Origin: a virus | Virus genome (UHGV): UHGV-0135138 | Length of the DNA: 24,508 nt | Strand: one strand, 5' to 3' | In this document: positions 1 through 24,508 of the stretch, piece after piece | How positions within the stretch are numbered: position 1 is the stretch's first letter | How the letters are laid out: each line of letters starts with the position of its first letter | Translations under genes and position numbers: made by a program | The notes under the pieces: generated by a model | The model's database searches: none | What the model was told of the DNA's origin: nothing | The model's input: the letters and a program-made list of their open reading frames with translations, nothing else

Positions 1-18
1 TGTGTTTTAGAGGGATCT

Positions 19-651
19 ATGACTGTCGAAAAAGACGAGGTGAAAACTCGCCTGACACCAGCGGAGTGGGCCGAAGCTGAAGCCAAATGGACGTCAGGCG
101 AATATACACTCTCAAAGCTGGAGGAAGAGTACGGCATTCGTCGTGAAACACTCTCCAGACATTTCAAAAAGCGAGGATTAGAGAAAGGCGCGGACTCTGT
201 TGGGAAGATGGTTCGTGAGTCTCTTAAATCTGACGCAGAGCTTCGCGCTAAAGCCCGTGCGGAAAAGATAGAAGAACGTCGTACACGTTATGACGGCTGG
301 GCGTATGCGTTGGGGCAGATGGTGATGGTCGAAGTCACTACGGCCAAGCGTGAGGGTAAGCCTTTAGGGGCGATTGAGGATTCTCTCAAGAGCTTACAGA
401 GAGCAAGTAATACCCTTGCAAAATGCTTTGAAGTTTCGTCCAAAGCATTGGGTATGGATCATGCGGAAAATGACGAGGAAGAAATTCCGAACCTGGTATT
501 TGGTGAGCTTACGCCTTCCCAGGTGGCGAAATTACGTCAGGAAGACGACGAGCCTGAAATCATCGATGACGAATTGCTTGAGACGTTGGAAGAAGAAGCT
601 CTAAGCGAATTTGATGCGACAGATGATGGAAGTGAAGGGGAGGACGAATAA
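19..651 (+). CDS. terminase small subunit (putative)
   Basis: 210-aa ORF immediately upstream of the large terminase gene, stop overlapping its start (TAATG). N-terminal basic HTH-like segment (YGIRRETLSRHFKKRGLEKG) and very acidic C-terminal tail (DDEPEIIDDELLETLEEEALSEFDATDDGSEGEDE). AGAGGGA RBS upstream of the ATG. Confidence 0.6.
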   Translation: MTVEKDEVKTRLTPAEWAEAEAKWTSGEYTLSKLEEEYGIRRETLSRHFKKRGLEKGADSVGKMVRESLKSDAELRAKARAEKIEERRTRYDGWAYALGQMVMVEVTTAKREGKPLGAIEDSLKSLQRASNTLAKCFEVSSKALGMDHAENDEEEIPNLVFGELTPSQVAKLRQEDDEPEIIDDELLETLEEEALSEFDATDDGSEGEDE

Positions 652-1907
652 TGGCAATCCCGTCCTCGCTCAGTCTTGTGCAACTGCATTCTGGACAGAT
701 GAAAGTCTTCCAGTCTCCGCATCGATTTAAAGTTGTTTGTGCTGGTCGACGCTGGGGAAAATCCCGGTTGTCGATCTCCACTATTATTCGTGCGGCGGCA
801 AAGGAAAAAAAGCAAAGGGTCTGGTATGTCGCTCCTACTTACCAGATGGCTCGCCAGATTTTGTGGGACGATCTACAGGAAATTCTGCCCCGTAAGTGGG
901 TTAGGAAAAAGAACGACACCACGATGACAATCGTGTTGAAGAACGGTTCGGAGATCGCCCTCAAAGGTGCTGATAAGCCTGACACTCTGCGCGGCGTAGC
1001 GTTGCATTTTGTAGTGCTTGATGAATTTCAGGATATGAAGGCTGACACCTGGTACAAGGTGTTACGACCTACTCTTTCATCGACACGCGGCGGTGCACTG
1101 ATTATTGGTACGCCAAAAGGCTTCTCGGAATTTCACAAACTGTGGACTATAGGCCAGAACGTAGAGCTGCAAAGAAAGGGACAGTGGAAGAGCTGGCAGT
1201 TTGTAACTGCTGATTCTCCGTTTGTGCCTACGGCGGAAATTGAAGCTGCTAAGAACGATATGGACCCTAAATCGTTCGCTCAGGAGTACCTGGCCAGCTT
1301 TGAAAATATGTCCGGGCGCGTTTACTACCCGTTCGATCGAAACGTGCATGTTAAACCGCTTCAGTTCAACCCTCGGTTGCCTATATGGGTAGGACAGGAC
1401 TTTAACATTGACCCGATGTCTTCCGTAATTTTGCAACCTCAGCCAAATGGTGAGCTATGGGCAATTGATGAATTGGTGCTCTTTTCTTCTAACACGGCAG
1501 AAGTTTGTGATGAGCTTGAGAGGCGCTTCTGGCGCTGGAAATCACAGGTAACGGTATTTCCAGATCCGGCAGGTGCTTATCGCCAACATGCTCGCGGGGA
1601 GTCTGACGTAGACATATTCAAAGAGAAGGGATTCTTACGTGTCGATTATTCGAAAAAGCACCCGCCAATTGCGGATCGTGTTAATGCTGTTAACCGAATG
1701 CTGATGACCGCATCTGGAGATATCCGGCTGTATATCGATCCGAAGTGCAAGCATTTGATTGATTCACTGGAAAAGGTCATCTACAAGCCTGGAACACGAG
1801 ATATGGATAAGACAGGTGGCATTGAGCATAGTGCAGACGCATTGGGCTATCCAGTACATCGTAGGTATCCAGTCAAAAACCGTGTTATTCTTGGTGGTTC
1901 TCGATAG
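651..1907 (+). CDS. terminase large subunit
   Basis: 418-aa ORF with Walker A-like motif (VVCAGRRWGKSRLS) near the N-terminus, Walker B-like hydrophobic stretch ending in acidic residues (HFVVLDEFQDM), and a C-terminal half with conserved acidic residues consistent with the nuclease domain. Sits between the small terminase and portal candidates. Confidence 0.85.
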   Translation: MAIPSSLSLVQLHSGQMKVFQSPHRFKVVCAGRRWGKSRLSISTIIRAAAKEKKQRVWYVAPTYQMARQILWDDLQEILPRKWVRKKNDTTMTIVLKNGSEIALKGADKPDTLRGVALHFVVLDEFQDMKADTWYKVLRPTLSSTRGGALIIGTPKGFSEFHKLWTIGQNVELQRKGQWKSWQFVTADSPFVPTAEIEAAKNDMDPKSFAQEYLASFENMSGRVYYPFDRNVHVKPLQFNPRLPIWVGQDFNIDPMSSVILQPQPNGELWAIDELVLFSSNTAEVCDELERRFWRWKSQVTVFPDPAGAYRQHARGESDVDIFKEKGFLRVDYSKKHPPIADRVNAVNRMLMTASGDIRLYIDPKCKHLIDSLEKVIYKPGTRDMDKTGGIEHSADALGYPVHRRYPVKNRVILGGSR

Positions 1908-1922
1908 GTAAGTAATTATCTA
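1905..1922 (+). promoter_or_regulatory. gene-junction element TAGGTAAGTAATTATCTA (TAAGTAA family); includes the terminase stop codon
   Basis: 18-mer that is 17/18 identical to 5334-5351. TAG/TAA/TAA fall in all three frames. Lies 12 nt upstream of the portal start. Confidence 0.35.
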
Positions 1923-1933
1923 GGGTTATTCAA

Positions 1934-3508
1934 ATGGAATTGAACGACAAACAAATTAAGGATCTGGTGGCGCGACGCCACCCGGAATACGAAAAGAAAA
2001 AAGAACATTGGGACTTCCTCGCCAGCACTTACGCTGGCGGGCGTGGTTGGTTTACAGACAATATCTTTCGTTACTTTAAAGAGGGAGATCAGGAGTTTAA
2101 GGAGAGAGTTGAGCGTGCTTATCGCTTCAACCACACTCGTGAGGTGGTAAACCTCATCAACAAATATCTCTTTAAAGAAGACATTCATAGAAATATCGAA
2201 GAGGCACCAGAGCAGATCCGCAATTTCTGGAAACGTGCGACTCGCCAGAATGCCTCTATTGACTCATTTATGGCCGCTATTGATTTGCAGTCGTCTATTT
2301 ACGGTCGCATATGGGTTGTTGTCGATAGCACGATGAGTGGTGATGTTGAGTCAGTAGCTGACGAGAAAAAGAAAGATGCTCGCGCCTACGCCTACTGGAT
2401 TTCACCTCAGCAAATGCTGGATGTGGCATGGGACGACGACGGGAATATGTTGTGGGCGTTAATTGTGGAAGTCGCTCGTGATGACGCAGATCCTTTTACT
2501 TCTACAGGTCAGGAATACCAACGTTATCGTCTGTGGACACAAAATACGTGGTATCTGTTCCGTGAGGAAGTGAAGAAGGGCGCTGGTGGAGCAGGTCGTC
2601 GTCAGGCAAAAGTTATTTTAGAGGATAGCGGTGCGCATAATCTCGGCGTAGTTCCGGTGTTTCCTGTTGATTGTATTGGAGAAAGTGAATCACCGTATTT
2701 CAGCCCATCGTTGATCGATGATATCGCTTATCTTGATCGTGCGGTTGCAAACTATCTGTCAAACCTTGATGCCATTATTCAGGATCAGACATTTAGCCAG
2801 TTGGCTATACCGGTACAGTCGCTTTTACCTGGTGATGAAAACCACACTAAAGTGCTTGAAATGGGCACAAAGCGAGTCTTCACCTACGATTCTGAAGGTG
2901 GAAACCAGCCGTTTTATCTGTCACCAGACCCGAAACAAGCTCAGATGATCATCACTACGATTAAGACGGTGATTAACGAAATCTACCATTCAGTTGGTGT
3001 AGCTGGTGAGCGAACGAAGCAGGACAACGCACAGGGAATAGATAATTCATCTGGTGCCGCAAAAATGTATGACTTCCAGCGTGTAAATAGCTTACTCGTC
3101 ACAAAAGCAGAACGTCTGGAAAGGGCTGAGCGTCAAATCATGCAACTGGTTGCGAAATGGATGGGGGTAGATCTGGACGAAGATCACTCATTAATTGCGT
3201 ATCCAGAAAGTTTCGATATTCGTGGCCTTACTGATGAATTTTCTGTTGCCGAGAAACTGTCGTTACTTCAGGCACCGGACTCTGTACGTCGTCACCAGAT
3301 GGAAATGCTGATTGAGAAGATTTTCCCGAACATCACTGAGGCGATGAAGAAGGAATTTGATAAAGATCTCTTGAATTTTCCGCCAAAAAATGATCTAAAT
3401 ACCCTTGAAAATAAGTCAGCACTTACTTATGATCAAGGCGCAGCCCAAGAAAGCGGGCAAGATCAACCCCGAGGGAATGGGGACTCATCTACTCAAGAGA
3501 ACGAGTGA
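1934..3508 (+). CDS. portal protein (putative)
   Basis: 524-aa ORF immediately downstream of the large terminase, the canonical portal position. Size and acidic C-terminal tail fit portal proteins. No motif-level confirmation is possible without a search. Confidence 0.65.
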   Translation: MELNDKQIKDLVARRHPEYEKKKEHWDFLASTYAGGRGWFTDNIFRYFKEGDQEFKERVERAYRFNHTREVVNLINKYLFKEDIHRNIEEAPEQIRNFWKRATRQNASIDSFMAAIDLQSSIYGRIWVVVDSTMSGDVESVADEKKKDARAYAYWISPQQMLDVAWDDDGNMLWALIVEVARDDADPFTSTGQEYQRYRLWTQNTWYLFREEVKKGAGGAGRRQAKVILEDSGAHNLGVVPVFPVDCIGESESPYFSPSLIDDIAYLDRAVANYLSNLDAIIQDQTFSQLAIPVQSLLPGDENHTKVLEMGTKRVFTYDSEGGNQPFYLSPDPKQAQMIITTIKTVINEIYHSVGVAGERTKQDNAQGIDNSSGAAKMYDFQRVNSLLVTKAERLERAERQIMQLVAKWMGVDLDEDHSLIAYPESFDIRGLTDEFSVAEKLSLLQAPDSVRRHQMEMLIEKIFPNITEAMKKEFDKDLLNFPPKNDLNTLENKSALTYDQGAAQESGQDQPRGNGDSSTQENE

Positions 3509-3529
3509 TAAGTAACAAAGGGAATTTTT

Positions 3530-4417
3530 ATGAAACTGTGGCAAATGCTTTTGGCCCGTCGTGGTCTGATGGATGTTGCTGAAGCGCATGAGCGTGGAGG
3601 CGCTGGCGGTGTAGCTGCTGATAATGAGCAGAGTACACAAGATCCTGACAAACAGGGTGAACAAAAAGAGCAGCCGAAGGGTGATGACGAATACGCTGGC
3701 ATGACTCATGAAGAGTTACTGGCCGAACTTCGTAAAACCAAGAAAGCTGGTGCTGAACTGCTGAAAGAGAACATGAAGCGCAAAGAGAAAGAGCGCACAT
3801 TGGCCGATCAGCTTGCTCAGTACGGTGATATCGACCCGACGCGTGCTCGCCAGCTTTTAGAAGCTGAACAGGCCGCAGAAAATGCACGTCGTGAGGCGGA
3901 GCAAGCTGAACTGGAGCGTCGTGGTGAGTTCGATGCTGTAAAAAAACAGATGGTCGAAGCACACCAGGCAGAGCTGGCACAGCGTGACGAACGTTATGTT
4001 GCTCTGGAAAGTGAAAACGCATCACTGAAATCTCAATTAGTCGAGATGACTGTGGGCGCTTCCTTCAGTAACTCTCTCTTCCTACGTGACAAAGTTCTGA
4101 TGACTCCGGCAAAAGCCCGCGTGATCTACGGCTCTCATTTTGAAGTGGGTGAAGACGGTAGCGTAGTGGGTTATGACAAACCGGCAGGTCATAAAGAACG
4201 AGCTGTTCTGGTTGACGGTGAAGGTAAGCCGTTGCCGTTTGAATCCGCGATTGAACGCATTGTGCGGGCAGATCCGGAAGCTGACGCATTGATGCGTAGC
4301 GAAGCCAAGCAGGGTGTAGGCTCACATTCCAAATCGACCTACACAATATCCCGACCGAAGAACAAGTCGACTATGGATAAGTTGGCCTCCGGTCTGGGGA
4401 AAATTGGACTTAAGTAA
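3530..4417 (+). CDS. scaffolding protein (putative)
   Basis: 295-aa ORF between portal and capsid genes. Central region is highly charged and helical/coiled-coil-like (ELLAELRKTKKAGAELLKENMKRKEKERTLADQLAQ...EAEQAAENARREAEQAELERRGE). AAGGGA RBS 7 nt upstream of the ATG. No protease motif recognised. Confidence 0.55.
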   Translation: MKLWQMLLARRGLMDVAEAHERGGAGGVAADNEQSTQDPDKQGEQKEQPKGDDEYAGMTHEELLAELRKTKKAGAELLKENMKRKEKERTLADQLAQYGDIDPTRARQLLEAEQAAENARREAEQAELERRGEFDAVKKQMVEAHQAELAQRDERYVALESENASLKSQLVEMTVGASFSNSLFLRDKVLMTPAKARVIYGSHFEVGEDGSVVGYDKPAGHKERAVLVDGEGKPLPFESAIERIVRADPEADALMRSEAKQGVGSHSKSTYTISRPKNKSTMDKLASGLGKIGLK

Positions 4418-4442
4418 CATCTAAATCAAAGGGAATTGGTAG

Positions 4443-5324
4443 ATGCCATTACTGCGTGAAGAAGCTGAAAAGCTGTCTAACAACGAACTCGAACAGGGTG
4501 TGATCGAAACTATCATCGATCGCGATGACCTGTTTGCCATCCTGCCGTTCATGAAGATTAACTCTAAGGCGTATCTGTACAATCGCGAGGCTACCCTGAG
4601 TGAAGCAGAGTTTATTGACGTGAACGATACCATCACGGAAGGCGCAGCAACCTTCACAGAACATGTAGCGAAGCTGCGTATTCTGGCTGGTGACGTAGAC
4701 GTTGATAAATTCCTGGCAACCACGATGGCCGACACTAACAACCAGTTGGCCATTCAGGTTCGTCAGAAAGTTAAAGGTCTGGCTCGTGCATTCCGCCGTA
4801 ATCTGATTTTGGGGGATTCCAGCACCAATGCTAAGGCTTTTGATGGTATTCCACGTCTGATGCATAACGACCAGAAGATCGATATCGCTAAAGCCTCTAT
4901 GACTTTCTCTATGTTTGATGAGTTGGTGGATGCAGTGAAAGATCTGGGCGCGGACTGCATTATGATGCGTTCAGAACATCTTCGTGCTTACCGTGCGCTG
5001 CTGCGTACCGTCAACATCGGACCGTCAGAAATTATGATAGAGAATTTTGGGCGTCCTATGCTGTGTCACAACGGAATTCCGTTTATTGTTAATGACTTTA
5101 TTCCGTTGACAACCGAAAAGGATGCAGCGGATATTTACTGTTTGCATTTATCGGAAGAGAACGGTTTGACTGGCCTGTATGGCGGCGACAATGCTGGTAT
5201 TGTCGTTGAAAACATTGGTACGGTTCAGAATAAAGATGCAACCCGTACTCGTGTAAAATGGTACTGCTCTCTAGCGAATAAGCACGATAAGGCTATCGCT
5301 GCACTGACTAATGTAAAAATTTAA
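4443..5324 (+). CDS. major capsid protein (putative)
   Basis: 293-aa ORF directly after the scaffold candidate, with the same CAAAGGGAATT RBS context (4427-4437 and 3516-3526), followed by a strong intrinsic terminator. Position and size fit a major capsid protein. Confidence 0.6.
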   Translation: MPLLREEAEKLSNNELEQGVIETIIDRDDLFAILPFMKINSKAYLYNREATLSEAEFIDVNDTITEGAATFTEHVAKLRILAGDVDVDKFLATTMADTNNQLAIQVRQKVKGLARAFRRNLILGDSSTNAKAFDGIPRLMHNDQKIDIAKASMTFSMFDELVDAVKDLGADCIMMRSEHLRAYRALLRTVNIGPSEIMIENFGRPMLCHNGIPFIVNDFIPLTTEKDAADIYCLHLSEENGLTGLYGGDNAGIVVENIGTVQNKDATRTRVKWYCSLANKHDKAIAALTNVKI

Positions 5325-5333
5325 TCAATGTGG

Positions 5334-5351
5334 TAGGTAAGTAATTACCTA
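5334..5351 (+). promoter_or_regulatory. gene-junction element TAGGTAAGTAATTACCTA (imperfect inverted repeat TAGGTAA-n4-TTACCTA)
   Basis: 17/18 identical to 1905-1922. Lies 10 nt after the capsid stop and just upstream of the terminator hairpin. Confidence 0.35.
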
Positions 5352-5355
5352 TGTT

Positions 5356-5384
5356 AAAGGGTGGGCTATACGCCCACCCTTTTT
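5356..5384 (+). terminator. intrinsic (rho-independent) terminator after the capsid gene
   Basis: AAAGGGTGGGC-TATAC-GCCCACCCTTTTT: GC-rich stem of 8 bp (extendable to 11 with flanking A/T) followed by a T5 run. Confidence 0.8.
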
Positions 5385-5397
5385 GTAGGAATGAGAA

Positions 5398-6057
5398 ATG
5401 CCAGAACAAAAGATGATGATTACCGAAGAGGCCTTTTCGGATTTCACGGGGCATATGTGCCGTGTCGGATTTACCAATTCTATCTCCGATGAACCTTTAA
5501 CCGAGCGACAACAAAGTCAGCTATCAGCTTGTTTGCAGGCGACTTCCTTCACCCAATCCGTAAACATAACCCCTGCTTCAGCGTCAGTTTTGGTGGGGAA
5601 AAGCGTTCAACTAAGTGCAGGTATCAGTATGGGTAAGAGTGCCGGTTTATTCACCTGGAATTCAGCCAATGATCAAACTGCAACCGTTAACAGCAATGGG
5701 TTAGTAACTGGCGTAGCCCCTGGCAAAGTAAAAATTACTGCAACTGATCAGGAAACCCAGCTTTCCGCGTCAGCTGAAGTGACTGTAAATCCGGTAGCTG
5801 TTCAATCTGTAACTATAACGCCAGACTCAACCTCTGTTGAGAAAGGGAAATCAGTCAATCTGAAAGCGAATATCCAGCCGTCAAATGCGACGAATAAAGC
5901 AGTTACCTGGTCTTCCAAAAATGAAGATAAGGCAACGGTAAACCAGAGCGGTAACGTTACTGGTGTTGCTGCTGGTACTGCCACGATTGAGGTAACTACT
6001 CATGATGGTAGCCACAAAGCAACAGCGATCGTAGAGGTTACTGGCGCACAGGAATAA
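5398..6057 (+). CDS. Ig-like (Big_2-type) domain protein, candidate head decoration protein
   Basis: 219 aa. Two tandem ~80-aa segments with the bacterial Ig-like group 2 pattern (ITP.S.SV..GKSV.L.A...P.NATNK.VTWSS.N...ATVN.SG.VTGVA.G.A.I..T). Preceded by an AGGA RBS and located right after the capsid gene. Confidence 0.7.
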   Translation: MPEQKMMITEEAFSDFTGHMCRVGFTNSISDEPLTERQQSQLSACLQATSFTQSVNITPASASVLVGKSVQLSAGISMGKSAGLFTWNSANDQTATVNSNGLVTGVAPGKVKITATDQETQLSASAEVTVNPVAVQSVTITPDSTSVEKGKSVNLKANIQPSNATNKAVTWSSKNEDKATVNQSGNVTGVAAGTATIEVTTHDGSHKATAIVEVTGAQE

Positions 6058-6101
6058 TCAGTATTGGGCGGCGAAAGCTGCCCATGTAGAGAGAAAGCGT
6101 A

Positions 6102-6536
6102 ATGAAACCTGCAAAAATTGTTCTATTAGAACCACAATTTTCCAGTTATTCGGGAATGCTGTGCGGTGTTCAGTTCGAGAATGGTGTGTCCATCGCAGAG
6201 TTGCCTTTTGTCGATCAGCAGAGAATTTGTGCCTCAATGCGAGCTTCAACAGTAGAGGGCAAAAATGTTTCTCCATCTGCCGCATACAGTGATCGTGGTG
6301 AATTGACCGCAGACCTGATTACAGAGCCAGTAGCGCCTGACATTGTACCAATGAAACGTGGGATGCCAGATGGACCGACCAAACAGATCCAGACTTTCAC
6401 ACGAGAAGAGCTGGAGTCAATTGCAGACAATGAAGGCATTGCCGGTCTACGTGTAATTGGGAATCAGATGGGTGTTAAAGCGAAAGGAATTGTCGAGATG
6501 ATTGAAGGTATCCTGAAAGCACAAGGCGGTGAGTAA
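6102..6536 (+). CDS. hypothetical head-associated protein sharing its N-terminal module with the upstream Ig-like protein
   Basis: 144 aa. N-terminal ~45 aa (EPQFSSYSGMLCGVQFENGVSIAELPFVDQQRICASMRA) aligns with the N-terminus of the 5398-6057 product (EEAFSDFTGHMCRVGFTNSISDEPLTERQQSQLSACLQA); the C-terminal part is unrelated. Stop overlaps the next start (TAATG). Confidence 0.6.
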   Translation: MKPAKIVLLEPQFSSYSGMLCGVQFENGVSIAELPFVDQQRICASMRASTVEGKNVSPSAAYSDRGELTADLITEPVAPDIVPMKRGMPDGPTKQIQTFTREELESIADNEGIAGLRVIGNQMGVKAKGIVEMIEGILKAQGGE

Positions 6537-7369
6537 TGGCGCAGATCGACTCGTATCGTAGCGGTGAAGCTGTTTCCCTTTCATTTGCCTTCAACGTGCT
6601 GGATATCGAATCTGCTACCTACACAGTAAAGGACAGCACCGGGGGTATTCTCGTTGATGGCGAACTGCTAGAAATTGCCAGCGGGCAAATGTCGATTCCG
6701 GTTGTTGTTCCGGCTGAATACAACCAGCTTTCTGAGAAAGAACGAGATCTGCGGTACGTCATTGTGAAAGCTGTTGCATCGGGTCTGACGCATGAAGAGC
6801 GGCAAATGTATGTTCTGCTGAATAGTTTTGAATTGTCGATACCGGAACAGTCGTTTGCAACTGTCGCTGATGCTCAAATGCAGGCGATCGATATGCTGAA
6901 TGGGGACACTTTGCTGTCGGATGGTGAAGGCTTAATGCGCAAGCGTCTCATTGAGGCTACCAGACGAATTAAAACTTTACCGTTCTCAATCCGCAAAATT
7001 CTACGTATCGACTTTGACCGATACGATCGCCCTCAAAATATGCTGAATGTGTATGACATTCCGTGGGGGGCAGATGGAGCGTACCGGCATGATTTAGTCG
7101 ATTGGGAAAAGATGACGCAGGAGAAGTTTGAAGAGTTCCCTGACTATTTCAAAGAAGCGTTGATGCTTGCCGTTGTCAACGAAGCGTGTGAGATCGCAAA
7201 TGGCAATGATGTAGCCGCAGCACGAGAGGATGGCATTTTGTCAGAGTCCATCGGTGAAACAACCAACATGTACCGTACCGGTAAAGCTGCAAACGTGCAT
7301 GTGGCTCGCAGTACCTGGCGCTTGCTGGTCAGTTACATCAACAACCGTATGATTGTTCGCCGTGCGTAA
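6536..7369 (+). CDS. hypothetical structural protein (neck / head completion region)
   Basis: 277-aa ORF, translationally coupled to neighbours, in the block between head and tail genes. No recognisable motif. Confidence 0.5.
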   Translation: MAQIDSYRSGEAVSLSFAFNVLDIESATYTVKDSTGGILVDGELLEIASGQMSIPVVVPAEYNQLSEKERDLRYVIVKAVASGLTHEERQMYVLLNSFELSIPEQSFATVADAQMQAIDMLNGDTLLSDGEGLMRKRLIEATRRIKTLPFSIRKILRIDFDRYDRPQNMLNVYDIPWGADGAYRHDLVDWEKMTQEKFEEFPDYFKEALMLAVVNEACEIANGNDVAAAREDGILSESIGETTNMYRTGKAANVHVARSTWRLLVSYINNRMIVRRA

Positions 7370-7448
7370 CGCCAGTCGCATTATTTACTTTTGGTCGAAA
7401 GGGTTTTTGGCCAGTAATGAGAGCGACCGACAACAACAGGGAGAGTGC

Positions 7449-7793
7449 ATGAATATTTCATGGCAAACAGAAATTGCGATCTACCGCTTTGGCGTAAAGA
7501 ACGTTTACGGCGAGGCGCAATTGCAATTCGTCAGGAAGACGAATGTCGGCGTGGTTAAGTTCGAACAGAGTAATGAGAAATCGTCAGTTCGTGCTGATAG
7601 CTCTGGTAGTCGTGGTAAGGCGAGTCTGGAGCTGTTTGATGCTGTGTTAATTGTCCCTTTGGAAGCGGCTGTACAACTTGATGATGTGCTGATCCTTGAA
7701 GGTCAAAAATTAAAGGTGTCCAGTGTTCATCGCCGCTGGGGGCTACGAGGAAGACCAGGGCATCTTGAAGTGGGGGCGAATATATGGGTCTGA
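7449..7793 (+). CDS. hypothetical head-tail joining protein
   Basis: ORF is open from a TTG at 7353, but the ATG at 7449 has a GGGAGAG RBS 3-5 nt upstream and does not overlap the previous gene, giving a ~114-aa product. Position fits a head-tail adaptor or head closure protein. Confidence 0.5.
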   Translation: MNISWQTEIAIYRFGVKNVYGEAQLQFVRKTNVGVVKFEQSNEKSSVRADSSGSRGKASLELFDAVLIVPLEAAVQLDDVLILEGQKLKVSSVHRRWGLRGRPGHLEVGANIWV

Positions 7794-8257
7794 AATACGA
7801 TGCGCATCAGTTCAAACGTGCGGGGAATAGACTCAACAACAGCCAGAAAGCATTTAAGCGATATCTTATTCGGGACATGGAAAAGCTGGCGCGTTTGGTT
7901 GAGCGTCTCAGCCGTGCAATGGATCCGCTGGAAACCGGATCTCTGGAGACAGCTATCTTTGCCAGGGTGATTAAAGAAGGTTATTCAGGGCTGCGCATTG
8001 AGCTTTCTGTGTCTGGAGCAAAACCACGTCAGGGGCATCCGGGCGTAGAAGTAGGTGACTATGCTAAGTACATGGAGCTGGGTAAATATCGACTCGGTTA
8101 TCTTTCTCGAATGAAGAACGTGACAAACCCACCAATTGCCGGTGTTAAACCTCGTGTTGGGCCACACTTTCTGGAAAGAGCGGTGGAAATTAGCGAGAAG
8201 CAGTTCTCAGAAGCGATTCTTGAGGCTGCCAGAAAAGCCGGTTTTACGAGAGGTTAA
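7784..8257 (+). CDS. hypothetical head-tail joining / tail completion protein
   Basis: 157-aa ORF overlapping the previous gene by 10 nt and ending in TAATGTG, which overlaps the next start. Basic protein in the neck-gene position. Confidence 0.55.
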   Translation: MGLKYDAHQFKRAGNRLNNSQKAFKRYLIRDMEKLARLVERLSRAMDPLETGSLETAIFARVIKEGYSGLRIELSVSGAKPRQGHPGVEVGDYAKYMELGKYRLGYLSRMKNVTNPPIAGVKPRVGPHFLERAVEISEKQFSEAILEAARKAGFTRG

Positions 8258-8258
8258 T

Positions 8259-8642
8259 GTGTTTATCGAAGCGTTTGCAAGTTTGATGCAGAAGGCAAAG
8301 ATTGGCACGGTCGGGACTGACATTTTCTGTCACTACTTGCCTGCCAATGTGAAATCTGGCGTCCTGCTTATTAACCCAAATACCGGCATCAGCATCGATC
8401 ATGAGCTACAGGGCTTTTATCACGAATCATTCACAATCATTGTGCGTGGTTCATCAGTAACCACGACGGTTGATAAGGCCAATAAAATCATTGAGATGTT
8501 TCCAGTAGAGGAAACGGAATCTGGTGGTGTTTATTTTCGACTTGTACGACCGATGGCGATGCCAATCATTTATCCCAAAAATGATGGGGCATTAATAGAA
8601 GCAGGCATTCCTGTTGAATTTGCTGGCTATTTATTGAATTAA
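8259..8642 (+). CDS. hypothetical tail terminator / tail completion protein
   Basis: Frame is open from 8136, but a GTG at 8259 immediately follows the upstream stop (coupled start), giving ~127 aa. It is the last gene before the major tail protein gene. Confidence 0.5.
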   Translation: MFIEAFASLMQKAKIGTVGTDIFCHYLPANVKSGVLLINPNTGISIDHELQGFYHESFTIIVRGSSVTTTVDKANKIIEMFPVEETESGGVYFRLVRPMAMPIIYPKNDGALIEAGIPVEFAGYLLN

Positions 8643-8650
8643 GTCAATTG

Positions 8651-8666
8651 GTAAGTATATACTTAC
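8651..8666 (+). promoter_or_regulatory. perfect 16-bp palindrome GTAAGTATATACTTAC (TAAGTA family) upstream of the major tail protein gene
   Basis: Exact reverse-complement symmetry, in a 74-bp AT-rich intergenic region, 8 nt after the upstream stop and 50 nt before the ATG at 8717. Confidence 0.4.
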
Positions 8667-8716
8667 TGTTAGCGCAATAAATGCGTAGAATTAAAGGAAA
8701 AAGGAGTTTTCCATCA

Positions 8717-9463
8717 ATGTCTAATACCCATGTAAAAAACATCAAACTTGGTGCCTGTAAGGTGTCGTTTGGTGGTGTGGATTTGGGGTACACCAAAGGT
8801 GGTGTTCAGGTTGAAGTTGCCACTGAAACGCTGAAAGTCACCGTCGACCAGCACGGTCAGACAATTATGTCCGAGCTGGTGCAGGGTCGTAACATTACCA
8901 TTACTGCGCCGCTGGCCGAGTCTGTATTGAAAAATATGGTCGATCTGATGCCGGGGTCTACTCTGAGCGAAGACGACAACGCTGTGACCATTACTTCCGC
9001 ACAGGGCGTCAATCTGATCGATGTGGCGAAGGAGCTGGTTCTGACTCCGCAGGACACCACCGACTATGTGTTGACCATCCCAAAAGCGGCAACCGCGGGC
9101 AACTTCACGATGACCTACCAGTCTGATGATATCCGTGTGTTCTCTGTTCAATTCAGCGCATACCCAGATGACGCGGGTGTGTTGGGGAAAATGGGAATGC
9201 ACAAGCCTGTTGAGAGTATCGCGATTAATTCAGCTACCCAAACAGTCAAAGTGGGGGCAAAACTCCAGTTAAGTGCGGCTTTCACTCCAGCGGATGCAAG
9301 TAATAAATCTGGGGTATGGGAGTCTAATGCCCCAGATAAGGCTGTTGTAGATCAAAATGGGGTTGTTTCGGGCAAGGCGGTTGGCTCAGTCGAGATTACT
9401 TTCACCGCCGATGACAGCGGAAAAAAAGCAACTAAATCAATTTCGGTAACAGCAGCAGGCTAA
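8717..9463 (+). CDS. major tail (tube) protein with C-terminal Ig-like (Big_2-type) domain
   Basis: ORF is open from 8681, but the ATG at 8717 follows the strong RBS AAAGGAAAAAGGAG, giving ~248 aa. The C-terminal ~85 aa (IAINSATQTVKVGAKLQLSAAFTPADASNKSGVWESNAPDKAVVDQNGVVSGKAVGSVEITFTADDSGKKATKSISVTAAG) has the same Ig-like pattern as the 5398-6057 product. Followed by a hairpin and the chaperone-tape measure pair. Confidence 0.8.
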   Translation: MSNTHVKNIKLGACKVSFGGVDLGYTKGGVQVEVATETLKVTVDQHGQTIMSELVQGRNITITAPLAESVLKNMVDLMPGSTLSEDDNAVTITSAQGVNLIDVAKELVLTPQDTTDYVLTIPKAATAGNFTMTYQSDDIRVFSVQFSAYPDDAGVLGKMGMHKPVESIAINSATQTVKVGAKLQLSAAFTPADASNKSGVWESNAPDKAVVDQNGVVSGKAVGSVEITFTADDSGKKATKSISVTAAG

Positions 9464-9468
9464 ACGTC

Positions 9469-9494
9469 ATACGAGGCTTAATTAGGCCTCGTAT
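9469..9494 (+). terminator. stem-loop (possible partial terminator / attenuator) after the major tail protein gene
   Basis: ATACGAGGC-ttaattag-GCCTCGTAT, a 9-bp stem followed by CTTGTAT (only a partial U tract). Confidence 0.45.
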
Positions 9495-9517
9495 CTTGTA
9501 TAAAAGGATTTTAACAA

Positions 9518-9835
9518 ATGACCAAATTACTCGATCTCGATTCCATTCTGCCTCCGAAGAAAAGTATCAAATTTGGCGGTCAGGAATATCCCATCGTTGA
9601 AATGACGGTAGGTCTGTTCGTTTCCATCAAGCAGATGGAAGGTAAAGATCTCATGAACATGTCTCCTGTTGAGCAGGTGACAGCTTATGCAGATCTGGTT
9701 CGTAAGGTTATCCCTTCTGTACCTGACGAAGTTCTTGAAAAACTGACTGTTCCGCAACTCCAGCAGATCTTCAACTTCGCTATGGAAGTGATTGATGAAG
9801 AAAACGAAAAAGCGGCTGGCGAAGGGGCAAAGTAA
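9518..9835 (+). CDS. tail assembly chaperone (lambda G-like position)
   Basis: 105-aa acidic protein between the major tail protein and tape measure genes. Its 3' end overlaps an open downstream frame in the -1 register, the conserved chaperone arrangement. Confidence 0.7.
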   Translation: MTKLLDLDSILPPKKSIKFGGQEYPIVEMTVGLFVSIKQMEGKDLMNMSPVEQVTAYADLVRKVIPSVPDEVLEKLTVPQLQQIFNFAMEVIDEENEKAAGEGAK

Positions 9836-10185
9836 TTTCCCGCGATGAATCCGGGACAAGGACCGTCTCAATAGATCTCGGATTCTATTTCAGTCGTGTA
9901 GTTGCTCACTACGCCGTGTCGCCATTAGAGCTATTGAACATCCCTCTCACGATGTTCTGGATGCTCAGCCGTAATATAGACCGTCTGCGTGCGGAAGAAG
10001 ATGTCCGCAACTTACAAGTCGCTCGTGTATCCCAGGCGAATGGCGAGGCTGTAAAGGCGTTCATGGAGGGGTTGCAACTCAGGATTGGAAGACCAGTCGT
10101 TACAGATAAAGTCTACGATCCAAGCCAGGATAAGGCAGACCCTGACGCCAAAGAGCAACTGATGCAAATATTTGGCAGAGGATGA
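9799..10185 (+). CDS. -1 frame extension of the tail assembly chaperone (lambda GT-like frameshift product, putative)
   Basis: The -1 frame is open from 9799 (after TGATGA at 9793-9798) to the stop at 10183-10185 and overlaps the last 12 codons of the chaperone ORF. Candidate slip site is the A5G run at 9807-9812 (GAA AAA G). The only internal start is a GTG at 9916 with no RBS, so independent initiation is unlikely. Confidence 0.5.
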   Translation, partial: RKRKSGWRRGKVISRDESGTRTVSIDLGFYFSRVVAHYAVSPLELLNIPLTMFWMLSRNIDRLRAEEDVRNLQVARVSQANGEAVKAFMEGLQLRIGRPVVTDKVYDPSQDKADPDAKEQLMQIFGRG

Positions 10186-10192
10186 CAAGGGA

Positions 10193-13100
10193 ATGTCACA
10201 AAACGTAGAGTTTATCCTGTCGCTGGAAGACAAACAGTTTACAGCGACAATCGATCGTGCGGGGAAACTGCTTACTCGATTTGGTGAGCAGGTAACAAAG
10301 CCTGCTCAAAAAATCCAAACCTTTGAACGCTCTTTGGGTTCGGTCGCCCGTATCATTGGCGTTCTGGAAAGCAAGCTCGATTCTACGGCAGACAAACTAC
10401 AGGATGTAGCTGCCGGTTTTGAGCTTGCTTCAGATGCTACGCGTAAAATGCGTGGCAACATCACCAGCCTCAATTCTGGTCTTAAAGCCCTGATTGAGCG
10501 CGTCGATACGACAACTTCTTCAGTAGATAAACTCACCGCGTCATTACGTAAAGTGCAATCAGAGCTAAATGATTTCTCTGATTGGGCGACCTATGCAAGC
10601 AAAAGCGCAAGCCGCTTTGGTACGGAGGTAAAAGAAGCCTCTGCGTCCGTGAGTGGTATGAATACGCGCCTTAATACCACGACGAAGCGACTCAGTAATT
10701 GGGGCGTCACAACGAGCCAGGCTGCCGAGGGGCTGAAAAAGGTTCGTGAGCAGATGGACGAAGTTATCGGACGTCAGCAACTGATTAGCAAGCCGGTACG
10801 CGTTCGTACATCTGGAAATGGCGATGGTGGTAGCGGTAGCGGTAGCGGGCAGCGTAGCGGCGCTTCTGGCCATAGAGGTAAAAGTAACGAAGGAGGTATG
10901 TTCTCTGGTCTTCGTGGCAACATTTTCCTGCTTGGCGAGATCGGAGATGCAGCCAGAACGGTTACTGACATCATGTTTGGGTGGCAGAAACCTATTGTTG
11001 AAGCTGCGGCCGAAATGGAACGTATGCGGGTGATGCTTCGAGGGTTGAATAAGGAGAAGTCCAACCCTGGCCAGGCTGCTGCTGATGATATGAAGTACAT
11101 CGTAGACATGGCTCAAAATGCGCCGTTCGCGATGCAGGCGTTAACAGACTCCTTCGTGAAGTTTCGTTCTGCTGGCTTAGATCCAACCGATGGTTCTCTA
11201 AAGGCGCTGGTGGACTCCGTTGCTCGTTTTGGTGGGGATAGCGAACTTCTGAAGCGTGCATCCATTGCTATTCAGCAAATGTCCGGTAAGGGCGTCGTGT
11301 CAATGGAAGAGCTACGTCAGCAATTAGGTGAGGCGATTCCGACAGCAATGAACGCAATGGCCAAGGCTGCTGGTCTGACAATGGGCGAGTTAACTAAAGC
11401 TGTAGCATCTGGAACGGTAGAAGCCAAAAACGCACTGGCACTTATGTTCAAAGAGTTGAAGATGCAGAACGAGGGAGCTGCGTCCGAAATGATGAACACA
11501 TTTACCGGTACGTTGGCGCAAATGAAGACAGCCTTTACGCTGTTCGCGGACAAAGTAGGCCAGACTGGTTATTTGTCTTCTTTAAGAGAGGGAATGAAAG
11601 AACTCACCTCCCTGATGAATAGCGCAGGGGGTACATCTTTTGCTCACTCGTTGGGAAGTGGATTGACAACGGCTGTGGATGGCTTGCGTGACCTGGCGAA
11701 ATGGCTGATTAAAAACCAGGAGCTTGTTGTCACTTTCGGCAAAGCCGTCGCTGTAACGATGGCCTTCAGACTCCTCAAATCGGGGATTTCTGGTGTCATC
11801 GGCACTGCTAATAGCATGATCAGCACCTTTGCTACGGTATCCACCACAATACAGGGGACATTTGATCTTGCGACGACAGCCGTTAAACGCTTCAATCGAG
11901 CCTCGCGCATGGGACTATCTACCATCCCAGCATTGATTTTTGCTATTCGCAATGCATTTGCTGGCTTGACTGCGTTCATGGCTGCAAACCCTATAGGATT
12001 CTTCTTTACTGCTGCGGTAACGGCGGTTTCGACGCTGATCTGGCACATGAGCAGTCTGAGGAAGAAAGTCGAAGACGTTGTAAACAAAGTCAGAGAAATC
12101 CCTGAAGCGATGACGCAGGCAGATCGCGCGATACTGGAAAGCGAACTGAGCAAGAAAGATCGAGAGATCGCCAGACTGGAAAAAGAAGTCGAGACTGGCA
12201 AAACCTTGCATTTTTCAGCATACACGGGACCGTACGAAGTTGGTGTCGATGTTGACGACAGCAAAAAGAAACTGGAAAAAACGCGAAAAGAAAGAGAGGA
12301 AGTCGCCAAAGCTCTTGATGGCGGCATAGCCGAAACCACCAAACAAAGCATTACTAAGAAATATAGAGAGGATATTGATGCGGTCAACCAGAAAGGGAAT
12401 GCATTAATAGCCTCACTCGCCAAAGAGATAGAAAGACTCACCAAAAGCAATGAGAAAATTGCCGCGCGGTCGGACTTGTCCGACCACGAAAAAAGCAAAT
12501 TAAGGGCAGAAAACAACGCAGAACTTGGACGTTTGTACGCCCAGGCCGACGAGCAAAAACTCAAAGGGTATAAAGCTCGTTATGAGAAGGGGCTTGGTGA
12601 ACTCGCCACATACTCAGAGGCGCTCAAAAAGGCCCAAGAGTCGAACGATATGCAGGGGCAAAAAGAAGCCCAGACAAAGATAGACTCCACCACCGAGGCT
12701 TTGAAGATTGTAAAAGAGGGGATGGAGAACCTTGAAATCAGTCTTAGCGTGAAAGCTGGGGACGGCTTGGTTTCTATTAATGGCGGTAAAATTGGTGAGT
12801 TTTCAAGCACACCAGTTGATGCTAATTCCAAAACTATGACTGGTTTTTGGAAACAGCAGATGGACTCTAAAAGGTATCAAAGAGTCAATCTCGATGGTTC
12901 CGCATTATACGACTTACAAGGTCAACCTGTTGTTGGGCCTCGACAACTCAAGGAGCAATTAAGACAGAAGAAAATTTACGGTGATGTGAAATTAGAGCAG
13001 TTGTCAGAAAATGACCGCATCGCAGTAATTAAGACTCTGACAAAAGCTCGTGAACTTGATGCTGAAGCAGCGGATAAGGCAGCAAACCGTACCGCAAAAG

Positions 13101-14767
13101 CAGCCGAGAGAGCAGCCAAGAAAGAACAGGCAGCGCAACAGAAACTGGCAGCCGGATACCAGAAGGCTCTGGACAAAGCCGATCAGCTTATGGGGCAAAT
13201 GGGGGAAAGCTCTAAGGCTACGGTATCGTTTGATCAGTCTCTTCGCGATACAACGAAATCGCTGACAGATTTGGCTAATGCGGTTCCTAACGAGTTCATC
13301 ACTCAAGAGATGATCGACAAGGCGAAAAAACGTCTTGAAGACCTCAAAAATGCGACACCTGAATATCGCGAGATGTTTAATCGCCGCAATGTTGAGCAGA
13401 TGATCTCCACTTGGGCACCGGAGGCGGATTCCATTATTAGTGCTGGCTATACGCCGTCTCGTGAAGAGAAAGTTGCTGATTTCGAAGACACCTACAACCG
13501 TAATCTTAAAGCATTGATTGATTTACGGAAAGCTGCGATTGAGTCAGGCACAGCATCACAAAGCCAGATTGAGTTGTTCGGTAAAAAGATCAATCAACTT
13601 ATTGCTGCTGGCAATACCGCGCTTATTAAAGAGACGGGGACTGCGACGCAGAAGTTGGCACTGGAATACGAAAACCTGGCAGAGCAGATCGAAAGCACCT
13701 GGACGGATTTGTTTAGTGGCTTAACTGATGTCCTGACTGATTTCGTTATTAACGGGAAGATGAGCTTCTCCAGCCTGTCTCAGTCCATTTTGAAAGATAT
13801 CACCAATATGGTCGTGAAGTCGCAGATCACGCTACCTCTGATGAACATGTTGGGGATGGGAACCACCGCAGCTGGTAGTTCGCAGAGTGGTAATTTGCTG
13901 ACCGGGGTTGCTTCCGCCGTTGCCAATCAAGGGGTACGAATGGGCAACACTGTTAATGGTGACAAGTCGGTAGGAGAAGCCACGAAGGAGACGTCCAGTT
14001 CGGTAACTGGATTGGGGCAAACGACACAGCAGACCACCAGCGCAATTGGTACTGCAACAAATGCGATTGGTAGCTGGGTATCAGGGCTATTTGATAGCAC
14101 TGAAGCCAAAGATACCGAGACAAAAGCCGTGAAGGACTCCATCTTCTCGATGCAGAACCTCAGCTCTGTTACCGGAGCGCTATCTGCCGCTTTTGCAATG
14201 CTTGGGGCTAACGCTTCCGGCTCTGGTAATAAGTGGTTGAATTTTGGAGCAACGGTTGCAACTGGCCTTGTTTCCGTCTGGGCTGGTGGTGGTTTTGATA
14301 AACTACTGTCAAGCTCTTCGAGAACAACTTCCGGCTTTAATAATCTGACCGGCCCAGCTGCTGACGGCACGAATGGCATCCCTGCAATTCCGAAGTTCGC
14401 AAATGGTGGCATATTCGGAAAAGACGGTGTGATTCCGCTTCGAGCGTATCAGAAAGGTGGTATTGCCAACTCTCCCCAATTGGCGTTGTTTGGAGAAGGT
14501 TCTATGAATGAGGCGTATGTTCCATTGCCTGATGGTCGAACGATCCCCGTAACGCTCAGTACCGATGGTATGAGTGGAAACGGAAACGTTCTTTCTCCGG
14601 TATCAATTGAGATCAACGTCCATAGTGACGGCAGCACAACTGAATCCGGTGATAAAGAAAGCATATGGAACAATGCCGCTCAACGGGTGAAAGCTGTCGT
14701 GCTTGAGACTATCGCTCAAGAGAAACGCCCTGGCGGATCACTCAATCCAAACACTCAACGTAACTAA
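10193..14767 (+). CDS. tail tape measure protein
   Basis: Very long ORF (open from TTG 10172; first ATG at 10193, ~1525 aa) directly after the chaperone pair. Extended helical/coiled-coil segments, internal hydrophobic stretches (GLSTIPALIFAIRNAFAGLTAFMAANPIGFFFTAAVTAVSTLIW), a Gly/Ser-rich tract, and a Gly-rich C-terminal region of the kind seen in lambda H (recalled). Confidence 0.9.
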   Translation: MSQNVEFILSLEDKQFTATIDRAGKLLTRFGEQVTKPAQKIQTFERSLGSVARIIGVLESKLDSTADKLQDVAAGFELASDATRKMRGNITSLNSGLKALIERVDTTTSSVDKLTASLRKVQSELNDFSDWATYASKSASRFGTEVKEASASVSGMNTRLNTTTKRLSNWGVTTSQAAEGLKKVREQMDEVIGRQQLISKPVRVRTSGNGDGGSGSGSGQRSGASGHRGKSNEGGMFSGLRGNIFLLGEIGDAARTVTDIMFGWQKPIVEAAAEMERMRVMLRGLNKEKSNPGQAAADDMKYIVDMAQNAPFAMQALTDSFVKFRSAGLDPTDGSLKALVDSVARFGGDSELLKRASIAIQQMSGKGVVSMEELRQQLGEAIPTAMNAMAKAAGLTMGELTKAVASGTVEAKNALALMFKELKMQNEGAASEMMNTFTGTLAQMKTAFTLFADKVGQTGYLSSLREGMKELTSLMNSAGGTSFAHSLGSGLTTAVDGLRDLAKWLIKNQELVVTFGKAVAVTMAFRLLKSGISGVIGTANSMISTFATVSTTIQGTFDLATTAVKRFNRASRMGLSTIPALIFAIRNAFAGLTAFMAANPIGFFFTAAVTAVSTLIWHMSSLRKKVEDVVNKVREIPEAMTQADRAILESELSKKDREIARLEKEVETGKTLHFSAYTGPYEVGVDVDDSKKKLEKTRKEREEVAKALDGGIAETTKQSITKKYREDIDAVNQKGNALIASLAKEIERLTKSNEKIAARSDLSDHEKSKLRAENNAELGRLYAQADEQKLKGYKARYEKGLGELATYSEALKKAQESNDMQGQKEAQTKIDSTTEALKIVKEGMENLEISLSVKAGDGLVSINGGKIGEFSSTPVDANSKTMTGFWKQQMDSKRYQRVNLDGSALYDLQGQPVVGPRQLKEQLRQKKIYGDVKLEQLSENDRIAVIKTLTKARELDAEAADKAANRTAKAAERAAKKEQAAQQKLAAGYQKALDKADQLMGQMGESSKATVSFDQSLRDTTKSLTDLANAVPNEFITQEMIDKAKKRLEDLKNATPEYREMFNRRNVEQMISTWAPEADSIISAGYTPSREEKVADFEDTYNRNLKALIDLRKAAIESGTASQSQIELFGKKINQLIAAGNTALIKETGTATQKLALEYENLAEQIESTWTDLFSGLTDVLTDFVINGKMSFSSLSQSILKDITNMVVKSQITLPLMNMLGMGTTAAGSSQSGNLLTGVASAVANQGVRMGNTVNGDKSVGEATKETSSSVTGLGQTTQQTTSAIGTATNAIGSWVSGLFDSTEAKDTETKAVKDSIFSMQNLSSVTGALSAAFAMLGANASGSGNKWLNFGATVATGLVSVWAGGGFDKLLSSSSRTTSGFNNLTGPAADGTNGIPAIPKFANGGIFGKDGVIPLRAYQKGGIANSPQLALFGEGSMNEAYVPLPDGRTIPVTLSTDGMSGNGNVLSPVSIEINVHSDGSTTESGDKESIWNNAAQRVKAVVLETIAQEKRPGGSLNPNTQRN

Positions 14768-14772
14768 CTATC

Positions 14773-14794
14773 GACTGCCCCAGACGGGGCAGTC
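14773..14794 (+). other. GC-rich stem-loop with no U tract at the tape measure / M junction
   Basis: GACTGCCCC-agac-GGGGCAGTC, a 9-bp perfect stem. It is followed by a second small hairpin, TCACA-agga-TGTGA, that places the AGGA Shine-Dalgarno of the next gene in its loop. Confidence 0.5.
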
Positions 14795-14809
14795 TCACAA
14801 GGATGTGAG

Positions 14810-15145
14810 ATGGAAAGACAAACGTTTAATTGGTATCCAGATTACGAATCTGAAAAAAGCGTAAAACCGAATGTAACGGTACTTAATTTTGGTGATGACT
14901 ACGAGCAGCGACAGGCTCAAGGTCTTAATCGTATTAAAGAAGAATGGTCGTTAACCTTTTCCAGACTATACAACGAAATTAATGCAATCGATGACTTCCT
15001 GACAGAGCGAGCAGGCGTTGAGTCGTTCTATTGGGTTAATCCAAGAGGCAAGCAGATTGTAGTTGCATGTGACAGTCATACGATCAAGCGATATCGAGGG
15101 TACGCTGTATTAACAGCATCATTCAGACAAGTATTTGAGACTTAA
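14810..15145 (+). CDS. M: minor tail protein, lambda M homologue
   Basis: 111 aa. Motif FGDDYEQRQAQGLN matches the lambda gpM motif FGDGYSQRAPAGLN as I recall it; size and position (first gene after the tape measure) also match. Confidence 0.8.
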   Translation: MERQTFNWYPDYESEKSVKPNVTVLNFGDDYEQRQAQGLNRIKEEWSLTFSRLYNEINAIDDFLTERAGVESFYWVNPRGKQIVVACDSHTIKRYRGYAVLTASFRQVFET

Positions 15146-15151
15146 CTATCT

Positions 15152-15174
15152 GGATAAGTAAGTTCTAATTTACT
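15152..15174 (+). promoter_or_regulatory. TAAGTAAGT-containing AT-rich element (GGATAAGTAAGTTCTAATTTACT) upstream of L
   Basis: Member of the TAAGTA junction-motif family, 7 nt after the M stop. Followed by a 6-bp stem hairpin, GGCGCT-n11-AGCGCC (15183-15205). Confidence 0.3.
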
Positions 15175-15227
15175 ATTATTATGGCGCTGACAGGATGTTA
15201 GCGCCTACTTATTTCAAGGATGAAACA

Positions 15228-15926
15228 ATGGGAATTAAAGCTGATATTCAGAGCTTATCTCCCTCAGCACTCATTGAGTTGTTCGTACTGGATATGTCGA
15301 ATACAACTTCAGGGGGGGAACTATTCTTCCACGCCGGAACAAACGAACTAATGCAACCGGTCGTCTGGCAAGGAGTGACATATGAGCCGTGGCCAATCAA
15401 AGCATCAGGCTTTGACAAAACGGGCCAGGGAACGTTGCCACGTCCAAAAATTCAGGTATCGAACTTTGCCGGAACCGTCTCTGCGGAAGTTCAGGCAAAC
15501 GACGATCTTGTTGGCTGCCGCGTTATTCGTAAGATGACGCTGGCTCGCTTCCTCGATGCCGTTAATTTTAAAGACGGCAACCCAACAGCAGATCCAAACC
15601 AACATTTCCCGGATGAAATGTGGTTTATCGAACAGAAAACTCTCGAAACTCATCAGGTTGTCGAGTTTGAATTGTCCAGTGTGTTCGATTTGATGGGAGT
15701 GCAACTGCCGTATCGTCAGATCATTAAAAATACCTGCCCGTGGAAATACCGAGGAGCAGAATGCGGCTATACCGGTCCATATTTCGACAAAAATAACCAG
15801 CAGACGTCTATGGCTGGTGCGGATTACTGCACAAAACGTTATGACGCTTGTAATGCACGTCGGAATTATTTTGCCGACGGTGTGATCCATTTTGGCGGAT
15901 TTATTGGAGCTACGCGGTATGGGTAA
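15228..15926 (+). CDS. L: minor tail protein, lambda L homologue
   Basis: ORF is open from 15195, but the ATG at 15228 has an AAGGA RBS 7 nt upstream. Strong similarity to lambda gpL as recalled: VVWQGVTYEPWPIKASGFDKTGQGTLPRPKIQVSN vs VTWQGRQYQPYPIQGSGFELNGKGTSTRPTLTVSN, and ARFLDAVNFKDGN vs ARFLDAVNFVNGN. Conserved Cys cluster (CPWKYRGAECGYTG). Confidence 0.9.
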   Translation: MGIKADIQSLSPSALIELFVLDMSNTTSGGELFFHAGTNELMQPVVWQGVTYEPWPIKASGFDKTGQGTLPRPKIQVSNFAGTVSAEVQANDDLVGCRVIRKMTLARFLDAVNFKDGNPTADPNQHFPDEMWFIEQKTLETHQVVEFELSSVFDLMGVQLPYRQIIKNTCPWKYRGAECGYTGPYFDKNNQQTSMAGADYCTKRYDACNARRNYFADGVIHFGGFIGATRYG

Positions 15927-16716
15927 TAAAGCAATCCCTGAGCTTGGCTCTGACGTTATGCAGCAAATCTATCTCTGTGCCATAAATCACTACCCTAATG
16001 AAGCGTGTGGCTTTCTGGTAAGAACTAATGGCGATAAATATCGCTTTATGGAAGCGCGAAATGTTTCGGAGAACCCGCAGAACACTTTTGTAATGCACGT
16101 TGACGACATTATGGCGGCAGAGGATGCAGGTGATGTTATCGCAATCTGGCATTCACATACTGATGAATCAGCAGAAGCATCTGATGCCGATCGTGCAGGC
16201 TGCGAAGCAACGGAAGTTCCGTGGATGATTCTGGCTATTCGCAAGAATGTTGAGGGAGATGCGCCTTTCCATTTTAGCGAGATGAATGTGATCACACCTG
16301 ATGGTTTCGAAATGCCATACCTGGGCAGACCTTATGTCTTTGGTGTGTTCGATTGCTGGATGTTGTGTCGGGACTATTTGAAGCGTGAGTTTGATATTGG
16401 GGTTAACTCCAATCCACATCTGCATATTCCATCGTGGTACACAGGCGATAACGATATTCTAGGCCAGAACTACCACAATGAGAGATTGGTGCGTCTGAAA
16501 CCTGGAACGGAACCTCAGCGTGGAGACATTTTTCTCATTCAATACGGGAAAATGCCCGATCACTGTGTGGTTTATATTGGCGATGGGATGATTTTACATC
16601 ACCAAATTGATCGCCTTAGTTGTCGTGCTTATTACGGCGGGATGTATCAGAAACATACGACGCATCACTTGCGTCACAGAGACTTGCTCAAGGGAGATGA
16701 GACGTGTCTGAGTTAG
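15919..16716 (+). CDS. K: tail tip assembly protein, lambda K homologue (MPN/JAMM plus NlpC/P60 domains)
   Basis: ORF is open from 15892; the ATG at 15919 has a GGAG RBS 9 nt upstream and overlaps the L stop. N-terminal JAMM signature (EACGF ... HSHTDESAEASDAD, i.e. H-x-H-x7-S-x2-D). C-terminal NlpC/P60-like Cys/His motifs (FDCWMLCRDY ... HCVVYIGDGMILHH) parallel lambda gpK (DCYTLFRDAY ... HAAIYCGDGELLHH, recalled). Confidence 0.9.
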   Translation: MGNKAIPELGSDVMQQIYLCAINHYPNEACGFLVRTNGDKYRFMEARNVSENPQNTFVMHVDDIMAAEDAGDVIAIWHSHTDESAEASDADRAGCEATEVPWMILAIRKNVEGDAPFHFSEMNVITPDGFEMPYLGRPYVFGVFDCWMLCRDYLKREFDIGVNSNPHLHIPSWYTGDNDILGQNYHNERLVRLKPGTEPQRGDIFLIQYGKMPDHCVVYIGDGMILHHQIDRLSCRAYYGGMYQKHTTHHLRHRDLLKGDETCLS

Positions 16717-17297
16717 TTCATGTGCAGCTTGGCGGCCCTATGGCCAAACATTTTGGCCGCCACTGGCATCTAAAGGTACGCAATACAAAACAGGCTCTGG
16801 ATTTAATTGAGGCCAACAAGCCTGGGTTTAAGGCATGGATGAAGCGCAATATCAAAACCTATGACAGATACCACATCCAGATCACCAATAAACAGGGCCA
16901 CAAGTGGTCTGTGGACGAGAGTGAATATCAGATGATGGGGCAGTCTGACAACATTGCCAAAATCCGCATTACCCCTGTTCCGCGAGGAAGTGGTGGATCT
17001 GCCTTTGGGTGGTTTCAGACGATTGTGGGGGCCACTTTATTGGTGGCATCTTTTTTTGGCTTGCCCGCTCTTGCGCCTCTCGGTTTGTCACTGATGATGG
17101 GCGGTATAGCGCAAATCATATCTCCGCAAGCCACTAACGAAAGTGTGAGGCAGGCGGATAACTCGAACTCTTATTACTTCGATGGGCCTCAAAACACAAC
17201 AAACCAGGGGAACCCTGTACAGCTTATCTATGGCGAGGAAATTTTAGTTGGCTCACAGGTCGTGAGTTCTTCTATCACCATCGACCAGCTAATGTAA
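16704..17297 (+). CDS. I: tail assembly protein, lambda I homologue
   Basis: GTG start with GGGAG RBS 7 nt upstream, overlapping the end of K. Hydrophobic/Gly-rich centre (LMMGGIAQIISPQA vs lambda LGGVAQMLAPKA) and C-terminal PVQLIYGEEILVGSQVVSSSITI vs lambda LPVLYGEMRVGSRVVSQEIST (recalled). Confidence 0.85.
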   Translation: MSELVHVQLGGPMAKHFGRHWHLKVRNTKQALDLIEANKPGFKAWMKRNIKTYDRYHIQITNKQGHKWSVDESEYQMMGQSDNIAKIRITPVPRGSGGSAFGWFQTIVGATLLVASFFGLPALAPLGLSLMMGGIAQIISPQATNESVRQADNSNSYYFDGPQNTTNQGNPVQLIYGEEILVGSQVVSSSITIDQLM

Positions 17298-17314
17298 TCA
17301 AGGATTTTTTGGAC

Positions 17315-20300
17315 ATGGAACAGTTCAAGCAAAAAAAATTACCGCTTCTTATTGGCGGCGCTGGTGGTAAAAAAAGTAGCAAAAGCTCCAGCCGTACTCC
17401 GGTTGAAGCTGACGATACCGTGAATTCTCGTGCAATGGCCGCTATCCTCGATCTTCTTGGGGAAGGGGTAATTGGCGGCTTAGTAAATGGCGCAAGATCT
17501 ATTTTTGTCGACGATTTACCGATTGTAAATGAAGACGGCTCCTCCAATTTTAGCGGAATTACTTGGGATTTTCGCGACGGTTCACAAGACCAGACTCCAA
17601 TGTCCGGCTTTGATTTCGTTGAAACACCCAAATCCGTCAATATTCAATTAAAAAAAACACATTATGTAACGGTTTCAATCGATAACGATGAAGCTGATCG
17701 TGTTCGTGTCATCATGAAGTTTCCTTCTTTGCGAAGCGTAGATAAAAAAACTGGTGACACGAACGGCACGACTGTTGAGTACAAGTTCCAGATAGCGAAT
17801 GGCGACTCAACATTTGTAGATGTGGTTGCAGAAGGTGAAAAAAGCGTTGGCATTAAGCTAACTGCAAAGAAGACAGGTGTTTATTACCGTAGTTATGAAC
17901 TGAAGTTACCTAAGCCTGGGCGCGCGTATAAGGTGCGTGTTGTCCGTATTACCGATGACAACAACAGTCAGTATCTCTATAACGACACATGGGTAGACTC
18001 AATAGGTGAGATTGTTGATACACCGATGAACTACCCAAACTCTGTGCTGGTGGGGTTGAAGGTTAATTCTGAGCAGTTTGGCAACTCTATGCCATCTCGT
18101 TCGTATTTGGTGCGAGGATTAAAAATTCGTGTGCCGTCAAACTACAACGAATCCAGCAACACTTATGTGGGCGTATGGGATGGCACTTTTAAGCTGCTGT
18201 CTTCTTCGAACCCTGCGTGGATTCTCTTTGATTTGCTTACCAATGCTCGATATGGTCTTGGGCAATTCGTGTCGGAATCCATGATTGACCTTGGCCAACT
18301 GTACCAGATTGGTCGATATTGTGACGAAGAGGTCGATGATGGCTTTGGGGGTAAAGAGAAACGCTTTGCAATCAATACGCAGATCACCAGTCGACAGGAC
18401 GCATACCGATTAATTCAGGATATTGCCGGTGCATTCCGCGGCATGGTGTTTTGGGCTGGTGGCATGGTTAACATCATGCAGGATAGCCCATCAGATCCGG
18501 TAATGATGTTTACTAACTCCAACGTCAAAGATGGATTGTTTTCCTATAAAGGTTCTGCACGTAAAGATCGTCCATCAGTTGCGCTCGTGACTTATAACAA
18601 CAAGGAGGACGGTTATAAGCAAAATATCGAGTACGTCGAAGATCAGGAAGCAATGCGCCGTTATGGTGAGCGCAAAACAGAAGTCGTAGCATTTGGCTGT
18701 ACAAGTCGAGGACAGGCTCACCGAGTTGGTTTGTGGCTTTTGTATACCGCCAGAATGGAGTCGGATGTAATTACATTTACTGCCGGTTTAGACGCCTCAT
18801 TTCTGATGCCTGGTGAAACCGTTCTGATTCAGAATAAATATCGCGCGGACAAACGTAACTCCGGTCGAATTATGGAGTTTACCAAAAACAGCATCACTCT
18901 CGATGCGCCTGTGTCGTTAACTAAAAGCGGCAGCTTTATTCGGATACTGAATCAGGAAGGCAAAATCGTTGAACGCGATGTTCTTGAAACTGGCGAAAAC
19001 ATAACAAAGGTTACGTTTTCAAAAGCCCTGACGTCAGCGGAAACGCCTGTTTTGAGCGGTGTCTGGACAATTACAGAACCAGATCTCGAACCTATGCGCG
19101 TTCGCATCGTTAACATCGCGCAGGGGGAAACGCCGGGTAGCTTTGACATCACCGCTGTTGAGAACAATCCGACTAAATATGAGGCGATCGACAATGGTGC
19201 AACGCTTATCCCGCAGAATACGACGGTATTGGACCCGACTTACTCGAAGCCGTCTAATTTGCAAATCACTGAAGGGACTTATCTCTCAAGTCCGGGCAAC
19301 CTGTCAGTAAAATTGACTGCAACATGGGAAGGAAAATCTCCAGAATATTGGATCAGCTGGCGACGTTCAGATGAAAGCAATGTATCGAACTGGCAATCGG
19401 CGCGTGTAACCGAAGAGCAATACGAAATCGTTAATGTTGCGGAGAATGGACGCTACGACTTCCAGCTGTATGCGGTTTCATTCAACGGTAAAAAAACAGA
19501 GATCATCAGCACCGTTTATCAGGTGCAGGGCACAATGACTCCACCTGATTCGCCAACGTCATTAACGGCAGTTGGGGACTATCGAAATGTGATACTGAAT
19601 TGGATTAATCCAGATTCGGTGGACCTTGATCATATTAATGTTTACGCATCCAAGGTTAACAATCTGGATACAGCGAAACTGATCGCAGAGTCTGCAAGCA
19701 CCACCTTTACACATGCTGGTCTTGGGGATAACGAAACGTGGTATTACTGGGTGCGAGCATCGAACAAGCGCGGCATGTTAAGCCCTCCGAACTCAAACTT
19801 GGGTACAGAGGCGACAACTCGCGATGTATTGTCGTTCCTGACTGGCAAAATTACATCTTCCGAGCTTGGTCAGGCCTTGACTGAGGAAATTAGCTCAAAA
19901 GCCTCTCAGGAGGCGGTGAACTCCATCTATGAACAGATTGATGAAAGCCTGAAGAACCTTGATGGCAAGTTTTCAGAGACAGATCGGCGGCTTGAAGAAG
20001 CTCAAAACGATCTTAAAACGGAGGTTTCCAGCACCGTCAGCAAGGTAGAAGACGCTCTTAAAGAGGTTGAAGACTCTAACGCTGCTTTAATTCAGCTACA
20101 GGAGACTGTCTCCGAGCAGGGCAAGGCTGTGGCTGGTGCAGTCGAAGCGGCCCATGCTGCGTTCGAAAATGCTTCTGCATTGATTGCCGAAGAACGTGAG
20201 GCTCGAGTAGAAGGAGATATGGCTAACGCTAAACAGATTGAGACAATGAAATCTTCTGTTGACGATAGTGTTGCGGCAGTTGAAGAGATGAAGAAAACTG

Positions 20301-21475
20301 TGGCCGAAGTCGGGCGAGTCAGTGCTGAAACGACCACTAATATTGAAGCGTTGGCAAAAACTAATATTGATCTCGCATTACGCCAGGATGAAGAACAACA
20401 CAAGCAGTTAATGAATAACGCTAAGATAGCTACCACTCAGAAGACATTTGCTGATGATTTGTCAGCGATGGCGTCGAAAGTGGAAGAGATCCGTGCTGAA
20501 ATTGGTGAAGATATTCGCGCCTCTATCACGGAGGAAACGACAGCTCGGGTTGAGGCTGATAAGGCTATTGCAACCCAAATTGACAAGCTTGAAGCTCAGA
20601 TTAACGACGATATTGCTGCGGCGATTGTGCTTGAACAAGAGGCTCGCGTCACAGCCGACGAATCATTGTCAAAACAAATTACTACATTACAAGCCAAGGT
20701 TGAAGGCGACATCAGTGCGGCGTTGACCGAAGAGCAAATTGCCAGAGCGAGCGCTGATGAATCGTTGGCGCAACAAATCACAACACTAAAGACCCAAACA
20801 GGTGTTGATATCAAGGCGGCTGTTGCGGAAGAAACGAAAGCCAGAACTGATGTTGACTCTGCGCTGGCTGGGCAGATCACTAATTTGCAGGCTCAGACAG
20901 AAAAAGATATCAGCGCCGCAATTACGTCTGAATCTACCGCACGCGCAGAAGCTGATAAAGCACTAAGTGGTCGTATTGATACGATAAGGACTGAAGTAGA
21001 AGGCAACTCAGCAACTATCCAGCAGCAATCCCAAGCCATTGCCGACACCAACAAAAAAATCTCAACGGCGTGGACGTTGAAAATGGAGACTTCAACGAGT
21101 GGGGGGCAGAAGTATATTGCCGGTATTGCGCTTGGTATCGACACAACTGGTCTTTCTCAGTTTTTGGTGCAAGCGGACAGGTTTGGTTTGGTCAACTCTG
21201 TGAACGGGAAGATCACCACACCATTTGTTATCGAAAACAGCGTCGCCTATATGAATGGTGCGTATATCAAGGATGGCACAATCACCAATGCAAAAGTTGG
21301 TGATCTGCAATCTACCGATTTTGTCTCCGGTAGATCTGGATGGCGATTCGGTAAAAATGGAACGCTTGAGATCAACGGTAATAGCGGCGGCAATGGGCGA
21401 TTGGTCATAAATGGTCAGCGGATTGATGTTTATGACGATAACAACGTCCTACGAGTAAGAATTGGCCTTCTGTGA
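17315..21475 (+). CDS. J: central tail fibre / tip attachment protein, lambda J homologue
   Basis: ORF is open from TTG 17309; the ATG at 17315 is preceded by AAGGA. Long colinear similarity to lambda J as recalled (NSVLVGLKVNSEQFG, VPSNYN, IWDGTFK, GQYCD, DGFGG, AFGCTSRGQAHRVGLWL, GKIT.S.LG, KYIAGI.LG, LSQFLV). Followed by three in-frame stops (TGATAGTAG). Confidence 0.9.
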   Translation: MEQFKQKKLPLLIGGAGGKKSSKSSSRTPVEADDTVNSRAMAAILDLLGEGVIGGLVNGARSIFVDDLPIVNEDGSSNFSGITWDFRDGSQDQTPMSGFDFVETPKSVNIQLKKTHYVTVSIDNDEADRVRVIMKFPSLRSVDKKTGDTNGTTVEYKFQIANGDSTFVDVVAEGEKSVGIKLTAKKTGVYYRSYELKLPKPGRAYKVRVVRITDDNNSQYLYNDTWVDSIGEIVDTPMNYPNSVLVGLKVNSEQFGNSMPSRSYLVRGLKIRVPSNYNESSNTYVGVWDGTFKLLSSSNPAWILFDLLTNARYGLGQFVSESMIDLGQLYQIGRYCDEEVDDGFGGKEKRFAINTQITSRQDAYRLIQDIAGAFRGMVFWAGGMVNIMQDSPSDPVMMFTNSNVKDGLFSYKGSARKDRPSVALVTYNNKEDGYKQNIEYVEDQEAMRRYGERKTEVVAFGCTSRGQAHRVGLWLLYTARMESDVITFTAGLDASFLMPGETVLIQNKYRADKRNSGRIMEFTKNSITLDAPVSLTKSGSFIRILNQEGKIVERDVLETGENITKVTFSKALTSAETPVLSGVWTITEPDLEPMRVRIVNIAQGETPGSFDITAVENNPTKYEAIDNGATLIPQNTTVLDPTYSKPSNLQITEGTYLSSPGNLSVKLTATWEGKSPEYWISWRRSDESNVSNWQSARVTEEQYEIVNVAENGRYDFQLYAVSFNGKKTEIISTVYQVQGTMTPPDSPTSLTAVGDYRNVILNWINPDSVDLDHINVYASKVNNLDTAKLIAESASTTFTHAGLGDNETWYYWVRASNKRGMLSPPNSNLGTEATTRDVLSFLTGKITSSELGQALTEEISSKASQEAVNSIYEQIDESLKNLDGKFSETDRRLEEAQNDLKTEVSSTVSKVEDALKEVEDSNAALIQLQETVSEQGKAVAGAVEAAHAAFENASALIAEEREARVEGDMANAKQIETMKSSVDDSVAAVEEMKKTVAEVGRVSAETTTNIEALAKTNIDLALRQDEEQHKQLMNNAKIATTQKTFADDLSAMASKVEEIRAEIGEDIRASITEETTARVEADKAIATQIDKLEAQINDDIAAAIVLEQEARVTADESLSKQITTLQAKVEGDISAALTEEQIARASADESLAQQITTLKTQTGVDIKAAVAEETKARTDVDSALAGQITNLQAQTEKDISAAITSESTARAEADKALSGRIDTIRTEVEGNSATIQQQSQAIADTNKKISTAWTLKMETSTSGGQKYIAGIALGIDTTGLSQFLVQADRFGLVNSVNGKITTPFVIENSVAYMNGAYIKDGTITNAKVGDLQSTDFVSGRSGWRFGKNGTLEINGNSGGNGRLVINGQRIDVYDDNNVLRVRIGLL
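20508..21002 (+). repeat. five tandem 99-bp (33-aa) coding repeats inside J
   Basis: Protein repeats EDIRASITEETTARVEADKAIATQIDKLEAQIN / DDIAAAIVLEQEARVTADESLSKQITTLQAKVE / GDISAALTEEQIARASADESLAQQITTLKTQTG / VDIKAAVAEETKARTDVDSALAGQITNLQAQTE / KDISAAITSESTARAEADKALSGRIDTIRTEVE. More degenerate copies extend upstream to about 20170. Confidence 0.75.
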
Positions 21476-21505
21476 TAGTAGAAAAAAAAATTTATATCGG
21501 TAAAA

Positions 21506-21548
21506 ATAAGTAGGTATTTACTTTGTGGTGGGCAAGAATAGCCCACCA
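21506..21548 (+). promoter_or_regulatory. J / tail fibre intergenic element: TAAGTA-family inverted repeat plus GC-stem hairpin
   Basis: ATAAGTAGGTATTTACTT (AAGTA-n6-TACTT inverted repeat) then TGGTGGGC-aagaata-GCCCACCA, an 8-bp stem with no U tract. The stem shares GTGGGC/GCCCAC with the terminator at 5356-5384. An A9 run lies at 21482-21490. Confidence 0.35.
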
Positions 21549-21568
21549 AAACAAGGAGCATATTCAAC

Positions 21569-24103
21569 ATGTGGTACAGGGAAGGTACTATCACATTTAC
21601 ACAGGGTAGCAATACTCTGGTTGGGGCAGGGACAGCCTGGAACGTAACCGCTAATGGTGTGTTGCCGGGTATGATCGTCGTTGGCCCCGATAATAAACTG
21701 TATGAGATCAAGCGCGTAACCAGTGACACGAATATTGTTCTCTCAGAACCTTATACCGGTGAAACTCAGTCTGAAGTTCCGTGCCGAATCATTACGACCT
21801 ATGAGGGCGACTTAACGCAGTTTAGCGCACGCTTTACTGCACTAATGTCGCGTATGTCGGCTGATTCCAAGTCCATGCGTAGTTGGCTGACTGCCGTGGA
21901 TGAAATCACAATTGAACGTGAAGATGGTACGGAATTAACCATAAAATCCCTTACTCAGATCGTTAATGAGCACAACAAAAACGTAGAGTGGTATAAAAAT
22001 AACACTGATGAAATTGATTCCGCTGGCACCTATGCGCGTGAGGCCGCGAGTAGCGCGACAACTGCTGCGCAAAACGCTGAGCGCGTTGAACAGATCGCGC
22101 AAAATATTGCTAACAGTATAAGTACGGCCCAGCAGGCTGCCACAGATGCTGCAAATAGTGCCGGTGCCGCGAAAACGTCAGAAACGAATGCGGCAGCGTC
22201 ACAACAATCAGCAGCCACTTCTGCATCCACCGCGACCACGAAAGCGTCAGAAGCAGCCTCCTTAGCCAGGGATGCGTCGGCTTCAAAAGAGGCGGCAAAA
22301 TCATCAGAAGCGAACGCGAAAGCGTCGGAAACCAGTGCCGAATCCTCAAAAACGGCAGCCGCATCGTCAGCCAGTTCGGCAGCGTCATCGGCATCGTCTG
22401 CGTCGGCTTCAAAAGATGAAGCGACTAAACAGGCGTCAGCCGCAAAAGATAGTGCTATGACTGCATCCTCGAAAGCAACAGAGGCGACAGGCAGTGCAAC
22501 GGCTGCCTCTCAGAGCAAAACTGCTGCTGAATCCGCTGCGACCCGTGCGGAAGCTGCTGCTGCTCGTGCTGAAGAGATTGCCGGTGCAGTTGCGATGGAA
22601 GACGCAAGCCTTACAACTAAAGGTGTTGTGAAACTTAGCAGTGCGACCAACAGCACTTCAGAGTCACTGGCTGCAACCCCAAAAGCGGTAAAAGCTGCAT
22701 ATGACCTGGCTGACGGGAAATACACTGCGCAGGATGCAACGACAACCCAGAAAGGGATAATCCAGCTAAGTAGCGCCATCAATGACGAATCTGAAACGCT
22801 TGCTGCAACGCCAAAAGCGGTAAAAGTCGCCTATGACAATGCCGAAAACCGCCTGCAGAAAGATCAGAATGGCGCTGATATCCCTGACAAGAACGCATTC
22901 AGGGAAAGTCTTGGGCTGGGGGATGCCGCCACCAAAAATATCGGTACTACAGCCGGCACCGTAGCGGCAGGAAACGACTCCAGACTGGTTAACGCACTGC
23001 AAAAATCCACTTCAGCCCTGGCCGTGGACCTGAATACACTGGGGAGTCTGGAAGTCCAGGGAACTTATTATCAGCCAGCGGATAAAGGGGCAACAGCTGC
23101 GCATCATTACCCGGTGCTCCGGTCCGGGACATTGCAGGTTCTGCCTGGTGTCTGGGGAGGCTGCCAACAGGAATATACGAGCTGGAATCCACCGAGAAAA
23201 TTTGTGAGAACACTGACAGGCTATTTCAAAGGTAATGGCCCGTGGTCGCCGTGGGTGGAGGTGGCGTTTACCGACAGTACAGTGGCTGTTGCGACCGCAG
23301 CGACAAAATTGCAGACGACCAGAAGAGTTGGTGGTGTGGATTTTGACGGGACATCAGATATCAGCCTCCCCGGAGTGGATGCGCCAGGCGATCAGGATAC
23401 GACAGGTAATGCGGCTACTGCGACCAAATTGCAGACGCCAGTGAATATTAACGGTACAGCGTTTGATGGTAGCCACGATATCACGATCCGGGATGAAGGT
23501 GCATTTCAGAAGCCTGCGCTCTTTATACATTCCTCTGTAGATTTGAACACGCTAGGTGGTCCAGGTAGCGAAGGTTTTTATTTTCAGAAATACGGGAGTG
23601 TGGCGACAGTTGATCATCATTACCCAACCAACAGACCAGGCACGCTGACTGTACTGCGTGGTGGATTTGACGGATGCCAGCAGGAATATTTTAGTGTTAA
23701 TCCTCCAAGGAAATTTTTCAGGGCATTAACAGGAGCCTGGAACGGACAGGATGGCCCATGGTCAGACTGGTTTGAGATTCAGACTCTGGGAGGTGGAAGT
23801 GGAGGTACGCAGGTTTTTGGAACCGAATATCAAAATAAATCATCAGAACGCGGTCCGGGTGTTACATACACTAATAGTCGATCGTATCCGATTATGGTGA
23901 TCATTGATGGATACTACGGAGGTGGTGACGGTTTTCATCTTTTTATAAACGATGAAATATTGATATCCCCATCTACATCTTCAGGACAAAATGACGACCA
24001 ATTTCAGTTTACTTTCATCGTTCCGGCAGGCGCAACGTACATGATCTTTGAAAAAACTTTCGGTACGAATTTCCGTATTCACACCTGGTTGGAGTTTTGT
24101 TAA
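21569..24103 (+). CDS. stf: side tail fibre protein (Stf-like), mosaic
   Basis: 844 aa with GGAG RBS. Long Ala/Ser/Thr-rich shaft (AAKTSETNAAASQQSAATSASTATTKASEAA...) that I recall as nearly identical to lambda Stf. Conserved tail-fibre motifs TKGVVKLSSATNSTSESLAATPKAVKAAYDLADGKYTAQDATTTQKGIIQLSSAINDESETLAATPKAVKVAYDNAEN. Distinct N-terminus and a C-terminal region with internal duplications. Confidence 0.9.
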   Translation: MWYREGTITFTQGSNTLVGAGTAWNVTANGVLPGMIVVGPDNKLYEIKRVTSDTNIVLSEPYTGETQSEVPCRIITTYEGDLTQFSARFTALMSRMSADSKSMRSWLTAVDEITIEREDGTELTIKSLTQIVNEHNKNVEWYKNNTDEIDSAGTYAREAASSATTAAQNAERVEQIAQNIANSISTAQQAATDAANSAGAAKTSETNAAASQQSAATSASTATTKASEAASLARDASASKEAAKSSEANAKASETSAESSKTAAASSASSAASSASSASASKDEATKQASAAKDSAMTASSKATEATGSATAASQSKTAAESAATRAEAAAARAEEIAGAVAMEDASLTTKGVVKLSSATNSTSESLAATPKAVKAAYDLADGKYTAQDATTTQKGIIQLSSAINDESETLAATPKAVKVAYDNAENRLQKDQNGADIPDKNAFRESLGLGDAATKNIGTTAGTVAAGNDSRLVNALQKSTSALAVDLNTLGSLEVQGTYYQPADKGATAAHHYPVLRSGTLQVLPGVWGGCQQEYTSWNPPRKFVRTLTGYFKGNGPWSPWVEVAFTDSTVAVATAATKLQTTRRVGGVDFDGTSDISLPGVDAPGDQDTTGNAATATKLQTPVNINGTAFDGSHDITIRDEGAFQKPALFIHSSVDLNTLGGPGSEGFYFQKYGSVATVDHHYPTNRPGTLTVLRGGFDGCQQEYFSVNPPRKFFRALTGAWNGQDGPWSDWFEIQTLGGGSGGTQVFGTEYQNKSSERGPGVTYTNSRSYPIMVIIDGYYGGGDGFHLFINDEILISPSTSSGQNDDQFQFTFIVPAGATYMIFEKTFGTNFRIHTWLEFC

Positions 24104-24105
24104 GA

Positions 24106-24471
24106 ATGAAATATTTTGTCGATGCGAAAGGTACTATTTATGCCTACGAGTCTGACGGTTCGCAGGATGAGTTCATTAAAGAGGGACTGACGCCAGTAAC
24201 GGAAGCGGAGGTGAAAGAACGCCTGAAACCATCAGCAGAATGCTGGCAACGACGAGCGGAGAGCAAGAGAGAGTCGTTGATATCTGAAGCTGGTCGCAAT
24301 TTGTCCGTCAATCAGGTTCGATTGCTTTCGGGGCGTGTGTTATCAGAACGTGAGAGTCAGTCGCTGAATGCCTGGCTGGATTACGTAGACGCACTGGAGG
24401 CGATGACGTTTGCTGCTGTTGTTGATGAGGAAAGCTATCTCAGCATCAAGTGGCCGGAAAAACCCGCGTGA
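24106..24471 (+). CDS. tfa: tail fibre assembly protein (Tfa-like chaperone)
   Basis: ORF is open from TTG 24097; the ATG at 24106 (MKYFVDAKG...) is more plausible, with GGAG 11 nt upstream. Immediately follows the fibre gene. C-terminus LNAWLDYVDALEAMTFAAVVDEESYLSIKWPEKPA resembles the lambda Tfa C-terminus (EAWKKYRVLLNRVD...APDIEWPAVP, recalled). Confidence 0.8.
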   Translation: MKYFVDAKGTIYAYESDGSQDEFIKEGLTPVTEAEVKERLKPSAECWQRRAESKRESLISEAGRNLSVNQVRLLSGRVLSERESQSLNAWLDYVDALEAMTFAAVVDEESYLSIKWPEKPA

Positions 24472-24478
24472 TAAAAAG

Positions 24479-24499
24479 GCCCGCACACAAGGTGCGGGC
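24479..24499 (-). terminator. intrinsic terminator hairpin oriented for minus-strand transcription (possibly bidirectional)
   Basis: GCCCGCAC-acaag-GTGCGGGC, an 8-bp GC stem. The T run (AAAAA on the + strand, 24473-24477) lies on the side that follows the stem for a minus-strand transcript; on the + strand the stem is followed by AAATGATCG. Confidence 0.55.
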
Positions 24500-24508
24500 A
24501 AATGATCG

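Follow-up and report, generated by a model that had tools for sequence, protein, structure and literature searches.

The window, the whole 24,508-nt stretch of DNA analyzed here, is an ordinary head-and-tail block of the well-known SSU5 family, and the contrast between its head and tail genes is old, textbook mosaicism and no new hybrid. It contains 22 virion genes (nt. 19–24471), all on the + strand, which run from a small terminase-like gene (TerS) to a tail fiber assembly chaperone (tfa). We consider it highly probable (roughly 85%) that they form the complete late gene block of a phage-plasmid that belongs to the SSU5 supergroup and comes from Escherichia or one of its close relatives, in the ancestral layout, with the exchange of modules predating the supergroup. 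The SSU5-type structural module and its mosaicism are already known.

Placement of the window in the SSU5 supergroup

At the nucleotide level, the window is 92–95% identical over 80–90% of its length to E. coli elements (Cyrano/pLF82, CMS-2020a, and many plasmids) and ~80% identical over 83% of its length to the Salmonella phage SSU5, and it matches 832 plasmid records from Escherichia, Klebsiella, Enterobacter, Yersinia, and Salmonella. Roughly 250 of the E. coli, Salmonella, and Klebsiella elements are near-full-length. The gene annotation of the relatives is collinear with the window, and the structural module is collinear at the nucleotide level with SSU5, pHCM2, and Cyrano. The 20 genes from TerS to J, the persistent structural set, lie in the same order in Cyrano, SSU5, two E. 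coli plasmids, and Klebsiella pJN2-26, and the order is common to the supergroup (SSU5, pLF82/Cyrano, pECOH89, pHCM2, and the Klebsiella pKpn group), which has all 20 of them. Amino acid identities across this set are 75–100% to Cyrano and the E. coli plasmids, 69–96% to SSU5, and 60–95% to pJN2-26. In the relatives, ParB genes are located just upstream of TerS, a flank that lies outside the window. Cyrano and SSU5 are siphovirus phage-plasmids whose structural genes belong to the persistent genome (PMC9928086, PMC7969092), and the 1524-a.a. tape measure protein (TMP) of the window fits the tail length of ~259 nm that has been reported for Cyrano (PMC9928086).

Unlike the other supergroup members, the window has its own allele of the major capsid protein (MCP; ≤83% nucleotide identity to any PLSDB plasmid), a decoration-type protein that is one Ig repeat shorter, and a divergent Ig domain in the major tail protein (MTP), and its distal side tail fiber (stf) and tfa cassette has no close counterpart in the collections of phages, plasmids, and E. 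coli genomes. All genes except distal stf and tfa have their best matches in the SSU5 supergroup. The original prediction, which assigned head and tail to different evolutionary affinities, had named best hits in one lineage with uniform identity as the pattern that would contradict it; this contradicting pattern was largely recovered, in that a single lineage prevails, but identity is not uniform, varying in a number of small patches and not along a head/tail divide.

Head and tip identities drop together from the E. coli relatives (98–100% and 93–98%, respectively) to SSU5 (89–96% and 82–94%) and the Klebsiella pKpn type (83–95% and 74–87% in pJN2-26), indicating that the junction is not a recent hybrid joint and that the combination is ancestral to the SSU5 family. 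Compared with the E. coli relatives, the tip block (~93% nucleotide identity) has diverged slightly further than the head block (~98%). Recent mosaic patches were noted in the MCP, the Ig domains, the middle of the TMP, the C-terminus of J, and stf/tfa.

Packaging, head, and tail tube genes

The small terminase-like DNA-binding protein (210 a.a., nt. 19–651; PHROG 867 "DNA binding domain", E 2e-100) is 100% identical to the Cyrano product annotated as terminase small subunit and 27–32% identical to the gene product encoded upstream of the large terminase (TerL) in the phages nickie, RHph_Y2_11, and BUCTxx99, with no match to lambda Nu1. TerL (418 a.a., nt. 651–1907), of the T4-type ATPase family (Pfam Terminase_6N, Terminase_3, and Terminase_6C), is 96% identical to that of SSU5; it matches T1-like and T5-like terminases at 24–27% only and does not match lambda A (GpA_ATPase/GpA_nuclease). 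The portal protein (524 a.a., nt. 1934–3508; PHROG 145, E 3e-141) matches only 42 phage records, namely SSU5-like phages followed by ~110 kb Rhizobium, Pseudomonas, Xanthomonas, and Stenotrophomonas phages (46–51%), and has neither a Pfam match nor a PDB relative. The head scaffolding protein follows (295 a.a., nt. 3530–4417; PHROG 206, E 1e-51; Pfam DUF6651).

The MCP (293 a.a., nt. 4443–5324; PHROG 212 major head protein, E 1e-104) gave weak Pfam matches to SrpI-like, SU10_MCP, and GP7 families, consistent with an HK97-type fold; among solved structures, the encapsulin SrpI alone matched it, and weakly. The 3′ two-thirds of its gene form a locally divergent allele, where nt. 4500–5250 are 75–86% identical to the relatives between flanks of 96–100%, and at most 83% identical to any of 72,556 plasmids. 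Downstream lies an Ig-like head decoration-type protein (219 a.a., nt. 5398–6057) with two stretches of Big_2 (Pfam, E 2e-45), whose homologues measure 301–307 a.a. in Cyrano and SSU5 and 142 a.a. in pJN2-26; its Big_2 domain is 42% identical to the C-terminus of lambda V. The sizes of TerL, portal, and MCP and the two Big_2 stretches are as originally described, as are the 22 + strand genes. Five head-completion, neck, and tail-terminator genes (nt. 6102–6536, 6536–7369, 7362–7793, 7784–8257, and 8259–8642) fall in PHROGs 916, 912, 911, and 927 (Neck1/tail completion), the last gene also matching Pfam Phage_tail_terminator_6; the Cyrano annotation uses Ad1, Hc1, Ne1, and Tc1 for this region, and none of the five has a match in lambda, HK97, N15, or T1.

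The MTP, or tube protein (248 a.a., nt. 8717–9463), was recognized by homology of its N-domain (a.a. 1–160, 42–48% to nickie, RHph_Y2_11, and BUCTxx99) and carries a C-terminal Big_2 Ig domain, which was the only Pfam match (Phage_TTP_12 was absent); the Ig-domain DNA (nt. 9250–9500) is just 59–67% identical to the relatives. A G/T-like tail assembly chaperone pair (nt. 9518–10185), assigned from the lambda G/T position and PHROGs 893 and 1131, consists of a first ORF (nt. 9518–9835) whose end is overlapped by an open −1 frame (nt. 9799–10185). The overlap holds an A5 run (GAAAAAG, nt. 9806–9812) and no canonical X XXY YYZ slippery heptamer; by its arrangement, the pair would be made via a −1 frameshift.

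The TMP (1524 a.a., nt. 10193–14767; Pfam TMP_3 and Tape_meas_lam_C) is 32–37% (a.a. 235–760) and 43–46% (a.a. 1395–1523) identical to the TMPs of nickie and BUCTxx99, has no significant BLAST match to lambda H, and has only the Pfam Tape_meas_lam_C motif in common with it. Two alleles of the central TMP segment (nt. 11250–13000) exist in the E. coli lineage. A module boundary between the MTP and TMP, as first proposed, was misplaced and can be ruled out, as homology of the TMP to its counterparts in the head-related phages covers most of its length and continues through a.a. 1523, its extreme C-terminus, whereas lambda H is not homologous to it by BLAST.

That the head genes and MTP are unlike those of lambda was borne out: across the 15 genes spanning TerS through the TMP, tblastn (E<1e-3) gave no match to lambda, HK97, N15, or T1 except in the Big_2 Ig domain, a mobile domain similar to the C-terminus of lambda V and N15 gp13. 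A T1-like or N15-like head affinity, also considered, gave no matches. The proteins of lambda itself strongly match Phage_Nu1, GpA_ATPase/GpA_nuclease, Phage_portal_2, Peptidase_S49, Phage_cap_E, Phage_TTP_12, and TMP_2, and no window protein falls into these head, tube, and TMP families in Pfam; the families common to both are Phage_min_tail, Phage_tail_L, and NLPC_P60 with Prok-JAB. Nucleotide similarity to lambda (blastn) is confined to one stf segment and 50-base scraps. The window has neither the head genes of Lambdavirus and lambdoid phages (Nu1, GpA terminase, Phage_portal_2, S49 protease, Phage_cap_E, and gpD) nor their high tail identity (nucleotide-level or >60% a.a.), the tail values being 29–41% a.a.

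Tail tip, side fiber, and chaperone

The lambda-type tail tip genes M (nt. 14810–15145), L (nt. 15195–15926), K (nt. 15919–16716), and I (nt. 16704–17297) precede a J-like tip attachment/central fiber protein (1386 a.a., nt. 17315–21475; Pfam FNIII-A_GpJ, Phage-tail_3, and Phage_Tail_Tip). They lie in lambda order and carry the corresponding Pfam families (Phage_min_tail, Phage_tail_L, Prok-JAB with NLPC_P60, and the J domains; E 1e-33 to 5e-96), except that I has no Pfam match yet is 29% identical to lambda I (E 2e-17). All five match lambda (E 4e-12 to 4e-109), with identities of 32% in M, 41% in L, 29% in K, 29% in I, and 31% over 61% of the length in J. This falls short of the close tracking of lambda that was claimed for the tip genes, as the scores against HK97, N15, and T1 are about equal and those against the Ralstonia phage Dina are higher (L 49%, J 36%), which places lambda mid-pack among the reference tips. 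The bit scores of L are 218 with Dina, 190 with BUCTxx99, 155 with lambda, and 124 with RHph_Y2_11, with no match in nickie. The PDB matches of J are led by an F2-pyocin fiber (3e-154), followed by a 1172-a.a. fiber (4e-132) and lambda J (3e-123).

Outside the SSU5 family, the closest tips are those of Dina, the Burkholderia Bcep176, and the Pseudomonas F2 pyocin (L 46–51%; J 36%, E 2e-155). Dina is a 39-kb integrating temperate phage with an HK97-type head (protease and 412-a.a. MCP) that has no similarity to the window head. On these matches, the M–J cassette belongs to a very widespread lambda-type tail tip family and has no special affinity to lambda. Head and tip genes do differ in their sets of relatives, as originally stated: from the head through the TMP, only SSU5-like elements and a clade of ~110 kb siphoviruses match, whereas M–J are widespread.

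Lambda shares with the window the gene order M-L-K-I-J-stf-tfa, as well as the Tape_meas_lam_C, Phage_fiber_2, and Caudo_TAP families, and the window tip is presumably a conical structure like that of lambda, judging from family membership and the matched solved structures of the lambda tip. Lambda differs in its head, neck, tube, and TMP N-terminal families, in the presence of lom, which is absent from the window, and in a shorter J (1132 a.a.), whose C-terminal receptor-binding end is unmatched in the window J, which ends in Phage_Tail_Tip. The DNA encoding the J C-terminus (nt. 19750–21000) is nearer to SSU5 (82–89%) than to the E. coli relatives (65–79%).

The side tail fiber (844 a.a., nt. 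21569–24103; Phage_fiber_2, E 4e-34), where the G+C content climbs to 0.50–0.54, is mosaic. Its first 153 a.a. are 80% identical to the SSU5 Stf, and nt. 22157–22317 reach 90–96% identity with stf genes from many lambdoid phages. The lambda-like character attributed to stf stands for a.a. 202–384, where the Phage_fiber_2 repeats are located (64% a.a. and 69% nucleotide identity), and not for the rest; the distal 460 a.a. have only 30–42% matches, to P2-like, Goslar, and T1-like fibers, and beyond nt. 22705 there is no near match in 5426 E. coli genomes. The chaperone gene tfa (121 a.a., nt. 24106–24471; Pfam Caudo_TAP, E 5e-10) completes the arrangement seen in lambda Stf/Tfa, in which a Caudo_TAP chaperone comes after a fiber with Phage_fiber_2 collar repeats. 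Its product is, contrary to expectation, unrelated to lambda Tfa at the BLAST level (blastp, no match at E<1); it is closest to the Edwardsiella phages PEi21 and MSW-3 (40–42%) and 40% identical to the C-terminus of the HK97 Tfa. Searching phages, plasmids, and E. coli genomes for the source of distal stf/tfa returned nothing beyond 30–42% a.a. identity, or 70–75% nucleotide identity over short pieces.

Origin of the head and tip combination

Beyond the supergroup, the structural gene order is shared with Nickievirus (Pseudomonas phage nickie), the Rhizobium RHEph10/RHph_Y2_11, and the Stenotrophomonas BUCTxx99/ANB28; in nickie, RHph_Y2_11, and BUCTxx99, as in the window, it reads TerS-TerL-portal-scaffold-MCP...MTP-G-T-TMP-M-L-K-I-J. 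Identities in this comparison are 55–58% in TerL, 42–51% in the portal, and 47–59% in the MCP. Between the window and the ~110 kb siphoviruses, they are 56–57% in TerL, 47–50% in the portal, 47–53% in the MCP, and 32–46% in the TMP, its C-terminus included; the fibers differ. In the tip, M, L, and K of nickie are undetectable, RHph_Y2_11 reaches 24–35%, and BUCTxx99 29–44%. As the order is conserved through the end of the TMP in these relatives, any deep switch in affinity would lie between the TMP and M (~14.77–14.81 kb), if anywhere, and not between the MTP and TMP.

The BUCTxx99 tip is 48–54% identical to that of Dina, whose terminase, portal, and capsid show no similarity. Such discordance within the wider clade demonstrates an old exchange of the tip cassette. 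In a neighbor-joining (NJ) tree of concatenated tips, BUCTxx99 grouped with Dina (87%) and the window with SSU5 and RHph_Y2_11 (83%), a crude result from nine taxa, Kimura-corrected distances, and long branches, in which the grouping with RHph_Y2_11 may reflect long-branch attraction and the distances are near saturation (30–39% identity in gap-free columns).

We propose that the window combines a lineage-specific packaging, head, neck, tube, and TMP set with a lambda-type M-L-K-I-J, side fiber, and chaperone, and that this two-part layout, found also in the Pseudomonas, Rhizobium, and Stenotrophomonas ~110 kb siphoviruses, would be ancestral and stably inherited across the SSU5 supergroup. 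The lambda-like look of the tip would follow from a widespread tip family paired with many unrelated heads (lambda, HK97, N15, T1, Dina, and F-pyocins). The window tip would branch deeply within this family, roughly equidistant from its members, and would not have been acquired from lambda. Module exchange in the wider clade would have taken place at the TMP–M junction and be older than the supergroup, with recent recombination affecting only the distal fiber cassette and short stretches of proteins that are exposed at the surface or contact the host; the conserved collar segment of stf, common to lambdoid phages, is a probable crossover site. Against this reading, Dina and even lambda are closer to the tip than the head-related RHph_Y2_11 and nickie are, as the bit scores of L show, and vertical descent of the window tip within the head clade is accordingly not proven.

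A broader proposal, which we put somewhat below even odds, is that M–J may be an exchangeable unit passing at a fixed TMP/M junction between the ~110 kb SSU5/Nickie/RHEph10 heads and small HK97-headed temperate phages of Betaproteobacteria, as BUCTxx99 and Dina exemplify, that the SSU5 ancestor may have taken part, and that distal stf/tfa and the MCP allele may come from an unsampled relative. Possible, but rather unlikely, is a swap specific to the SSU5 ancestor, which would have taken M–J at the TMP–M junction from a Dina/Bcep176-like Betaproteobacteria temperate phage or a related lineage. L outside the SSU5 family is indeed best matched by Ralstonia Dina-like phages (~50%) and Bcep176 (46%) and not by the head-related phages, the top scores of J, K, and M are also with Dina, and BUCTxx99, which shares the Dina tip type despite an unrelated head, shows that swaps do occur in the clade. 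However, Dina leads BUCTxx99 only narrowly (L 49 vs. 44%, J 36 vs. 29%, and I 34 vs. 33%), the NJ tree places the window with RHph_Y2_11 of the head clade rather than Dina, and all tip distances approach saturation.

Constant co-inheritance of head and tip, with a tip that evolves faster but belongs to a family easier to detect, is improbable; synteny is perfect in all four head-clade lineages and tip proteins outpace head divergence even inside the SSU5 supergroup, but BUCTxx99 and RHph_Y2_11 are only 26–37% identical in the tip with heads at 43–55%, an inversion relative to the unrelated-headed Dina that a rate difference alone is insufficient to explain. The recent hybrid first envisaged, with a lambda-derived tip, stf, and tfa joined to a non-lambdoid head and tube at the MTP/TMP boundary, has very little left in its favor, as lambda homology from M onward only and the lambdoid-like stf patch (nt. 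22157–22317) are outweighed by M–J identities of 29–41% without nucleotide similarity, equally near or nearer tips in HK97, N15, T1, Dina, and the F2 pyocin, a TMP that sides with the head clade to its C-terminus, a tfa that is not lambda-like, and a head and tip pairing that is conserved and co-diverges throughout the supergroup, the identity levels and co-divergence by themselves ruling out a recent lambda-derived tail block.

The correct label for the window is the structural module of an SSU5-like phage-plasmid and not a lambda hybrid, a distinction of little importance beyond annotation, and its head/tip discordance is a clean case of modular phage evolution (Hendrix-type mosaicism) that adds no new principle. 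In Enterobacterales, SSU5-like elements have clinical relevance as carriers of resistance genes. SSU5 itself reportedly uses the LPS core. Host range is likely determined by the variable patches in the J C-terminus, stf/tfa, and the Ig domains, and an origin of distal stf/tfa and the MCP allele in an unsampled relative, if true, would imply an uncharacterized host range.

Gene content and identity of the element

The window carries 22 genes, and the ORF survey placed every long ORF on the + strand in a single unbroken late operon. Using Pfam and PHROGs, we assigned, all in the forward direction, a small-terminase-like DNA-binding protein (19–651), a T4-type large terminase (651–1907, 418 a.a), a portal (1934–3508), a scaffold (3530–4417), a major capsid protein (MCP; 4443–5324, 293 a.a), an immunoglobulin (Ig) protein with two Big_2 domains (5398–6057), five head-completion, neck, and terminator genes (6102–8642), a tail tube protein (MTP; 8717–9463) whose C-terminal domain is Big_2, a G/T-like chaperone pair (9518–10185), a tape measure protein (TMP; 10193–14767, 1524 a.a), the tip genes M, L, K, I, and J (14810–21475), a side fiber (stf; 21569–24103, 844 a.a), and its Caudo_TAP chaperone (tfa; 24106–24471, 121 a.a). 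ORFs, Pfam, and PHROGs bear out the genes and sizes listed in the original prediction. In the −1 frame, the T-like ORF is open from 9799 and shares 9799–9835 with the G-like ORF, which ends there. This overlap holds no canonical X XXY YYZ heptamer; an A5 run within it (GAAAAAG, read GAA AAA G, 9806–9812) is a place where tRNA-Lys might slip by −1, yielding a G-T fusion.

The full window, queried by megablast against 50,697 phage records, matched the Escherichia phages Cyrano and CMS-2020a (94% nt across 80% of the window) and the Salmonella phage SSU5 (80% nt across 83%). In PLSDB, 832 plasmids matched, 250 of them over at least 80% of the window; their hosts were Escherichia, Klebsiella, Enterobacter, Yersinia, Salmonella, and Citrobacter, and almost all were non-mobilizable. 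Annotated relatives are collinear with the window gene for gene. Cyrano, the pLF82 phage-plasmid carried by E. coli LF82, is a siphovirus whose tail measures ~259 nm and whose TMP has 1525 a.a (PMC9928086). The largest phage-plasmid supergroup is that of SSU5 and its relatives, with structural genes within the persistent genome (PMC7969092). Given these nucleotide matches, the collinearity, and this literature, we identify the window as the structural module of a phage-plasmid from the SSU5 supergroup. Both the element and the phenomenon at issue are already known.

Comparison with lambda, HK97, N15, and T1

Each window protein was compared by tblastn to the structural regions of phages lambda, HK97, N15, and T1. 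The 15 genes from the small terminase to the TMP gave no match to these four at E<1e-3, except for a Big_2 Ig domain, which aligns with the Ig domains at the C-termini of lambda V (42%) and N15 gp13. M, L, K, I, and J, in contrast, each matched all four phages. This contrast between head and tip is genuine and far above chance (E-values to 1e-109). At the DNA level, similarity to these references was confined to one stf segment and scraps of 44–50 bases. Pfam families draw the same line: lambda has Phage_Nu1, GpA_ATPase/GpA_nuclease, Phage_portal_2, Peptidase_S49, Phage_cap_E, Phage_TTP_12, and TMP_2, all absent from the window, which instead carries Terminase_6N, DUF6651, TMP_3, and weak SrpI-like/SU10_MCP matches in place of the lambda families for the head, tube, and TMP N-terminus. 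Lambda and the window do share Big_2, Tape_meas_lam_C, Phage_min_tail, Phage_tail_L, and Prok-JAB plus NLPC_P60.

The tip genes, stf, and tfa had been expected to follow lambda closely, which they do not. Amino acid identity to lambda is 32% for M, 41% for L, 29% for K, 29% for I, and 31% for J (61% coverage), alongside 28–38% to HK97, N15, and T1. Among solved structures, J ranks an F2-pyocin fiber (3e-154) and a 1172-a.a fiber (4e-132) ahead of lambda J (3e-123), and tfa gave no blastp match to lambda Tfa at E<1. The prediction holds in part: head and tail do differ in affinity. The difference is neither lambda-specific nor recent, and its boundary was misplaced.

In lambda-type tails, a conical tip made of the M-L-K-I-J products sits on the C-terminus of the TMP, with J bearing the central fiber, and Stf/Tfa are side fibers whose distal part sets receptor specificity. 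By analogy, the window M-L-K-I-J products would form such a tip, with J as the central fiber and Stf/Tfa as side fibers determining receptor specificity distally. These roles are borrowed from lambda-type tails, whereas gene content, family membership, and identity patterns are direct observations.

Local divergence within the SSU5 supergroup

Head and tip genes share 98–100% and 93–98% a.a identity, respectively, with E. coli relatives, 89–96% and 82–94% with SSU5, and 83–95% and 74–87% with the Klebsiella phage pJN2-26. Since the two drop in parallel, the head/tip junction is not a hybrid joint inside the supergroup. The original prediction had set itself against best hits in one lineage with uniform identity; one lineage does supply the best hits for all genes but distal stf and tfa, although identity is uneven. 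Mapped in 250-nt steps, this unevenness forms patches (the MCP 3′ part, Ig-domain protein, MTP Ig domain, mid-TMP, J C-terminus, and stf/tfa), all in parts exposed at the surface or in contact with the host, a pattern expected of local allele replacement.

The 3′ two-thirds of the MCP gene (4500–5250) share 75–86% nt with relatives, against 96–100% in flanking genes, and at most 83% with any of the 72,556 PLSDB plasmids; protein identity is 92% to members from E. coli, from Salmonella, and from Klebsiella alike. The segment looks like an allele from an unsampled SSU5-like lineage. Searched by sequence against solved structures, the MCP (4443–5324) has only two relatives: SrpI, the shell protein of a type 2A encapsulin (E 3e-4), and 8t6r, a 'Major membrane protein I' of similar size (E 3e-3). 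No solved phage capsid could be detected, and the portal has no PDB relatives by sequence. The Big_2 head protein (5398–6057; 219 a.a, two Big_2 stretches) varies in length among relatives, with homologues of 301–307 a.a in the Cyrano and SSU5 loci (L001 5523–6428; L002 5537–6460) and 142 a.a in pJN2-26 (L013 5597–6025), which suggests that whole Ig repeats are gained or lost. Identity falls to 59–67% nt in the MTP Ig domain (9250–9500). The central TMP segment (11250–13000) exists in two allelic forms inside the E. coli lineage, being 96–99% identical to plasmids p204A1-109K and CP090273 and 66–70% or unalignable against Cyrano and SSU5.

E. coli relatives are otherwise nearer to the window than SSU5, but the C-terminal part of J (19750–21000) is the reverse (82–89% nt to SSU5; 65–79%, partly unalignable, to E. 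coli relatives), suggesting that its receptor-proximal end was exchanged. At the J position, pJN2-26 has one annotated 4,045-a.a 'tail fiber protein' (L013 17299–29436), ~3x the J of the window. In p204A1-109K (CP100028.1; L011 19679–20653), an ISApl1 (IS30-family) transposase sits between tail genes L and K, an insertion that presumably knocks out virion production.

The stf gene is a mosaic. Residues 1–153 are 80% identical to SSU5 Stf and residues 202–384 are 64% identical to lambda Stf, while the distal 460 a.a find best matches of just 30–42% a.a, to P2-like gpH, Goslar, and T1-like fibers. A 161-nt collar segment (22157–22317) shares 90–96% identity with stf of many lambdoid phages by megablast of phage records. 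The closest relatives of tfa are Edwardsiella phage chaperones (40–42%), and searches of the phage collection, PLSDB, and 5,426 complete E. coli genomes turned up nothing close to distal stf with tfa (22706–24471). G+C is raised to 0.50–0.54 over 21.5–23.5 kb. Fiber segments have long been known to move horizontally among unrelated phages, and the shared collar and G+C rise are compatible with such exchange.

Deeper relatives and the position of the boundary

The portal and MCP also have relatives beyond the SSU5 family (46–53% a.a), in a small group of ~106–122 kb siphoviruses: Pseudomonas phages nickie and phiK7B1, Rhizobium phages RHEph10 and RHph_Y2_11, Xanthomonas phage JGB6, and Stenotrophomonas phages ANB28 and BUCTxx99. 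As annotated, nickie, RHph_Y2_11, and BUCTxx99 keep the gene order of the window, including TMP-M-L-K-I-J. All-against-all comparison placed the heads of four lineages at roughly equal distances (large terminase 55–58%, portal 42–51%, MCP 47–59%). The boundary had been predicted between the MTP and TMP; the TMP, however, sides with those of nickie and BUCTxx99 (a.a 235–760, 32–37%; a.a 1395–1523, 43–46%) and does not match lambda H significantly. Because this homology reaches the C-terminal end, a change of relatives, if there is one, would fall at the TMP/M junction (14767/14810).

Tip genes are discordant across this wider head clade. In the all-against-all comparison, nickie M, L, and K were undetectable and the RHph_Y2_11 tip showed 24–35% identity to the window; the BUCTxx99 tip showed 29–44%, yet 48–54% to Dina, an integrating Ralstonia phage of 39 kb whose HK97-type head has no similarity to any head gene of the window. 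Beyond the SSU5 family, L best matches Dina-like Ralstonia phages (~50%) and Bcep176 (46%). A bootstrapped neighbor-joining tree of M+L+K+I+J (1,503 gap-free columns) supported (BUCTxx99, Dina) at 87% and (window, SSU5, RHph_Y2_11) at 83%; as inter-group identities are 28–49% and the three longest branches fall together, long-branch attraction is possible. At some depth, phages with unrelated heads have exchanged tip cassettes, clearly so for BUCTxx99 and Dina. The SSU5 ancestor may have swapped its own tip as well; with or without that step, the event is older than the SSU5 supergroup and not specific to lambda.

Follow-up and report, generated by a model that had tools for sequence, protein, structure and literature searches.

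Two gene junctions in the virus genome UHGV-0135138 carry almost the same 18-mer, which raises the question of what these sequences are. In the window (the whole stretch of DNA analyzed; 24,508 nt), TAGGTAAGTAATTATCTA is located between the TerL and portal genes (1905-1922) and TAGGTAAGTAATTACCTA between the genes for the MCP and an Ig-like protein (5334-5351), and the 17/18 identity reported in the initial annotation was confirmed. The window represents the structural module of an SSU5-like phage-plasmid and shares ~94-95% identity with Escherichia phage Cyrano. We found that both 18-mers belong to a dispersed palindrome that occurs ~25 times per genome between the lytic genes of SSU5/pHCM2/pMT1-type phage-plasmids. 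The palindrome is most likely a putative binding site where a phage-encoded regulator would switch lytic genes on or off.

The palindrome and its copies in the window

Each 18-mer is an inverted repeat, differing from its own reverse strand at two to three positions. The ideal motif, read from ~26 sites in Cyrano, is an imperfect palindrome of 22-26 bp, (AT)GATAGGTAAGT/ACTTACCTATC(AT), with half-sites of 11-13 bp, (AT)GATARGTAAGT. No published description of this palindrome was found in the literature. Shuffled versions of the window gave 0.03 matches to the 18-mer when up to three mismatches were allowed. The core TARRTAAGT was observed four times (0.52 expected), a count reached in none of 100 shuffles, and TAAGTAA alone is modestly enriched (six observed and 2.0 expected; two of 100 shuffles reached six).

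The window contains five full copies (TerL/portal, MCP/Ig, g11/major tail, M/L, and J/fibre), one half-site, one decayed copy, and one copy within the portal gene. The TerL/portal site (1903-1924; no strand assigned) reads GATAGGTAAGT/AATTATCTAGG and includes the TerL stop codon TAG (1905-1907). It ends 9 nt 5' of the portal ATG and therefore cannot serve as the portal promoter. This site was found in 85 of 88 related loci, and its arm changes preserve the dyad (TAGGTAA/TTACCTA, TAAGTAA/TTACTTA, TAGGTGG/CTACCTA, and TAGGTAT/ATACCTA). The MCP/Ig site (GGTAGGTAAGT/AATTACCTATG; 5332-5353, no strand assigned) begins 7 nt past the MCP stop codon. Among its 31 distinct orthologous versions, 89% of the arm cells are paired and four of 10 pairs change on both sides. 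The core-adjacent arm mismatches are almost all of the G-T type and never A-C, a pattern from which the two outermost flank pairs differ. Directly 3' of this site, and outside the motif, is an intrinsic terminator that is kept in relatives (AAAGGGTGGGCtataCGCCCACCCTTTTT; 5356-5384, plus strand).

Further copies listed in the initial annotation are all present, but they differ in quality. Three are true members that are palindromic and kept in every relative. The g11/major-tail site (8647-8670; no strand assigned) has as its core a perfect 16-bp palindrome, GTAAGTATATACTTAC (8651-8666), which is nearly invariant over 35 distinct junction sequences; a few have one substitution, and the distant clade differs. 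The M/L site (TGGATAAGTAAGTTCTAATTTACTATTAT; 15151-15179, plus strand) is a perfect 10+10 inverted repeat in Klebsiella relatives (TAGATAAGTAagTACTTATCTA), and its immediate 3' context is a terminator-like GC hairpin, GGCGCTGACAGGATGTTAGCGCC, with a T-rich tail (15183-15205, plus strand). The third, at the J/tail-fibre junction (AAATAAGTAGGTATTTACTTTG; 21504-21525, no strand assigned), is followed by a GC hairpin at 21527-21547. The other two listed copies fared less well. One is a good left half-site without an inverted partner (TGATAAGTAAC; 3506-3516, plus strand), which overlaps the portal stop codon TGA and is kept in all relatives. The other, at the g4/MCP junction (TTAAGTAACATCTAAAT; 4410-4426, plus strand), is decayed; it resembles the TerL/portal copy minus 1 nt and is a weak member of the family. 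The dyad symmetry, the copy within the portal gene, and the promoter overlaps described below had been missed in the initial annotation, which ranked the half-site and the decayed copy alongside the others.

Genome-wide distribution and clade-specific variants

The closest complete genome is that of Cyrano (108 kb, with 14.7 kb intergenic and 94 kb coding). The comparison of intergenic and coding counts proposed in the initial annotation was run on this genome, with expectations derived from an intergenic Markov model. TAAGTA occurs 31 times in the intergenic DNA (6.5 expected) versus 13 times in the coding DNA and is the most over-represented intergenic hexamer of Cyrano (z = 9.6; about 26 sites), and ATAAGTAA was found 13 times versus 0.64 expected. 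Every Cyrano site belongs either to a plus-strand (lytic) unit or to one of two divergent regulatory regions. The minus-strand units, where most genes with expression in the LF82 lysogen are found (PMC9928086), contain no site. Most copies begin 0-30 nt past a stop codon within operons, and the genes that follow the copies have roles in replication, recombination, and nucleotide metabolism in addition to virion structure. Several sites consist of one strong half-site and a degenerate partner. In two genomes, the 5' half-site relative to transcription is better kept than the 3' half-site (20 sites versus six).

The sites are kept in >80 relatives, and the conservation reaches non-stop positions and the inverted arm, which bears out the earlier proposal that it extends beyond the stop triplets. 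Three clades have three different base pairs (A-T, G-C, and T-A) at one arm position, genome-wide. The form in E. coli, Klebsiella, and SSU5 is TARGTAA/TTACYTA; that in the Cronobacter plasmid is TAGGTAG/CTACCTA, found at ~17 sites that supply the top non-coding k-mers there; and that in the Moellerella clade is TAGGTAT/ATACYTA. Such concerted variants point to co-evolution with a phage-encoded factor. A factor common to the related hosts would leave the concerted change unexplained, and the pattern thus implies a co-evolving phage factor. Among the sequence-specific roles suggested in the initial annotation, regulator binding is therefore the best supported.

Overlap with sigma70-like promoters

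The statement that no copy matches a sigma70 arrangement did not hold, as the g11/major-tail, M/L, and portal-internal copies overlap -35/-10-like pairs. The portal gene contains, in its 3' end, the pair TTGAAA (3405-3410)-17-TATGAT (3428-3433) on the plus strand (3405-3433), which scores 10/12 and has its 17-bp spacer occupied by the motif match AATAAGTCAGCACTTACTTAT (3410-3430). This -35 (TTGAAA; TTGATA in L086) and this -10 (TATGAT, TATCAT, or TATTAT) are near-constant in all clades, with a spacer that follows the motif variant of each clade and flanking codons that vary. The -10 of TTGAAT-18-TATACT (8634-8663) is the palindrome center of the g11/major-tail site, and the M/L site coincides with TGGATA-17-TATTAT.

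Sigma70-like promoters are strongly over-represented at motif sites. Three of the nine plus-strand promoter-like matches in the window fall on motif copies. In Cyrano, eight of 26 sites score at least 9/12 versus 1.3% of control intergenic positions, and just two plus-strand matches in the 108 kb reach 10/12, each with a motif copy. Sites differ in the register between the palindrome and the -35/-10 elements. No convincing -35 was found at the TerL/portal and MCP/Ig copies, and in most copies a TAnnnT hexamer marks the right edge, with no good -35. Upstream of the HTH repressor gene of Cyrano, the predicted promoter TTTACA-16-TAATAT is directly followed by CGGTAAGCACTTACC at about +1; a motif at this position is clear in Cyrano only.

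Candidate functions of the palindrome

We tentatively explain the 18-mers as scattered operators in the DNA at which a phage regulator would act, much like the P1 C1 operators and the L5 stoperators, and put this explanation at slightly under an even chance. A dimeric phage-encoded regulator would bind the palindrome and would most probably be a repressor that silences ~100 kb of lytic genes during plasmid life. Where the palindrome is in the spacer, -10, or +1 of sigma70 promoters (portal-internal, g11/major tail, and M/L), the bound protein would block initiation. At copies a few bases past a stop codon inside operons (TerL/portal, MCP/Ig, and J/fibre), it would form a roadblock or insulator that limits read-through, like the L5 stoperators. 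We infer both the DNA binding and the repressor role, and a candidate for the protein is the XRE/HTH protein adjoining the integrase (CYRAN_45 in Cyrano), which is encoded outside the window.

Operators and stoperators of L5, a Cluster A mycobacteriophage, likewise comprise >20 copies of one short motif across the genome, located in promoters and in short intergenic spaces within operons. The block of initiation and elongation proposed there silences the prophage (PMC9283540), and the L5 sites also have an orientation bias relative to transcription, comparable to the better-kept 5' half-site here. However, the L5 site is a 13-bp asymmetric sequence recognized by a monomeric protein that carries two DNA-binding domains, whereas the 22-26 bp palindrome implies a dimer, whose binding is putative, and the element here is a plasmid-prophage of a Gram-negative enterobacterial host. 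P1 has one C1 repressor with many operators over a ~100-kb plasmid-prophage, as is proposed here, and these overlap sigma70 promoters of separate lytic operons (NC_005856 annotation). The P1 operators differ in being asymmetric and 17 bp in length. Moreover, the late genes of P1 use a second motif, the Lpa box, whereas one motif spans early-type and late genes here. No C1 homologue was detectable in Cyrano (best tblastn E = 2.0).

The stronger 5' half-site would not be expected of a symmetric dimer on DNA, and it favors a possible, though unlikely, alternative at the RNA level. The transcribed palindrome may form an AU-rich hairpin in polycistronic lytic mRNAs and be the operator of a phage RNA-binding protein that controls translation, processing, or stability of the adjoining cistrons. 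The position of most copies shortly past stop codons would also suit this role, and the candidate is a conserved FljA-family protein (PF03614, Flag1_repress), which Cyrano (E = 1e-80) and Cronobacter both encode; the Moellerella version is diverged but still exceeds the gathering score (E = 2e-7). The Salmonella namesake, known from flagellar phase variation, binds fliC mRNA to stop its translation. Regulators of the FljA type reportedly keep fliC mRNA from being translated (PMC2652032). The region around the Shine-Dalgarno sequence of Salmonella fliC, TTGATAAGGAAAAGATCATG, has TTGATAAG and ATCAT in common with the outer arms of the motif, and E. coli fliC carries ATATAGGATAACGAATCATG; this apparent resemblance is short. 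In the distant clade, the major-tail copy surrounds the Shine-Dalgarno sequence and start codon (ATAAGTAAGGGAATACTTATG). In RNA, the core-adjacent mismatches at MCP/Ig would be almost all G-U and none A-C, and all junction variants together give 73 G-U versus 43 A-C, although these variants are not independent. Among the listed Moellerella sites, TAGG faces CTTA (a G-T pair) at approximately six independent ones, and the A-C equivalent is seen at none. The bias at MCP/Ig and in Moellerella is a hint of selection on the transcribed strand.

All five hairpins in the window fold better on the sense strand, but no overall sense-strand advantage was observed (17/25 sites in Cyrano, p = 0.11; 7/17 in Cronobacter). 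Folding is weak (-2 to -10 kcal/mol), the sequence of the loop or center is not conserved, and several sites cannot fold. Degenerate partner half-sites leave no hairpin possible there, which argues for a DNA operator. The two strongest promoter-embedded copies are upstream of their own predicted starts, and the recA/56 copy is also downstream of a terminator and would thus be poorly represented in RNA. No Rfam family matched in the window. The only known target of FljA is in a 5' leader, unlike the ~25 sites here, mostly past stop codons, and the phage protein may simply target host fliC. Both the FljA-family protein and the HTH protein are kept in all three clades, so their presence or absence does not discriminate between the candidates.

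Still less probable is a phage-specific promoter class that a phage activator would switch on. It would combine the palindrome, with its center ~20 bp 5' of the start, and the right-edge hexamer resembling TATCAT. In the enterobacterial phage-plasmid P1, the Lpa site is a 9-bp inverted repeat found at 11 late promoters (PMC10695390). In the late promoters annotated for P1, AAGTGACTT-tcaa-TAAAAT and ATGTGACTT-tcgt-TACCCT, the AAGT/ACTT dyad just 5' of the -10, in place of a -35, closely resembles TAAGT/ACTTAcc-TATCAT of the motif, and it likewise occurs in multiple copies per genome. The frequent TAnnnT edge lacking a good -35 also agrees with an activator. However, the P1 box is much shorter than the palindrome, and tblastn of P1 Lpa against Cyrano revealed no homologue (best E = 0.29). 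The copies define no temporal class and extend beyond late genes, and a start 7 nt past the TerL/portal copy would remove the portal ribosome-binding site. In addition, some sites have a consensus -35, and the best copies are already near-consensus in both elements with the palindrome in the spacer, which fits repression better than activation. The register relative to the -10 is variable, which operators tolerate and activator sites generally do not. The weak tblastn partner of Lpa, the CYRAN_116 family, was rejected as a homologue: neither the Lpa Pfam model nor a profile comparison gave a match, and the Cronobacter plasmid lacks this family.

Finally, it is very improbable that the copies have no dedicated function and are AT-rich junctions shaped by all-frame stops, recombination linkers between modules, or dispersed parS-like centromeres: GATAGGTAAGTAA has TAG or TAA in all three frames, as does its complement, which alone excludes it from coding DNA, and the copies are located at module boundaries, but the enrichment holds against the intergenic expectation, the conserved positions are not confined to stops, one copy is maintained within the portal gene, and the motif is clade-specific, whereas linkers would be expected to be common to clades. 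The phage-plasmid N15 is known to have dispersed centromere repeats, which favors a centromere, but many copies here are imperfect or half-sites, unlike such repeats. The stacked stops, previously interpreted as catching frameshifted ribosomes, are a by-product, as the Moellerella-type TAGGTAT variant loses the three-frame stops and retains the palindrome.

Palindromic motif copies in the structural module

The motif is a real palindromic family that is found throughout the lytic genes of SSU5-like phage-plasmids and is larger than first reported. The window covers the virion-structure module of such an element, from the small terminase through the tail fibre (24.5 kb), and all genes concerned are on the plus strand. 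The first 8 kb have 94–95% identity to Escherichia phage Cyrano (pLF82), the closest complete relative, and Salmonella phage SSU5 has about 80% identity to the window. Plasmid records with a match number 832 and come from Klebsiella, Escherichia, Enterobacter, Yersinia pestis (pMT/pMT1), and Salmonella; clinical Enterobacteriaceae very commonly carry phage-plasmids of the SSU5 type.

The two 18-mers reported in the initial annotation (1905–1922 and 5334–5351) are present at these positions and are identical at 17 of 18 bases. With up to three mismatches allowed, they are the only copies in the window (0.03 expected). Each matches its own reverse strand, and the element is therefore an inverted repeat of the form TAGGTAA-GTAA-TTAYCTA; as a duplex, the 22-bp motif reads GATAGGTAAGTACTTACCTATC. 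The word TARRTAAGT occurs four times in the window (0.52 expected), a number reached in none of 100 shuffles, and TAAGTAA by itself is weakly enriched (six vs. 2.0).

The gene junctions were each examined first across seven annotated relatives and then across 80 IMG/VR loci retrieved with the large-terminase protein. The window has eight copies of the motif, and five dyad-symmetric junction copies are kept in essentially all relatives, namely, TerL/portal (1903–1924), MCP/Ig (5332–5353), g11/major tail (8647–8670), M/L (15151–15179), and J/fibre (21504–21525). The g11/major tail copy contains an almost invariant 16-bp perfect palindrome, GTAAGTATATACTTAC. The related cores listed in the initial annotation all exist, but the one near the portal 3′ end (3506–3516) is a conserved left half-site only, and the g4/MCP copy (4410–4426) is decayed. 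The eighth copy, located within the portal gene (3410–3430), had been missed. Among 31 distinct orthologous versions of the MCP/Ig copy, 89% of arm positions are paired and both sides have changed in four of 10 pairs; the pairing score exceeds every column-shuffled or slid control. The proposal that conservation runs past the stop triplets is thus borne out, as the inverted arm and its pairing are kept across relatives.

At two of these junctions (8681–8719 and 15195–15230), the mechanical ORF starts are probably incorrect: the major tail gene was given a start at 8681 and gene L one at 15195, whereas starts at 8717 and 15228, respectively, are indicated by relatives and by strong ribosome-binding sites (AAAAAGGAG and AAGGATGAAACA). 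With these starts the motif and the hairpin after it are wholly intergenic.

Genome-wide distribution and clade-specific variants

The complete Cyrano genome (108 kb) was assembled from its parts (L002, L008, and L009), and the element proved to be genome-wide. TAAGTA, the top over-represented intergenic hexamer, occurs 31 times in intergenic sequence (6.5 expected) and 13 times in 94 kb of coding sequence, and ATAAGTAA was observed 13 times (0.64 expected). The occurrences amount to about 26 sites, or one in every 4 kb or so; their ideal form is (AT)GATAGGTAAGT/ACTTACCTATC(AT). These sites lie between plus-strand lytic genes of every class, including replication, recombination, nucleotide metabolism, structure, and lysis; many begin 0–20 nt past the upstream stop codon, and some are in promoter-like sequence. 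They are confined to plus-strand units or divergent regions, with none within the minus-strand units, which include most Cyrano genes reported to be expressed in the LF82 lysogen (PMC9928086).

Each half-site repeats with a period of 4 nt (GATA-GGTA-AGTA), which gives rise to stop codons in all three frames and leaves the apparent spacing between TAAGT cores ambiguous (0 or 4 nt). The initial annotation had partly explained the motif by such stacked stops. However, the three-frame pattern is lost in the TAGGTAT variant of the most distant clade, which makes the stops a by-product and not what the motif is for.

The arms differ among the three clades. In the clade at about 90% TerL identity, the TerL/portal and MCP/Ig copies both read GATAGGTRG-nnnn-CTACCTATC. 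The top non-coding k-mers in the complete plasmid of Cronobacter sp. JZ38, which belongs to this clade, are CTACCTA, TAGGTAG, and ATAGGTAG, and about 17 sites in this plasmid have the TAGGTAG/CTACCTA form. The arms of the most distant clade are TAGGTAT/ATACYTA (IMG/VR loci L082–L088 and Moellerella plasmid pW1-b). All sites of a genome have the same innermost arm pair, either A-T, G-C, or T-A according to clade. A shared factor of related hosts gives no reason for such concerted changes, which therefore argue for a phage-encoded factor; co-evolution of this factor with its sites would explain the clade variants. These variants would also serve as a sequence signature of immunity groups among the plasmids.

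Full-text literature searches found no published description of the motif, and a search for GGTAAGTA returned only unrelated primer sequences and similar items. A scan of IMG/VR for TAGGTAAGTNNTTACCTA gave SSU5-like contigs mixed with unrelated ones, at a level compatible with chance. Regarding how SSU5-like phage-plasmids silence or switch on their lytic genes, full-text searches gave general descriptions only, and almost nothing published was found.

Promoter overlap and candidate regulators

The initial annotation stated that no copy matches a sigma70 promoter, which our consensus scan of the window contradicts. Sigma70-like promoters were found on three copies, all on the plus strand: TTGAAA-17-TATGAT at the portal-internal copy (3405–3433; 10/12), TTGAAT-18-TATACT at the g11/major tail copy (8634–8663), and TGGATA-17-TATTAT at the M/L copy (15151–15179). 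These represent three of the nine plus-strand promoter-like hits in the window, of which motif copies cover about 0.8%. In Cyrano, the promoter score is at least 9/12 at eight of 26 sites, compared with 1.3% of control intergenic positions, an enrichment that is partly circular because the right end of the motif supplies a −10-like hexamer; the −35 hexamers sit outside the motif. Across the 108 kb of Cyrano, a plus-strand score of 10/12 is reached only twice, by the portal-internal promoter and by the one at the recA/56 junction (TTGAAA-17-TATCAT), and each has the motif in its spacer. The register of the dyad center relative to −35 and −10 is not constant among sites.

The near-consensus portal-internal promoter lies within ~100 nt of the end of its host gene and forms a 29-bp island of nucleotide conservation in the otherwise variable C-terminal tail, with synonymous positions kept in all clades while neighboring codons vary. 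The −35 (TTGAAA; TTGATA in one locus) and −10 (TATGAT/TATCAT/TATTAT) hexamers are likewise kept in all clades, and the spacer takes the motif variant of each clade. This promoter would drive the scaffold-like and major capsid genes independently of the terminase and portal genes.

On balance, we tentatively favor a reading in which a global regulator, probably the lysogeny repressor, uses the motif copies as operators on DNA, both at promoters and to form roadblocks at junctions, even though we would place this at somewhat below an even chance. That a protein binds these sites, which protein it is, and in which direction it regulates are inferred steps: a regulator bound at promoter copies would control initiation, and one bound at junction copies would act as a roadblock. 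If the palindrome marks roughly 25 control points per genome, it would provide a handle on the lytic switch, both as a DNA or RNA probe for the regulator and through testable predicted promoters.

For the regulator itself, an HTH repressor (CYRAN_45, encoded beside the integrase gene) and a FljA-family protein (CYRAN_114 in Cyrano) are both present in all three clades, so presence/absence does not discriminate between them. In Cyrano, the HTH repressor gene has a predicted promoter, TTTACA-16-TAATAT, followed directly by CGGTAAGCACTTACC. CYRAN_43, for which the LF82 lysogen is reported to show much the highest expression of any Cyrano gene (723-fold over background; PMC9928086), was rejected as an abundant repressor, having no homologue in Cronobacter or Moellerella. 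This gene (Cyrano L008 13296–13850) has no Pfam domain, and a HEPN/Toprim-associated gene occupies the same position in Cronobacter; CYRAN_43 probably belongs among variable genes for defence or exclusion.

Dispersed operator/stoperator logic has been characterized mainly in P1 and mycobacteriophages, and the favored operator reading would add a Gram-negative plasmid-prophage example. Phage L5 has more than 20 operator/stoperator sites in promoters and short intergenic spaces (PMC9283540). Similarly, the motif occurs in many copies in promoters and short intergenic spaces within operons (about 26 in Cyrano and eight in the window). However, the L5 site is 13 bp, asymmetric, and recognized by a monomeric two-domain repressor, whereas the motif is a 22–26 bp inverted repeat. 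L5 site orientation follows transcription; for the palindromic motif, the half-site 5′ to transcription is nearer to the consensus at 20 sites vs. six in two genomes, and the sites lie in plus-strand or divergent regions. As with P1 C1, the motif sites overlap sigma70-like promoters of dispersed lytic operons (three of nine hits in the window and eight of 26 sites in Cyrano), but C1 sites, like those of L5, are asymmetric and monomer-bound. No C1 homologue was found in the whole Cyrano genome (best tblastn E = 2.0 for P1 C1).

The P1 late promoters, in which a AAGTGACTT dyad lies four bases upstream of the −10, are architecturally close to the motif, and the sites may accordingly be viewed as a class of activator-dependent promoters resembling those of Lpa. 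The annotated P1 −22 boxes AAGTGACTT, AAGTTACTT, and ATGTGACTT (P1 late promoter boxes at L095 8825–8843, 28485–28513, 36521–36544, and 40475–40493) share an AAGT/ACTT dyad core with the SSU5-type palindrome. The Lpa box is centered near −22 with no −35, and the commonest register of the motif places its dyad center about 7.5–9.5 bp upstream of TAnnnT. However, the register of the motif varies, and two copies have a consensus TTGAAA −35. Unlike the Lpa boxes, which serve late (morphogenesis and lysis) operons, the motif also precedes genes of the primase, ligase, SSB, recA, nrdA, and thyX regions. No homologue of Lpa (PF25716) was found in Cyrano, where tblastn of P1 Lpa gave one weak match (CYRAN_116, E = 0.29). 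CYRAN_116 was rejected as Lpa despite a pairwise BLASTP E of 0.001: it has no PF25716 hit, its 21-orthologue profile has no Lpa match, and it is missing from the Cronobacter plasmid. We regard an activator-dependent class as unlikely.

Possible action as RNA and other sequence features

About equally unlikely is that the FljA-like protein controls a regulon of RNA hairpins. For such a reading there is a candidate RNA-binding factor, since all three clades encode a member of PF03614 (FljA, “repressor of phase-1 flagellin”), and the bias of the 5′ half-site toward the consensus is in line with action as RNA. At the MCP/Ig copy, mismatches in arm pairs beside the core are nearly all G-T (G-U) and never A-C, and by our reading, TAGG is paired with CTTA at about six independent Moellerella sites; G-U and A-C counts over junction variants are noisy because the period-4 RRTA half-site makes the automated palindrome register ambiguous. 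However, although the sense strand folds more stably at 17 of 25 Cyrano sites (p = 0.11), including all five in the window, the corresponding number in Cronobacter is seven of 17, and the overall sense vs. antisense signal is not significant. Hairpin stability is low, and at some sites only one of the two half-sites is good. An Rfam scan of the window gave no match.

The PF03614 loci are syntenic, with no adjoining flagellin gene (Cyrano L009 23808–24329, minus strand; Cronobacter L091 26638–27165; Moellerella L226 15474–16001). FljA-type regulators have been reported to prevent translation of fliC mRNA (PMC2652032), and the phage protein may serve to silence fliC of the host or may target transcripts of the phage itself. 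The Salmonella fliC leader around the Shine-Dalgarno sequence, TTGATAAGGAAAAGATCATG, recalls the outer arms of the motif (the E. coli fliC leader was also compared), a short match that is a lead only. The motif encloses a Shine-Dalgarno sequence and AUG only at the major-tail copy of the distant clade, and most copies follow stop codons. That the palindromes are RNA operators, with the FljA-family protein binding about 25 fliC-leader-like hairpins in lytic polycistronic mRNAs, seems more doubtful still. If true, a temperate phage would be subject, across its whole genome, to a lock or a temporal programme imposed after transcription, and this would represent the first regulon of a FljA-type protein and a mode of prophage silencing new for any phage.

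Other explanations were dismissed: an intrinsic terminator by the AT-rich arms and lack of a T run, as the terminator scan picks separate GC hairpins after the motif at MCP/Ig (5359–5375) and M/L (15183–15205); a LexA (SOS) box by the absence of CTGT-N8-ACAG from the window, the g11/tail core being GTAAGTATATACTTAC; and parS and recombination-linker readings by clade specificity and site degeneracy. A Fur box compared by eye has the outer GATA/TATC ends in common with the motif and differs in the center.

Further junctions have GC-rich hairpins (6058–6101, 9464–9517, and 14768–14809), the stems of which vary among relatives yet remain complementary (e.g., GGGCGGCgaaaGCTGCCC vs. GGGGTGGCtctgGCCACCCT). 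From this pattern, they look like conserved intercistronic terminators or stabilisers, separate from the AT-rich motif. Intergenic sequence of Cyrano also has a second set of strongly over-represented words, CTACAGTGGATA, with no relation to the motif (AGTGGATA: eight observed vs. 0.21 expected); these words are probably RepA iterons, as some copies are near repA. Moellerella has repeated words of its own, CCTAGCTCCCATAG and CGGGAAACGG.

Downstream of the 105-aa gene, the 80 nt that separate its stop from the GTG start of the following ORF (9836–9915) are almost invariant, even in relatives only about 78–80% identical elsewhere. Such conservation would fit a structured element, or translation of this stretch through programmed frameshifting of a lambda G/GT-type tail assembly chaperone. 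Lastly, 161 bp of the tail-fibre gene (22157–22317) match the side-tail-fibre genes of numerous lambdoid coliphages, as well as an E. coli stfR prophage gene, at 90–96% identity, which indicates mosaic exchange of the fibre N-terminal domain.

What the first reader, a model, noticed from the sequence alone, without database searches (positions are those of the whole stretch)
5398..6536. Two adjacent head-region genes share an N-terminal module but carry different C-terminal domains
The first ~45 residues of the 5398-6057 and 6102-6536 products align (F-S-x-x-x-G-x-x-C-x-V-x-F-x-N ... L ... QQ ... A ... A, roughly 30 percent identity). After that, one carries two Ig-like domains and the other an unrelated ~95-aa domain. 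This suggests a common capsid-anchoring module fused to alternative displayed domains, an architecture I recall for the T5 decoration protein pb10 (N-terminal capsid-binding plus C-terminal Ig-like domain). Two paralogous decorators side by side would be unusual.
Basis: partly seen in the sequence, partly recalled or inferred. Interest (0 to 1): 0.55.

Follow-up and report, generated by a model that had tools for sequence, protein, structure and literature searches.

The report
Shared head-module anchor, different cargo domains
Two neighbouring genes after the capsid gene of an SSU5-like phage-plasmid start with the same small, undescribed protein domain, which related phages fuse to different "cargo" domains; it most likely docks these proteins onto the phage head, but that is not shown.

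Summary
The first ~50 residues of the products of 5398-6057 (ORF1) and 6102-6536 (ORF2) are homologous: BLASTP 29% identity, E=7e-8; profile-profile probability 98.5%; same predicted strand-strand-strand-helix-strand fold.

The window is the structural module of an SSU5-like phage-plasmid, 91% identical in DNA to Escherichia phage Cyrano.

The shared module has no Pfam family. It occurs in at least 992 protein clusters, always at the N-terminus. In every context inspected the gene lies directly after the major capsid gene.

ORF2 is the ancestral, conserved form: module, acidic flexible linker, then a ~45-residue helical domain of Rho-N/SAP type. It matches Bacillus YqbF (PDB 2HJQ) in architecture and gene position. 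It matches lambda packaging chaperone gpFI with the domain order reversed. Sequence evidence for both links is not significant.

ORF1 is an enterobacterial add-on: module plus 1-3 Big_2 Ig-like domains, two here. An Ensifer element puts a module-SGNH esterase fusion in the same slot.

The "anchor plus exchangeable cargo" reading is therefore well supported. Capsid binding is inferred, not shown. Homology to T5 pb10 is rejected. ORF2 is more likely a YqbF/FI-like head factor than a second decorator.

The parts
4443..5324 (+). Major capsid protein gene (context; presumed binding partner of the module)
   Evidence: phrog_212 major head protein, E=1e-104. Weak Pfam hits to SrpI-like, SU10_MCP and GP7. 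Annotated as MCP in Cyrano and SSU5.
5359..5385 (+). Terminator-like hairpin plus T-run between the capsid gene and ORF1
   Evidence: GGGTGGGC-TATAC-GCCCACCC-TTTTT read in the sequence; consensus scan hit. Phage phi80 has an annotated terminator at the same place, between gpE and FI. Function not tested.
5398..6057 (+). ORF1: N-module plus two Big_2 Ig-like domains (219 aa)
   Evidence: phrog_215, E=6e-70; AF2 mean pLDDT 89.7.
5398..5547 (+). ORF1 N-module (aa 1-50)
   Evidence: BLASTP and hhalign homology to the ORF2 N-terminus. Predicted E6-8, E18-20, E23-26, H36-45, E48-50.
5557..5790 (+). ORF1 Big_2 domain 1 (aa 54-131)
   Evidence: Pfam Big_2, two stretches; strands 54-131.
5797..6042 (+). 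ORF1 Big_2 domain 2 (aa 134-215)
   Evidence: Pfam Big_2 best stretch 134-212. 39% identical to the Big_2 domain at the C-terminus of the tail tube protein.
6102..6536 (+). ORF2: N-module, linker and HeH-like C-domain (144 aa); conserved core gene of this head module
   Evidence: phrog_916, E=9.7e-67. Homologues directly after the MCP gene in all lineages inspected.
6102..6251 (+). ORF2 N-module (aa 1-50)
   Evidence: AF2 pLDDT 88-92; E6-8, E18-20, E23-26, H36-42, E48-50. Module profile finds 992 cluster representatives.
6252..6392 (+). ORF2 helix 58-67 and flexible linker (aa 51-97)
   Evidence: pLDDT 54-75, below 50 at residues 87-95. Linker length is 30-87 aa in family members.
6393..6533 (+). 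ORF2 C-terminal three-helix HeH / Rho-N / SAP-like domain (aa 98-144)
6536..7369 (+). Next gene: Ad1-type head-tail adaptor candidate (context)
   Evidence: phrog_912. The Cyrano homologue is annotated 'Ad1 Head-tail adaptor protein'.

Best explanation
ORF1 and ORF2 are paralogues only in a ~50-residue N-terminal domain with a small sheet-plus-helix fold. The domain belongs to a large, unannotated phage family. ORF2 is the ancestral form. It is a core gene placed directly after the major capsid gene in the head module of SSU5-like, Nickievirus-like, RHEph10-like and related ~105-120-kb siphophages and phage-plasmids. It consists of the N-module, an acidic flexible linker and a Rho-N/SAP-type helical domain. 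This is the architecture and gene position of Bacillus prophage protein YqbF. With reversed domain order it is also that of lambda gpFI, whose small non-helical domain binds the major capsid protein. I infer that the N-module is the head-docking (most likely capsid-protein-binding) domain. In ORF2 it would tether the helical domain to proheads or heads as a YqbF/FI-like assembly or packaging factor. In ORF1 a duplicated copy of the module has been fused to Big_2 Ig-like domains, so that these are displayed on the head. ORF1 would then work like a pb10/Hoc-type Ig decorator without being homologous to either. Shown: the homology, the domain architecture, the conserved position and the exchangeable cargo. 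Inferred: head or capsid binding, presence in virions, and any packaging role.
Confidence: 0.5

Rival explanations
1. Both proteins are true decoration proteins that sit stably on the mature capsid through the shared module. One displays Ig domains and the other displays the helical domain on a flexible tether.
For: Shared module and exchangeable cargos. Esterase and Ig cargos are only useful on the particle, so the module can presumably attach stably. The variable linker and acidic tails of ORF2 homologues look like surface-exposed tethers. phrog_215 is filed under 'head and packaging' as a structural protein with Ig domain.
Against: ORF2 is a strictly conserved core gene across very distant lineages, whereas decorators are usually accessory. 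Its best-conserved part is a Rho-N/SAP-type domain with no obvious role on a capsid surface. It is the positional and architectural counterpart of YqbF and gpFI. There are no virion data.
Confidence: 0.25
2. The module docks onto the portal, adaptor or neck region rather than onto capsid-protein capsomers. ORF1 and the esterase fusions would then form a collar or whisker-like structure, and ORF2 would be a head-completion factor.
For: The genes lie between the MCP gene and the Ad1-type adaptor gene, and ORF2's stop codon overlaps the adaptor's start codon (ATG at 6536). The adaptor-like protein is unusually large (277 aa) and co-conserved with ORF2. One paper speculates that YqbF and YqbG act together in connector assembly (PMC11526630).
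Against: Virfam-style annotation of Cyrano already accounts for a full neck set (Ad1, Hc1, Ne1, Tc1) without ORF2. For gpFI the partner is described as the capsid. Nothing tested here discriminates directly between the two sites.
Confidence: 0.15
3. The module is not an anchor at all. It could be an oligomerisation, folding or chaperone-recognition domain, and the proteins could act in the cell without being in the particle.
For: No direct evidence of binding exists. The module has no known structural relative: Foldseek PDB gave nothing below E=2, and BFVD returned only family members.
Against: The position in the head module is strictly conserved. The cargo types (Ig-like, SGNH esterase) are, from general knowledge, typical of exposed virion proteins. 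The same Big_2 type is on the tail tube protein of this phage.
Confidence: 0.08

Closest known systems
Bacillus subtilis skin-prophage protein YqbF (PDB 2HJQ; Pfam PF14553 YqbF + PF21488 YqbF_HeH) and 'YqbF-related head module proteins' of Bacillus phages
   Different: No significant sequence or profile similarity. ORF2 homologues have a much longer acidic linker and sometimes long acidic tails. The function of YqbF itself is unknown.
Lambda DNA-packaging chaperone gpFI (Pfam PF14000; C-domain PDB 2LSM)
   Same: The gene lies immediately after the major capsid gene and before the head-completion gene. It is a two-domain acidic protein with a flexible acidic linker. One domain is helical with a weak sub-threshold Pfam SAP hit; the other is small. 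It is reported to bridge the capsid and the terminase-DNA complex. Phi80 has a terminator between the MCP gene and FI, as seems to be the case here.
T5 decoration protein pb10
   Same: N-terminal anchor plus C-terminal Ig-like domain, joined so that the domains are independent. Distant relatives consist of the anchor alone, as some N-module-only proteins may here.
   Different: The pb10 anchor is a five-helix domain of 77 residues with the motif F-G-x2-L-P-x4-5-F-F. The module here is a ~50-residue sheet-plus-helix domain, and no structural match was shown. This is analogy, not homology.
T4 Hoc and other Ig-bearing phage surface proteins (Big_2 on major tail proteins)
   Same: Tandem Ig-like domains displayed on the particle. 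The same Big_2 type sits on this phage's tail tube protein.
   Different: Hoc has its Ig domains at the N-terminus and its capsid-binding part at the C-terminus (PMC5292684). Only the Ig domains match the Hoc-like family phrog_1149 (E=9e-6).

Membership tests
T5 pb10-type decoration protein | N-terminal capsid-binding domain of five alpha-helices with motif F-G-x2-L-P-x4-5-F-F (PMC5292684) | tested here: not met
T5 pb10-type decoration protein | C-terminal solvent-exposed Ig-like domain | tested here: met
   Met for ORF1 only, with two Big_2 domains. ORF2 has none.
T5 pb10-type decoration protein | High-affinity binding at hexamer centres of the mature capsid | not testable with these tools
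   Needs virion proteomics, SPR or cryo-EM.
YqbF family (PF14553 + PF21488) | N-terminal YqbF domain (~43 aa) | tested here: inconclusive
   No Pfam hit. hhalign of the N-module profile against the YqbF profile: E=0.0038, 17 columns, probability 8.7%. The motif G-x-x-F-x-x-G-V-S/E-x-x-V-P is shared.
YqbF family (PF14553 + PF21488) | C-terminal HeH motif | tested here: inconclusive
YqbF family (PF14553 + PF21488) | Gene between the major capsid gene and the gp6/gp15-type adaptor gene | tested here: met
Lambda gpFI (PF14000 Packaging_FI) | Sequence membership in Packaging_FI | tested here: not met
   No Pfam hit. hhalign against a four-sequence gpFI profile: E 0.1-0.5.
Lambda gpFI (PF14000 Packaging_FI) | Two domains (helical plus small head-binding) joined by a flexible acidic linker; gene directly after the MCP gene | tested here: inconclusive
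   The architecture is analogous but the domain order is reversed. The gene position is met.
Lambda gpFI (PF14000 Packaging_FI) | Needed for efficient DNA packaging in vivo; binds the major capsid protein; not a virion component | not testable with these tools
   Needs genetics and biochemistry.
Big_2 Ig-like domain proteins (PF02368) | Big_2 domain above the Pfam threshold | tested here: met
   ORF1: 153.3 bits against a cut-off of 22.8, two stretches.
PHROG 916 (ORF2) and PHROG 215 (ORF1) | Profile match over the full length | tested here: met
   ORF2 against phrog_916, E=9.7e-67. ORF1 against phrog_215, E=6e-70. phrog_916 is of unknown function; phrog_215 carries only a generic label.
T4 Hoc-like decoration | N-terminal Ig domains with a C-terminal capsid-binding region | tested here: not met
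   The orientation is the opposite in ORF1. Only the Ig part matches phrog_1149.

The most novel reading that the evidence does not exclude
The N-module is the capsid-docking domain of an ancient YqbF/FI-like head factor. It has been duplicated repeatedly and turned into a general-purpose display anchor. Different lineages insert a second copy in the same slot after the capsid gene and load it with Ig adhesins (Enterobacterales), SGNH esterases (Ensifer/Rhizobium) or other domains. This would document an evolutionary route from a packaging or assembly chaperone to a decoration protein. It would also give the first function for the widespread 'small HeH protein after the capsid gene'.
Probability: 0.3. 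Interest if true: 0.7.

Novelty: new variant of a known kind. Interest (0 to 1): 0.5.

Why it matters
The module defines a large domain family of about a thousand 50%-identity clusters that Pfam does not describe. It sits in the head module of the SSU5-like phage-plasmids, which are common in Klebsiella, E. coli, Enterobacter, Salmonella, Yersinia pestis (pMT-type plasmids) and Acinetobacter.

If it is a capsid-docking domain, three things follow:
- It explains how these phages hang Ig-like adhesins or esterases on their heads.
- It offers a small (~50 aa) natural display tag comparable to pb10 of T5.
- It gives a testable handle on YqbF-like HeH proteins, whose role is unknown, and possibly on how FI-type chaperones relate to decoration proteins.

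If it is only a conserved N-terminal domain of two head-module proteins, the finding is a useful annotation but ordinary.

Tried and rejected
- pb10 homology was rejected. The predicted fold differs, and pb10 was not among the structural matches shown.
- PDB sequence searches found nothing significant. Tried: ORF2, the ORF1 N-terminus, the ORF2-family profile and the module profile.
- Foldseek against the PDB found nothing below E=2. BFVD returned only family members and marginal hits.
- Pfam has no family for either the module or the C-domain. The only hits are weak: DUF7440 and Rho_N in a few members.
- A 62-aa query in the word-indexed protein search returned only fragments, seemingly because of a length filter.
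- gpFI profiles compared with ORF2, the N-module and YqbF gave nothing significant.
- Attempts to deepen the YqbF and gpFI profiles from IMG/VR gave only close relatives. The deeper local hhalign run stayed at probability 3.6%.
- Literature searches found no virion proteomics or capsid structures of SSU5-like, Nickievirus or RHEph10-like phages. The 0105phi7-2 paper's mass-spectrometry result for its YqbF-like gp07 is in a figure that is not held. Popovic et al. 2012 on gpFI is not held.
- A DNA-binding role for the C-domain was considered and judged unlikely. The domain is acidic (net -3) and the family's median pI is 4.64.
- I tested whether the Ensifer esterase fusion arose by fusing the separate esterase gene seen in Rhizobium phages. 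The two esterases are unrelated by BLASTP.

Full report
**What the window is.** The 24.5-kb window is the virion-structure module of an SSU5-like phage-plasmid. Region 4400-7400 is 91% identical in DNA to Escherichia phage Cyrano (pLF82) and 79% identical to Salmonella phage SSU5. All genes are on the + strand:
- small and large terminase subunits (19-651, 651-1907)
- portal (1934-3508)
- DUF6651-type scaffold (3530-4417)
- major capsid protein (4443-5324)
- ORF1 (5398-6057) and ORF2 (6102-6536)
- an Ad1-type adaptor candidate (6536-7369), further neck proteins, a tail tube protein with an Ig domain, tape measure, lambda-like tail tip proteins and a tail fibre

- BLASTP aligns residues 1-62 of ORF1 with 1-61 of ORF2 at 29% identity, E=7e-8.
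- ORF1 also matches ORF2's PHROG family, phrog_916, at E=1.1e-8.
- A profile of six ORF1-type N-termini against a profile of 15 ORF2-type N-termini gives hhalign probability 98.5%, E=1.7e-15.
- AlphaFold2 predicts the same elements for both N-termini: strands 6-8, 18-20 and 23-26, a helix from residue 36, and strand 48-50, with pLDDT 84-92. The ORF1 alignment contained ORF2-type N-termini, so the two models are not fully independent.
- After residue ~52, ORF1 has two Big_2 domains (Pfam E=1.7e-45).
- One correction: the remainder of ORF2 is not one ~95-residue domain. It is a short helix, a low-confidence linker and a three-helix domain at residues 101-140.

**The module is a large, undescribed family.** A 52-position profile of the module was searched against 1.84 billion cluster representatives. 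It found 992 proteins at E<=1e-3 and 257 at E<=1e-10. The module was always at residues ~1-52 of proteins 68-467 aa long, apart from one spurious RTX protein. Pfam has no family for it, and no solved structure matches by sequence.

Of the 139 sequences aligned (137 retrieved representatives plus the two window proteins), 122 have the ORF2 architecture. Its features are:
- the N-module
- a linker of 30-87 residues (median 51) with slight net negative charge
- a conserved domain, YTxEELExIADxxGIxGLRxIxxxxGVKxxSIxxLIxxILxAQ
- often an acidic tail; the family's median pI is 4.64

**ORF2 is the ancestral core gene and ORF1 is an add-on.** ORF2 homologues lie immediately after the major capsid gene, and before a ~250-280-aa Ad1-like gene, in all of the following:
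- E. coli PhiR41_1, which has no ORF1
- Stenotrophomonas phage BUCTxx99, Pseudomonas phage nickie and Xanthomonas phage JGB6
- an Acinetobacter baumannii 108-kb plasmid
- three metagenomic contigs

Among cultured phages, homologues occur only in 103-122-kb siphophages. In PLSDB, ORF2 hits 946 plasmids, including 137 from Acinetobacter and 11 from Aeromonas. The ORF1 N-module hits 769, all Enterobacterales apart from one chance match, and including Yersinia pestis pMT. ORF1 has one Big_2 domain in Klebsiella pJN2-26 and E. coli pLAO4, two here and in Y. pestis pMT, and three in SSU5 and Cyrano.

**The same slot carries different cargo elsewhere.**
- In an Ensifer 119-kb contig the order is MCP, then an N-module-SGNH/GDSL hydrolase fusion (539 aa), then an ORF2 homologue (hhalign E=8.7e-20), then an Ad1-like gene.
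- A second SGNH-like fusion of 467 aa was also found.
- Rhizobium phages place an N-module plus ~90-aa-domain gene after the MCP gene. A separate gene follows; its RHEph10 counterpart is annotated as an esterase. Then comes an ORF2 homologue.
- Other members end in Ala-rich tails.

This is strong comparative support for "one module, exchangeable C-terminal cargo". From general knowledge, Ig-like and esterase cargos point to exposure on the particle.

YqbF consists of the Pfam YqbF domain (residues 7-49) and YqbF_HeH (58-96). Its gene lies between the major capsid gene and the gp6/gp15-type adaptor gene YqbG (PMC11526630). The same arrangement is seen in Bacillus phages 0105phi7-2, BMBtp14 and B83. 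Motifs are collinear: GITFRAGVSQTVP against GVQFENGVSIAELP, and YTESEL against FTREEL. However, profile comparisons are not significant: E=0.004-0.04, probability 1-9%; a deeper local run gave E=0.012, probability 3.6%. Membership in the YqbF family is therefore open.

**Mechanism proposed.**
- Shown: paralogy of the module, the domain architecture, conserved placement after the capsid gene, exchangeable cargo, and a Rho-N/SAP-type fold for the ORF2 C-domain.
- Inferred: the module docks on the head, most likely on the major capsid protein. ORF1 displays two Big_2 domains there. Its second Big_2 is 39% identical to the Big_2 on this phage's tail tube protein. ORF2 tethers its helical domain to proheads or heads as a YqbF/FI-like factor.
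- The C-domain is acidic (net -3), which argues for a protein partner rather than DNA.
- Rivals: both proteins are stable decorators (0.25); the module docks on the portal or adaptor (0.15); the module is not an anchor (0.08).

**Comparison with pb10.** The pb10 anchor is a five-helix, 77-residue domain with an F-G-x2-L-P-x4-5-F-F motif (PMC5292684). The module here is sheet-plus-helix, and no structural match to pb10 was shown. ORF1 therefore plausibly works like pb10 but is not a member of its family.

**Limits.** No virion proteome or capsid structure exists for this lineage in the material searched. The closest solved relatives of the capsid protein are type 2A encapsulins (E=3e-4). I could not superpose isolated domains or predict complexes with the tools available.

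**Verdict.** I rate it a new variant of a known kind (anchor-plus-cargo head proteins and YqbF/FI-like head-module proteins), with interest about 0.5.

Noticed in passing
window 5359-5385: There is a strong terminator-like hairpin (8-bp GC-rich stem followed by TTTTT) directly after the capsid gene and before ORF1. Phage phi80 has an annotated terminator at the equivalent place, between gpE and FI. It may lower expression of the downstream genes relative to the capsid protein.
   Followed up: partly
window 8681-9463: The tail tube protein (phrog_1280) ends in a Big_2 domain that is 39% identical to the second Big_2 of ORF1. The phage therefore carries related Ig domains on the tail tube and on the putative head protein.
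   Followed up: partly
L003 (PhiR41_1), L010, L016, L017, L018, L001, L002: The number of Ig domains in ORF1 varies from 0 to 3 among otherwise collinear SSU5-like elements. The gene is absent in PhiR41_1. It has one domain in Klebsiella pJN2-26, K. pneumoniae pB-KP1118-1 and E. coli pLAO4, two in Y. pestis pMT and here, and three in SSU5 and Cyrano.
   Followed up: partly
L136 5001-6620 (Ensifer sp. ENS10 contig, 119 kb); P0135: N-module-SGNH/GDSL esterase fusions occupy the ORF1 slot in alphaproteobacterial elements. An enzyme tethered by the same module would be an unusual head-associated activity.
   Followed up: partly
L005 566-1099 and L008 824-1390 (Rhizobium phages RHEph10, RHph_X66): A third architecture consists of the N-module plus a conserved ~90-aa C-terminal domain of unknown fold. 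It is followed by a separate ~540-aa gene (annotated as an esterase in RHEph10) and then the ORF2 homologue, which has a long C-terminal extension.
   Followed up: no
L026 (A. baumannii pDA33098-108) and 136 other Acinetobacter plasmids: Acinetobacter plasmids of about 110 kb carry the same head module (portal, DUF6651 scaffold, MCP, ORF2 homologue, Ad1-like gene). This indicates SSU5-related phage-plasmids outside Enterobacterales.
   Followed up: partly
window 4443-5324: The closest solved relatives of the major capsid protein, by sequence, are type 2A encapsulin shell proteins (SrpI 6x8m, E=3e-4). No phage capsid of this lineage has a solved structure.
   Followed up: no
P0114, P0182, P0204, P0223, P0231 (68-85 aa): Some representatives consist of the N-module plus only a short acidic or proline-rich tail. 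They may be truncated gene calls, or anchor-only proteins like the pb10 relatives of vibriophages.
   Followed up: no
L007 (Xanthomonas phage JGB6): In this record the capsid gene is split into three CDS, and the ORF2 homologue loses its C-domain frame. These are probably sequencing frameshifts in the public record.
   Followed up: no
window 22001-23000: A composition shift lies inside the tail fibre gene (21569-24103): GC 0.543 against ~0.47 elsewhere, AT skew 0.30 and GC skew about 0. This suggests a mosaic or repeat-rich fibre segment.
   Followed up: no
window 6533-6538: The ORF2 stop codon overlaps the start codon of the adaptor-like gene (TAATG, ATG at 6536). This arrangement is consistent with translational coupling, and it recurs in SSU5, Cyrano and PhiR41_1.
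   Followed up: no

Follow-up and report, generated by a model that had tools for sequence, protein, structure and literature searches.

Ig-like domains in the structural module of a putative SSU5-like phage-plasmid

The 24,508-nt stretch of viral DNA analysed in the present study (hereafter the window) encodes three Ig-like domains of the Big_2 type, two on a 219-aa accessory virion protein and one at the C-terminus of the tail tube protein, and each of these is orthologous by position to the same domain in related elements. Taken as a whole, the data are probably best explained by an SSU5-like structural module in which the Big_2 domains are such positional orthologues, the head array has undergone a repeat deletion and the tail domain is a cassette. 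Ig-like modules borne by a head-associated protein and by a tail tube are in themselves ordinary in kind.

Gene context and the 219-aa protein

Judged by its structural genes, the window represents the part of an SSU5-like phage-plasmid of Enterobacteriaceae that encodes the virion structure. Members of this group (SSU5, pHCM2, pMT1) share a colinear structural module, high nucleotide identity and plasmids of ~100-110 kb, a description that applies here, with the assignment resting on the structural module and the replication and partition genes lying outside the window. Synteny with Salmonella phage SSU5 and Escherichia phage Cyrano is complete and gene order identical, at ~78-80% nucleotide identity to SSU5, and at 91.7% (positions 5860-9900) and 86.7% (4400-6043) to Cyrano. 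The module is carried by 756 PLSDB plasmids, including Y. pestis pMT1, which are mostly non-mobilizable; six matching plasmid records that we looked at range from 94 to 125 kb. Among 5,426 E. coli genomes it was found in 216, on plasmids only.

The gene of the 219-aa protein (5398-6057, + strand) is encoded between those for the major capsid protein (4443-5324, + strand; phrog_212 'major head protein', E 1e-104, with weak Pfam matches to SrpI-like and SU10_MCP) and a head-tail adaptor. Its direct orthologues, SSU5_006 and CYRAN_6, occupy the same position, as do SSU5_012 and CYRAN_12 for the tail tube gene, and they share with the window the N-terminal module, the tube domain and the presence of Big_2 domains. 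These orthologues are already annotated as 'structural protein with Ig domain' and as 'Ig domain containing protein' or 'tail protein with Ig-like domain'. The 219-aa protein matches the phrog_215 family 'structural protein with Ig domain' (E 6e-70), and an identical protein is present in a public collection as P0002.

As the initial annotation had proposed, Pfam detects Big_2 (PF02368) twice in this protein (E 1.7e-45, 153.3 bits) and once at the C-terminus of the major tail protein (residues 176-252 of the 260-aa ORF, E 4.2e-19, 68.7 bits), so that both proteins lie above the gathering cut-off of 22.8 bits. Based on our own domain HMM, the head domains D1 (5551-5790, + strand; envelope aa 52-131) and D2' (5800-6042, + strand; envelope aa 135-215) could be delimited, of which D1 is 87% identical in amino acids to D1 of Cyrano. 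AF2 predicts all-beta domains with pLDDT >90 for D1 and the other two Big_2 domains, and Foldseek aligns them with the Big_2-CBM56 structure 7quz (rmsd 0.8-1.5 A), as well as with LigA and lambda gpV.

Upstream of D1 is an N-terminal module of ~50 aa (5398-5550, + strand), presumed to be a virion-attachment 'anchor', which in a profile search was always N-terminal in the 72 representative proteins. AF2 leaves residues 1-30 unfolded (pLDDT ~40) and places a helix at 36-48. The module recurs in the product of the adjacent 6102-6536 gene (+ strand), a 144-aa paralogue (31% identity over the module, E 5e-8; phrog_916 matches both) in which a linker and, at the C-terminus, a conserved helical motif take the place of Ig domains. 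This paralogue (phrog_916, E 1e-66) had no match in Pfam or PDB, and its homologues are widespread beyond Enterobacteriaceae. On comparative grounds the 219-aa protein appears to be accessory and dispensable for virion formation, because its orthologue is absent from phage PhiR41_1 (listed host E. coli MG1655), truncated in C. freundii plasmid pCF_324-3, reduced to the anchor in Pectobacterium, Moellerella and Xenorhabdus types, and devoid of Ig in four distant relatives.

We suggest that the 219-aa product is a surface protein in which the ~50-aa attachment module would display a short Big_2 array. Gene order and PHROG category indicate that it most likely sits on the capsid. A literature search found no virion structure or proteomics for the SSU5 family, and sequence searches with the N-terminal module gave no similarity to known capsid-binding domains. 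Attachment of this module to the neck, connector or tail instead of capsid decoration is unlikely, although the gene lies at the head/neck boundary, the paralogue is directly upstream of the adaptor gene, and one GenBank record names an orthologue 'tail tube protein'. That label is isolated, since the SSU5 and Cyrano orthologues are described as Ig-domain structural proteins, and it conflicts with the presence of the real tube gene at 8717-9463; many PHROG matches are indeed tail proteins, but these arise via the Ig domains only, whereas the top full-length family, phrog_215, is categorised under 'head and packaging'. The gene is, moreover, immediately 3' of the major capsid gene. Decoration genes commonly follow the major capsid gene.

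The architecture also parallels that of T5 pb10 (PMC5292684). Both pb10 and T4 Hoc combine a small conserved binding module with one or more exposed Ig-like domains, and the second-best PDB sequence match of the head protein is the Hoc-like 7x30_P. Both are dispensable accessory proteins, and carbohydrate binding has been proposed for the Ig part (PMC5292684). In contrast to these proteins, the family of the 219-aa protein varies in Ig number from zero to three, and no similarity could be detected between its N-terminal module and either the NTD of pb10 or the capsid-binding domain of Hoc.

The tail tube protein and its C-terminal domain

The tube gene lies between the tail terminator (8259-8642; Phage_tail_terminator_6, PF12691, by Pfam) and the chaperone and tape-measure genes. 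Small ORFs occupy 9518-9835 and 9916-10185, and the tape-measure gene spans 10172-14767. Because all homologues begin at MSNTHVKN, we corrected its start from the ORF start at 8681 to 8717, giving a 248-aa product that ends at 9463. Gene order and the AF2 model identify positions 8717-9196 (+ strand) as the predicted tail tube (major tail protein) domain, although the sequence of this domain matched no Pfam tube family. In Foldseek the full-length model aligned with Douge gp13 (E 3e-11), T5 pb6, lambda gpV, Chi and YSD1, and also with the Ig-less tube proteins R4C, Sf11 and HFTV1, supporting a tail-tube fold for the N-terminal domain. The Big_2 domain (9209-9451, + strand; aa 165-245 of 248 by our own domain HMM) is fused to it in frame as a divergent allele or cassette.

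A tube-fold N-domain followed by a C-terminal Big_2 is also the arrangement of lambda gpV and T5 pb6, whose Ig part is dispensable or semi-dispensable (PMC8718954). The window protein has sequence matches to gpV-C and pb6, while its tube domain lacks detectable sequence similarity to either, and unlike pb6 it does not have a duplicated tube domain. The two known systems also differ in Ig orientation, which is parallel to the tube in lambda and an orthogonal protrusion in T5. Programmed frameshifting is a further route by which tail tube proteins may acquire Ig domains, as in SPP1 gp17.1* (Fraser et al. 2006 J Mol Biol 359:496, as reported in PMC8718954). Relatives of the window element resemble such systems: in four of them (L018, L020, L021 and L023) the tube ORF ends at C_CCA_AAG plus a stop and a complete Big_2 is found in the -1 frame. 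The window, by contrast, needs no frameshift, the tube/Ig junction reading ATG CAC AAG CCT with the heptamer lost (CAC AAG), and no programmed -1 frameshift heptamer (X_XXY_YYZ) is present there. Since the fusion is in frame and the heptamer is gone, an Ig domain would be expected on every tube subunit and would project from each.

Tube and Ig parts of this gene differ sharply in conservation. The tube domain is mostly 89-96% identical in amino acids to those of in-frame Ig-bearing homologues (a few are lower, to 79%), whereas the tail Ig is 68% identical to the Klebsiella-type allele, 46-53% to those of E. coli, Salmonella and related types, and only ~51% to those of SSU5 and Cyrano; averaged over all pairs, the tube domain reached 90% identity and the tail Ig domain 57%. 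At the nucleotide level, identity to Cyrano is 92-98% up to the Ig boundary (~9170), where it drops within ~60 nt to 50-60%. Across 9171-9463 blastn aligned only 75 nt at 69%, against flanks at 97.6% and 98.8%, the latter value being regained ~40 nt past the tail stop codon. The top nucleotide match of the segment in PLSDB was 68%. There is thus a mosaic boundary at the tail Ig, and the segment looks like an exchanged cassette, one that is strongly divergent among otherwise near-identical elements.

The same divergence could have arisen in place through rapid diversifying selection, without replacement of a cassette by recombination. Ig domains lie exposed at the surface, and the tail alleles form a single clade (70-91% bootstrap), as vertical descent with fast evolution would give. 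We regard this as distinctly unlikely given the abrupt fall in identity at ~9170 and its recovery after the stop codon. Furthermore, the nearest Ig allele, at 68%, belongs to Klebsiella elements, whose tube domain is 91% identical to that of the window compared with 96% for E. coli-type elements, and this discordance between tube and Ig is a signature of recombination.

Relationships among the domains and the head array

The initial annotation had held that the head and tail domains resemble each other and that this hinted at exchange between head and tail genes within one genome. The resemblance is real in so far as the domains are true homologues: both peptides that it compared are present and align at 39% over 83 aa (BLASTP E 2e-16). 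Its level, however, is that of any two phage Big_2 domains. Within the window, D1 and D2' are 47% identical, D2' and the tail domain 38%, and D1 and the tail domain 33%, whereas the tail domain is 40-46% and D2' 52-56% identical to outgroup Big_2 domains of unrelated phages, with >45 unrelated phage records closer than the in-genome head-tail pair. Class means lead to the same picture, head D2/D3 domains averaging 44% to tail domains as well as to outgroups, and tail domains averaging 41% to outgroups. The domains are therefore no closer to each other than to unrelated Big_2 domains in protein comparisons, and in DNA no direct repeat of more than ~15 nt joins the head and tail Ig segments.

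Neighbour-joining trees grouped the domains by position and not by genome, with bootstrap values of 96-100% for D1, 80-92% for D2 plus D3 and 70-91% for the tail; support at the deep nodes of these trees (81 columns) stayed under 50%, so that head and tail domains may yet share an ancestor that predates the diversification of the family. We read the three Big_2 domains of the window as old paralogues, each orthologous by position to its counterpart in related elements, with no head-tail exchange in this genome. Recent intragenomic copying is accordingly very improbable, even though tail and head D3 domains reach 49-54% identity in some relatives and a frameshift-borne tail Ig reaches 59% to a head D3. 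The window tail domain is in fact the least head-like of the tail alleles examined (33-40%), and in the relative L018 the tail protein carries an Ig domain while the head lacks one.

Among relatives, the head protein consists of the N-terminal ~50-aa module (A) and zero to three Big_2 repeats, in the architectures A, A-D1, A-D2, A-D3, A-D1-D2, A-D2-D3 and A-D1-D2-D3. The predominant architecture differs among Klebsiella, E. coli, Salmonella and Y. pestis elements. Where SSU5 and Cyrano encode three head domains (301-307 aa), the window encodes two, the second of which is an in-register D2::D3 hybrid. In codon alignments to D2 and D3 of Cyrano the best match switches at about alignment position 180: window positions 5791-5964 are 93% identical in nucleotides to D2 and 5965-6057 are 87% identical to D3. 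The repeat is thus built from ancestral D2 in its N-terminal two thirds and from ancestral D3 in its C-terminal third, with the crossover at ~nt 5965 (best-fit breakpoint at gene nt 567-569) and 261 nt (87 codons) deleted. Independent one-repeat deletions with other crossover points were found in E. asburiae (258 bp, junction in 12 nt of identity) and pMT1 (261 bp, junction in 17-34 nt of identity). We propose that the tandem head repeats recombine unequally and in register, changing array length, and that a three-domain ancestor lost 87 codons to leave the hybrid as the second domain of the window.

That the head protein with its two domains and the unusual tail allele are artefacts of metagenome assembly, through repeat collapse or a chimeric join, is most improbable: contig coverage is low (3.57x), the tandem repeats share sequence and the two agreeing assemblies may stem from the same reads, but a Logan contig from another assembler is 100% identical over 3363-9396 and reproduces the hybrid, the exact 219-aa protein is also on a third contig, D2/D3 identities near the junction are too short for k-mer collapse, the deletions in pMT1 and E. 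asburiae come from finished plasmids, and both reading frames stay open.

Possible role in adhesion

Tandem arrays of homologous Ig-like repeats, as in the head protein, are also found in the bacterial adhesins LigA/LigB of Leptospira and intimin/invasin, and LigA was the top structural match of the two-domain head model. These are, however, outer-membrane proteins with long arrays, whereas the protein of the window belongs to a virion, has an attachment module at its N-terminus and carries a much shorter array. For phages, the view that Ig-like domains serve as weak adhesion modules is accepted yet unproven (PMC8718954, PMC5292684). By analogy with the systems described in PMC8718954, PMC5292684 and PMC13370021, we infer that the Big_2 domains of the window may adhere weakly and multivalently to carbohydrates on bacterial or mucus surfaces.

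A more speculative and rather improbable extension is that the Ig display of SSU5-group phage-plasmids forms a tunable, host-tracking adhesion system. Its controls would be the head array, which would gain and lose repeats by recombination (zero to three domains), the exchangeable tail Ig cassette and the conserved C_CCA_AAG site, which, at the tube/Ig junction, would set the fraction of tube subunits bearing an Ig domain: where a stop follows the heptamer a -1 slip would add the Ig, and in in-frame forms it would drop it. The window would then be a form with a shortened head array in which the tail is permanently and fully decorated.

Gene content and affiliation of the element

The 24,508-nt sequence is a single complete metagenome contig (ENA ERZ1749178 NODE_636, coverage 3.6x), whose long ORFs all lie on the plus strand and together form a siphophage structural module. 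In order, they encode a terminase (651-1907), a portal (1934-3508), a scaffold-like DUF6651 protein (3530-4417), the major capsid protein (4443-5324), a 219-aa Ig protein (5398-6057), a 144-aa protein (6102-6536), adaptor, head-closure and neck proteins and the tail terminator (6536-8642), a tail protein with an Ig domain (8717-9463), two small chaperone-like products, the tape-measure protein (10172-14767), and lambda-like M, L, K, I and J tip proteins, a tail fibre and a fibre-assembly protein. Nucleotide identity to Escherichia phage Cyrano is 86.7% over 4400-6043 and 91.7% over 5860-9900 (blastn), and Salmonella phage SSU5 shares about 78-80% over 4400-9900 with an identical gene order. 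The segment from the capsid gene to the 144-aa gene was matched by 756 PLSDB plasmids, including Y. pestis pMT1, and was present in 216 of 5,426 complete E. coli genomes, on plasmids only. Based on this combination of identity, synteny and plasmid-borne matches, the window is classified as an SSU5-like phage-plasmid. Nucleotide comparison with Cyrano shows that the module is mosaic also outside its Ig segments, with only 84% identity in the major capsid gene and about 97% across the genes at 6536-8716. A search of PDB sequences found no useful relative of the major capsid protein.

Ig-like domains of head and tail and their relationship

The initial annotation had placed two Ig-like Big_2 domains on the 219-aa product of 5398-6057 (referred to here as the head-slot protein) and one at the C-terminus of the tail protein, and both assignments were borne out. 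Pfam returned two Big_2 matches in the former (E 1.7e-45; residues 52-131 and 135-215) and one in the latter (E 4.2e-19; residues 165-245), and all three domains are beta-sandwiches in AF2 models, with pLDDT above 90. The two peptides quoted as resembling each other are 39% identical (E 2e-16).

The name tail tube does not occur among the Pfam or PHROG names for the 8717-9463 product. Its AF2 model (pLDDT 82.5) gave full-length Foldseek matches to the tube proteins of mycobacteriophage Douge (gp13), T5 (pb6), lambda (gpV), Chi and YSD1, while its N-domain also matched Ig-less tube proteins, and the gene is flanked by the tail terminator on one side and the chaperone and tape-measure genes on the other. 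With this predicted fold and gene position, the earlier assignment as tail tube protein holds. An alternative gene start at 8681 was ruled out, as every homologue begins with MSNTHVKN, which places the start at 8717. The gpJ-like tip attachment protein (17309-21475) carries FNIII-A_GpJ (residues 104-238) and an fn3 match (residues 647-730); given these Ig-fold-type modules, the predicted Ig-like domains of the virion outnumber the three first noted.

The resemblance between the domains had also been taken as a hint of exchange between head and tail genes within one genome, which the present comparisons do not support. Within the window, the first head domain (D1) and the second (D2', a hybrid of the second and third repeats, D2 and D3, of relatives) are 47% identical, but head-tail identities are only 38% (D2') and 33% (D1), and unrelated Big_2 domains score higher, the outcome that had been named beforehand as refuting the exchange. 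To the tail domain, Big_2 domains of Salmonella phage BP63, Pseudomonas phage Holyagarpour, a Stenotrophomonas phage and a Latilactobacillus phage reach 40-46% identity, and those of BP63 and the Stenotrophomonas phage share 52-53% with D2'. Among 50,697 phage records searched by tblastn, dozens of unrelated phages reached 41-48% to the tail domain and 51-56% to D2'; tail-Ig relatives were sought in this way and with full-length queries, the 86-aa domain alone being too short for the database word index. Mean identity was 44% between head D2/D3 and tail domains, 44% between head D2/D3 and outgroups and 41% between tail domains and outgroups, compared with 57% among tail alleles and 70% among head D2/D3. 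A spurious fragment (T_P0141_d1, E 0.53) that produced an artefactual cluster with 100% bootstrap was ignored and then removed before these means were calculated. The head and tail Ig segments have no direct DNA repeat of more than about 15 nt in common, and among all the tail alleles compared, that of the window resembles head domains least. A tail-like affinity of the head-module Big_2 of P0260, a distant relative from a public protein collection, was also discarded, the difference (40-43% versus 39%) being within noise.

NJ trees of 27-44 domains grouped the domains by position across elements (bootstrap support 96-100% for D1, 80-92% for D2+D3 and 70-91% for the tail), with outgroup Big_2 domains placed between the head and tail clades. 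D2 and D3 formed sister clades, as a tandem duplication within the head gene would produce. Since the deep nodes lack resolution, head and tail domains may share an ancient common origin.

Repeat array and N-terminal module of the head-slot gene

Head-slot proteins of relatives combine the same ~50-aa N-terminal module (A) with zero to three Big_2 domains. The form A-D1-D2-D3 (301-307 aa) occurs in SSU5, Cyrano and most E. coli and Salmonella elements (clusters of 946 and 358 sequences), A-D1-D2 in pMT1, A-D2-D3 in P0029, A-D1 in AnCo3, A-D2 in P0032, A-D3 in Klebsiella (a cluster of 454 sequences), and A only in Pectobacterium, Moellerella and Xenorhabdus types; the gene is truncated in a C. 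freundii plasmid and absent from phage PhiR41_1. In the window, D2' follows Cyrano D2 in the codon alignment (93% nucleotide identity, 5791-5964) and then switches in register to Cyrano D3 (87% nucleotide identity, 5965-6057), with a best-fit breakpoint at gene nt 567-569 and a missing stretch of 261 nt (87 codons). One-repeat deletions are also present in two finished plasmids: one of 258 bp in E. asburiae, with its junction within a 12-nt identity (CGCAACCAATAA) and only two mismatches overall to SSU5, and one of 261 bp in pMT1, with its junction within a 17-34-nt identity. These two are independent, and their crossover points differ from that of the window. Unequal homologous recombination between tandem repeats accounts for the hybrid as well as for these deletions. 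An assembly artefact is very unlikely for the hybrid, a Logan contig from SRR1761716 being 100% identical across window 3363-9396. The hybrid form is rare (a cluster of three sequences) and was not found in the 5,426 complete E. coli genomes.

Several other variants were observed at this locus. P0028 (178 aa, E. coli) has an out-of-register deletion inside D2 (VQSVTV/DQSGN...), and its leftover partial Ig domain is probably unable to fold. PhiR41_1 (544-1464 of its locus, L003), without the head-slot Ig gene, has a major capsid protein of 306 versus 293 aa (+13 aa), with the 22-aa KNGVKVTEGSEQKTEGQEGTAN in place of the window's LTTEKDAAD; the added length may represent compensation for, or co-variation with, loss of the head-slot gene. 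A one-domain orthologue in GenBank MK422451.1 (1502-1930) is called 'tail tube protein', whereas the Cyrano and SSU5 records annotate theirs only as an Ig-domain structural protein; the label is therefore an isolated one, possibly a mis-annotation.

Residues 1-50 of the Ig protein (5398-5550) are 31% identical to the N-terminus of the neighbouring 144-aa product (6102-6251; E 5e-8), and phrog_916 matches both proteins, whose C-terminal parts differ (Big_2 domains versus a conserved helical motif). When 1.84 billion representative proteins were searched with a profile, the module was found in 72, at the N-terminus in all of them. Most are of the 144-aa, non-Ig type, in which the module is followed by a linker and then by the conserved motif YT.EELE.IAD..GI.GLR...G.K.RSI..LI..IL.AQ, in many cases with acidic tails behind it. 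The window's version, ..T.EELE.IAD..GI.GLR..G...GVK.KGI.EMI.GIL.AQ, occupies the C-terminal third of the 144-aa protein (6380-6536), and distant homologues share this motif, their acidic tails often being long. The motif had no match in Pfam and the 144-aa protein no useful relative among PDB sequences; a Rho_N identity was rejected, the match being sub-threshold and in one homologue only (E 0.09). In the AF2 model of the head protein, residues 1-30 are unfolded (pLDDT about 40) and a helix is predicted at 36-48, from which we infer that the module could be a virion-attachment element that becomes ordered upon binding. PDB and literature searches found no structure or virion proteomics for the SSU5 family.

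Probable tail Ig cassette and frameshift site, and proposed role of the domains

Among 18 in-frame Ig-bearing tube proteins, mean pairwise identity is 90% for the tube domain and 57% for the Ig domain. Relative to Cyrano, the window is 97.6% identical at the nucleotide level over 7370-8716 and 90% in the tube domain, falls to 50-60% beyond about 9170 (sliding window; blastn of 9171-9463 gave one 75-nt match only, at 69%), and is again 98.8% identical from about 40 nt past the stop codon. The nearest tail Ig allele is the Klebsiella type (68% amino acid and 68% nucleotide identity), although the tube domain of the Klebsiella elements is the less similar one. This discordance between tube and Ig domains, together with the sharp nucleotide boundary, indicates that the tail Ig has been replaced as a cassette, with a pool of tail Ig alleles as the source. 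Distant tube homologues of 160-185 aa without Ig occur in Xenorhabdus, Providencia, Moellerella, Pectobacterium and alpha-proteobacterial elements.

The 163-aa 'Ig-less' tube proteins end in (N/A/S)PK in 8/8 clusters, and in all four loci read (L018, L020, L021 and L023) the ORF ends with C_CCA_AAG and a stop codon. The -1 frame after this heptamer encodes PKV.V.. and then a complete 86-87-aa Big_2 domain in each of the four (candidate frameshift-added Ig at 5940-6295 in L018 and about 1945-2260 in the others). C_CCA_AAG is here probably a programmed -1 frameshift site, the classical means by which Ig domains are appended (Fraser et al. 2006, cited in PMC8718954). Gene callers overlook the -1-frame Ig part or call it as a separate 78-aa ORF (L023). 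The heptamer is kept in phase at tail gene nt 483 in the in-frame forms of SSU5, pMT1, AnCo3, C. freundii and Klebsiella (read in loci L002, from SSU5, L004, L005, L008 and L009), where translation would end 2-3 codons past a -1 slip, leaving the tube protein without its Ig. It has been lost in the window (CAC AAG, 9190-9205) and in Cyrano (CCT AAA), so every tube subunit of the window should bear an Ig domain.

Four 'Ig-less' relatives, apparently with neither domain, had pointed to co-occurrence of tube and head-slot Ig, which is ruled out by L018, a frameshift-type locus whose head-slot protein is anchor-only although its -1 frame encodes a tail Ig; tail Ig can therefore exist without head Ig among relatives. 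Moellerella- and Xenorhabdus-type tube genes have A_AAA_AAG and a stop at the same position (L017 5968-5992, L019 5980-5992), and their -1 frame stays open there for an extension of 30-36 aa that is not Ig. Among E. coli-type tail proteins (P0144-P0150, 162-187 aa), several abundant clusters of 77-80 sequences are frameshift-truncated at or just past the tube/Ig junction and may be defective elements, slippery-site sequencing errors or real Ig-less variants. In Latilactobacillus phage TMW 1.1447 P1 (L014, 1046-1755), which served as outgroup only, the annotated major tail protein stops at 1510 and Big_2 lies in another frame (1501-1755), likely another frameshift-added Ig.

By likeness to known systems, the tail protein would work as lambda gpV and T5 pb6 do, and the head-slot protein would work as T5 pb10 or T4 Hoc, with a binding module and exposed Ig. 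Phage Ig domains of the gpV and pb10 kind are accessory, removal of lambda gpV-C lowers activity about 100-fold, and weak surface-carbohydrate binding has been proposed but not proven (PMC8718954, PMC5292684); displayed phage Ig proteins confer retention on epithelium and mucus (PMC13370021). Loss or truncation of the head-slot gene in relatives agrees with dispensability. The initial general reading of the domains as accessory Ig modules is supported.

The presence of Ig-like domains on the heads and tails of phages has been recognised since 2006, and existing annotations already describe orthologues of both genes as Ig-domain proteins; our literature searches found nothing specific on the SSU5 or Cyrano Ig domains. 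The original finding by itself adds little, its one new idea, head-tail exchange, being unsupported, and the hybrid repeat, tail cassette and frameshift/in-frame alternation are tidy, unsurprising illustrations of known principles. Together they provide a natural series of display-module evolution in one abundant, clinically relevant plasmid-phage family (SSU5, pHCM2, pMT1), comprising in-register repeat recombination to a hybrid Ig, cassette-like replacement of the tail Ig, and switching between frameshift-dependent and in-frame forms, and this series offers something testable on the role of phage Ig domains, a question of long standing.

Follow-up and report, generated by a model that had tools for sequence, protein, structure and literature searches.

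What is the role of a perfect 16-bp palindrome that lies immediately upstream of the major tail protein (MTP) gene of a phage-plasmid? The DNA analysed here, referred to as the window, is a stretch of 24,508 nucleotides from UHGV virus genome UHGV-0135138, and its source is an SSU5-like phage-plasmid. The palindrome, its neighbours in the gap and the flanking genes are located as follows.

8259–8642, + strand: tail-terminator gene, upstream of the gap (PF12691 at 1.5e-16; orthologue coordinates)
8651–8666, no strand: perfect palindrome GTAAGTATATACTTAC, an N6-class member of the GTAAGT/ACTTAC dyad family
8672–8686, + strand: hairpin H2, GCGCA-AUAAA-UGCGU (in the MFE fold; covaries)
8696–8712, + strand: hairpin H3, GGAAAA-AGGAG-UUUUCC, the loop of which presents the Shine-Dalgarno sequence (8700–8706)
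8717–9463, + strand: MTP gene, 248 aa (PHROG 1280 and Big_2 matches)
9471–9492, + strand: terminator-like hairpin, ACGAGGC-N8-GCCTCGT then AUCUUGU, just 3′ of the MTP stop

The 16-mer at 8651–8666 was self-complementary without a mismatch, as the sequence-only reading of this DNA had stated, and its RNA form reached 8650–8667 through a G.U pair. The upstream open reading frame stops at TAA 8640–8642 and the likeliest start of the downstream gene is ATG 8717, with AAAGGAG at 8700–8706, which gives a gap of 74 bp (8643–8716). The same reading had described this gap as AT-rich, and its GC content was indeed 32% compared to 48% for the window. The gene order was tail terminator, MTP, two small ORFs and a 1531-aa tape measure protein. 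In phage Cyrano, which is near-identical to the window, the tail-terminator orthologue is annotated as 'tail completion Tc1', and a clearer hairpin with a U-run is found at the same place after MTP. The identification of the downstream gene as the major tail protein gene rested on synteny and on the C-terminal domain, which is an Ig-like Big_2 domain, although the N-terminal part had no direct family match.

At least one perfect 16-bp palindrome was present in 31% of windows (mean 0.37) in 1000 first-order Markov simulations, and 8651–8666 was the sole example in the window. A perfect 16-bp palindrome is by itself weak evidence and is not significant alone. What makes this dyad more than a chance occurrence is its placement in the intergenic share of the window (roughly 3%), its conservation and its membership of a repeat family.

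The dyad had been thought to sit alone in the gap, which was incorrect: the conserved hairpins H2 and H3 fill the remainder. The MFE fold of 8640–8725 on the + strand consisted of three separate hairpins (-15.8 kcal/mol, z = -2.4), and the 8651–8666 hairpin folded alone had an energy of -6.0 kcal/mol as + strand RNA (z = -1.6), compared to -4.4 kcal/mol for the - strand. An intrinsic terminator was considered for the palindrome and rejected, as the sequence is AU-rich, has no U-run and is followed by CUGUUAG; it lacks the GC-rich hairpin with a U-run and was absent from the terminator scan. Rfam returned no match for the window at the gathering score, and none for 8560–8800 at E <= 1.

A scan of genome contigs for relatives gave 5 loci, and the useful diversity came from a scan of IMG/VR. 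The dyad was kept in all enterobacterial relatives that retain the tail-terminator/MTP junction. Lack of conservation in close relatives had been named beforehand as grounds for giving up a function for the dyad, and on this count the proposal was not refuted. The right half, TATA(T)ACTTA, was unchanged in all 54 distinct relatives, and the left arm tolerated GTGAGT and GTAAAT, with the outer C changed to T or A. The left arm was nearly invariant in E. coli, Salmonella, Yersinia, Citrobacter, Enterobacter, Cronobacter and Klebsiella, as well as in the deeply diverged L015 clade, and the flanking bases varied freely. The L014 clade has lost the left arm (AAAAATAGCTATATACTTAC) and retains TATATACTTAC, H2 and H3 at the same spacing. 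The tail-terminator gene and MTP of the L015/L097 clade are separated by additional genes and an intrinsic terminator, and the whole module (dyad, H2 and H3) is still directly upstream of MTP. The palindrome is thus real and, across these relatives, strictly conserved.

Comparison of orthologues for compensatory changes that preserve the dyad, as had been proposed, found none: among the 54 distinct sequences 0/6 core pairs had changed on both sides, and unpaired cells occurred in 8–9 sequences. In the neighbouring H2, by contrast, 5/5 pairs had changed on both sides and 95.7% of cells were paired. The five core pairs of H2 included 28 G.U and 3 A.C, an imbalance indicating that selection acts on the sense transcript. 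H3 also varied in a compensatory manner, the L015 clade having GGTAAA/TTTACC and the L014 clade GCAAA/TTTGC. The substitutions expected of an RNA hairpin were therefore present in H2, and also in a related element at 5334–5351, and absent from the dyad stem. Judged from these alignments, selection on the dyad evidently targets its sequence and not its pairing, and is strictest in the right half. The frozen sequence, the greater constraint on the right half than the left and the retention of TATATACTTAC by the L014 clade suggest sequence recognition, especially of a -10 hexamer, and the conservation points to such recognition over a generic 6-bp RNA hairpin.

A promoter scan placed two hexamers over and beside the dyad.

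8634–8639, + strand: -35-like hexamer TTGAAT, 18 bp upstream of TATACT
8658–8663, + strand: -10-like hexamer TATACT, in the right half of the palindrome (9/12)

The -35-like hexamer overlaps the final codons of the tail-terminator gene. TTGAAT-N18-TATACT has the hexamers and spacing of a sigma-70-type promoter at 9/12, a weak match on its own, and promoter-like matches were no commoner in the window than in shuffles (16 vs 24.6). TATACT was invariant in all clades save for one TACACT variant, and this included the clade without the left arm and the clade with inserted genes. A TTGnnn hexamer was found exactly 18 bp upstream of TATACT in 4/5 clades: Klebsiella has TTGAAC at this distance despite a different upstream reading frame, and the L015/L097 clade has TTGTAA or TTGCAA exactly 18 bp upstream in a non-homologous context. 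The L014 clade has no TTG at the -35 position. The spacing from TATACT to the base of H2 (N7/8) was constant in all clades, and since H2 starts 7–8 nt past the -10 it would be the 5′-terminal hairpin of any transcript starting at ~8670–8672. Upstream of MTP in the Acinetobacter relative lies a dyad of the ordinary kind that contains no TATACT; the -10-like hexamer may therefore be a lineage-specific overlay on the dyad.

Gene-level RNA-seq values, as log2(FPKM+5), have been published for LF82/Cyrano (PMC9928086, S1 Table). In macrophages at 6 h (MB6) the tail-terminator orthologue (Tc) was at 5.98/5.79 and MTP at 8.49/8.37, with three genes further upstream at ~4.0 and g14 at 5.2/4.9; in condition B6, Tc was at 5.73/5.64 and MTP at 4.09/4.15 (PMC9928086). 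The step across the gap in these gene-level data was +2.5 log2 in MB6 and -1.6 in B6. The MTP/Tc ratio thus swings ~17-fold between conditions, which would follow if the gap were the place where incoming transcripts terminate and regulated new ones start. The step could alternatively arise via processing plus differential stability. Elsewhere in Cyrano, CYRAN_107 mRNA was 1.3 log2 above that of CYRAN_106, and a dyad lies upstream of CYRAN_107 and downstream of a terminator. At least two candidate internal 'booster' promoters, at the capsid and tail-tube genes, match two published RNA-seq peaks.

The half-site of the palindrome recurs at other gene junctions. GTAAGTA occurred 5 times in the window (1.41 expected), and TARGTNNNNAYYTA, a pattern with the core TARGT-N4-AYYTA that was derived post hoc from a close relative, gave 9 strand-matches at 6 sites against 0.14 expected, with 5/6 sites intergenic. 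The core was present in ~25 copies per genome and was enriched >40-fold in the window. Further members and associated features in the window are as follows.

1905–1922, + strand: terL/portal junction member TAGGTAAGTAATTATCTA, starting with the terL stop codon (orthologue alignment)
3405–3433, + strand: promoter-like TTGAAA-N17-TATGAT in the portal gene 3′-end, the best promoter match of the window (10/12)
5334–5351, + strand: member after the major capsid gene, TAGGTAAGTAATTACCTA, 8 nt upstream of an intrinsic terminator (5359–5383)
15155–15172, + strand: tail M/L junction member TAAGTAAGTTCTAATTTA, followed by a GC-rich hairpin (15183–15205)
21507–21520, + strand: degenerate member before the tail-fibre gene, TAAGTAGGTATTTA, followed by a GC-rich hairpin (~21526–21547)

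A family dyad, ATAAGTCAGCACTTACTTAT (3411–3430), lies within the spacer of the 3405–3433 promoter-like sequence, in a region where a 30-nt block is nearly invariant across clades though coding. The start predicted for this sequence is at ~3440, within the portal gene. The arms of the 5334–5351 member covary (TAGGTAA/TTACCTA and TAGATAA/TTATCTA, with G.U intermediates), and its core contains 33 G.U against 2 A.C. The Cyrano counterpart of the 21507–21520 member is TAAGTATTTACTTA. Cyrano also has dyads in promoter-like contexts at 96688, 67880 and 72460, and one upstream of the putative repressor gene CYRAN_45.

The Acinetobacter relative carries the family core at the same junctions. The GTAAG/CTTAC half-site was kept from Enterobacteriaceae to this relative and the central 12-mer was homogeneous within each lineage, which argues for sequence-specific recognition. 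A half-site common to the other junction elements, as first suggested from the window, is thus borne out, and the family has strong statistical support and an old evolutionary origin. Searches with the motif strings, or for SSU5/pHCM2 regulation, returned nothing relevant within the searchable literature, and the dispersed GTAAGT/ACTTAC inverted repeats at the gene junctions of SSU5-like phage-plasmids are apparently an undescribed family. The distance from GTAAG to CTTAC varied, however, being 2, 6 and occasionally 10 bp, a variation that a simple fixed-spacing dimer operator leaves unexplained.

The position of the dyads relative to promoter hexamers was also variable. TTGnnn-N16-18-TAnnnT was found near 5/24 Cyrano dyads against ~2.3 expected, with 3/5 in one register; a fixed relation of dyad to promoter hexamer is therefore suggestive and not general. 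The dyad core was rejected as a general -10, since TAAGTA has no T at position 6 and most copies are without a usable hexamer.

Taken together, the best reading of 8651–8666, which we advance tentatively, is that of a dyad bound by protein and covering the -10 of an internal promoter through which MTP is regulated. With the same reserve, the palindrome may be described as the DNA core of a self-contained MTP expression module. Host RNA polymerase would initiate upstream of MTP at ~8670–8672, which corresponds to ~9041–9043 in Cyrano, and the 5′-end of the MTP mRNA would be protected by H2, with the ribosome-binding site held open by H3. The promoter would be intrinsically weak, having an 18-bp spacer and a 4/6 match at -35. 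A putative dimeric DNA-binding protein, bound to the dyad at about -20 to -5, would gate it and, during the plasmid (lysogenic) state or at an early stage of infection, would keep the -10 covered. The other dyads, several of which lie inside promoter-like sequences, might be bound by this factor too. A candidate regulator, known from annotation only, is CYRAN_45 (HTH_19 below the Pfam cut-off; PHROG 8); the other small Cyrano proteins gave no informative family match.

The module has likenesses to known systems. LexA boxes, the lambda CI operators OR/OL and the P1 C1 operators overlap the -10, and the dyad here likewise covers the -10-like region. The P1 C1 operators are dispersed at many separate promoters in the P1 record, as the dyads here are present in many dispersed copies, one of them upstream of a putative repressor gene; they are, however, asymmetric 17-mers of unrelated sequence, whereas the dyads here are of N2, N6 and N10 types and many lie outside recognisable promoters. 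Emory, Bouvet and Belasco reportedly described in 1992 a hairpin in the ompA 5′ UTR that acts as a 5′-terminal stabilising stem-loop of the mRNA. H2 likewise would be at the extreme 5′-end of a transcript and is conserved in structure and not in sequence. This comparison concerns H2 and not the palindrome, and the 5′-terminal position of H2 depends on a predicted start.

The dispersed dyads are probably recognised by a sequence-specific factor. With regard to a dimeric-repressor operator, the half-sites were conserved and several copies lay in promoter-like sequences, while the spacing (N2/N6/N10) and the register to the -10 and -35 varied. Variable spacing and inconstant position relative to the hexamers are awkward for a single dimeric operator protein. 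The earlier suggestion that one factor recognises a family of sites is reasonable as far as the shared, conserved half-site goes, but the sites have no single register (2, 6 or 10 bp).

The main rival explanation, possible but more doubtful, places the function in RNA: within a late transcript that reads through the gap, the dyad would fold on the sense strand into a hairpin, H1 (7 bp, AUAU loop), and would serve for processing. H1 and H2 would bracket an AU-rich single-stranded spacer to be cut by host RNase E or a phage factor, so that one hairpin would remain at the 3′-end of the upstream RNA and the other would protect the 5′-end of the MTP mRNA, and the whole family would be intercistronic punctuation that sets differential mRNA stability. 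The three-hairpin fold of the gap (z = -2.4) is consistent with this, as is the covariation of the 5334–5351 arms (33 G.U, 2 A.C). Four of the Acinetobacter sites share a G.U at one stem position, and many copies lie directly after stop codons, 2–10 nt upstream of a GC-rich hairpin or terminator. Spacings of N2, N6 and N10 are natural for hairpins, and the RNA-seq step fits processing with stabilisation. Folding was better on the sense (+) strand for 16/24 Cyrano dyads and 5/6 window sites. The G.U and A.C counts and the folding both lean towards the sense strand but reflect few independent events (sign test p ~0.09).

The stem at 8651–8666 itself, however, showed no compensatory change while the adjacent H2 had changed at every pair. 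It also carried uncompensated A.C and G.A disruptions, and one clade has no stem yet keeps TATATACTTAC. The stems of the family are conserved in sequence and the loops are not, the reverse of what most hairpin-binding proteins read, and the hairpin is weak (about -4 to -6 kcal/mol). The 20- to 30-fold rise of MTP over the upstream genes is hard to obtain through constant processing alone, and the condition-dependent reversal of the MTP/Tc ratio likewise.

RNase III substrates are longer than a 7-bp stem, and an RNase III site was considered unlikely for this reason. The T7 RNase III sites are intercistronic processing hairpins of phage mRNA and the T4-type PeSLs are repeated intergenic regulatory cassettes; as here, similar hairpin-forming elements are found at many junctions of a single phage genome, often near terminators or promoters. 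The stems described here differ from the T7 sites in being 5–13 bp long, AU-rich and mostly too short for RNase III, and from both systems in that the stem sequence is conserved across genera, with no Rfam match. The FljA-like RNA-binding protein CYRAN_114 was rejected as a hairpin binder, since no link to the dyads was found and it is outside the authors' list of lysogen-expressed genes.

The host nucleoid-occlusion protein SlmA, of the TetR family, binds the SlmA-binding sequence (SBS) GTGAGTACTCAC. Positions 1, 2, 4 and 5 must be G, T, A and G, position 3 may be either purine (Kd of ~60 nM after a change of G to A vs ~50 nM) and position 6 either pyrimidine (PMC3020112). The half-site GTAAGT (complement ACTTAC) agrees with every one of these measured specificity rules (PMC3020112). 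That the dyads are sites for SlmA, or for a protein of the same specificity, is nevertheless improbable. Through such sites the phage-plasmid would silence or roadblock its lytic genes or, alternatively, sites amplified by lytic replication would activate SlmA against FtsZ and block division. Repression of a reporter by an SBS inserted between -35 and -10, and a division block caused by multicopy SBS plasmids, have both been published (PMC3573117) and are in keeping with this proposal.

N2-class members in the Klebsiella, Salmonella and Acinetobacter relatives were perfect 12-bp SBS matches. A Klebsiella grimontii phage-plasmid has 5 copies of GTAAGTACTTAC, all between annotated genes, and by our own estimate <0.5 strict SBS matches would occur by chance in its 109 kb. 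The 18 kb of the Acinetobacter locus contain two copies of GTAAGCGCTTAC, and GTAAGTGCTTAC or GTAAGCACTTAC is found in Salmonella relatives. The central dinucleotide was pyrimidine-purine in 41/41 distinct N2 sites, a rule that could equally come from transitions alone.

The half-sites at 8651–8666 are, however, 4 bp too far apart (GTAAGT-ATAT-ACTTAC), so this is not a canonical SBS; the abutting 12-bp palindrome is seen in paralogues and orthologues in relatives and not here. Strict sites were rare in the E. coli lineage, and the numbers found were zero in the window and one in Cyrano (~0.4 expected). With one mismatch allowed the enrichment was only ~2-fold, and the L014-clade dyads (GGTAGTTAGCTACC) break positions 4 and 5. 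Chromosomal SBSs, furthermore, reportedly lie outside promoters (PMC3020112). On the sequences compared, a phage-plasmid-borne site array with SlmA specificity that recruits SlmA or a mimic seems unlikely. In the plasmid state such an array might offer an inexpensive means to silence or roadblock lytic genes globally, or after amplification by lytic replication it might turn SlmA against FtsZ and so arrest host division. The 4-bp-expanded MTP copy would then be a variant tuned for regulation and not for canonical binding.

The late promoters of the P1 record consist of a 9-bp '-22 region', 4 nt and a -10 hexamer, with the boxes AAGTGACTT, AAGTGACTA, AAGTGATTT, AAGTTACTT (twice) and AAATGACTA. 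Their half-sites, AAGT/ACTT, are the same as those of the dyad, which could accordingly serve a P1-type late promoter as its activator box, a -22 inverted repeat at which an Lpa-like RNA-polymerase-associated activator replaces the -35. This we regard as very unlikely. The two systems share a host range, both being phage-plasmids of enterobacteria, and copies scattered in late genes. The arrangement at 3412–3433 of the window, AAGTCAGCACTT-ACT-TATGAT, resembles P1, and dyad centres lie ~20–25 nt upstream of predicted starts at four other promoter-like sites. In P1, however, the -10 is 4 nt downstream of the dyad, whereas at 8651–8666 the -10-like hexamer is inside it, and no TAnnnT was found at +3 to +5 after ACTT (ACTG-TTAGCG) in the window or any relative. 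The AAGT-ACTT spacing is 4 bp here and 0 in Klebsiella, compared to 1 in P1, and a suitably spaced -10 is missing from most family members. A search of Cyrano for a homologue of P1 Lpa was negative (best tblastn E = 0.29, at limited sensitivity), and PHROG 1704 (Lpa) was not matched by any of nine candidate regulators and small proteins of Cyrano that were compared with PHROGs. The half-sites are therefore those of the P1 Lpa system, but neither the spacing nor the place of the -10 agrees and no activator gene was detected, and the P1-type reading is largely refuted for 8651–8666, which has no downstream -10.

Least probable of all is that the symmetry is incidental and the dyad as such without function, a -10 TATACT having come to lie beside a stop-codon-rich GGTAAGTA-type junction motif with the palindrome completed by template-switch repair or chance: perfect 16-mers arose by chance in 31% of simulated windows, TAGGTAAGTAA gives stops in all three frames with several copies overlapping upstream stop codons, and one clade lives without the left arm, but that arm is nearly invariant across seven genera and the L015 clade while its flanks vary freely, and the family is >40-fold enriched and kept at orthologous junctions out to Acinetobacter.

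SSU5-like phage-plasmids are common in clinical E. coli, Klebsiella, Salmonella (pHCM2), Yersinia pestis (pMT1) and Acinetobacter, and 901 plasmid records matched them. Nothing on the regulation of SSU5-like lytic genes was found within the searchable literature. The dispersed conserved dyads, the at least two candidate booster promoters and the covarying 5′ leader offer a testable regulatory grammar for these elements. If the dyads were RNA processing signals, they would constitute a new sequence-defined class of intercistronic punctuation, and if they were SlmA-type sites, a mobile element would be exploiting the division control of its host cell in a novel manner. As operators, the dyads would mark out the regulon of a master lysis/lysogeny regulator of these plasmids.

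The window covers the structural-gene module of an SSU5-like phage-plasmid. The region 7800-9193 showed 94.6-94.8% identity to the Escherichia phages Cyrano and CMS-2020a, with 81% to Salmonella phage SSU5, and a search of higher sensitivity brought up 901 related plasmid records, from Klebsiella, Escherichia, Acinetobacter, Enterobacter, Yersinia (pMT1), Salmonella (pHCM2) and others. Analysis of the 74 bp gap at 8643-8716 (32% GC) confirmed that GTAAGTATATACTTAC, directly upstream of the major tail protein (MTP) gene, is a perfect 16-bp palindrome, self-complementary throughout. At least one such palindrome occurred in 31% of Markov-1 simulations of 24.5 kb, so its presence is not rare; symmetry alone is insufficient and the functional case is one of location, conservation and family membership. 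The sequence-only reading had placed the palindrome alone in the gap, which did not hold, as folding of the RNA of 8640-8725 (+) gave three separate hairpins, H1 to H3 (-15.8 kcal/mol, z = -2.4).

Features of the window
Upstream of the palindrome: tail-terminator gene (Tc; PF12691, 1.5e-16)
8651-8666, + strand: H1, the palindrome itself, in the RNA fold
8658-8663, + strand: -10-like TATACT within the right half of the dyad
8672-8686, + strand: H2, GCGCA-AUAAA-UGCGU, in the RNA fold
8696-8712, + strand: H3, GGAAAA-AGGAG-UUUUCC, with the Shine-Dalgarno of the MTP gene within the loop
Downstream of the palindrome: MTP gene (248 aa, C-terminal Big_2 Ig-like domain, PHROG 1280)
9471-9492: terminator-like hairpin after the MTP stop codon, clearer in Cyrano
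3405-3433: TTGAAA-N17-TATGAT, the top-scoring sigma-70-like match of the window, within the 3′-end of portal; its spacer contains a family dyad
1909, 3412, 5338, 8652, 15159 and 21507: TARGT-N4-AYYTA sites from a pattern search of the window

Two small ORFs and then the gene for the 1531-aa tape measure protein (TMP) come after the 248-aa gene, whose predicted product, by this synteny, is the major tail protein.

We gathered 105 related loci, of which 80 were IMG/VR contigs, five were genome contigs and the others came from annotated phage and plasmid records; from these, 54 distinct leaders were aligned and their pairs counted. H2 had changes on both sides at five of five pairs, 95.7% of cells being paired, and its stem read GCGCA/TGCGT, GCACC/GGTGC, GTGTC/GACAC, AGCAC/GTGCT or GCCGCA/TGCGGC in different relatives. 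This covariation, together with 28 G.U against 3 A.C at the five core pairs, identifies H2 as a hairpin under selection in the sense RNA. H3 had compensatory variants (GGTAAA/TTTACC and GCAAA/TTTGC) in the two most distant clades; GGA within a hairpin loop is the kind of site that CsrA binds, and the H3 loop resembles such sites. Comparison with orthologues had been proposed to reveal compensatory changes preserving the dyad; the sequence of H1 was indeed conserved, but no compensatory change was present among the 54 leaders. The right side of H1, TATA(T)ACTTA, was identical in 54/54, the left arm varied to GTGAGT (n = 2) and to GTAAAT (n = 4, an uncompensated A.C), and the outer C was T or A in several lineages. 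Judged from this alignment, H1 is frozen in sequence, asymmetrically between its arms. As covariation is missing and conservation asymmetric, there is a moderate preference for recognition at the DNA level at 8651-8666, and for this copy a simple 6-bp RNA hairpin, one of the two options first suggested, is not the favoured reading.

The L014 clade, made up of an Enterobacter sp. plasmid and relatives from metagenomes, had lost the left arm, the sequence there being AAAAATAGCTATATACTTAC, and kept TATATACTTAC, H2 and H3 with unchanged spacing. In the L015/L097 clade, whose tail-terminator protein was only 48% identical, the tail-terminator gene and MTP were separated by an intrinsic terminator and by one or more extra genes (a putative lipoprotein), and AGTAAGTATATACTTACT, H2 and H3 were still directly 5′ of MTP. 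The module stayed beside the MTP gene despite the insertion and is therefore to be assigned to it, and MTP in this clade, with a terminator and an inserted gene upstream, must have a transcription source of its own. The insertion at this junction in the most divergent clade (L015 8341-9024 and L097/L098) was of moron type, and its small gene had a lipoprotein-like N-terminus, MKKTFIALTLSVTFLVTGC.

TTGAAT lies 18 bp 5′ of TATACT. At the same distance Klebsiella had TTGAAC, with the upstream reading frame shifted, and the L015/L097 clade had TTGTAA or TTGCAA in unrelated upstream sequence; TTG was missing from this -35-like position in the L014 clade only. The distance from TATACT to the base of H2 was constant in all clades (7-8 nt). 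A transcription start at ~8670-8672 would thus place H2 at the extreme 5′-end of the transcript, and a 5′-terminal hairpin stabilises E. coli mRNAs, as in the ompA leader. The promoter match at the gap (9/12, 18-bp spacer) was weak alone, and the window had no excess of promoter-like matches (16, with 24.6 expected from shuffles).

The palindrome is identical in Cyrano, for which per-gene RNA-seq values, as log2(FPKM+5), were taken from the LF82 study (PMC9928086, S1 Table). In macrophages at 6 h (MB6) these were 4.1 for terL, 4.75 for portal, 5.95 for g4, 7.35/7.79 for MCP, 3.7-4.7 for g6-g10, 5.98/5.79 for Tc, 8.49/8.37 for MTP, 7.6 for g13, 5.1 for g14 and 5.3 for TMP. In condition B6 the order was reversed, with Tc at 5.73/5.64 and MTP at 4.09/4.15 (PMC9928086). 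The MTP/Tc ratio therefore shifts ~17-fold between conditions, with the step exactly at the gap, as a regulated internal promoter and partial termination of upstream transcripts would give. The main rival, that the palindrome is instead an RNA punctuation or processing hairpin, is rather less likely: constant processing would not reverse the MTP/Tc ratio, although regulated processing would be compatible with it.

A second peak, in g4 and MCP, fits the promoter-like sequence at 3405-3433 within the portal gene, a 30-nt block that hardly varies between E. coli and even the most distant clades, as mRNA climbs from portal (4.75) through g4 (5.95) to MCP (7.6) (PMC9928086). It also fits the intrinsic terminator 3′ of MCP, where abundance falls 3 log2. 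Further along, a GC-rich hairpin with a T-rich tail (GGCGCTGACAGGATGTTAGCGCC, 15183-15205) lies across the first ATG of the called tail protein L ORF; in relatives the annotated start is ~50-90 nt further downstream, after AAGGA. As Cyrano mRNA drops ~2 log2 from M to L, this hairpin is probably an attenuator, and the listed start of the L ORF is probably wrong.

The GTAAGTA half-site was also found at the terL/portal junction and 3′ of MCP, and TARGT-N4-AYYTA occurred at six sites in the window against 0.14 expected. In the complete Cyrano genome, pairs of TAAGT and ACTTA-like sequences at gaps of 0, 4 or 8 nt were strongly intergenic; at gap 4 there were 14 intergenic and 2 coding copies, intergenic DNA being 13% of the genome, and the family totals ~25 sites. 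An Acinetobacter baumannii relative had the same type of element at the same junctions (consensus ATATTAGTAAGCGCTTACTAATAT), and sites were kept at orthologous junctions across genera. The common core is GTAAG-N2-CTTAC, a second class (N6, GTAAGT-N4-ACTTAC) includes the 8651-8666 dyad, and a few copies are N10; orthologous sites can switch class, for example GTAAGTACATACTTAC in Cyrano but GTAAGTACTTAC in Klebsiella. These repeated GTAAGT/ACTTAC dyads at gene junctions support the earlier proposal of one family of sites. No description of the family was found in the searchable literature and it had no Rfam match. At 1905-1915 and several Cyrano junctions the motif TAGGTAAGTAA has stops in all three frames, often starting with or directly after the upstream stop codon (TGA-TAAGT, TAG-GTAAGT), and its palindromic partner does likewise on the other strand. 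One IMG/VR relative (L048) carried a tandem GGTGAT repeat (TGGTGATGGTGATGGTGATGG...) inserted 3′ of the tail M/L dyad.

Recognition of the family by a protein at the DNA level is favoured by half-sites kept over a very large evolutionary distance, a central 12-mer homogeneous inside each lineage, fixed stem and free loop positions, and several copies in promoter-like contexts, upstream of a putative repressor gene or adjoining a perfect TATAAT before parB. A function in RNA is suggested by the varying half-site spacing, covarying outer arms at 5334-5351 (33 G.U, 2 A.C), G.U pairs in Acinetobacter copies and better folding of the sense strand at 16 of 24 Cyrano sites; few independent substitutions lie behind these asymmetry counts, and at the terL/portal site G.U equalled A.C (25 each).

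It is improbable that the dyads are SlmA-binding sequences (SBS; GTGAGTACTCAC in E. coli), which require G, T, A and G at positions 1, 2, 4 and 5, a purine at 3 and a pyrimidine at 6 (PMC3020112). GTAAGT obeys every one of these rules, the central step was pyrimidine-purine in 41/41 distinct N2 sites, and a K. grimontii phage-plasmid had five identical GTAAGTACTTAC sites, all between annotated genes, where by our own estimate <0.5 strict matches are expected by chance. Against this, the 8651-8666 dyad has 4 bp extra, few strict sites occur in the E. coli lineage, the enrichment of relaxed matches is only ~2-fold, and the dyads of one clade violate the rules. Membership in the P1 late promoters, in whose annotation a 9-bp '-22 region' (boxes AAGTGACTT, AAGTTACTT and similar) stands 4 nt before a -10 hexamer, is very unlikely given the different half-site spacing, the missing -10 3′ of the dyad and a search of Cyrano that found no homologue of the activator Lpa.

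Another intergenic repeat family of Cyrano, (A)TAAGAAAACAA-N-TTGTTT, is unrelated to the dyads and has the 13-bp palindrome AAACAANTTGTTT as its core. The repeat was found at L001 50-100 and in many L016/L017 intergenic regions (Cyrano 32085, 43110, 58600, 70330, 80555, 81285, 93140, 96290, 97195 and 98435, for example), typically with an intrinsic terminator on one side and the Shine-Dalgarno of an early or non-structural gene on the other, and outside the window except for the terS-leader tail (1-18). Two copies, then a terminator-like hairpin, precede terS. This family appears to be a promoter/operator cassette that serves another class of genes. CYRAN_114 (L017 32780-33301, minus strand), annotated as a 'transcriptional regulator', is homologous over its full length to FljA (PF03614, 1e-80), the repressor of phase-1 flagellin and in Salmonella an mRNA-binding translational repressor; it is possibly a host-flagella moron on the phage-plasmid. 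The LexA-box-like TACTGTATGTGTATACAGTA at L017 ~21250-21300 (Cyrano ~89250-89300), 5′ of the UmuD-like S24 peptidase gene CYRAN_98, agrees with Cyrano's reported induction by the SOS response (ciprofloxacin).

The P1 boxes and the dyad have the half-sites AAGT/ACTT in common, and the dyad may work in a way related to the P1 late promoters; among plasmid-prophages, the nearest functional parallel is offered by the dispersed C1 operators of P1. Our tentative reading, with a little under even confidence, is that a protein binds the dyad at 8651-8666, which overlaps the -10 of a weak internal MTP promoter under regulation; the bound protein would sit over the -10. The promoter, the 5′-terminal hairpin and the hairpin presenting the Shine-Dalgarno would together supply the tail-tube gene with a separate, abundant mRNA.

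Follow-up and report, generated by a model that had tools for sequence, protein, structure and literature searches.

The 24,508-nt viral DNA stretch UHGV-0135138, referred to here as the window, carries two overlapping tail genes, G and T, and it is quite likely that their expression is coupled by a programmed −1 ribosomal frameshift, G being made both alone and as a G-T fusion (GT), with the slip occurring at an A_AAG tetramer that directly adjoins the G stop codon. The first-pass annotation had already read the locus as a G/GT pair expressed by programmed −1 frameshifting at a non-canonical site, so termed because no heptamer is present, and had placed the slip at GAAAAAG (9806-9812). The G/GT part of that reading is upheld by the comparisons given below, whereas the slip site had to be relocated.

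The G/T locus and its reading frames

Nucleotide comparison found the window region to be 97.5% identical to Escherichia phage Cyrano and 86-94% identical to PhiR41_1, Salmonella phage SSU5 and Klebsiella phage-plasmids, and 785 PLSDB plasmids matched the window, including Y. pestis pMT1 and S. Typhi pHCM2. Judged by these matches, the window is an SSU5-like phage-plasmid (siphovirus), with Cyrano, SSU5, pMT1 and pHCM2 as relatives. Genes follow one another as tail terminator, Ig-domain major tail protein, G, T and tape measure, with G and T flanked by two synteny anchors, the major tail protein and the tape measure protein:

8681..9463, plus strand: major tail protein with a C-terminal Big_2 Ig-like domain (Pfam PF02368, E 4e-19; phrog_1280), the upstream synteny anchor
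9518..9835, plus strand: gene G, predicted tail assembly chaperone of 105 aa, frame 2 (ORF, synteny, phrog_893)
9832..10185, plus strand: T segment in frame 1 (the −1 frame), 117 codons plus TGA (frames, codon constraint, phrog_1131)
10193..14767, plus strand: tape measure protein of 1,524 aa (Pfam TMP_3 and Tape_meas_lam_C; phrog_1292), the downstream synteny anchor

Three-frame translation placed G in frame 2 from ATG 9518 to TAA 9833-9835, encoding 105 aa with the C-terminal end EENEKAAGEGAK. The −1 frame (frame 1) is closed by stops at 9793-9795 and at 9796-9798 and then stays open from 9799 to TGA 10183-10185, in agreement with the earlier claim that both frames are open over 9799-9832. 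The tape measure gene was taken to start at ATG 10193, where the PHROG match begins (residue 8 of the ORF opened by TTG 10172) and which agrees with the annotation of relatives. With this start, the −1 ORF ends 7 nt before the tape measure gene, bearing out the first-pass statement that the frame closes just ahead of it. A mechanical ORF list puts the tape measure start at TTG 10172, overlapping the end of T; homology favours ATG 10193, which has AAGGGA upstream. In the public records examined, covering SSU5-like phages and plasmids including pMT1 and pHCM2, G and T are two separate hypothetical proteins.

A −1 frame free of stops over 117 codons has a chance probability of approximately (61/64)^117, about 0.004. 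For comparison, 98 SSU5-like loci were collected, which represent 68 distinct G+T sequences. G followed by a −1-frame T was found in all 98 related loci with readable G and T and also in distant homologues, and G was 105 aa long with a terminal Lys in 98/98 SSU5-like loci. These comparisons bear on the alternative of no recoding, in which the −1 ORF would be open by chance, would be a gene in decay or would result from a sequencing error that split one gene. The frame relation and the ORF lengths are constant in the 98 loci, which cover many genera and include isolated phages, and the T protein is conserved across Rhizobium, Pseudomonas and Stenotrophomonas phages; on such sequence conservation this alternative is effectively refuted, and we give it next to no credence. 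A +1 shift was also rejected, because the +1 frame closes at 9846.

The length of the overlap varies with a synonymous polymorphism at G codon 101 (window 9818-9823), which is GGC in 36/68 and GGT in 30/68 distinct sequences. Where GGT GAA stands in place of GGC GAA, a −1-frame TGA arises (9820-9822 equivalent), and the overlap is 10 nt (A GGG GCA AAG) instead of 34 nt. The relatives with GGT GAA comprise SSU5, pMT1, pHCM2 and Cronobacter, Enterobacter and Citrobacter plasmids.

Several observations concern the surroundings of the overlap. The G and T proteins (WP_000163862.1 and WP_000952684.1) do not differ between pMT1 (L003), pHCM2 (L008) and Enterobacter and Citrobacter plasmids (L009 and L014), in which A_AAG_TAA is also intact, an indication that the tail module has either spread recently or remained under selection. 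Megablast similarity to all phage relatives begins only at about 9485-9500 and leaves the 3′ end of the major tail protein gene, encoding Big_2, unmatched, hinting that the Big_2 decoration domain of the major tail protein is mosaic. A 9-bp inverted repeat (9469-9494; ATACGAGGC / GCCTCGTAT, 8-nt loop) lies between the stop codon of the major tail protein gene and the ribosome-binding site of G; it was not called by the terminator scan because it lacks a T-run, and it may act as a leaky terminator or stabilise the mRNA as a hairpin, tuning expression of the major tail protein versus the downstream genes. The window contains no tRNA gene, and Rfam gave no match in the window or around the slip site.

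The G protein matches phrog_893 and the T protein phrog_1131. A Pfam scan of G and T returned no chaperone family and no similarity to the lambda G or T families, and an exhaustive profile search with G collected 476 representative relatives of about 100-130 aa. The AF2 model of G built on these relatives (pLDDT 84) combines a short N-terminal beta-hairpin with a helical bundle and an acidic tail that is disordered. Among BFVD entries it matches best one that carries the name "Tail assembly chaperone" (E 4.5e-5, TM 0.70), a dozen more chaperones are among the top 50 matches, and it weakly resembles the HK97 chaperone 2ob9. The AF2 model of T, built from a shallow alignment, was poor (pLDDT 64). 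Given the fold resemblance and the lack of a Pfam match, the identification of G as a tail assembly chaperone is based mainly on its position and recoding architecture, with which the fold evidence is consistent.

Location of the proposed slip site

Three elements at the 3′ end of G were considered in locating the slip:

9806..9812, plus strand: GAAAAAG, the candidate of the first-pass annotation, containing the A_AAA tetramer 9808-9811; not the conserved site
9829..9832, plus strand: A_AAG, the proposed −1 slip site and sole Z_ZZN motif in the overlap of all 68 distinct sequences
9833..9835, plus strand: TAA stop codon of G directly 3′ of the slip codon, a possible "shifty stop" component with a putative pausing role; all SSU5-like loci and the divergent tetramer lineages have TAA or TAG directly after A_AAG

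A classical X_XXY_YYZ heptamer, which had been reported missing from the overlap, was indeed present in neither the window nor any of the 68 distinct relatives. In the G frame, positions 9827-9832 read GCA AAG, and A_AAG followed by TAA or TAG was found in 68/68 distinct relatives. Of the codons in the 10-nt overlap, the last, A_AAG, alone has a tRNA able to re-pair in the −1 frame. Codons 104 and 105 never vary at the third position, a property of only 10 of the 105 G codons, three of which are ATG, and the third-position A of codon 104 is retained even where Ala is replaced by Val (GCA to GTA). This conservation pattern indicates that the conserved slip site is very probably the A_AAG adjoining the stop codon, not the A-run.

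The A-run, by comparison, is read GAA AAA GCG in the G frame. A −1 shift there would move the Lys-tRNA from AAA 9809-9811 to AAA 9808-9810 and yield the product ...EENEK-SGWRRGK-VISR.... From there the ribosome would run on into T in the window and in 36/68 distinct relatives, where the −1 frame is open from 9799, and A_AAA belongs to the six stimulator-responsive tetramers in E. coli, of which it is the weakest (PMC4066793). In 30/68 relatives, however, the −1-frame TGA severs the run from T, and in three distinct sequences the run is missing altogether, codon 98 being GCC. Furthermore, the divergent tetramer lineages either lack an equivalent run or have overlaps of only 10-19 nt, and the candidate stem-loop that begins at 9841 would be 29 nt away from the run. 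A programmed shift at the A-run is on these grounds very improbable, and A_AAA 9808-9811 would at best make a small contribution restricted to certain lineages, the window's own among them.

The A_AAG tetramer abutting a stop codon was also found outside the close relatives of the window. NNA_AAG_stop with a −1-frame T ORF recurs in the following lineages, the G identity being about 26-48% if L104 is excluded:

L104, SSU5-like but divergent: GTA AAG TAG, overlap 34 nt
L113, G identity to the window 48%: GCA AAG TAA, overlap 10 nt
L114-116, G identity to the window 38%: GCA AAG TAG, overlap 106 nt
L117, G identity to the window about 27%: ACA AAG TAA, overlap 46 nt
L118, G identity to the window about 26-31%: GTA AAG TAA, overlap 19 nt
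L119, G identity to the window about 26-31%: TCA AAG TAG, overlap 10 nt

Distant homologues, including eight phage genomes of other hosts, have the same layout of major tail protein, G, −1-frame T and tape measure, and carry canonical heptamers in the G frame:

G_GGA_AAG: V1VFA-S and B1VFA
C_CCA_AAG: ZY21 and nickie
G_GGA_AAC: RHph_Y2_11, RHEph10, RHph_N1_10 and L102 (adjoining TGA, 1500-1509)
A_AAA_AAA: ANB28
A_AAA_AAG: L103 (adjoining TAA, 1373-1382) and L120

Together with the coding constraint on the −1 frame up to the G stop codon and the absence of a conserved start for T, both documented in the next section, these similarly arranged homologues with canonical heptamers strongly support the G/GT reading put forward in the first-pass annotation. 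Its proposed site, in contrast, did not survive the loss of the A-run, or of its connection with T, among the relatives.

The wider G family was sampled as 135 full-length representatives (P0032-P0176) of clusters at ≤50% identity. A terminal Lys was present in 48/135 (36%), as against 8% Lys in the background. A heptamer-compatible dipeptide (GK, KK, GN, PK or KN) was located at the exact C-terminus in 52/135 and one residue earlier in 35/135, together approximately 65%. From these C-terminal dipeptides and the DNA of L102 and L103, a slip site adjoining the stop codon seems typical of the G chaperone family, and the SSU5 group looks like a heptamer design reduced to a tetramer. A search for the representatives P0034, P0040 and P0032 in viral and metagenome contigs gave no match, and DNA was obtained via the encoding contigs; a genome-contig scan returned close relatives only.

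T as the C-terminal part of a predicted fusion

The sequence between the G stop codon and the possible starts of T was examined for coding constraint. Over the 30 codons before GTG 9916 (9832-9915), variable sites by codon position numbered 13/2/22, and by this measure selection acts on the −1-frame protein all the way back to the G stop codon. Among the 68 distinct sequences, no start codon is conserved before ATG 9961, which is itself invariant; GTG 9916 is present in 44/68 and ATG 9952 in 65/68. The gene callers disagreed on T, with at least eight lengths (74-131 aa) and five start sites among their predictions. A tblastn search with the T segment identified homologues in Rhizobium, Pseudomonas and Stenotrophomonas phages, with the alignment beginning at T residue 3, and the joint alignment of T contains six invariant residues, two of which, D15 and F18 (IDxGF motif, 9874-9885), precede any start that T could use in the window. 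Scanning of 9380-10260 detected no terminators and a single promoter match, at the T/tape-measure junction (10182-10211), which scored at shuffle level; no promoter-like or terminator-like site was found between G and T. T is thus predicted to be translated, probably, only as the C-terminal part of a 222-aa GT fusion.

Alternatively, T could be made separately, with no fusion, either from its own start (GTG 9916, ATG 9952 or ATG 9961) or by reinitiation at AUU 9835. Separate synthesis would fit all public annotations, in which T is called as a separate ORF, and would fit the invariance of ATG 9961. The annotated start, however, varies from record to record, the two upstream candidates are not retained in all sequences, and what lies 5′ of the starts shows codon-periodic purifying selection and contains family-invariant residues. 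In the reinitiation version, AUU 9835 would overlap the stop codon (UA-AUU) and GGGG 9824-9827 would serve as a Shine-Dalgarno sequence, and in the window GGGG does lie 7 nt ahead of AUU 9835. Against it, the codon at 9835 is ATT, ATA or ATC (synonymous Ile) or GTT, and GAA in L104, and GGGG is replaced by GAA, GAG or GAC in 13/68. The canonical slippery heptamers at the equivalent place in distant homologues also speak against a start of its own, and we consider separate synthesis of T improbable.

The frame could also be shifted by RNA polymerase slippage (transcriptional realignment) and not by the ribosome. Transcriptional slippage needs long homopolymer runs, far above A5; the conserved 10-nt overlap holds only AAA, and the longest run in the window is A5. 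Phage and IS genes use this route at times (PMC5009743), but for the G/T locus it is exceedingly unlikely, and ribosomal slippage at A_AAG remains the preferred reading.

Proposed mechanism, stimulators and comparison with known systems

The reading frames, the conservation of A_AAG with its stop codon, the coding constraint on the −1 frame, the absence of a conserved start and the heptamers of the homologues are all read directly from the sequences and their alignments; the slippage itself, its efficiency, the acting stimulator and the chaperone roles are inferred, as follows. Most ribosomes would translate G (9518-9832) and terminate at TAA 9833, giving the 105-aa G protein. A small fraction would slip back by one nucleotide on the last sense codon with the single enterobacterial Lys-tRNA (anticodon UUU), which would un-pair from AAG 9830-9832 and re-pair with AAA 9829-9831. 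The next codon would then be GTA 9832-9834, and the −1 frame would be read from GTA to GGA 10180-10182 and stop at TGA 10183. This would yield a GT fusion of 222 aa, joined at ...AAGEGAK-VISRDESG.... If the lambda proteins are a guide, the tape measure protein would be coated by G together with the G portion of GT, and recruitment of the major tail protein would fall to the T portion.

The G:GT ratio of lambda is approximately 30:1, the same order as a frameshift of 5.6%. The latter value was reached in E. coli by A_AAG with a 3′ pseudoknot, A_AAG being by far the best of the 16 −1 tetramers (PMC4066793). Tetramers without a stimulator stay near background in E. coli (0.147% versus 0.112%; PMC4066793), so the model depends on stimulators, which are here predicted. 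E. coli has a single Lys-tRNA, which pairs weakly with AAG, and A_AAG is the prototype −1 tetramer (PMC5009743). In the window, slippage is probably stimulated by a stem-loop at 9841-9898 or by the stop codon, which would occupy the A site once translocation is complete, a case of one-tRNA P-site slippage at a "shifty stop"; the two may also act together, and either route would lead to the same protein.

The stem-loop is located shortly downstream of the slip site:

9841..9898, plus strand: candidate stem-loop starting 8 nt after AAG (folds; comparative support)

Its outer stem would pair CGCGAU (9841-9846) with GUCGUG (9893-9898), and its inner stem GAAUCCGG (9847-9854) with UCGGAUUC (9878-9885). 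The inner stem was 100% paired in 16 distinct SSU5-group sequences, with one compensatory change and a weak shuffle control (28/500); all single inner-stem changes fall at third codon positions, and coding constraint could therefore explain them. In 11 tetramer lineages, the 66 nt after the stop codon had a mean z of −2.2 versus −0.5 in 55 control windows (Mann-Whitney p 7e-5 and paired Wilcoxon p 0.001, for lineages that are not independent), and in most tetramer lineages the stem-loop begins 8 nt after AAG. The window's own stem-loop had a z of −1.1, which is not significant. L117-L119 have a different stem sequence at the equivalent place, CCGACA...UGUCGG; in these Logan contigs z was down to −4.4 with a 66-nt window and −5.1 with a 60-nt window, and their tape measure proteins are about 2,000 aa long. 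Taken together, the folding and comparative data point to the stem-loop 9841-9898 as a likely, though putative, stimulator, for which the support is comparative and, in the window itself, weak.

The Shine-Dalgarno-like GGGG (9824-9827) was rejected as a −1 stimulator, since at 2 nt upstream it is too close to the site and, with GAA, GAG or GAC in its place in the 13 relatives mentioned above, it is not conserved. A conserved upstream Shine-Dalgarno-like stimulator 10-14 nt 5′ of the site was not found either, the window having GGGG alone, 2 nt upstream.

As to the stop codon, UAA followed by U is an efficient termination context in E. coli, which counts against a long pause at the G stop. One-tRNA P-site slippage occurs when the A site fills slowly (PMC6771820), and the shifty-stop concept has been described (PMC3082878). 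Possibly, though we hold it to be doubtful, the recoding signal of a whole family of siphovirus tail chaperones, with a bare A_AAG tetramer or a heptamer placed up against the end of G, includes the stop codon as an integral component. Competition between release factor and −1 P-site slippage would in that case determine the G:GT ratio, which would respond to host termination capacity or growth state, making the arrangement a family-wide −1 "shifty stop" for assembly stoichiometry.

The G/GT system itself is already known, and so is the signal class, a Z_ZZN tetramer with 3′ structure, possibly aided by the stop. What is very probably new is the predicted, unannotated GT fusion in SSU5-like phage-plasmids; also new is the putative minimal tetramer adjoining the stop codon in these elements, a design that appears to recur in several deep branches of one chaperone family. 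No paper linking SSU5 with frameshifting was found in the literature searched, the coverage of which does not extend to Xu et al. 2004. In annotation, a 222-aa GT fusion should replace the separate hypothetical proteins with arbitrary T starts. Motif-based predictors miss such sites, as the backward-motif list of PRFect does not include a bare Z_ZZN, and the SSU5-like chaperone family provides a natural test set for tetramer-plus-stop −1 signals. Moreover, the retention of this recoding signal, intact and conserved, speaks for continuing functional selection on the tail genes of these phage-plasmids.

In lambda, GT is produced by −1 programmed frameshifting at G_GGA_AAG (Levin et al. 1993; Xu, Hendrix and Duda 2004, 2013, 2014, summarised in PMC5009743). 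As in lambda, the interval from the major tail protein gene to the tape measure gene holds two ORFs, the second of them read in the −1 frame and lacking its own start, and the shift would take place close to the 3′ end of G, with G alone and a G-T fusion as expected products; distant homologues of the window's T even use G_GGA_AAG. Unlike the lambda site, the SSU5-like site is a tetramer, A_AAG, with no X_XXY_YYZ heptamer, which lowers its typicality but not its membership of a class that admits sites other than heptamers, and its slip codon is the last sense codon, adjoining the stop. The mean distance from slip site to stop given with PRFect is 26 nt in the SEA-PHAGES set and 36 nt in the Xu set. 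The window's G and T also differ from the lambda proteins in having no Pfam similarity to the lambda G or T families.

Z_ZZN tetramers are used at G_CGA_AAG in IS1222, and A_CGA_AAG occurs in B. subtilis cdd (PMC5009743); −1 signals of this class include those of IS3-family elements (PMC5009743; PMC4066793). The predicted signal of the window resembles them in that A_AAG would be decoded by a single Lys-tRNA with a P-site codon (GCA or GTA) that is unable to re-pair, and in its dependence on a stimulator, a stem-loop being predicted a few nucleotides downstream; in the class, a stimulatory 3′ RNA structure is expected at about 5-9 nt. It differs from them in its context, which is a phage tail chaperone and not a transposase, and in the 0-frame stop codon directly after the tetramer. 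Unlike some tetramer members (dnaX and cdd), the window has no conserved upstream Shine-Dalgarno-like stimulator, which is not a class-wide requirement.

Shifty-stop frameshifting was reportedly described by Weiss et al. in 1987. The phage examples shift +1 at CCC_UGA or CCC_UAA in Listeria phages, Q54 and SPP1 (PMC3082878). In common with these, all tetramer lineages have a re-pairing-prone P-site tRNA adjoining a stop codon in the A site (AAG TAA or AAG TAG); in contrast to them, the direction would be −1 instead of +1, and the contribution of the stop codon in the window is putative. Set beside these three systems, the predicted GT of SSU5-like phage-plasmids is a fairly ordinary member of a well-known recoding system.

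What the first reader, a model, noticed from the sequence alone, without database searches (positions are those of the whole stretch)
20170..21002. J protein carries an expanded block of 33-aa tandem repeats that lambda J lacks
Between the conserved GKITxSELG motif and the KYIAGIxLG region, this J homologue has about 330 extra residues made of 33-aa units (consensus roughly D-I-x-A-A-[IVL]-x-E-E-x-x-A-R-x-x-A-D-x-[AS]-L-x-x-Q-I-x-x-L-x-[AT]-Q). Five are well conserved (20508-21002) and more degenerate copies lie upstream. The period is a multiple of the heptad-like spacing of hydrophobic positions, consistent with a helical rod extension. Equal-length DNA repeats are also substrates for recombinational length variation.
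Basis: partly seen in the sequence, partly recalled or inferred. Interest (0 to 1): 0.6.

Follow-up and report, generated by a model that had tools for sequence, protein, structure and literature searches.

The report
Repeat-built helical shaft of tail fibre
The tail-tip protein J of this SSU5-like phage-plasmid has a long alpha-helical shaft that lambda J lacks, ending in five 33-residue repeats; it is a regular example of the shaft recently solved in F-type pyocins, where it refolds to drive membrane puncture, so it is real but not a new kind of thing.

Summary
J (17315-21475, +) has 422 residues between GKITSSELG and KYIAGI, against 55 in lambda J. Five tandem 33-residue repeats occupy aa 1067-1231 (nt 20507-21001). 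Identity at lag 33 is 0.47, against 0.097 in shuffles. Only one further copy lies upstream (aa 956-984). The rest of the block is non-repeating helix, so "330 residues of 33-aa units" is overstated.

The period is not heptad-based. The hydrophobic period is 3.67 (33 = 3 x 11), with no power at 3.5. The DNA copies are about 52% identical, with no shared word above 8 nt, so they are not recombination substrates today. Relatives nevertheless carry 5, 6, 9 or 10 tandem copies.

AlphaFold2 predicts continuous helices, not globular domains. [quoted passage not shown] That shaft was shown in 2026 to switch from a trimeric coiled coil to a beta-prism on receptor binding. Each window repeat carries one reverse and one forward copy of the published switch motif SxSxxMxxLxS. 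The downstream side fibre has the pyocin-type N-terminal domain that docks on this shaft.

Verdict: a real feature and a new member of a known kind. Moderate interest.

The parts
17315..21475 (+). Gene for the central tail fibre / tip attachment protein J. The mechanical ORF starts at TTG 17309. Residue numbers in this report count from 17309 (1388 aa). The ATG at 17315 matches the annotated starts in SSU5 and Cyrano.
   Evidence: Pfam FNIII-A_GpJ 104-238, Phage-tail_3 360-523, fn3 647-730, Phage_Tail_Tip 1236-1370. PDB sequence matches to F2-pyocin tail fibre, T1 gp33 and lambda gpJ.
19844..19870 (+). GKITSSELG motif (aa 846-854). It is the last landmark shared with lambda J (GKITESHLG) before the helical shaft.
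19856..20173 (+). Proximal shaft segment (aa 850-955). It is non-repeating alpha-helix. The hydrophobic period of 3.55 was measured on aa 846-1066, which contains this segment.
   Evidence: AF2 helix 850-1033. Period 3.55, z 12, on aa 846-1066. No repeat-profile hits. High nucleotide identity to Cyrano/CMS-2020a ends at 19917.
20174..20260 (+). Isolated copy of the 33-residue repeat (aa 956-984).
   Evidence: E 8.7e-8 with a profile of the five tandem units only. (36-37 bits against at most 12.8 in shuffles). Its start-to-start spacing of 110-113 aa (mostly 111) to the first tandem copy recurs in the homologues that contain both.
20261..20506 (+). Conserved 82-residue non-repeat insert in the shaft (aa 985-1066). 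It holds the predicted helix break at aa 1030-1040 (nt 20396-20428, ...RQDEEQHKQLMNNAK...). It is the candidate docking site for the side fibres (inferred).
   Evidence: It is 82-85% identical to Cyrano and PhiR41_1, while the flanking shaft is 53-69% identical. AF2 break with pLDDT below 50.
20507..21001 (+). Array of five tandem 33-residue repeats (aa 1067-1231). Each unit equals three hendecads and carries one reverse (unit positions 5-15) and one forward (unit positions 20-30) copy of SxSxxMxxLxS.
   Evidence: AF2 helix 1041-1220. The last unit of the F2-pyocin shaft is a clear copy.
21002..21109 (+). Start of the beta-structured part (aa 1232-1267), predicted as 10-13-residue strands directly after the array. 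The first predicted strand already lies inside repeat 5 (aa 1221-1230).
   Evidence: This corresponds to the beta 'seed' described for pyocin and phage central fibre proteins.
21014..21418 (+). Phage_Tail_Tip (PF09327/DUF1983) central straight fibre domain. J ends soon after it, without a lambda-type C-terminal receptor-binding domain.
   Evidence: Foldseek matches to lambda gpJ central fibre 8xcj and to the SU10 tip fibre 7z4b.
21569..24103 (+). Side tail fibre (844 aa). The N-terminal domain (aa 2-107, nt 21572-21889) resembles the shaft-binding N-terminal domain of the F2-pyocin side fibre. Its shaft (aa 202-384) is 64% identical to lambda Stf.
24097..24471 (+). Tail fibre assembly protein (Caudo_TAP).

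Best explanation

Shown:
- J has about 370 helix-predicted residues between its last FNIII region and its beta-structured tip.
- The distal 165 residues are five 33-residue units with a hendecad (11/3) hydrophobic period.
- The block is homologous to the shaft of the F-type pyocin central fibre protein, which cryo-EM shows to be a parallel three-stranded coiled coil.

Inferred from that homology:
- In the virion the three J chains form a rod that holds the tip away from the hub. The array alone would be about 24 nm long, and the whole shaft about 55 nm if it is straight.
- The rod is metastable. On receptor engagement, refolding starts from the beta strands that abut repeat 5, and the array becomes a triangular beta-prism.
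- Each 33-residue unit would become one beta-hairpin: two 11-residue strands carrying SxSxxMxxLxS in opposite orientation, joined by 4- and 7-residue connections.
- The refolding would shorten the fibre by roughly 20 nm, displace the FNIII plug and release the tape measure protein.
- Copy number (5 here; 6, 9 or 10 in close relatives; up to 22 in a J-like protein) would set rod length and stroke.

Further inference: the conserved 82-residue insert just upstream of the array is where the side fibres dock, through an N-terminal domain of the pyocin side-fibre type.

My sub-confidences: helical trimeric shaft 0.9, fold switch 0.5, side-fibre dock 0.4. The overall figure of 0.6 is for the shaft identification together with the fold-switch reading as the most likely mechanism.
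For: Anatomy and repeats.

Helix: two AF2 runs give helices at 850-1033 and 1041-1220 (pLDDT about 80-88), with beta starting at 1221-1223.

Periodicity: in the array, power at 3.667 (z 4.4), at the beta-like harmonic 2.2 (z 3.6) and at 16.5 (z 2.7), with none at 3.5.

Homology to a solved shaft: J aa 1051-1360 aligns with F2-pyocin fibre 888-1193 (domain i-Evalue 8.7e-25). The shaft alone matches F2 pyocin at E 8.8e-8 and T1 gp33 at 2.3e-12. The last pyocin shaft unit, 1033-1061, is a clear copy of the repeat (E 1e-12 to 3e-15).

Published structures: F2 pyocin has an alpha-helical shaft forming a three-stranded coiled coil (PMC13455828). In F7 pyocin, residues 921-1083 are a coiled coil that converts to a beta-prism. 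Gln substitutions at the S positions block the coiled-coil-to-beta-prism transition, and mutations that destabilise the beta-prism abolish killing without impairing assembly. The motif SxSxxMxxLxS was defined there, and the switch is predicted in 21 of 24 siphophage central fibre proteins (PMC12874032).

Motif test here: my regex rendering finds the reverse motif at 1071, 1104, 1137, 1170 and 1203, and the forward motif at 1086, 1119, 1152, 1185 and 1218. That is 11 hits against 2.6 expected, reached by 0 of 5000 shuffles, with none in this region of lambda J. E10, R14 and D18 of the unit sit at the i/i+4 spacing the paper describes for M-position salt bridges.

Junction: AF2 models the forward-motif segment of repeat 5 as a strand, while the same segment in repeats 3 and 4 is helical.

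Side-fibre dock: the side-fibre N-terminus matches the F2-pyocin side fibre N-terminus (E 6.5e-4 with the single sequence, 1.9e-5 with a profile). It has no similarity to lambda Stf's N-terminal domain. The insert is a conservation island, and the side-fibre N-terminal domain is 80-95% conserved across the same phages.
Against: There is no experimental or multimer-model evidence for this protein. Both AF2 runs were monomers and gave only the helical state for the array.

The motif classes are my rendering of a verbal description, and the hairpin mapping is deduced from the motif, not from coordinates.

Only the last pyocin unit is a strong copy of the repeat; the rest of the pyocin shaft is irregular.

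One pyocin study describes the shaft as heptad-based with a stutter, whereas this array is hendecad-like. In distant relatives the unit is more often 32, 36 or 39 residues, so a strict '33 = 3 x 11' logic is not universal.

The side-fibre match is weak. The basic residues reported to contact the pyocin shaft are not obviously conserved, and an acidic 'gap' in the insert is only suggestive.
Confidence: 0.6

Rival explanations
1. The coiled coil is a static spacer and nothing more. It is a stable rod whose only role is to place the receptor-binding tip at a set distance from the hub, for example to reach through O-antigen or capsule, or to match side-fibre length. Copy number tunes the reach. 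There is no refolding.
For: AF2 gives only helix for the array. Copy number varies between otherwise 95% identical J proteins, as expected for length tuning. Lambda and T5 infect without such a switch. T1's equivalent region is simply flexible and unresolved.
Against: All five units keep small residues at six fixed positions, plus an E-R-D polar core. This is the published signature of compatibility with both folds, and it occurs 11 times against 2.6 expected. A pure spacer would not need this. The shaft is homologous to one that is shown to switch. The beta-like 2.2 periodicity coexists with the helical one.
Confidence: 0.3
2. The block exists mainly as a docking platform for the side tail fibres, as in F-type pyocins. 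The repeats provide several equivalent binding sites.
For: The side fibre has a pyocin-type N-terminal domain. In pyocins that domain binds the shaft, and particles do not form without the side fibre.
Against: In pyocins the three side fibres bind one short, kinked acidic segment and not the repeated part. Here the conserved island is the non-repeat insert, while the array is the most divergent part of J (54-55% identity to Cyrano and PhiR41_1), although the side-fibre N-terminus is 80-95% conserved. Docking therefore explains the insert, not the repeats.
Confidence: 0.15
3. The block is a recombinational contingency locus. The equal-length DNA repeats misalign and change copy number frequently.
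For: Relatives differ in copy number. The shaft is a mosaic cassette: 92-93% nucleotide identity to Cyrano/CMS-2020a stops at 19917, and in the rows that were listed the E. coli plasmids match only up to that point.
Against: Units are about 52% identical in DNA, with a longest shared word of 8 nt here and 12 nt in Cyrano. TRF finds nothing. Third codon positions are near random. Variation is better explained by ancient duplications plus exchange of whole shaft cassettes between phages.
Confidence: 0.05
4. The repeats are a compositional or low-complexity artefact, or independent globular repeat domains.
For: The region is rich in Ala, Glu, Gln and Thr. Pfam has no model that reaches its threshold on it.
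Against: The lag-33 identity lies about 15 standard deviations above shuffles. In total 1889 cluster representatives carry the unit at E <= 1e-3. AF2 predicts uninterrupted helix.
Confidence: 0.02

Closest known systems
Central fibre protein of Pseudomonas aeruginosa F-type pyocins (PyoF10 / PA0641; PDB 25vf; He et al. 2026 bioRxiv PMC12874032; Gu et al. 2026 PMC13455828)
   Same: It has the same J-like hub + FNIII + long alpha-helical shaft + beta tip (DUF1983) architecture. The shaft and tip align, and the last shaft unit is the same repeat. The shaft length of the switching part is similar, 163 aa against 165 aa here. The SxSxxMxxLxS motif is present. The partner side fibre has a related N-terminal domain.
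   Different: Here the distal shaft is a clean array of five equal 33-residue units, and the proximal shaft is about twice as long (aa 846-1066, against the pyocin's roughly 100-residue 'spine'). The pyocin shaft is irregular apart from its last unit. The host element is an infectious phage-plasmid, not a tailocin. I saw no PyoF11/F12-like tip adhesins downstream, but I did not search for them specifically. The fold switch is untested here.
Lambda gpJ (PDB 8iyk, 8xcj)
   Same: It has the same family domains (PF24801, PF13550, PF09327), the same GKITxSxLG and (K/H)YxAGI landmarks, and the same gene order M-L-K-I-J-stf-tfa.
   Different: Lambda has only 55 residues between the landmarks and no copy of the repeat. 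It has a C-terminal LamB-binding domain that this J lacks. Ur-lambda side fibres bind the distal tail protein ring through an Ig-like domain absent from the window's side fibre.
T1 gp33 central fibre protein (PDB 9l9p; PMC11945409)
   Same: It is J-like with 33-residue repeats in the same position (...DDIQASLTDIREVIATETEALSREIDQLKAQIG... twice). Its C-terminal part was noted to be longer than lambda's.
   Different: T1's repeats are near-identical copies of a variant unit. The region was not resolved and was only modelled with AF3.
J proteins of SSU5, Cyrano, CMS-2020a, PhiR41_1 and SSU5-like plasmids
   Same: They are orthologues. SSU5 has the same 1+5 copies, with 85-91% identity in the shaft.
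   Different: Cyrano has 10 tandem copies and PhiR41_1 has 9. Their hub and tip are 90-96% identical to the window's, but the shaft is only 53-69% identical apart from the conserved insert.

Membership tests
Lambda-J-like central tail fibre / tip attachment proteins | FNIII-A_GpJ + Phage-tail_3 hub domains and a Phage_Tail_Tip (DUF1983) fibre domain, in a gene after M-L-K-I homologues | tested here: met
   (E 1e-30 to 1e-41, all above the gathering scores). Gene order. PDB sequence match to lambda gpJ at E 2.8e-123.
Central fibre proteins with an alpha-helical shaft (F-pyocin type) | Sequence homology of the C-terminal roughly 400 residues to the pyocin central fibre protein (the criterion used by He et al.) | tested here: met
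   domain 2: aa 1051-1360 against F2 pyocin 888-1193, i-Evalue 8.7e-25; shaft alone at E 8.8e-8. The comparison is with F2, not F7; I had no F7 sequence.
Central fibre proteins with an alpha-helical shaft (F-pyocin type) | A long continuous alpha-helix or coiled coil between the FNIII domains and the beta tip | tested here: met
   AF2 helices 850-1033 and 1041-1220. Amphipathic periods 3.55 and 3.667. The trimeric state itself could not be modelled.
Fold-switching central fibre proteins (coiled coil to beta-prism) | Recurrent SxSxxMxxLxS motif in alternating orientation, with i/i+4 Arg-Asp/Glu pairs at M positions | tested here: met
   one reverse and one forward copy in each of the five units, 11 hits against 2.6 expected, reached by 0 of 5000 shuffles; unit E10, R14 and D18. 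The regex is my own rendering of the paper's description.
Fold-switching central fibre proteins (coiled coil to beta-prism) | Beta-prism 'seed' strands directly after the coiled coil | tested here: met
   AF2 strands 1221-1230, 1233-1245, 1251-1262 and 1268-1277 directly follow the helix. These are monomer models, so the prism geometry is not shown.
Fold-switching central fibre proteins (coiled coil to beta-prism) | An alternative beta-prism conformation of the shaft, predicted (trimer, deep alignment) or observed | not testable with these tools
   Only monomer AF2 was available. Both runs gave helix for the array.
F-pyocin-type side-fibre attachment to the shaft | Side fibre with the shaft-binding N-terminal domain | tested here: met
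   Aa 2-107 against F2-pyocin side fibre 3-104: E 6.5e-4 with the single sequence and 1.9e-5 with a profile. The match is weak but collinear from the N-terminus. There is no similarity to lambda Stf's N-terminus.
F-pyocin-type side-fibre attachment to the shaft | An acidic, kinked segment in the shaft that receives the side fibres | tested here: inconclusive
   There is a predicted helix break at aa 1030-1040 next to RQDEEQ and FADD, inside a conservation island. No complex could be modelled, and the pyocin contact residues are not clearly conserved.
   Array: power 0.1 at 3.5 (z -1.0) and 51.8 at 3.667 (z 4.4). 33 is not divisible by 7. The upstream segment peaks at 3.55.

The most novel reading that the evidence does not exclude
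The 33-residue unit is a quantised 'stroke element' of a non-contractile tail. Each unit stores one beta-hairpin's worth of refolding energy and about 4 nm of shortening. The natural series of SSU5-like phage-plasmids, with 5, 6, 9 or 10 units between otherwise 90-96% identical hubs and tips, would then be an allelic series that tunes how far and how hard the tail tip is pulled to the outer membrane. A separately conserved 82-residue insert would serve as the side-fibre dock. This would make the fold-switch model quantitatively testable in a culturable E. coli/Salmonella phage system.
Probability: 0.3. Interest if true: 0.7.

Novelty: new member of a known kind. Interest (0 to 1): 0.4.

Why it matters
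How non-contractile tails obtain the energy to breach the envelope was answered for F-type pyocins only in 2026, by refolding of the central-fibre coiled coil into a beta-prism. Phage counterparts were only predicted.

This window shows that SSU5-like phage-plasmids carry an unusually regular version of that shaft. These elements are common in clinical Enterobacteriaceae: 225 related plasmids are in PLSDB. They also show natural copy-number variants and a pyocin-type side-fibre anchor.

That gives a tractable phage system for testing the mechanism, and a rationale for engineering fibre length or host range. It does not reveal a new kind of structure.

Tried and rejected
- TRF and the repeat finder on the DNA found no tandem DNA repeat, only a 58-nt pair at 71% identity. 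The repeat is visible only in protein.
- Pfam on the block gave only sub-threshold chance hits (FlgK_D1, DUF7605). No curated family covers the unit.
- Foldseek of the AF2 model against the PDB matched only the tip domain (lambda gpJ 8xcj, SU10 7z4b). Long helices gave nothing useful, and the pyocin entries seem to postdate that library.
- The search for homologous proteins returned mostly partial proteins under 1000 aa and, for the side-fibre N-terminus, only close relatives. The profile therefore gained little reach, and one chimeric member (P0088) produced a spurious hit to J.
- A second AF2 run on a shorter construct with more sequences was meant to coax a beta state of the array. It stayed helical, apart from the last 10 residues of repeat 5.
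- The supplementary tables of He et al., which list the 24 phages, are not held, so I could not check whether SSU5 was among them.
- Literature searches for hendecad or 33-residue repeats in phage tails, and for SSU5 tail proteins, found no description of this repeat.
- I looked for a correlation between copy number and side-fibre length across four phages (844, about 1260, about 1341 and about 597 aa against 5, 5, 10 and 9 copies). None is apparent, so I dropped the idea.
- I considered a degenerate sixth unit in aa 1232-1264 (also 33 residues, beta-predicted). The repeat profiles do not detect it, so it remains a remark only.

Full report
**Context.** The window is the virion module of an SSU5-like phage-plasmid. 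It encodes large terminase, capsid, Ig-decorated proteins and a 1531-aa tape measure protein. These are followed by M, L, K, I, J, a side tail fibre and a tail-fibre assembly protein. J is 79% identical in DNA to Salmonella phage SSU5 over its whole length. It is 90-93% identical to E. coli phages Cyrano, CMS-2020a and PhiR41_1 over its first 62% (annotations). Residue numbers below count from the mechanical ORF start at 17309. The annotated ATG of the orthologues corresponds to 17315.

**Checking the observation.**
- Translation of 17309-21475 shows GKITSSELG at aa 846 and KYIAGI at aa 1268. That is 422 residues apart, against 55 between the same landmarks in lambda J.
- Five units of exactly 33 residues fill aa 1067-1231 (nt 20507-21001). 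Their consensus is xDIxAAITEExxARxxADxALAxQITTLxAQxE, with eight invariant positions.
- Identity at lags 33, 66 and 99 is 0.47-0.48. The median at other lags is 0.088, and shuffles give 0.097 +/- 0.025.
- A profile built from the five units finds one further copy at aa 956-984 (E 8.7e-8) and nothing in lambda J.
- An iterated profile built from all family repeats still finds only these six copies. Shuffled upstream sequence never exceeds 12.8 bits, against 36-37 bits for the isolated copy.
The 110 residues between GKIT and the isolated unit are not repeats. Lag-33 identity over the whole upstream block (aa 846-1066) is 0.053.
- At the DNA level there is no tandem repeat. Units average 52% identity, the longest shared word is 8 nt, and third codon positions agree at 0.35. 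The duplications are old and are maintained at the protein level.

**Structure.**
- Two AlphaFold2 monomer runs with family alignments give uninterrupted helices at aa 850-1033 and 1041-1220, a low-confidence break at aa 1030-1040, and beta strands of 10-13 residues from aa 1221-1223 onward (mean pLDDT 73.5 and 83.9). There are no globular repeat domains.
- Hydrophobic periodicity in the array peaks at 3.667 residues (33/9 = 11/3; z 4.4), with no power at 3.5. A second peak lies at 2.2 (33/15; z 3.6) and another at 16.5 (z 2.7).
- The upstream block (aa 846-1066) peaks sharply at 3.55 (z 12).
- The unit is therefore three hendecads, not a heptad multiple. A polar E10-R14-D18 set sits in the middle hendecad.

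**What it corresponds to.** A sequence search of the PDB places J next to several solved proteins:
- the F2-pyocin tail fibre (25vf; hub E 1e-128, plus a second domain aligning J 1051-1360 to pyocin 888-1193 at 8.7e-25);
- T1 gp33 (9l9p), which has 33-residue repeats at the same position;
- lambda gpJ.

Three 2026 papers describe the pyocin protein.
- Gu et al. call the region an alpha-helical shaft that forms a three-stranded coiled coil. It is much longer than lambda's, and three trimeric side fibres are bound to it.
[quoted passage not shown] The conversion opens the tip and ejects the tape measure protein. Mutations that destabilise the beta-prism abolish killing without impairing assembly. 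Each prism strand carries SxSxxMxxLxS in the orientation of the strand. Similar switches are predicted in 21 of 24 siphophage central fibre proteins, but not in lambda or T5.
- A third preprint reports the same shaft, with a stutter near its distal end.
- In T1 the equivalent region is unresolved.

**Testing membership.**
- I rendered the published motif as residue classes and scanned J. The reverse form occurs at 1071, 1104, 1137, 1170 and 1203, and the forward form at 1086, 1119, 1152, 1185 and 1218. That is one of each per unit, in fixed register.
- With one extra hit this makes 11, against 2.6 expected and reached by 0 of 5000 shuffles. The upstream block is not enriched, and this region of lambda J has none.
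- This suggests, by inference only, that each 33-residue unit equals one hairpin: two 11-residue strands with 4- and 7-residue connections. That would also account for the 16.5 and 2.2 harmonics.
- In the AF2 model the forward-motif segment of repeat 5 is already a strand paired with the following 'seed' strands, while the same segment in repeats 3 and 4 is helical.
- The last unit of the pyocin shaft (1033-1061) is a clear copy of the window's repeat (E 1e-12 to 3e-15). The rest of the pyocin shaft is degenerate.
- I could not model trimers, so the beta-prism state is untested here.

**Distribution and variation.**
- SSU5 has the same 1+5 copies. Cyrano has 1+10 and PhiR41_1 has 1+9. Database homologues from E. 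coli, Salmonella, Yersinia pestis, Cronobacter and Photorhabdus have 5, 6 or 9 tandem copies. The start-to-start spacing from the isolated copy to the first tandem copy is 110-113 residues, mostly 111.
- The block matches 77 phage records from Vibrio, Aeromonas, Burkholderia, Pseudomonas and other hosts. All the listed matches lie in tail proteins, apart from a few in unannotated or 'hypothetical' genes.
- A profile of the five units hits 1889 cluster representatives at E <= 1e-3, with up to 29 copies. One is a J-like protein with 22 copies. In those distant arrays the commonest unit spacing is 32, then 36, 33 and 39.
- Against Cyrano and PhiR41_1, the window's hub is 95-96% and its tip 90-95% identical. 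The proximal shaft is only 53-65% and the array 54-55% identical, whereas the 82-residue insert stays at 82-85%.
- In DNA, high identity stops at 19917. Of 225 related plasmids, 56 carry the whole block, and the best of them is 82.6% identical. In the rows that were listed, the E. coli plasmids match only up to 19917.
- The shaft therefore behaves as an exchangeable cassette around a conserved island.

**Side fibres.** The 844-aa side fibre shares its Ala/Ser-rich shaft with lambda Stf (64% over aa 202-384) but not lambda's N-terminal domain. [quoted passage not shown] That is the domain that binds the pyocin shaft. Taken with the conserved insert and its predicted kink, this suggests that the side fibres of this phage dock on J's shaft at about aa 1030-1040. 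This is an inference from weak homology and co-conservation.

**Verdict.**
- The helical-rod reading is supported. The heptad and DNA-recombination arguments are not, and the extent of the repeats was overstated.
- The best explanation is a trimeric, probably metastable, coiled-coil shaft of the F-pyocin type. Its distal part is built of five hairpin-equivalent units.
- This is a new member of a kind described in 2026, and it is notable for its regularity and for natural copy-number variants. Interest is moderate.

Noticed in passing
window 21572-21889 (side tail fibre aa 2-107): The N-terminal domain matches the shaft-binding N-terminal domain of the F2-pyocin side fibre (PDB 25ve/25vj; E 6.5e-4, or 1.9e-5 with a profile). 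It does not match lambda Stf's Ig-like domain that binds the distal tail protein. It is 80-95% conserved in Cyrano, SSU5 and PhiR41_1, although the distal parts of those fibres differ.
   Followed up: partly
window 22172-22720 (side tail fibre aa 202-384): The Ala/Ser-rich shaft plus the first Phage_fiber_2 repeat is 64% identical to lambda Stf (orf-401) aa 205-394, so this is a mosaic exchange between unrelated phage groups. The TRF hits at 22353-22574 lie in this low-complexity shaft.
   Followed up: partly
window 19917 and about 20807: There are sharp mosaic breakpoints. Nucleotide identity of 92-93% to Cyrano/CMS-2020a ends at 19917, about 25 codons into the shaft, and resumes at about 83% near 20807. 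In the rows that were listed, the E. coli SSU5-like plasmids match only up to 19917.
   Followed up: partly
window 20261-20506 (J aa 985-1066): This is an island of conservation (82-85% identity to Cyrano and PhiR41_1) inside an otherwise diverged shaft (53-69%). It contains the only predicted helix break, at aa 1030-1040.
   Followed up: partly
proteins P0090-P0233: The same unit occurs in 1889 protein clusters, in arrays of up to 29 copies and in proteins of up to 3914 aa. Some have no J domains (P0092 has no Pfam hit; P0094 has only a weak D5_N hit). The unit spacing is more often 32, 36 or 39 than 33.
   Followed up: partly
window 17309-17315: The mechanical ORF for J starts at TTG 17309, but the orthologues are annotated from the ATG two codons later (17315). 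J's start lies just after the end of the gene I ORF at 17297.
   Followed up: no
window 5398-6057 and 8681-9463: Two virion-module proteins carry Big_2 Ig-like domains, two copies in the first. They are probably a capsid or tail decoration protein and the tail tube protein.
   Followed up: no
window 10172-14767: The tape measure protein is very long at 1531 aa (TMP_3 + Tape_meas_lam_C), which implies a long tail.
   Followed up: no
window 21002-21100 (J aa 1232-1264): The segment directly after the array is also 33 residues long before GGQKYIAGI. By eye it loosely resembles a unit (SATI...S.AIAD against SAAI...S.ARAEAD) and is predicted as beta strands. It could be a degenerate, constitutively beta 'sixth unit', but the repeat profiles do not detect it.
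   Followed up: partly

What the first reader, a model, noticed from the sequence alone, without database searches (positions are those of the whole stretch)
21100..21475. J C-terminus is short and unlike the lambda receptor-binding domain
After the conserved LSQFLV motif only about 105 residues remain (ending ...GWRFGKNGTLEINGNSGGNGRLVINGQRIDVYDDNNVLRVRIGLL), against roughly 250 in lambda J, where the LamB-binding domain resides. Receptor recognition may therefore have moved to another module, most obviously the large side tail fibre downstream, or J uses a different compact binding domain. This rests on my recollection of lambda J.
Basis: inference. Interest (0 to 1): 0.5.

Follow-up and report, generated by a model that had tools for sequence, protein, structure and literature searches.

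The report
Tail-tip protein J without receptor domain
This phage's central tail-fibre protein J really does stop before the part that lambda uses to grip its receptor, but this is the usual, already described design of phi80/T1/F-pyocin-type tails, in which small separately encoded proteins (not visible on this short contig) and side fibres do the gripping.

Summary
J (17315-21475, 1386 aa) has 101 residues after LSQFLV, against 235 in lambda J. It lacks lambda's Ig-like receptor-binding domain (PF12421).

Those last residues are not a new compact binding domain. They are the distal part of the conserved tail-tip fibre domain (PF09327, lambda's beta-prism "central straight fibre") plus a roughly 30-residue cap. 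phi80 J and T1 gp33 end the same way, the F2-pyocin central fibre matches up to the cap and ends 11 residues after the match, and so do 130 of the 150 best database representatives.

The window is a complete 24.5-kb metagenome contig from an SSU5-like phage-plasmid. Five relatives (four whole genomes and one plasmid locus) each encode one pair of small proteins (phrog_557 plus phrog_425, homologues of phi80 gp22/gp23). The pair lies after stf, directly after J, or about 60 kb away. Its alleles track host genus and the penultimate residue of J.

Published models place such pairs on the J tip as the detached receptor binder. The contig ends 37 nt after tfa, so the pair cannot be seen for this phage. 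The distal half of J is SSU5-like and ends in the SSU5-type "GLL".

Verdict: a real feature and a new member of a known architecture. Interest is low.

The parts
17315..21475 (+). Gene J (central tail fibre / tip attachment protein), 1386 aa. The ORF opens at TTG 17309; the ATG at 17315 is the start used by the ENA gene call.
   Evidence: It is 31% identical to lambda J over residues 18-859 (E 5e-114). Pfam finds FNIII-A_GpJ at 102-236, Phage-tail_3 at 358-521, fn3 at 645-728 and Phage_Tail_Tip at 1234-1368.
19880..21013 (+). Alpha-helical shaft (coiled-coil-like) region of J, aa ~856-1233. It is about 370 aa longer than the corresponding lambda segment.
   Evidence: The BLASTP alignment with lambda breaks at aa 859 and resumes at 1229. 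Composition is A 17%, E 13%, T 9%, and hydrophobic autocorrelation peaks at 33, 4 and 7. This segment is 88-93% identical to SSU5 J but only 57-85% identical to Cyrano J, which carries extra blocks of 25, 66 and 98 aa here.
20519..21013 (+). Five tandem 33-aa protein repeats (aa 1069-1233). They carry the alternating SxSxxMxxLxS pattern described for the coiled-coil-to-beta-prism fold switch of the F7-pyocin central fibre.
   Evidence: Reverse-orientation pattern matches fall at aa 1069, 1102, 1135, 1168 and 1201, and forward matches at 1084, 1117, 1150, 1183 and 1216. In total there are 14 matches, against 4.8 +/- 2.2 (maximum 13) in 1000 shuffles. The pattern is defined in PMC12874032. No repeat is detectable at the DNA level.
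21014..21418 (+). PF09327 Phage_Tail_Tip domain (aa 1234-1368). It corresponds to the end of the helical shaft plus the beta-prism 'central straight fibre' of lambda J.
   Evidence: Pfam E 1.3e-41, profile positions 1-138 of 139. It matches PDB chains of the F2-pyocin fibre 25vf_A (E 1.4e-24), T1 gp33 9l9p_S (E 1.7e-21) and lambda J 8iyk_J residues 838-971 (E 7.9e-11). Lambda domain names are from PMC11101478.
21152..21169 (+). The LSQFLV motif (aa 1280-1285), identical to lambda J 892-897.
21380..21475 (+). Terminal cap of the short J form (aa 1356-1386, GGNGRLVINGQRIDVYDDNNVLRVRIGLL) with its stop codon. Two further in-frame stops follow at 21476-21481.
   Evidence: The cap aligns to the very end of T1 gp33 (to residue 1167 of 1172) and of phi80 J. 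In J variants with a C-terminal extension the match stops at query position ~105-112, just before this cap. The penultimate residue co-varies with the tip-protein allele in relatives.
21569..24103 (+). Side tail fibre gene stf, 844 aa. The N-terminus is shared with SSU5-like phage-plasmids, and the distal end is rare.
   Evidence: Pfam Phage_fiber_2 repeats. The N-terminal 200 aa are 93% identical to E. coli relatives. The distal 150 aa have no tblastn match in 50,697 phage or 72,556 plasmid records. The distal part has only profile-level matches to the C-termini of phrog_18834 (E 6e-11) and phrog_26525.
24106..24471 (+). Tail fibre assembly chaperone gene tfa, 121 aa.
   Evidence: Pfam Caudo_TAP E 5e-10 and phrog_188.
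24479..24499 (-). GC-rich hairpin whose T-run lies on the minus strand (terminator-like), 8 nt after tfa. The contig ends at 24508.

Best explanation
J of this SSU5-like phage-plasmid is an 'RBD-less' central tail fibre of the phi80 / T1 / F-type-pyocin class. Its parts, in order, are lambda-like hub and FNIII domains, a long alpha-helical shaft, the beta-prism central straight fibre (PF09327) and a conserved ~30-residue cap. It has no fused receptor-binding domain.

The 101 residues after LSQFLV are structural. They form the distal prism and probably the docking site for the binder; they are not the binder itself.

By homology and by the gene content of relatives, the terminal receptor binder is most likely supplied in trans by a pair of small proteins: phrog_557 (~85-100 aa, all-beta) and phrog_425 (~190-225 aa). 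These are homologues of phi80 gp22/gp23 and the positional counterparts of PyoF11/PyoF12, and they are thought to cap the J tip. Stf with Tfa would provide the first, reversible adsorption.

Binding at the tip would then be relayed up the prism into the shaft. The shaft's five 33-aa repeats carry the F7-pyocin fold-switch signature, and this relay would open the hub.

Shown here: the domain content and end point of J, its homology to the solved or modelled fibres, the presence, placement and host-linked alleles of the small-protein pair in relatives, and the mosaic SSU5-like distal half of this J.

Inferred: that this phage encodes such a pair beyond the contig end, that the pair docks on J and binds the receptor, and that the shaft switches fold.
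For: (1) Pfam: PF09327 reaches residue 1368 of 1386 and PF12421 is absent, whereas lambda has both.

(2) The C-terminal 191 aa match the F2-pyocin central fibre (E 1.4e-24) and T1 gp33 up to its last residues (E 1.7e-21). They match lambda J only at 838-971, upstream of its receptor-binding domain.

(3) phi80 J ends at the same cap and is followed by gp22, gp23 and cor.

(4) SSU5_023 and SSU5_024 fall in the same PHROGs as phi80 gp22 and gp23: phrog_557 at 7.6e-22 and 2.4e-36, and phrog_425 at 7.5e-44 and 1.1e-78. SSU5 Cor is 44% identical to phi80 Cor.

(5) Each of the five relatives checked for the pair has one. It lies after stf in SSU5 and pM160133_p3, and about 60 kb away in Cyrano (CYRAN_88/89, E 6e-29 and 2e-70), both CMS-2020a records and PhiR41_1. 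In nine IMG/VR loci (L036 and others) it lies directly after J.

(6) Alleles track host genus in PLSDB. The SSU5 type is in 126 plasmids (Escherichia, Enterobacter, Salmonella, Citrobacter). The Cyrano type is in 125 (117 Escherichia). The third type is in 11 (9 Cronobacter).

(7) Alleles track the end of J. Among J ending ...GLL, 13 of 15 have the SSU5-type locus, against 1 of 12 among ...GRL. All 9 of 9 ending ...LGQL have the third type (Fisher p 7e-5, loci not independent).

(8) The distal half of the window's J (aa 900-1386) is 88-95% identical to SSU5 J, has the same length, and ends GLL.

(9) Short-ending forms dominate: 130 of the 150 best of 1122 representative hits end within 8 aa of the match.

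(10) Literature. RBPs encoded downstream of J-like proteins determine the receptor in small siphoviruses (PMC8594841; bioRxiv 10.64898/2026.04.02.716166). One such RBP has been solved on LptDE (PMC12685063). AlphaFold models place the small Ig-like and 'hand-like' proteins on RBD-less J tips (PMC12309495). PyoF11/F12 are essential and are predicted to cap the pyocin fibre (PMC12874032; PMC13455828).
Against: No phrog_557, phrog_425 or cor homologue lies in the 24.5-kb contig, and the rest of the genome could not be recovered. The pair is therefore a prediction for this phage.

The hairpin after tfa has its T-run on the minus strand, which hints at a downstream arrangement unlike SSU5.

The only experimental receptor reported for SSU5 is LPS core, bound by a tail-fibre protein (cited in PMC12312913). 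The primary paper was not available.

No experiment in any phage shows that phrog_557/425 proteins sit on J or bind a receptor. The support consists of gene-receptor correlations, pyocin genetics and AlphaFold models.

The link between J's end and the allele has exceptions (L024, L047) and rests on related, non-independent loci.
Confidence: 0.7

Rival explanations
1. Side-fibre-only recognition. The J tip is naked and purely mechanical, and all host recognition is done by Stf/Tfa.
For: Stf and Tfa lie directly downstream of J, and the distal domain of Stf is rare and divergent. No small tip genes lie in the contig. SSU5 is reported to infect via LPS core bound by a tail-fibre protein (PMC12312913).
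Against: Each of the five relatives checked for it keeps a phrog_557/425 pair with host-linked alleles. In the homologous F7 pyocin the side fibres and PyoF11/F12 are each essential (PMC12874032). In lambda and T5 the trigger for tail opening comes from the central tip, not the side fibres (PMC11101478).
Confidence: 0.17
2. The last ~100 residues of J are themselves a compact receptor-binding domain of a new kind.
For: This is the most distal part of the polypeptide. A k-mer model flagged the J C-terminal tip as associated with receptor specificity in Drexlerviridae (bioRxiv 10.64898/2026.04.02.716166).
Against: Pfam assigns all but the last 18 residues to PF09327, which in lambda is the structural prism above the receptor-binding domain. 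The stretch is 85-97% identical across relatives from different host genera, whereas the small-protein alleles are only 23-30% identical to one another. The authors of the k-mer study themselves read the signal as J-RBP compatibility.
Confidence: 0.1
3. Artefact: J is truncated by an assembly error, a frameshift or a nonsense mutation, and the true protein carries a lambda-like domain.
For: The contig has low coverage (cov 3.57).
Against: There are three consecutive in-frame stops, then an intergenic region, then the stf start with its ribosome-binding site. The identical end point occurs in 44 IMG/VR loci, in SSU5, in Cyrano and in E. coli plasmids. 130 of the 150 best representatives end the same way.
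Confidence: 0.01

Closest known systems
Phage phi80 gp21 (J) with gp22, gp23 and Cor; the FhuA-type 'RBP locus' of the BASEL analysis
   Same: [quoted passage not shown] Relatives of the window (SSU5, pM160133_p3) carry homologues of gp22 (phrog_557), gp23 (phrog_425) and Cor.
   Different: In phi80 the pair lies directly after J. In SSU5-like elements it lies after stf, directly after J, or ~60 kb away. Identity to gp22/gp23 is only 25-29%. The shaft of the window's J is much longer (1386 vs 1159 aa). The pair is unseen for the window itself.
F-type pyocin central fibre (PyoF10 of F2, PDB 25vf; the F7 central fibre protein) with PyoF11/PyoF12
   Same: This is the best PDB sequence match to the C-terminal 191 aa (E 1.4e-24). 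It has a long coiled-coil shaft before the prism, no fused receptor-binding domain, and small downstream proteins predicted to cap the tip. The shaft of the window's J carries the F7 SxSxxMxxLxS pattern in five 33-aa repeats (~165 aa, against 163 aa in F7).
   Different: It is a tailocin of Pseudomonas, not a phage of enterobacteria. Homology of PyoF11/F12 to phrog_557/425 was not tested here because no sequences were available. Attachment of side fibres to the shaft is shown only for the pyocins.
Lambda gpJ
   Same: The hub, FNIII, helical shaft and central straight fibre are homologous: 31% identity over ~840 aa and 34% around the identical LSQFLV motif.
   Different: Lambda adds a linker and the Ig-like LamB-binding domain (PF12421, residues 1001-1132), which the window's J lacks. 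The lambda shaft is about 370 aa shorter. The NCBIfam lambda_TipJ score is 535 bits, against a cut-off of 1950.
T1 gp33 and other Drexlerviridae / Dhillonvirus J-like proteins
   Same: The C-terminus aligns to the last residues of gp33. Receptor specificity in these phages maps to genes downstream of J (PMC8594841). A 'knife-like' J end plus Ig-like and hand-like small proteins has been modelled for Dhillonvirus JLBYU60 (PMC12309495).
   Different: These are virulent phages of ~45-50 kb, whereas the window belongs to the ~105-kb SSU5-like phage-plasmids. The C-terminus of gp33 is unresolved in the T1 map.
T5 pb4 (central fibre) with pb5 (receptor-binding protein)
   Same: The principle is the same: the central fibre and the receptor binder are separate polypeptides (stated in PMC8594841 and PMC13455828).
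   Different: No sequence relationship was tested or found here. pb5 is a single large protein.

Membership tests
Lambda-type TipJ with fused receptor-binding domain | N-terminal hub domains and FNIII domains homologous to lambda J | tested here: met
   BLASTP gives 31% identity over window J aa 18-859 against lambda J 2-835, E 5e-114. Pfam finds FNIII-A_GpJ, Phage-tail_3 and fn3.
Lambda-type TipJ with fused receptor-binding domain | C-terminal Ig-like receptor-binding domain (PF12421 Ig_GpJ_C) | tested here: not met
   The window's J has no PF12421 hit and only 18 residues after PF09327. Lambda J scores 4.5e-74 at residues 1001-1132.
Lambda-type TipJ with fused receptor-binding domain | Reaches the curated NCBIfam lambda_TipJ cut-off | tested here: not met
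   NF049904 scores 535 bits against a cut-off of 1950, and the match covers only residues 23-973.
RBD-less central fibre (phi80 / T1 / F-pyocin class) | PF09327 domain at the extreme C-terminus, ending in the conserved cap | tested here: met
   PF09327 lies at 1234-1368 of 1386. The cap aligns to the ends of T1 gp33 and phi80 J. 130 of the 150 best representatives end there.
RBD-less central fibre (phi80 / T1 / F-pyocin class) | Separately encoded small tip proteins (phrog_557 + phrog_425, or another RBP) in the same genome | not testable with these tools
   None lies in the contig, and the contig ends 37 nt after tfa. The pair is present in SSU5, pM160133_p3, Cyrano, CMS-2020a and PhiR41_1.
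RBD-less central fibre (phi80 / T1 / F-pyocin class) | The small proteins physically cap the J tip and bind the receptor | not testable with these tools
Fold-switching central fibres (F7-pyocin type) | Coiled-coil segment carrying the alternating SxSxxMxxLxS strand pattern, directly upstream of a seed beta-prism | tested here: met
   There are 14 pattern matches, 10 of them at exact 33-aa spacing in aa 1069-1226, immediately before PF09327. Shuffles give 4.8 +/- 2.2.
Fold-switching central fibres (F7-pyocin type) | Actual helix-to-prism transition on receptor binding | not testable with these tools
   This needs trimer structure prediction in two states, or cryo-EM. Neither was attempted.
SSU5-like phage-plasmids | Collinear, closely similar structural module | tested here: met
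   The window is 91% identical at the nucleotide level to CMS-2020a and Cyrano, and 79% to SSU5, over J-stf. It is 95-96% identical to Cyrano over window positions 1-11361. The gene order TerS to Tfa is the same.

The most novel reading that the evidence does not exclude
In the SSU5-like phage-plasmids, which are widespread in Enterobacteriaceae, the receptor-binding end of the central fibre is a free-standing two-gene cassette (phrog_557 + phrog_425) that has become unlinked from J. It sits after stf, directly after J, or ~60 kb away among early or accessory genes. Its alleles match both the host genus and the last residues of J. If so, host range of these plasmids could be read from, and reprogrammed by, a ~0.9-kb cassette plus one or two J-tip residues. 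The window's mosaic J (an E. coli-type hub joined to an SSU5-type shaft and tip) would then be a natural example of such re-matching.
Probability: 0.45. Interest if true: 0.45.

Novelty: new member of a known kind. Interest (0 to 1): 0.2.

Why it matters
RBD-less J proteins with receptor binders encoded elsewhere are documented for T5, Drexlerviridae and Dhillonvirus, phi80-like phages and F-type pyocins.

Its practical value is for annotation. The J gene of SSU5-like phage-plasmids should not be used on its own to predict the receptor. The informative genes are stf/tfa and a small two-gene pair that may lie far from the tail genes and is usually mislabelled 'outer membrane protein' and 'membrane associated protein'.

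These phage-plasmids are common in clinical E. coli, Salmonella, Enterobacter and Klebsiella, and some carry resistance genes. Knowing which genes set their host range therefore has some epidemiological interest.

Tried and rejected
1. A word-indexed homologue search with the J C-terminus returned almost only gene fragments, so it was useless for judging architecture. It was replaced by tblastn on phage records and by the exhaustive representative scan.

2. I tried to see what follows tfa in this genome. Exact-protein look-ups with Stf and Tfa returned only the window's own contig, NODE_636 of ERZ1749178. ENA-derived homologues of the small protein came from other samples. One of them (L085) is joined to a tape-measure fragment and was uninformative.

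3. The primary SSU5 receptor paper (PMC3911222) is not held, so its claim is cited second-hand.

4. PDB sequence searches with the small tip proteins found nothing.

6. I first classed Cyrano-type elements as lacking tip proteins because nothing lies within 10 kb of J. I withdrew this after finding the pair ~60 kb away.

7. Tandem Repeats Finder saw no DNA-level repeat in the shaft. The 33-aa periodicity exists only at the protein level.

8. The J Virol 2023 FhuA paper treats J itself as the RBP and gave no information on the small proteins.

9. Truncation by assembly error was considered and rejected (see the rival explanations).
Full report
**What the window is.** The 24,508-base window is one complete metagenome contig (ENA ERZ1749178, NODE_636, coverage 3.6). 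It carries the structural module of an SSU5-like phage-plasmid, running from the small terminase subunit to the tail fibre chaperone. Positions 1-11361 are 95-96% identical to Escherichia phage Cyrano, starting at Cyrano base 117. The J-stf region is 91% identical to CMS-2020a and Cyrano and 79% identical to Salmonella phage SSU5. The gene order M, L, K, I, J, stf matches SSU5 and Cyrano.

**Checking the observation.** J runs from 17315 (ATG; the ORF opens at TTG 17309) to 21475 and is 1386 aa long. LSQFLV is aa 1280-1285 (nt 21152-21169), which leaves 101 residues. I fetched lambda J from NC_001416. It is 1132 aa, has the identical LSQFLV at 892-897, and so leaves 235 residues.

In Pfam, lambda J has PF09327 (Phage_Tail_Tip) at 845-972, followed by PF12421 (the C-terminal receptor-binding domain) at 1001-1132. 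The window's J and SSU5 J have PF09327 at 1234-1368 (full profile), then 18 residues, and no PF12421. The NCBIfam lambda_TipJ model scores 535 bits against a cut-off of 1950 and covers only residues 23-973.

**What the last 101 residues are.** They are not an unknown compact domain. BLASTP aligns window J aa 1229-1319 with lambda 839-931 (34% identity). In the lambda structure papers this region is the end of the alpha-helical shaft and the beta-prism "central straight fibre", which sits above the receptor-binding domain (PMC11101478).

A sequence search of the PDB with the C-terminal 191 aa gave these matches:
- the F2-pyocin central fibre (25vf_A, E 1.4e-24, matched to residue 1193 of 1204);
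- T1 gp33 (9l9p_S, E 1.7e-21, matched to residue 1167 of 1172, including the final ...LRVQIG);
- a "J-like tail tip protein gp24" (23gd_D);
- lambda J, only at residues 838-971 (E 7.9e-11).

phi80 J (1159 aa) aligns to the end as well. The last ~31 residues (GGNGRLVINGQRIDVYDDNNVLRVRIGLL) form a terminal cap found in the short forms. In J variants that carry an extension, the similarity stops just before this cap.

**How common the short ending is.** An exhaustive phmmer scan of 1.84 billion cluster representatives with the last 141 aa found 1122 hits. Of the best 150, 130 end within 8 residues of the end of the match (61 of the 70 proteins of at least 900 aa). Fifteen continue for 51-195 residues, with the match cut at query position ~105-112. 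The top list favours full-length matches, so the ratio is biased. Even so, the short ending is clearly a normal and widespread form. tblastn found the module in 1511 phage records, including phi80-like, T1-like and Klebsiella siphoviruses.

**Where receptor binding goes.** In phi80, J is followed by gp22 (100 aa), gp23 (224 aa) and cor. SSU5 carries an 84-aa "outer membrane protein", a 188-aa "membrane associated protein" and Cor, located after its tail fibre and adhesin genes. These fall in the same PHROGs as phi80 gp22 and gp23: phrog_557 at 7.6e-22 and 2.4e-36, and phrog_425 at 7.5e-44 and 1.1e-78. The two Cor proteins are 44% identical.

I fetched 68 related IMG/VR loci and scanned the 10 kb downstream of J in each. 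Four arrangements emerged:
- **(i)** Short J ending ...RVRIGLL, then stf, then phrog_557, phrog_425 and cor. Examples are SSU5, E. coli plasmid pM160133_p3 and about 12 IMG/VR loci.
- **(ii)** Short J ending ...RVRIGRL, then stf, then the lysis genes, with no pair nearby. Examples are Cyrano, pMB3825A_2 and about 9 IMG/VR loci.
- **(iii)** Short J ending ...RVRLGQL, directly followed by a Cor-like gene, phrog_557 (E 2e-8) and phrog_425 (E 2e-19), and then stf (nine loci).
- **(iv)** J with a fused extension of 219 or 240 residues after the motif and no pair nearby (nine loci).

Arrangement (ii) is not pair-less. Cyrano encodes CYRAN_88/89 at 81.9-82.8 kb, which score phrog_557 E 6e-29 and phrog_425 E 2e-70. 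Both CMS-2020a records and PhiR41_1 carry the same allele (86-99.5% identity), and none of the three has a pair near J. SSU5 has nothing at the syntenic site, where SSU5_094 and SSU5_095 are adjacent. Each relative checked for the pair thus has one, in one of three positions.

**Alleles, hosts and the end of J.** In PLSDB the three alleles have these distributions:

| Allele | Plasmids | Main host genera |
|---|---|---|
| SSU5 type | 126 | Escherichia 73, Enterobacter 40, Salmonella 6, Citrobacter 5 |
| Cyrano type | 125 | Escherichia 117, Shigella 5 |
| Third type | 11 | Cronobacter 9, Citrobacter 2 |

The J tip module is in 783 plasmids, 202 of them from Escherichia. If the two Escherichia alleles are mutually exclusive, which I did not verify, about 190 of those 202 carry one.

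The alleles are only 23-30% identical to one another. The last 150 residues of J, by contrast, are 85-97% identical across all arrangements. Between arrangements (i) and (ii) in E. coli, the only difference in the last 150 residues is the penultimate residue, L versus R. Among J ending GLL, 13 of 15 have the SSU5-type locus, against 1 of 12 among those ending GRL (Fisher p 7e-5). The loci are related and therefore not independent, and there are two exceptions, L024 and L047.

This is the pattern expected if the J tip is a conserved adaptor and the small pair is the variable, host-specific binder that must fit it. The same reading was proposed for Drexlerviridae from k-mer models (bioRxiv 10.64898/2026.04.02.716166).

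**What the literature already says.**
- The BASEL study matched "RBP loci" downstream of J homologues to FhuA, BtuB, YncD and LptD. It noted that only some phages have a lambda-like fused C-terminal extension (PMC8594841).
- One such RBP has been solved bound to LptDE (PMC12685063).
- Matusiak et al. described J proteins that lack the Ig-like domain and end in a "knife-like" fold. These are followed by a small Ig-like protein annotated "outer membrane protein" and a ~23-kDa "hand-like" protein annotated "membrane associated protein". They modelled both on the spike tip (PMC12309495).
- For F-type pyocins, two groups report that the central fibre ends in a lambda-like prism without a receptor-binding domain. 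PyoF11/PyoF12, encoded just downstream, are essential and are predicted to cap it (PMC12874032; PMC13455828).

**The shaft.** Compared with lambda, the window's J has about 370 extra residues between the FNIII domains and PF09327 (aa ~856-1233). Residues 1069-1233 are five 33-aa repeats. The strand pattern SxSxxMxxLxS, described for the F7-pyocin coiled-coil-to-beta-prism fold switch, occurs in alternating orientation at exact 33-residue spacing. There are 14 matches, against 4.8 +/- 2.2 in shuffles. At ~165 residues this segment is the same size as the 163-residue switching segment of F7, and it abuts the "seed" prism. Relatives vary in shaft length by multiples of about 33 aa: Cyrano has +25, +66 and +98.

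The window's J is a mosaic. Residues 1-800 are 96-99% Cyrano-like. Residues 900-1386 are 88-95% SSU5-like, have SSU5's length, and end in SSU5's GLL.

**What can be said for this phage.** No phrog_557, phrog_425 or cor homologue lies in the contig, and the contig ends 37 nt after tfa. I could not find the neighbouring contig. Two things make it likely that such a pair exists elsewhere in this genome, probably of the SSU5 type: relatives consistently carry one, and the distal half of this J is SSU5-like. I put this at about 0.85. It remains a prediction. A terminator-like hairpin with its T-run on the minus strand follows tfa, so the downstream layout may differ from SSU5.

**The side fibre.** Stf (844 aa) shares its N-terminal ~150-200 residues with relatives (93%) and has Phage_fiber_2 repeats. 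It contains an internal duplication: aa ~500-580 and ~655-737 are 57% identical, and each copy carries HHYP...GCQQEY...NPPRKF. Its distal 150 residues have no tblastn match in the phage or plasmid collections. The distal part has only profile-level matches to the C-termini of phrog_18834 and phrog_26525. Tfa is a Caudo_TAP chaperone. In homologous systems, however, it acts alongside the tip binder and does not replace it.

**Verdict.** Recognition has indeed moved off J, but the best precedented recipient is a small trans-encoded tip pair acting together with Stf, and J's remaining C-terminus is a conserved structural prism and cap rather than a new binding domain. This J is a new (mosaic) member of a known kind. 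Interest in the finding as stated is low (0.2). The modular, unlinked and host-matched tip cassette of SSU5-like phage-plasmids is a modestly interesting by-product.

Noticed in passing
window 20519-21013 (J aa 1069-1233): There are five exact 33-aa protein repeats carrying the alternating F7-pyocin fold-switch pattern. No repeat is detectable at the DNA level. Relatives differ in repeat number: Cyrano J has +66 and +98 aa here.
   Followed up: partly
window 17315-21475: J is a mosaic. Residues 1-800 are 96-99% identical to Cyrano (E. coli type). Residues 900-1386 are 88-95% identical to SSU5 and only 57-85% to Cyrano. The recombination joint lies around aa 800-900, at the start of the shaft.
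   Followed up: partly
window 23651-24100 (Stf distal 150 aa): This stretch has no tblastn match in 50,697 phage records or 72,556 plasmids. It has only profile matches to the C-termini of phrog_18834 (E 6e-11) and phrog_26525. It is a rare distal fibre tip of unknown specificity.
   Followed up: partly
window 23066-23308 and 23531-23779 (Stf aa ~500-580 and ~655-737): Stf contains an internal duplication (57% identity over 82 aa). Each copy carries HHYP...GCQQEY...NPPRKF...GPWS.W.
   Followed up: no
window 24479-24499: A GC-rich hairpin directly after tfa has its T-run on the minus strand only. This suggests a convergent minus-strand gene beyond the contig end, unlike SSU5 and Cyrano, where plus-strand genes follow.
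   Followed up: no
window 21473-21481: J ends with three consecutive in-frame stop codons (TGA TAG TAG), followed by an A9 run.
   Followed up: no
L078 3934-4832 (Cyrano 81933-82831): The phrog_557/phrog_425 pair of Cyrano-type phage-plasmids lies ~60 kb from J among early or accessory genes. The 201-aa protein is 82% identical to the 'membrane associated protein' of Nonagvirus phages JenP1, JenP2 and BRET, and 61% identical to that of Stx-converting phages. This points to exchange of the cassette between very different phage groups.
   Followed up: partly
L024 and L047 (IMG/VR loci): These are exceptions to the association between J's end and the tip allele. L024 ends GRL but has the SSU5-type locus after stf. 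L047 ends GLL but has no locus before the holin gene.
   Followed up: no
L057-L063, L065, L070 (IMG/VR loci): These SSU5-like J variants have a fused C-terminal extension (219 or 240 residues after the LSQFLV-type motif) that replaces the cap. The extension has no Pfam hit. In L057 it is followed by a 210-aa DUF4376 / phrog_1141 tail fibre protein.
   Followed up: partly
NC_011917.1 versus OV696614.1: E. coli LF82 plasmid NC_011917.1 has the same length as phage Cyrano (108,379 bp) and a 100% identical CYRAN_89 homologue. Cyrano is presumably the LF82 phage-plasmid.
   Followed up: no
L085 1-375 (ENA ERZ28650150 scaffold_734): A tape-measure gene fragment (78% identical to window 10616-10962) is joined directly upstream of a phrog_557/425/cor locus. 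This is a deletion variant or a chimeric scaffold.
   Followed up: no
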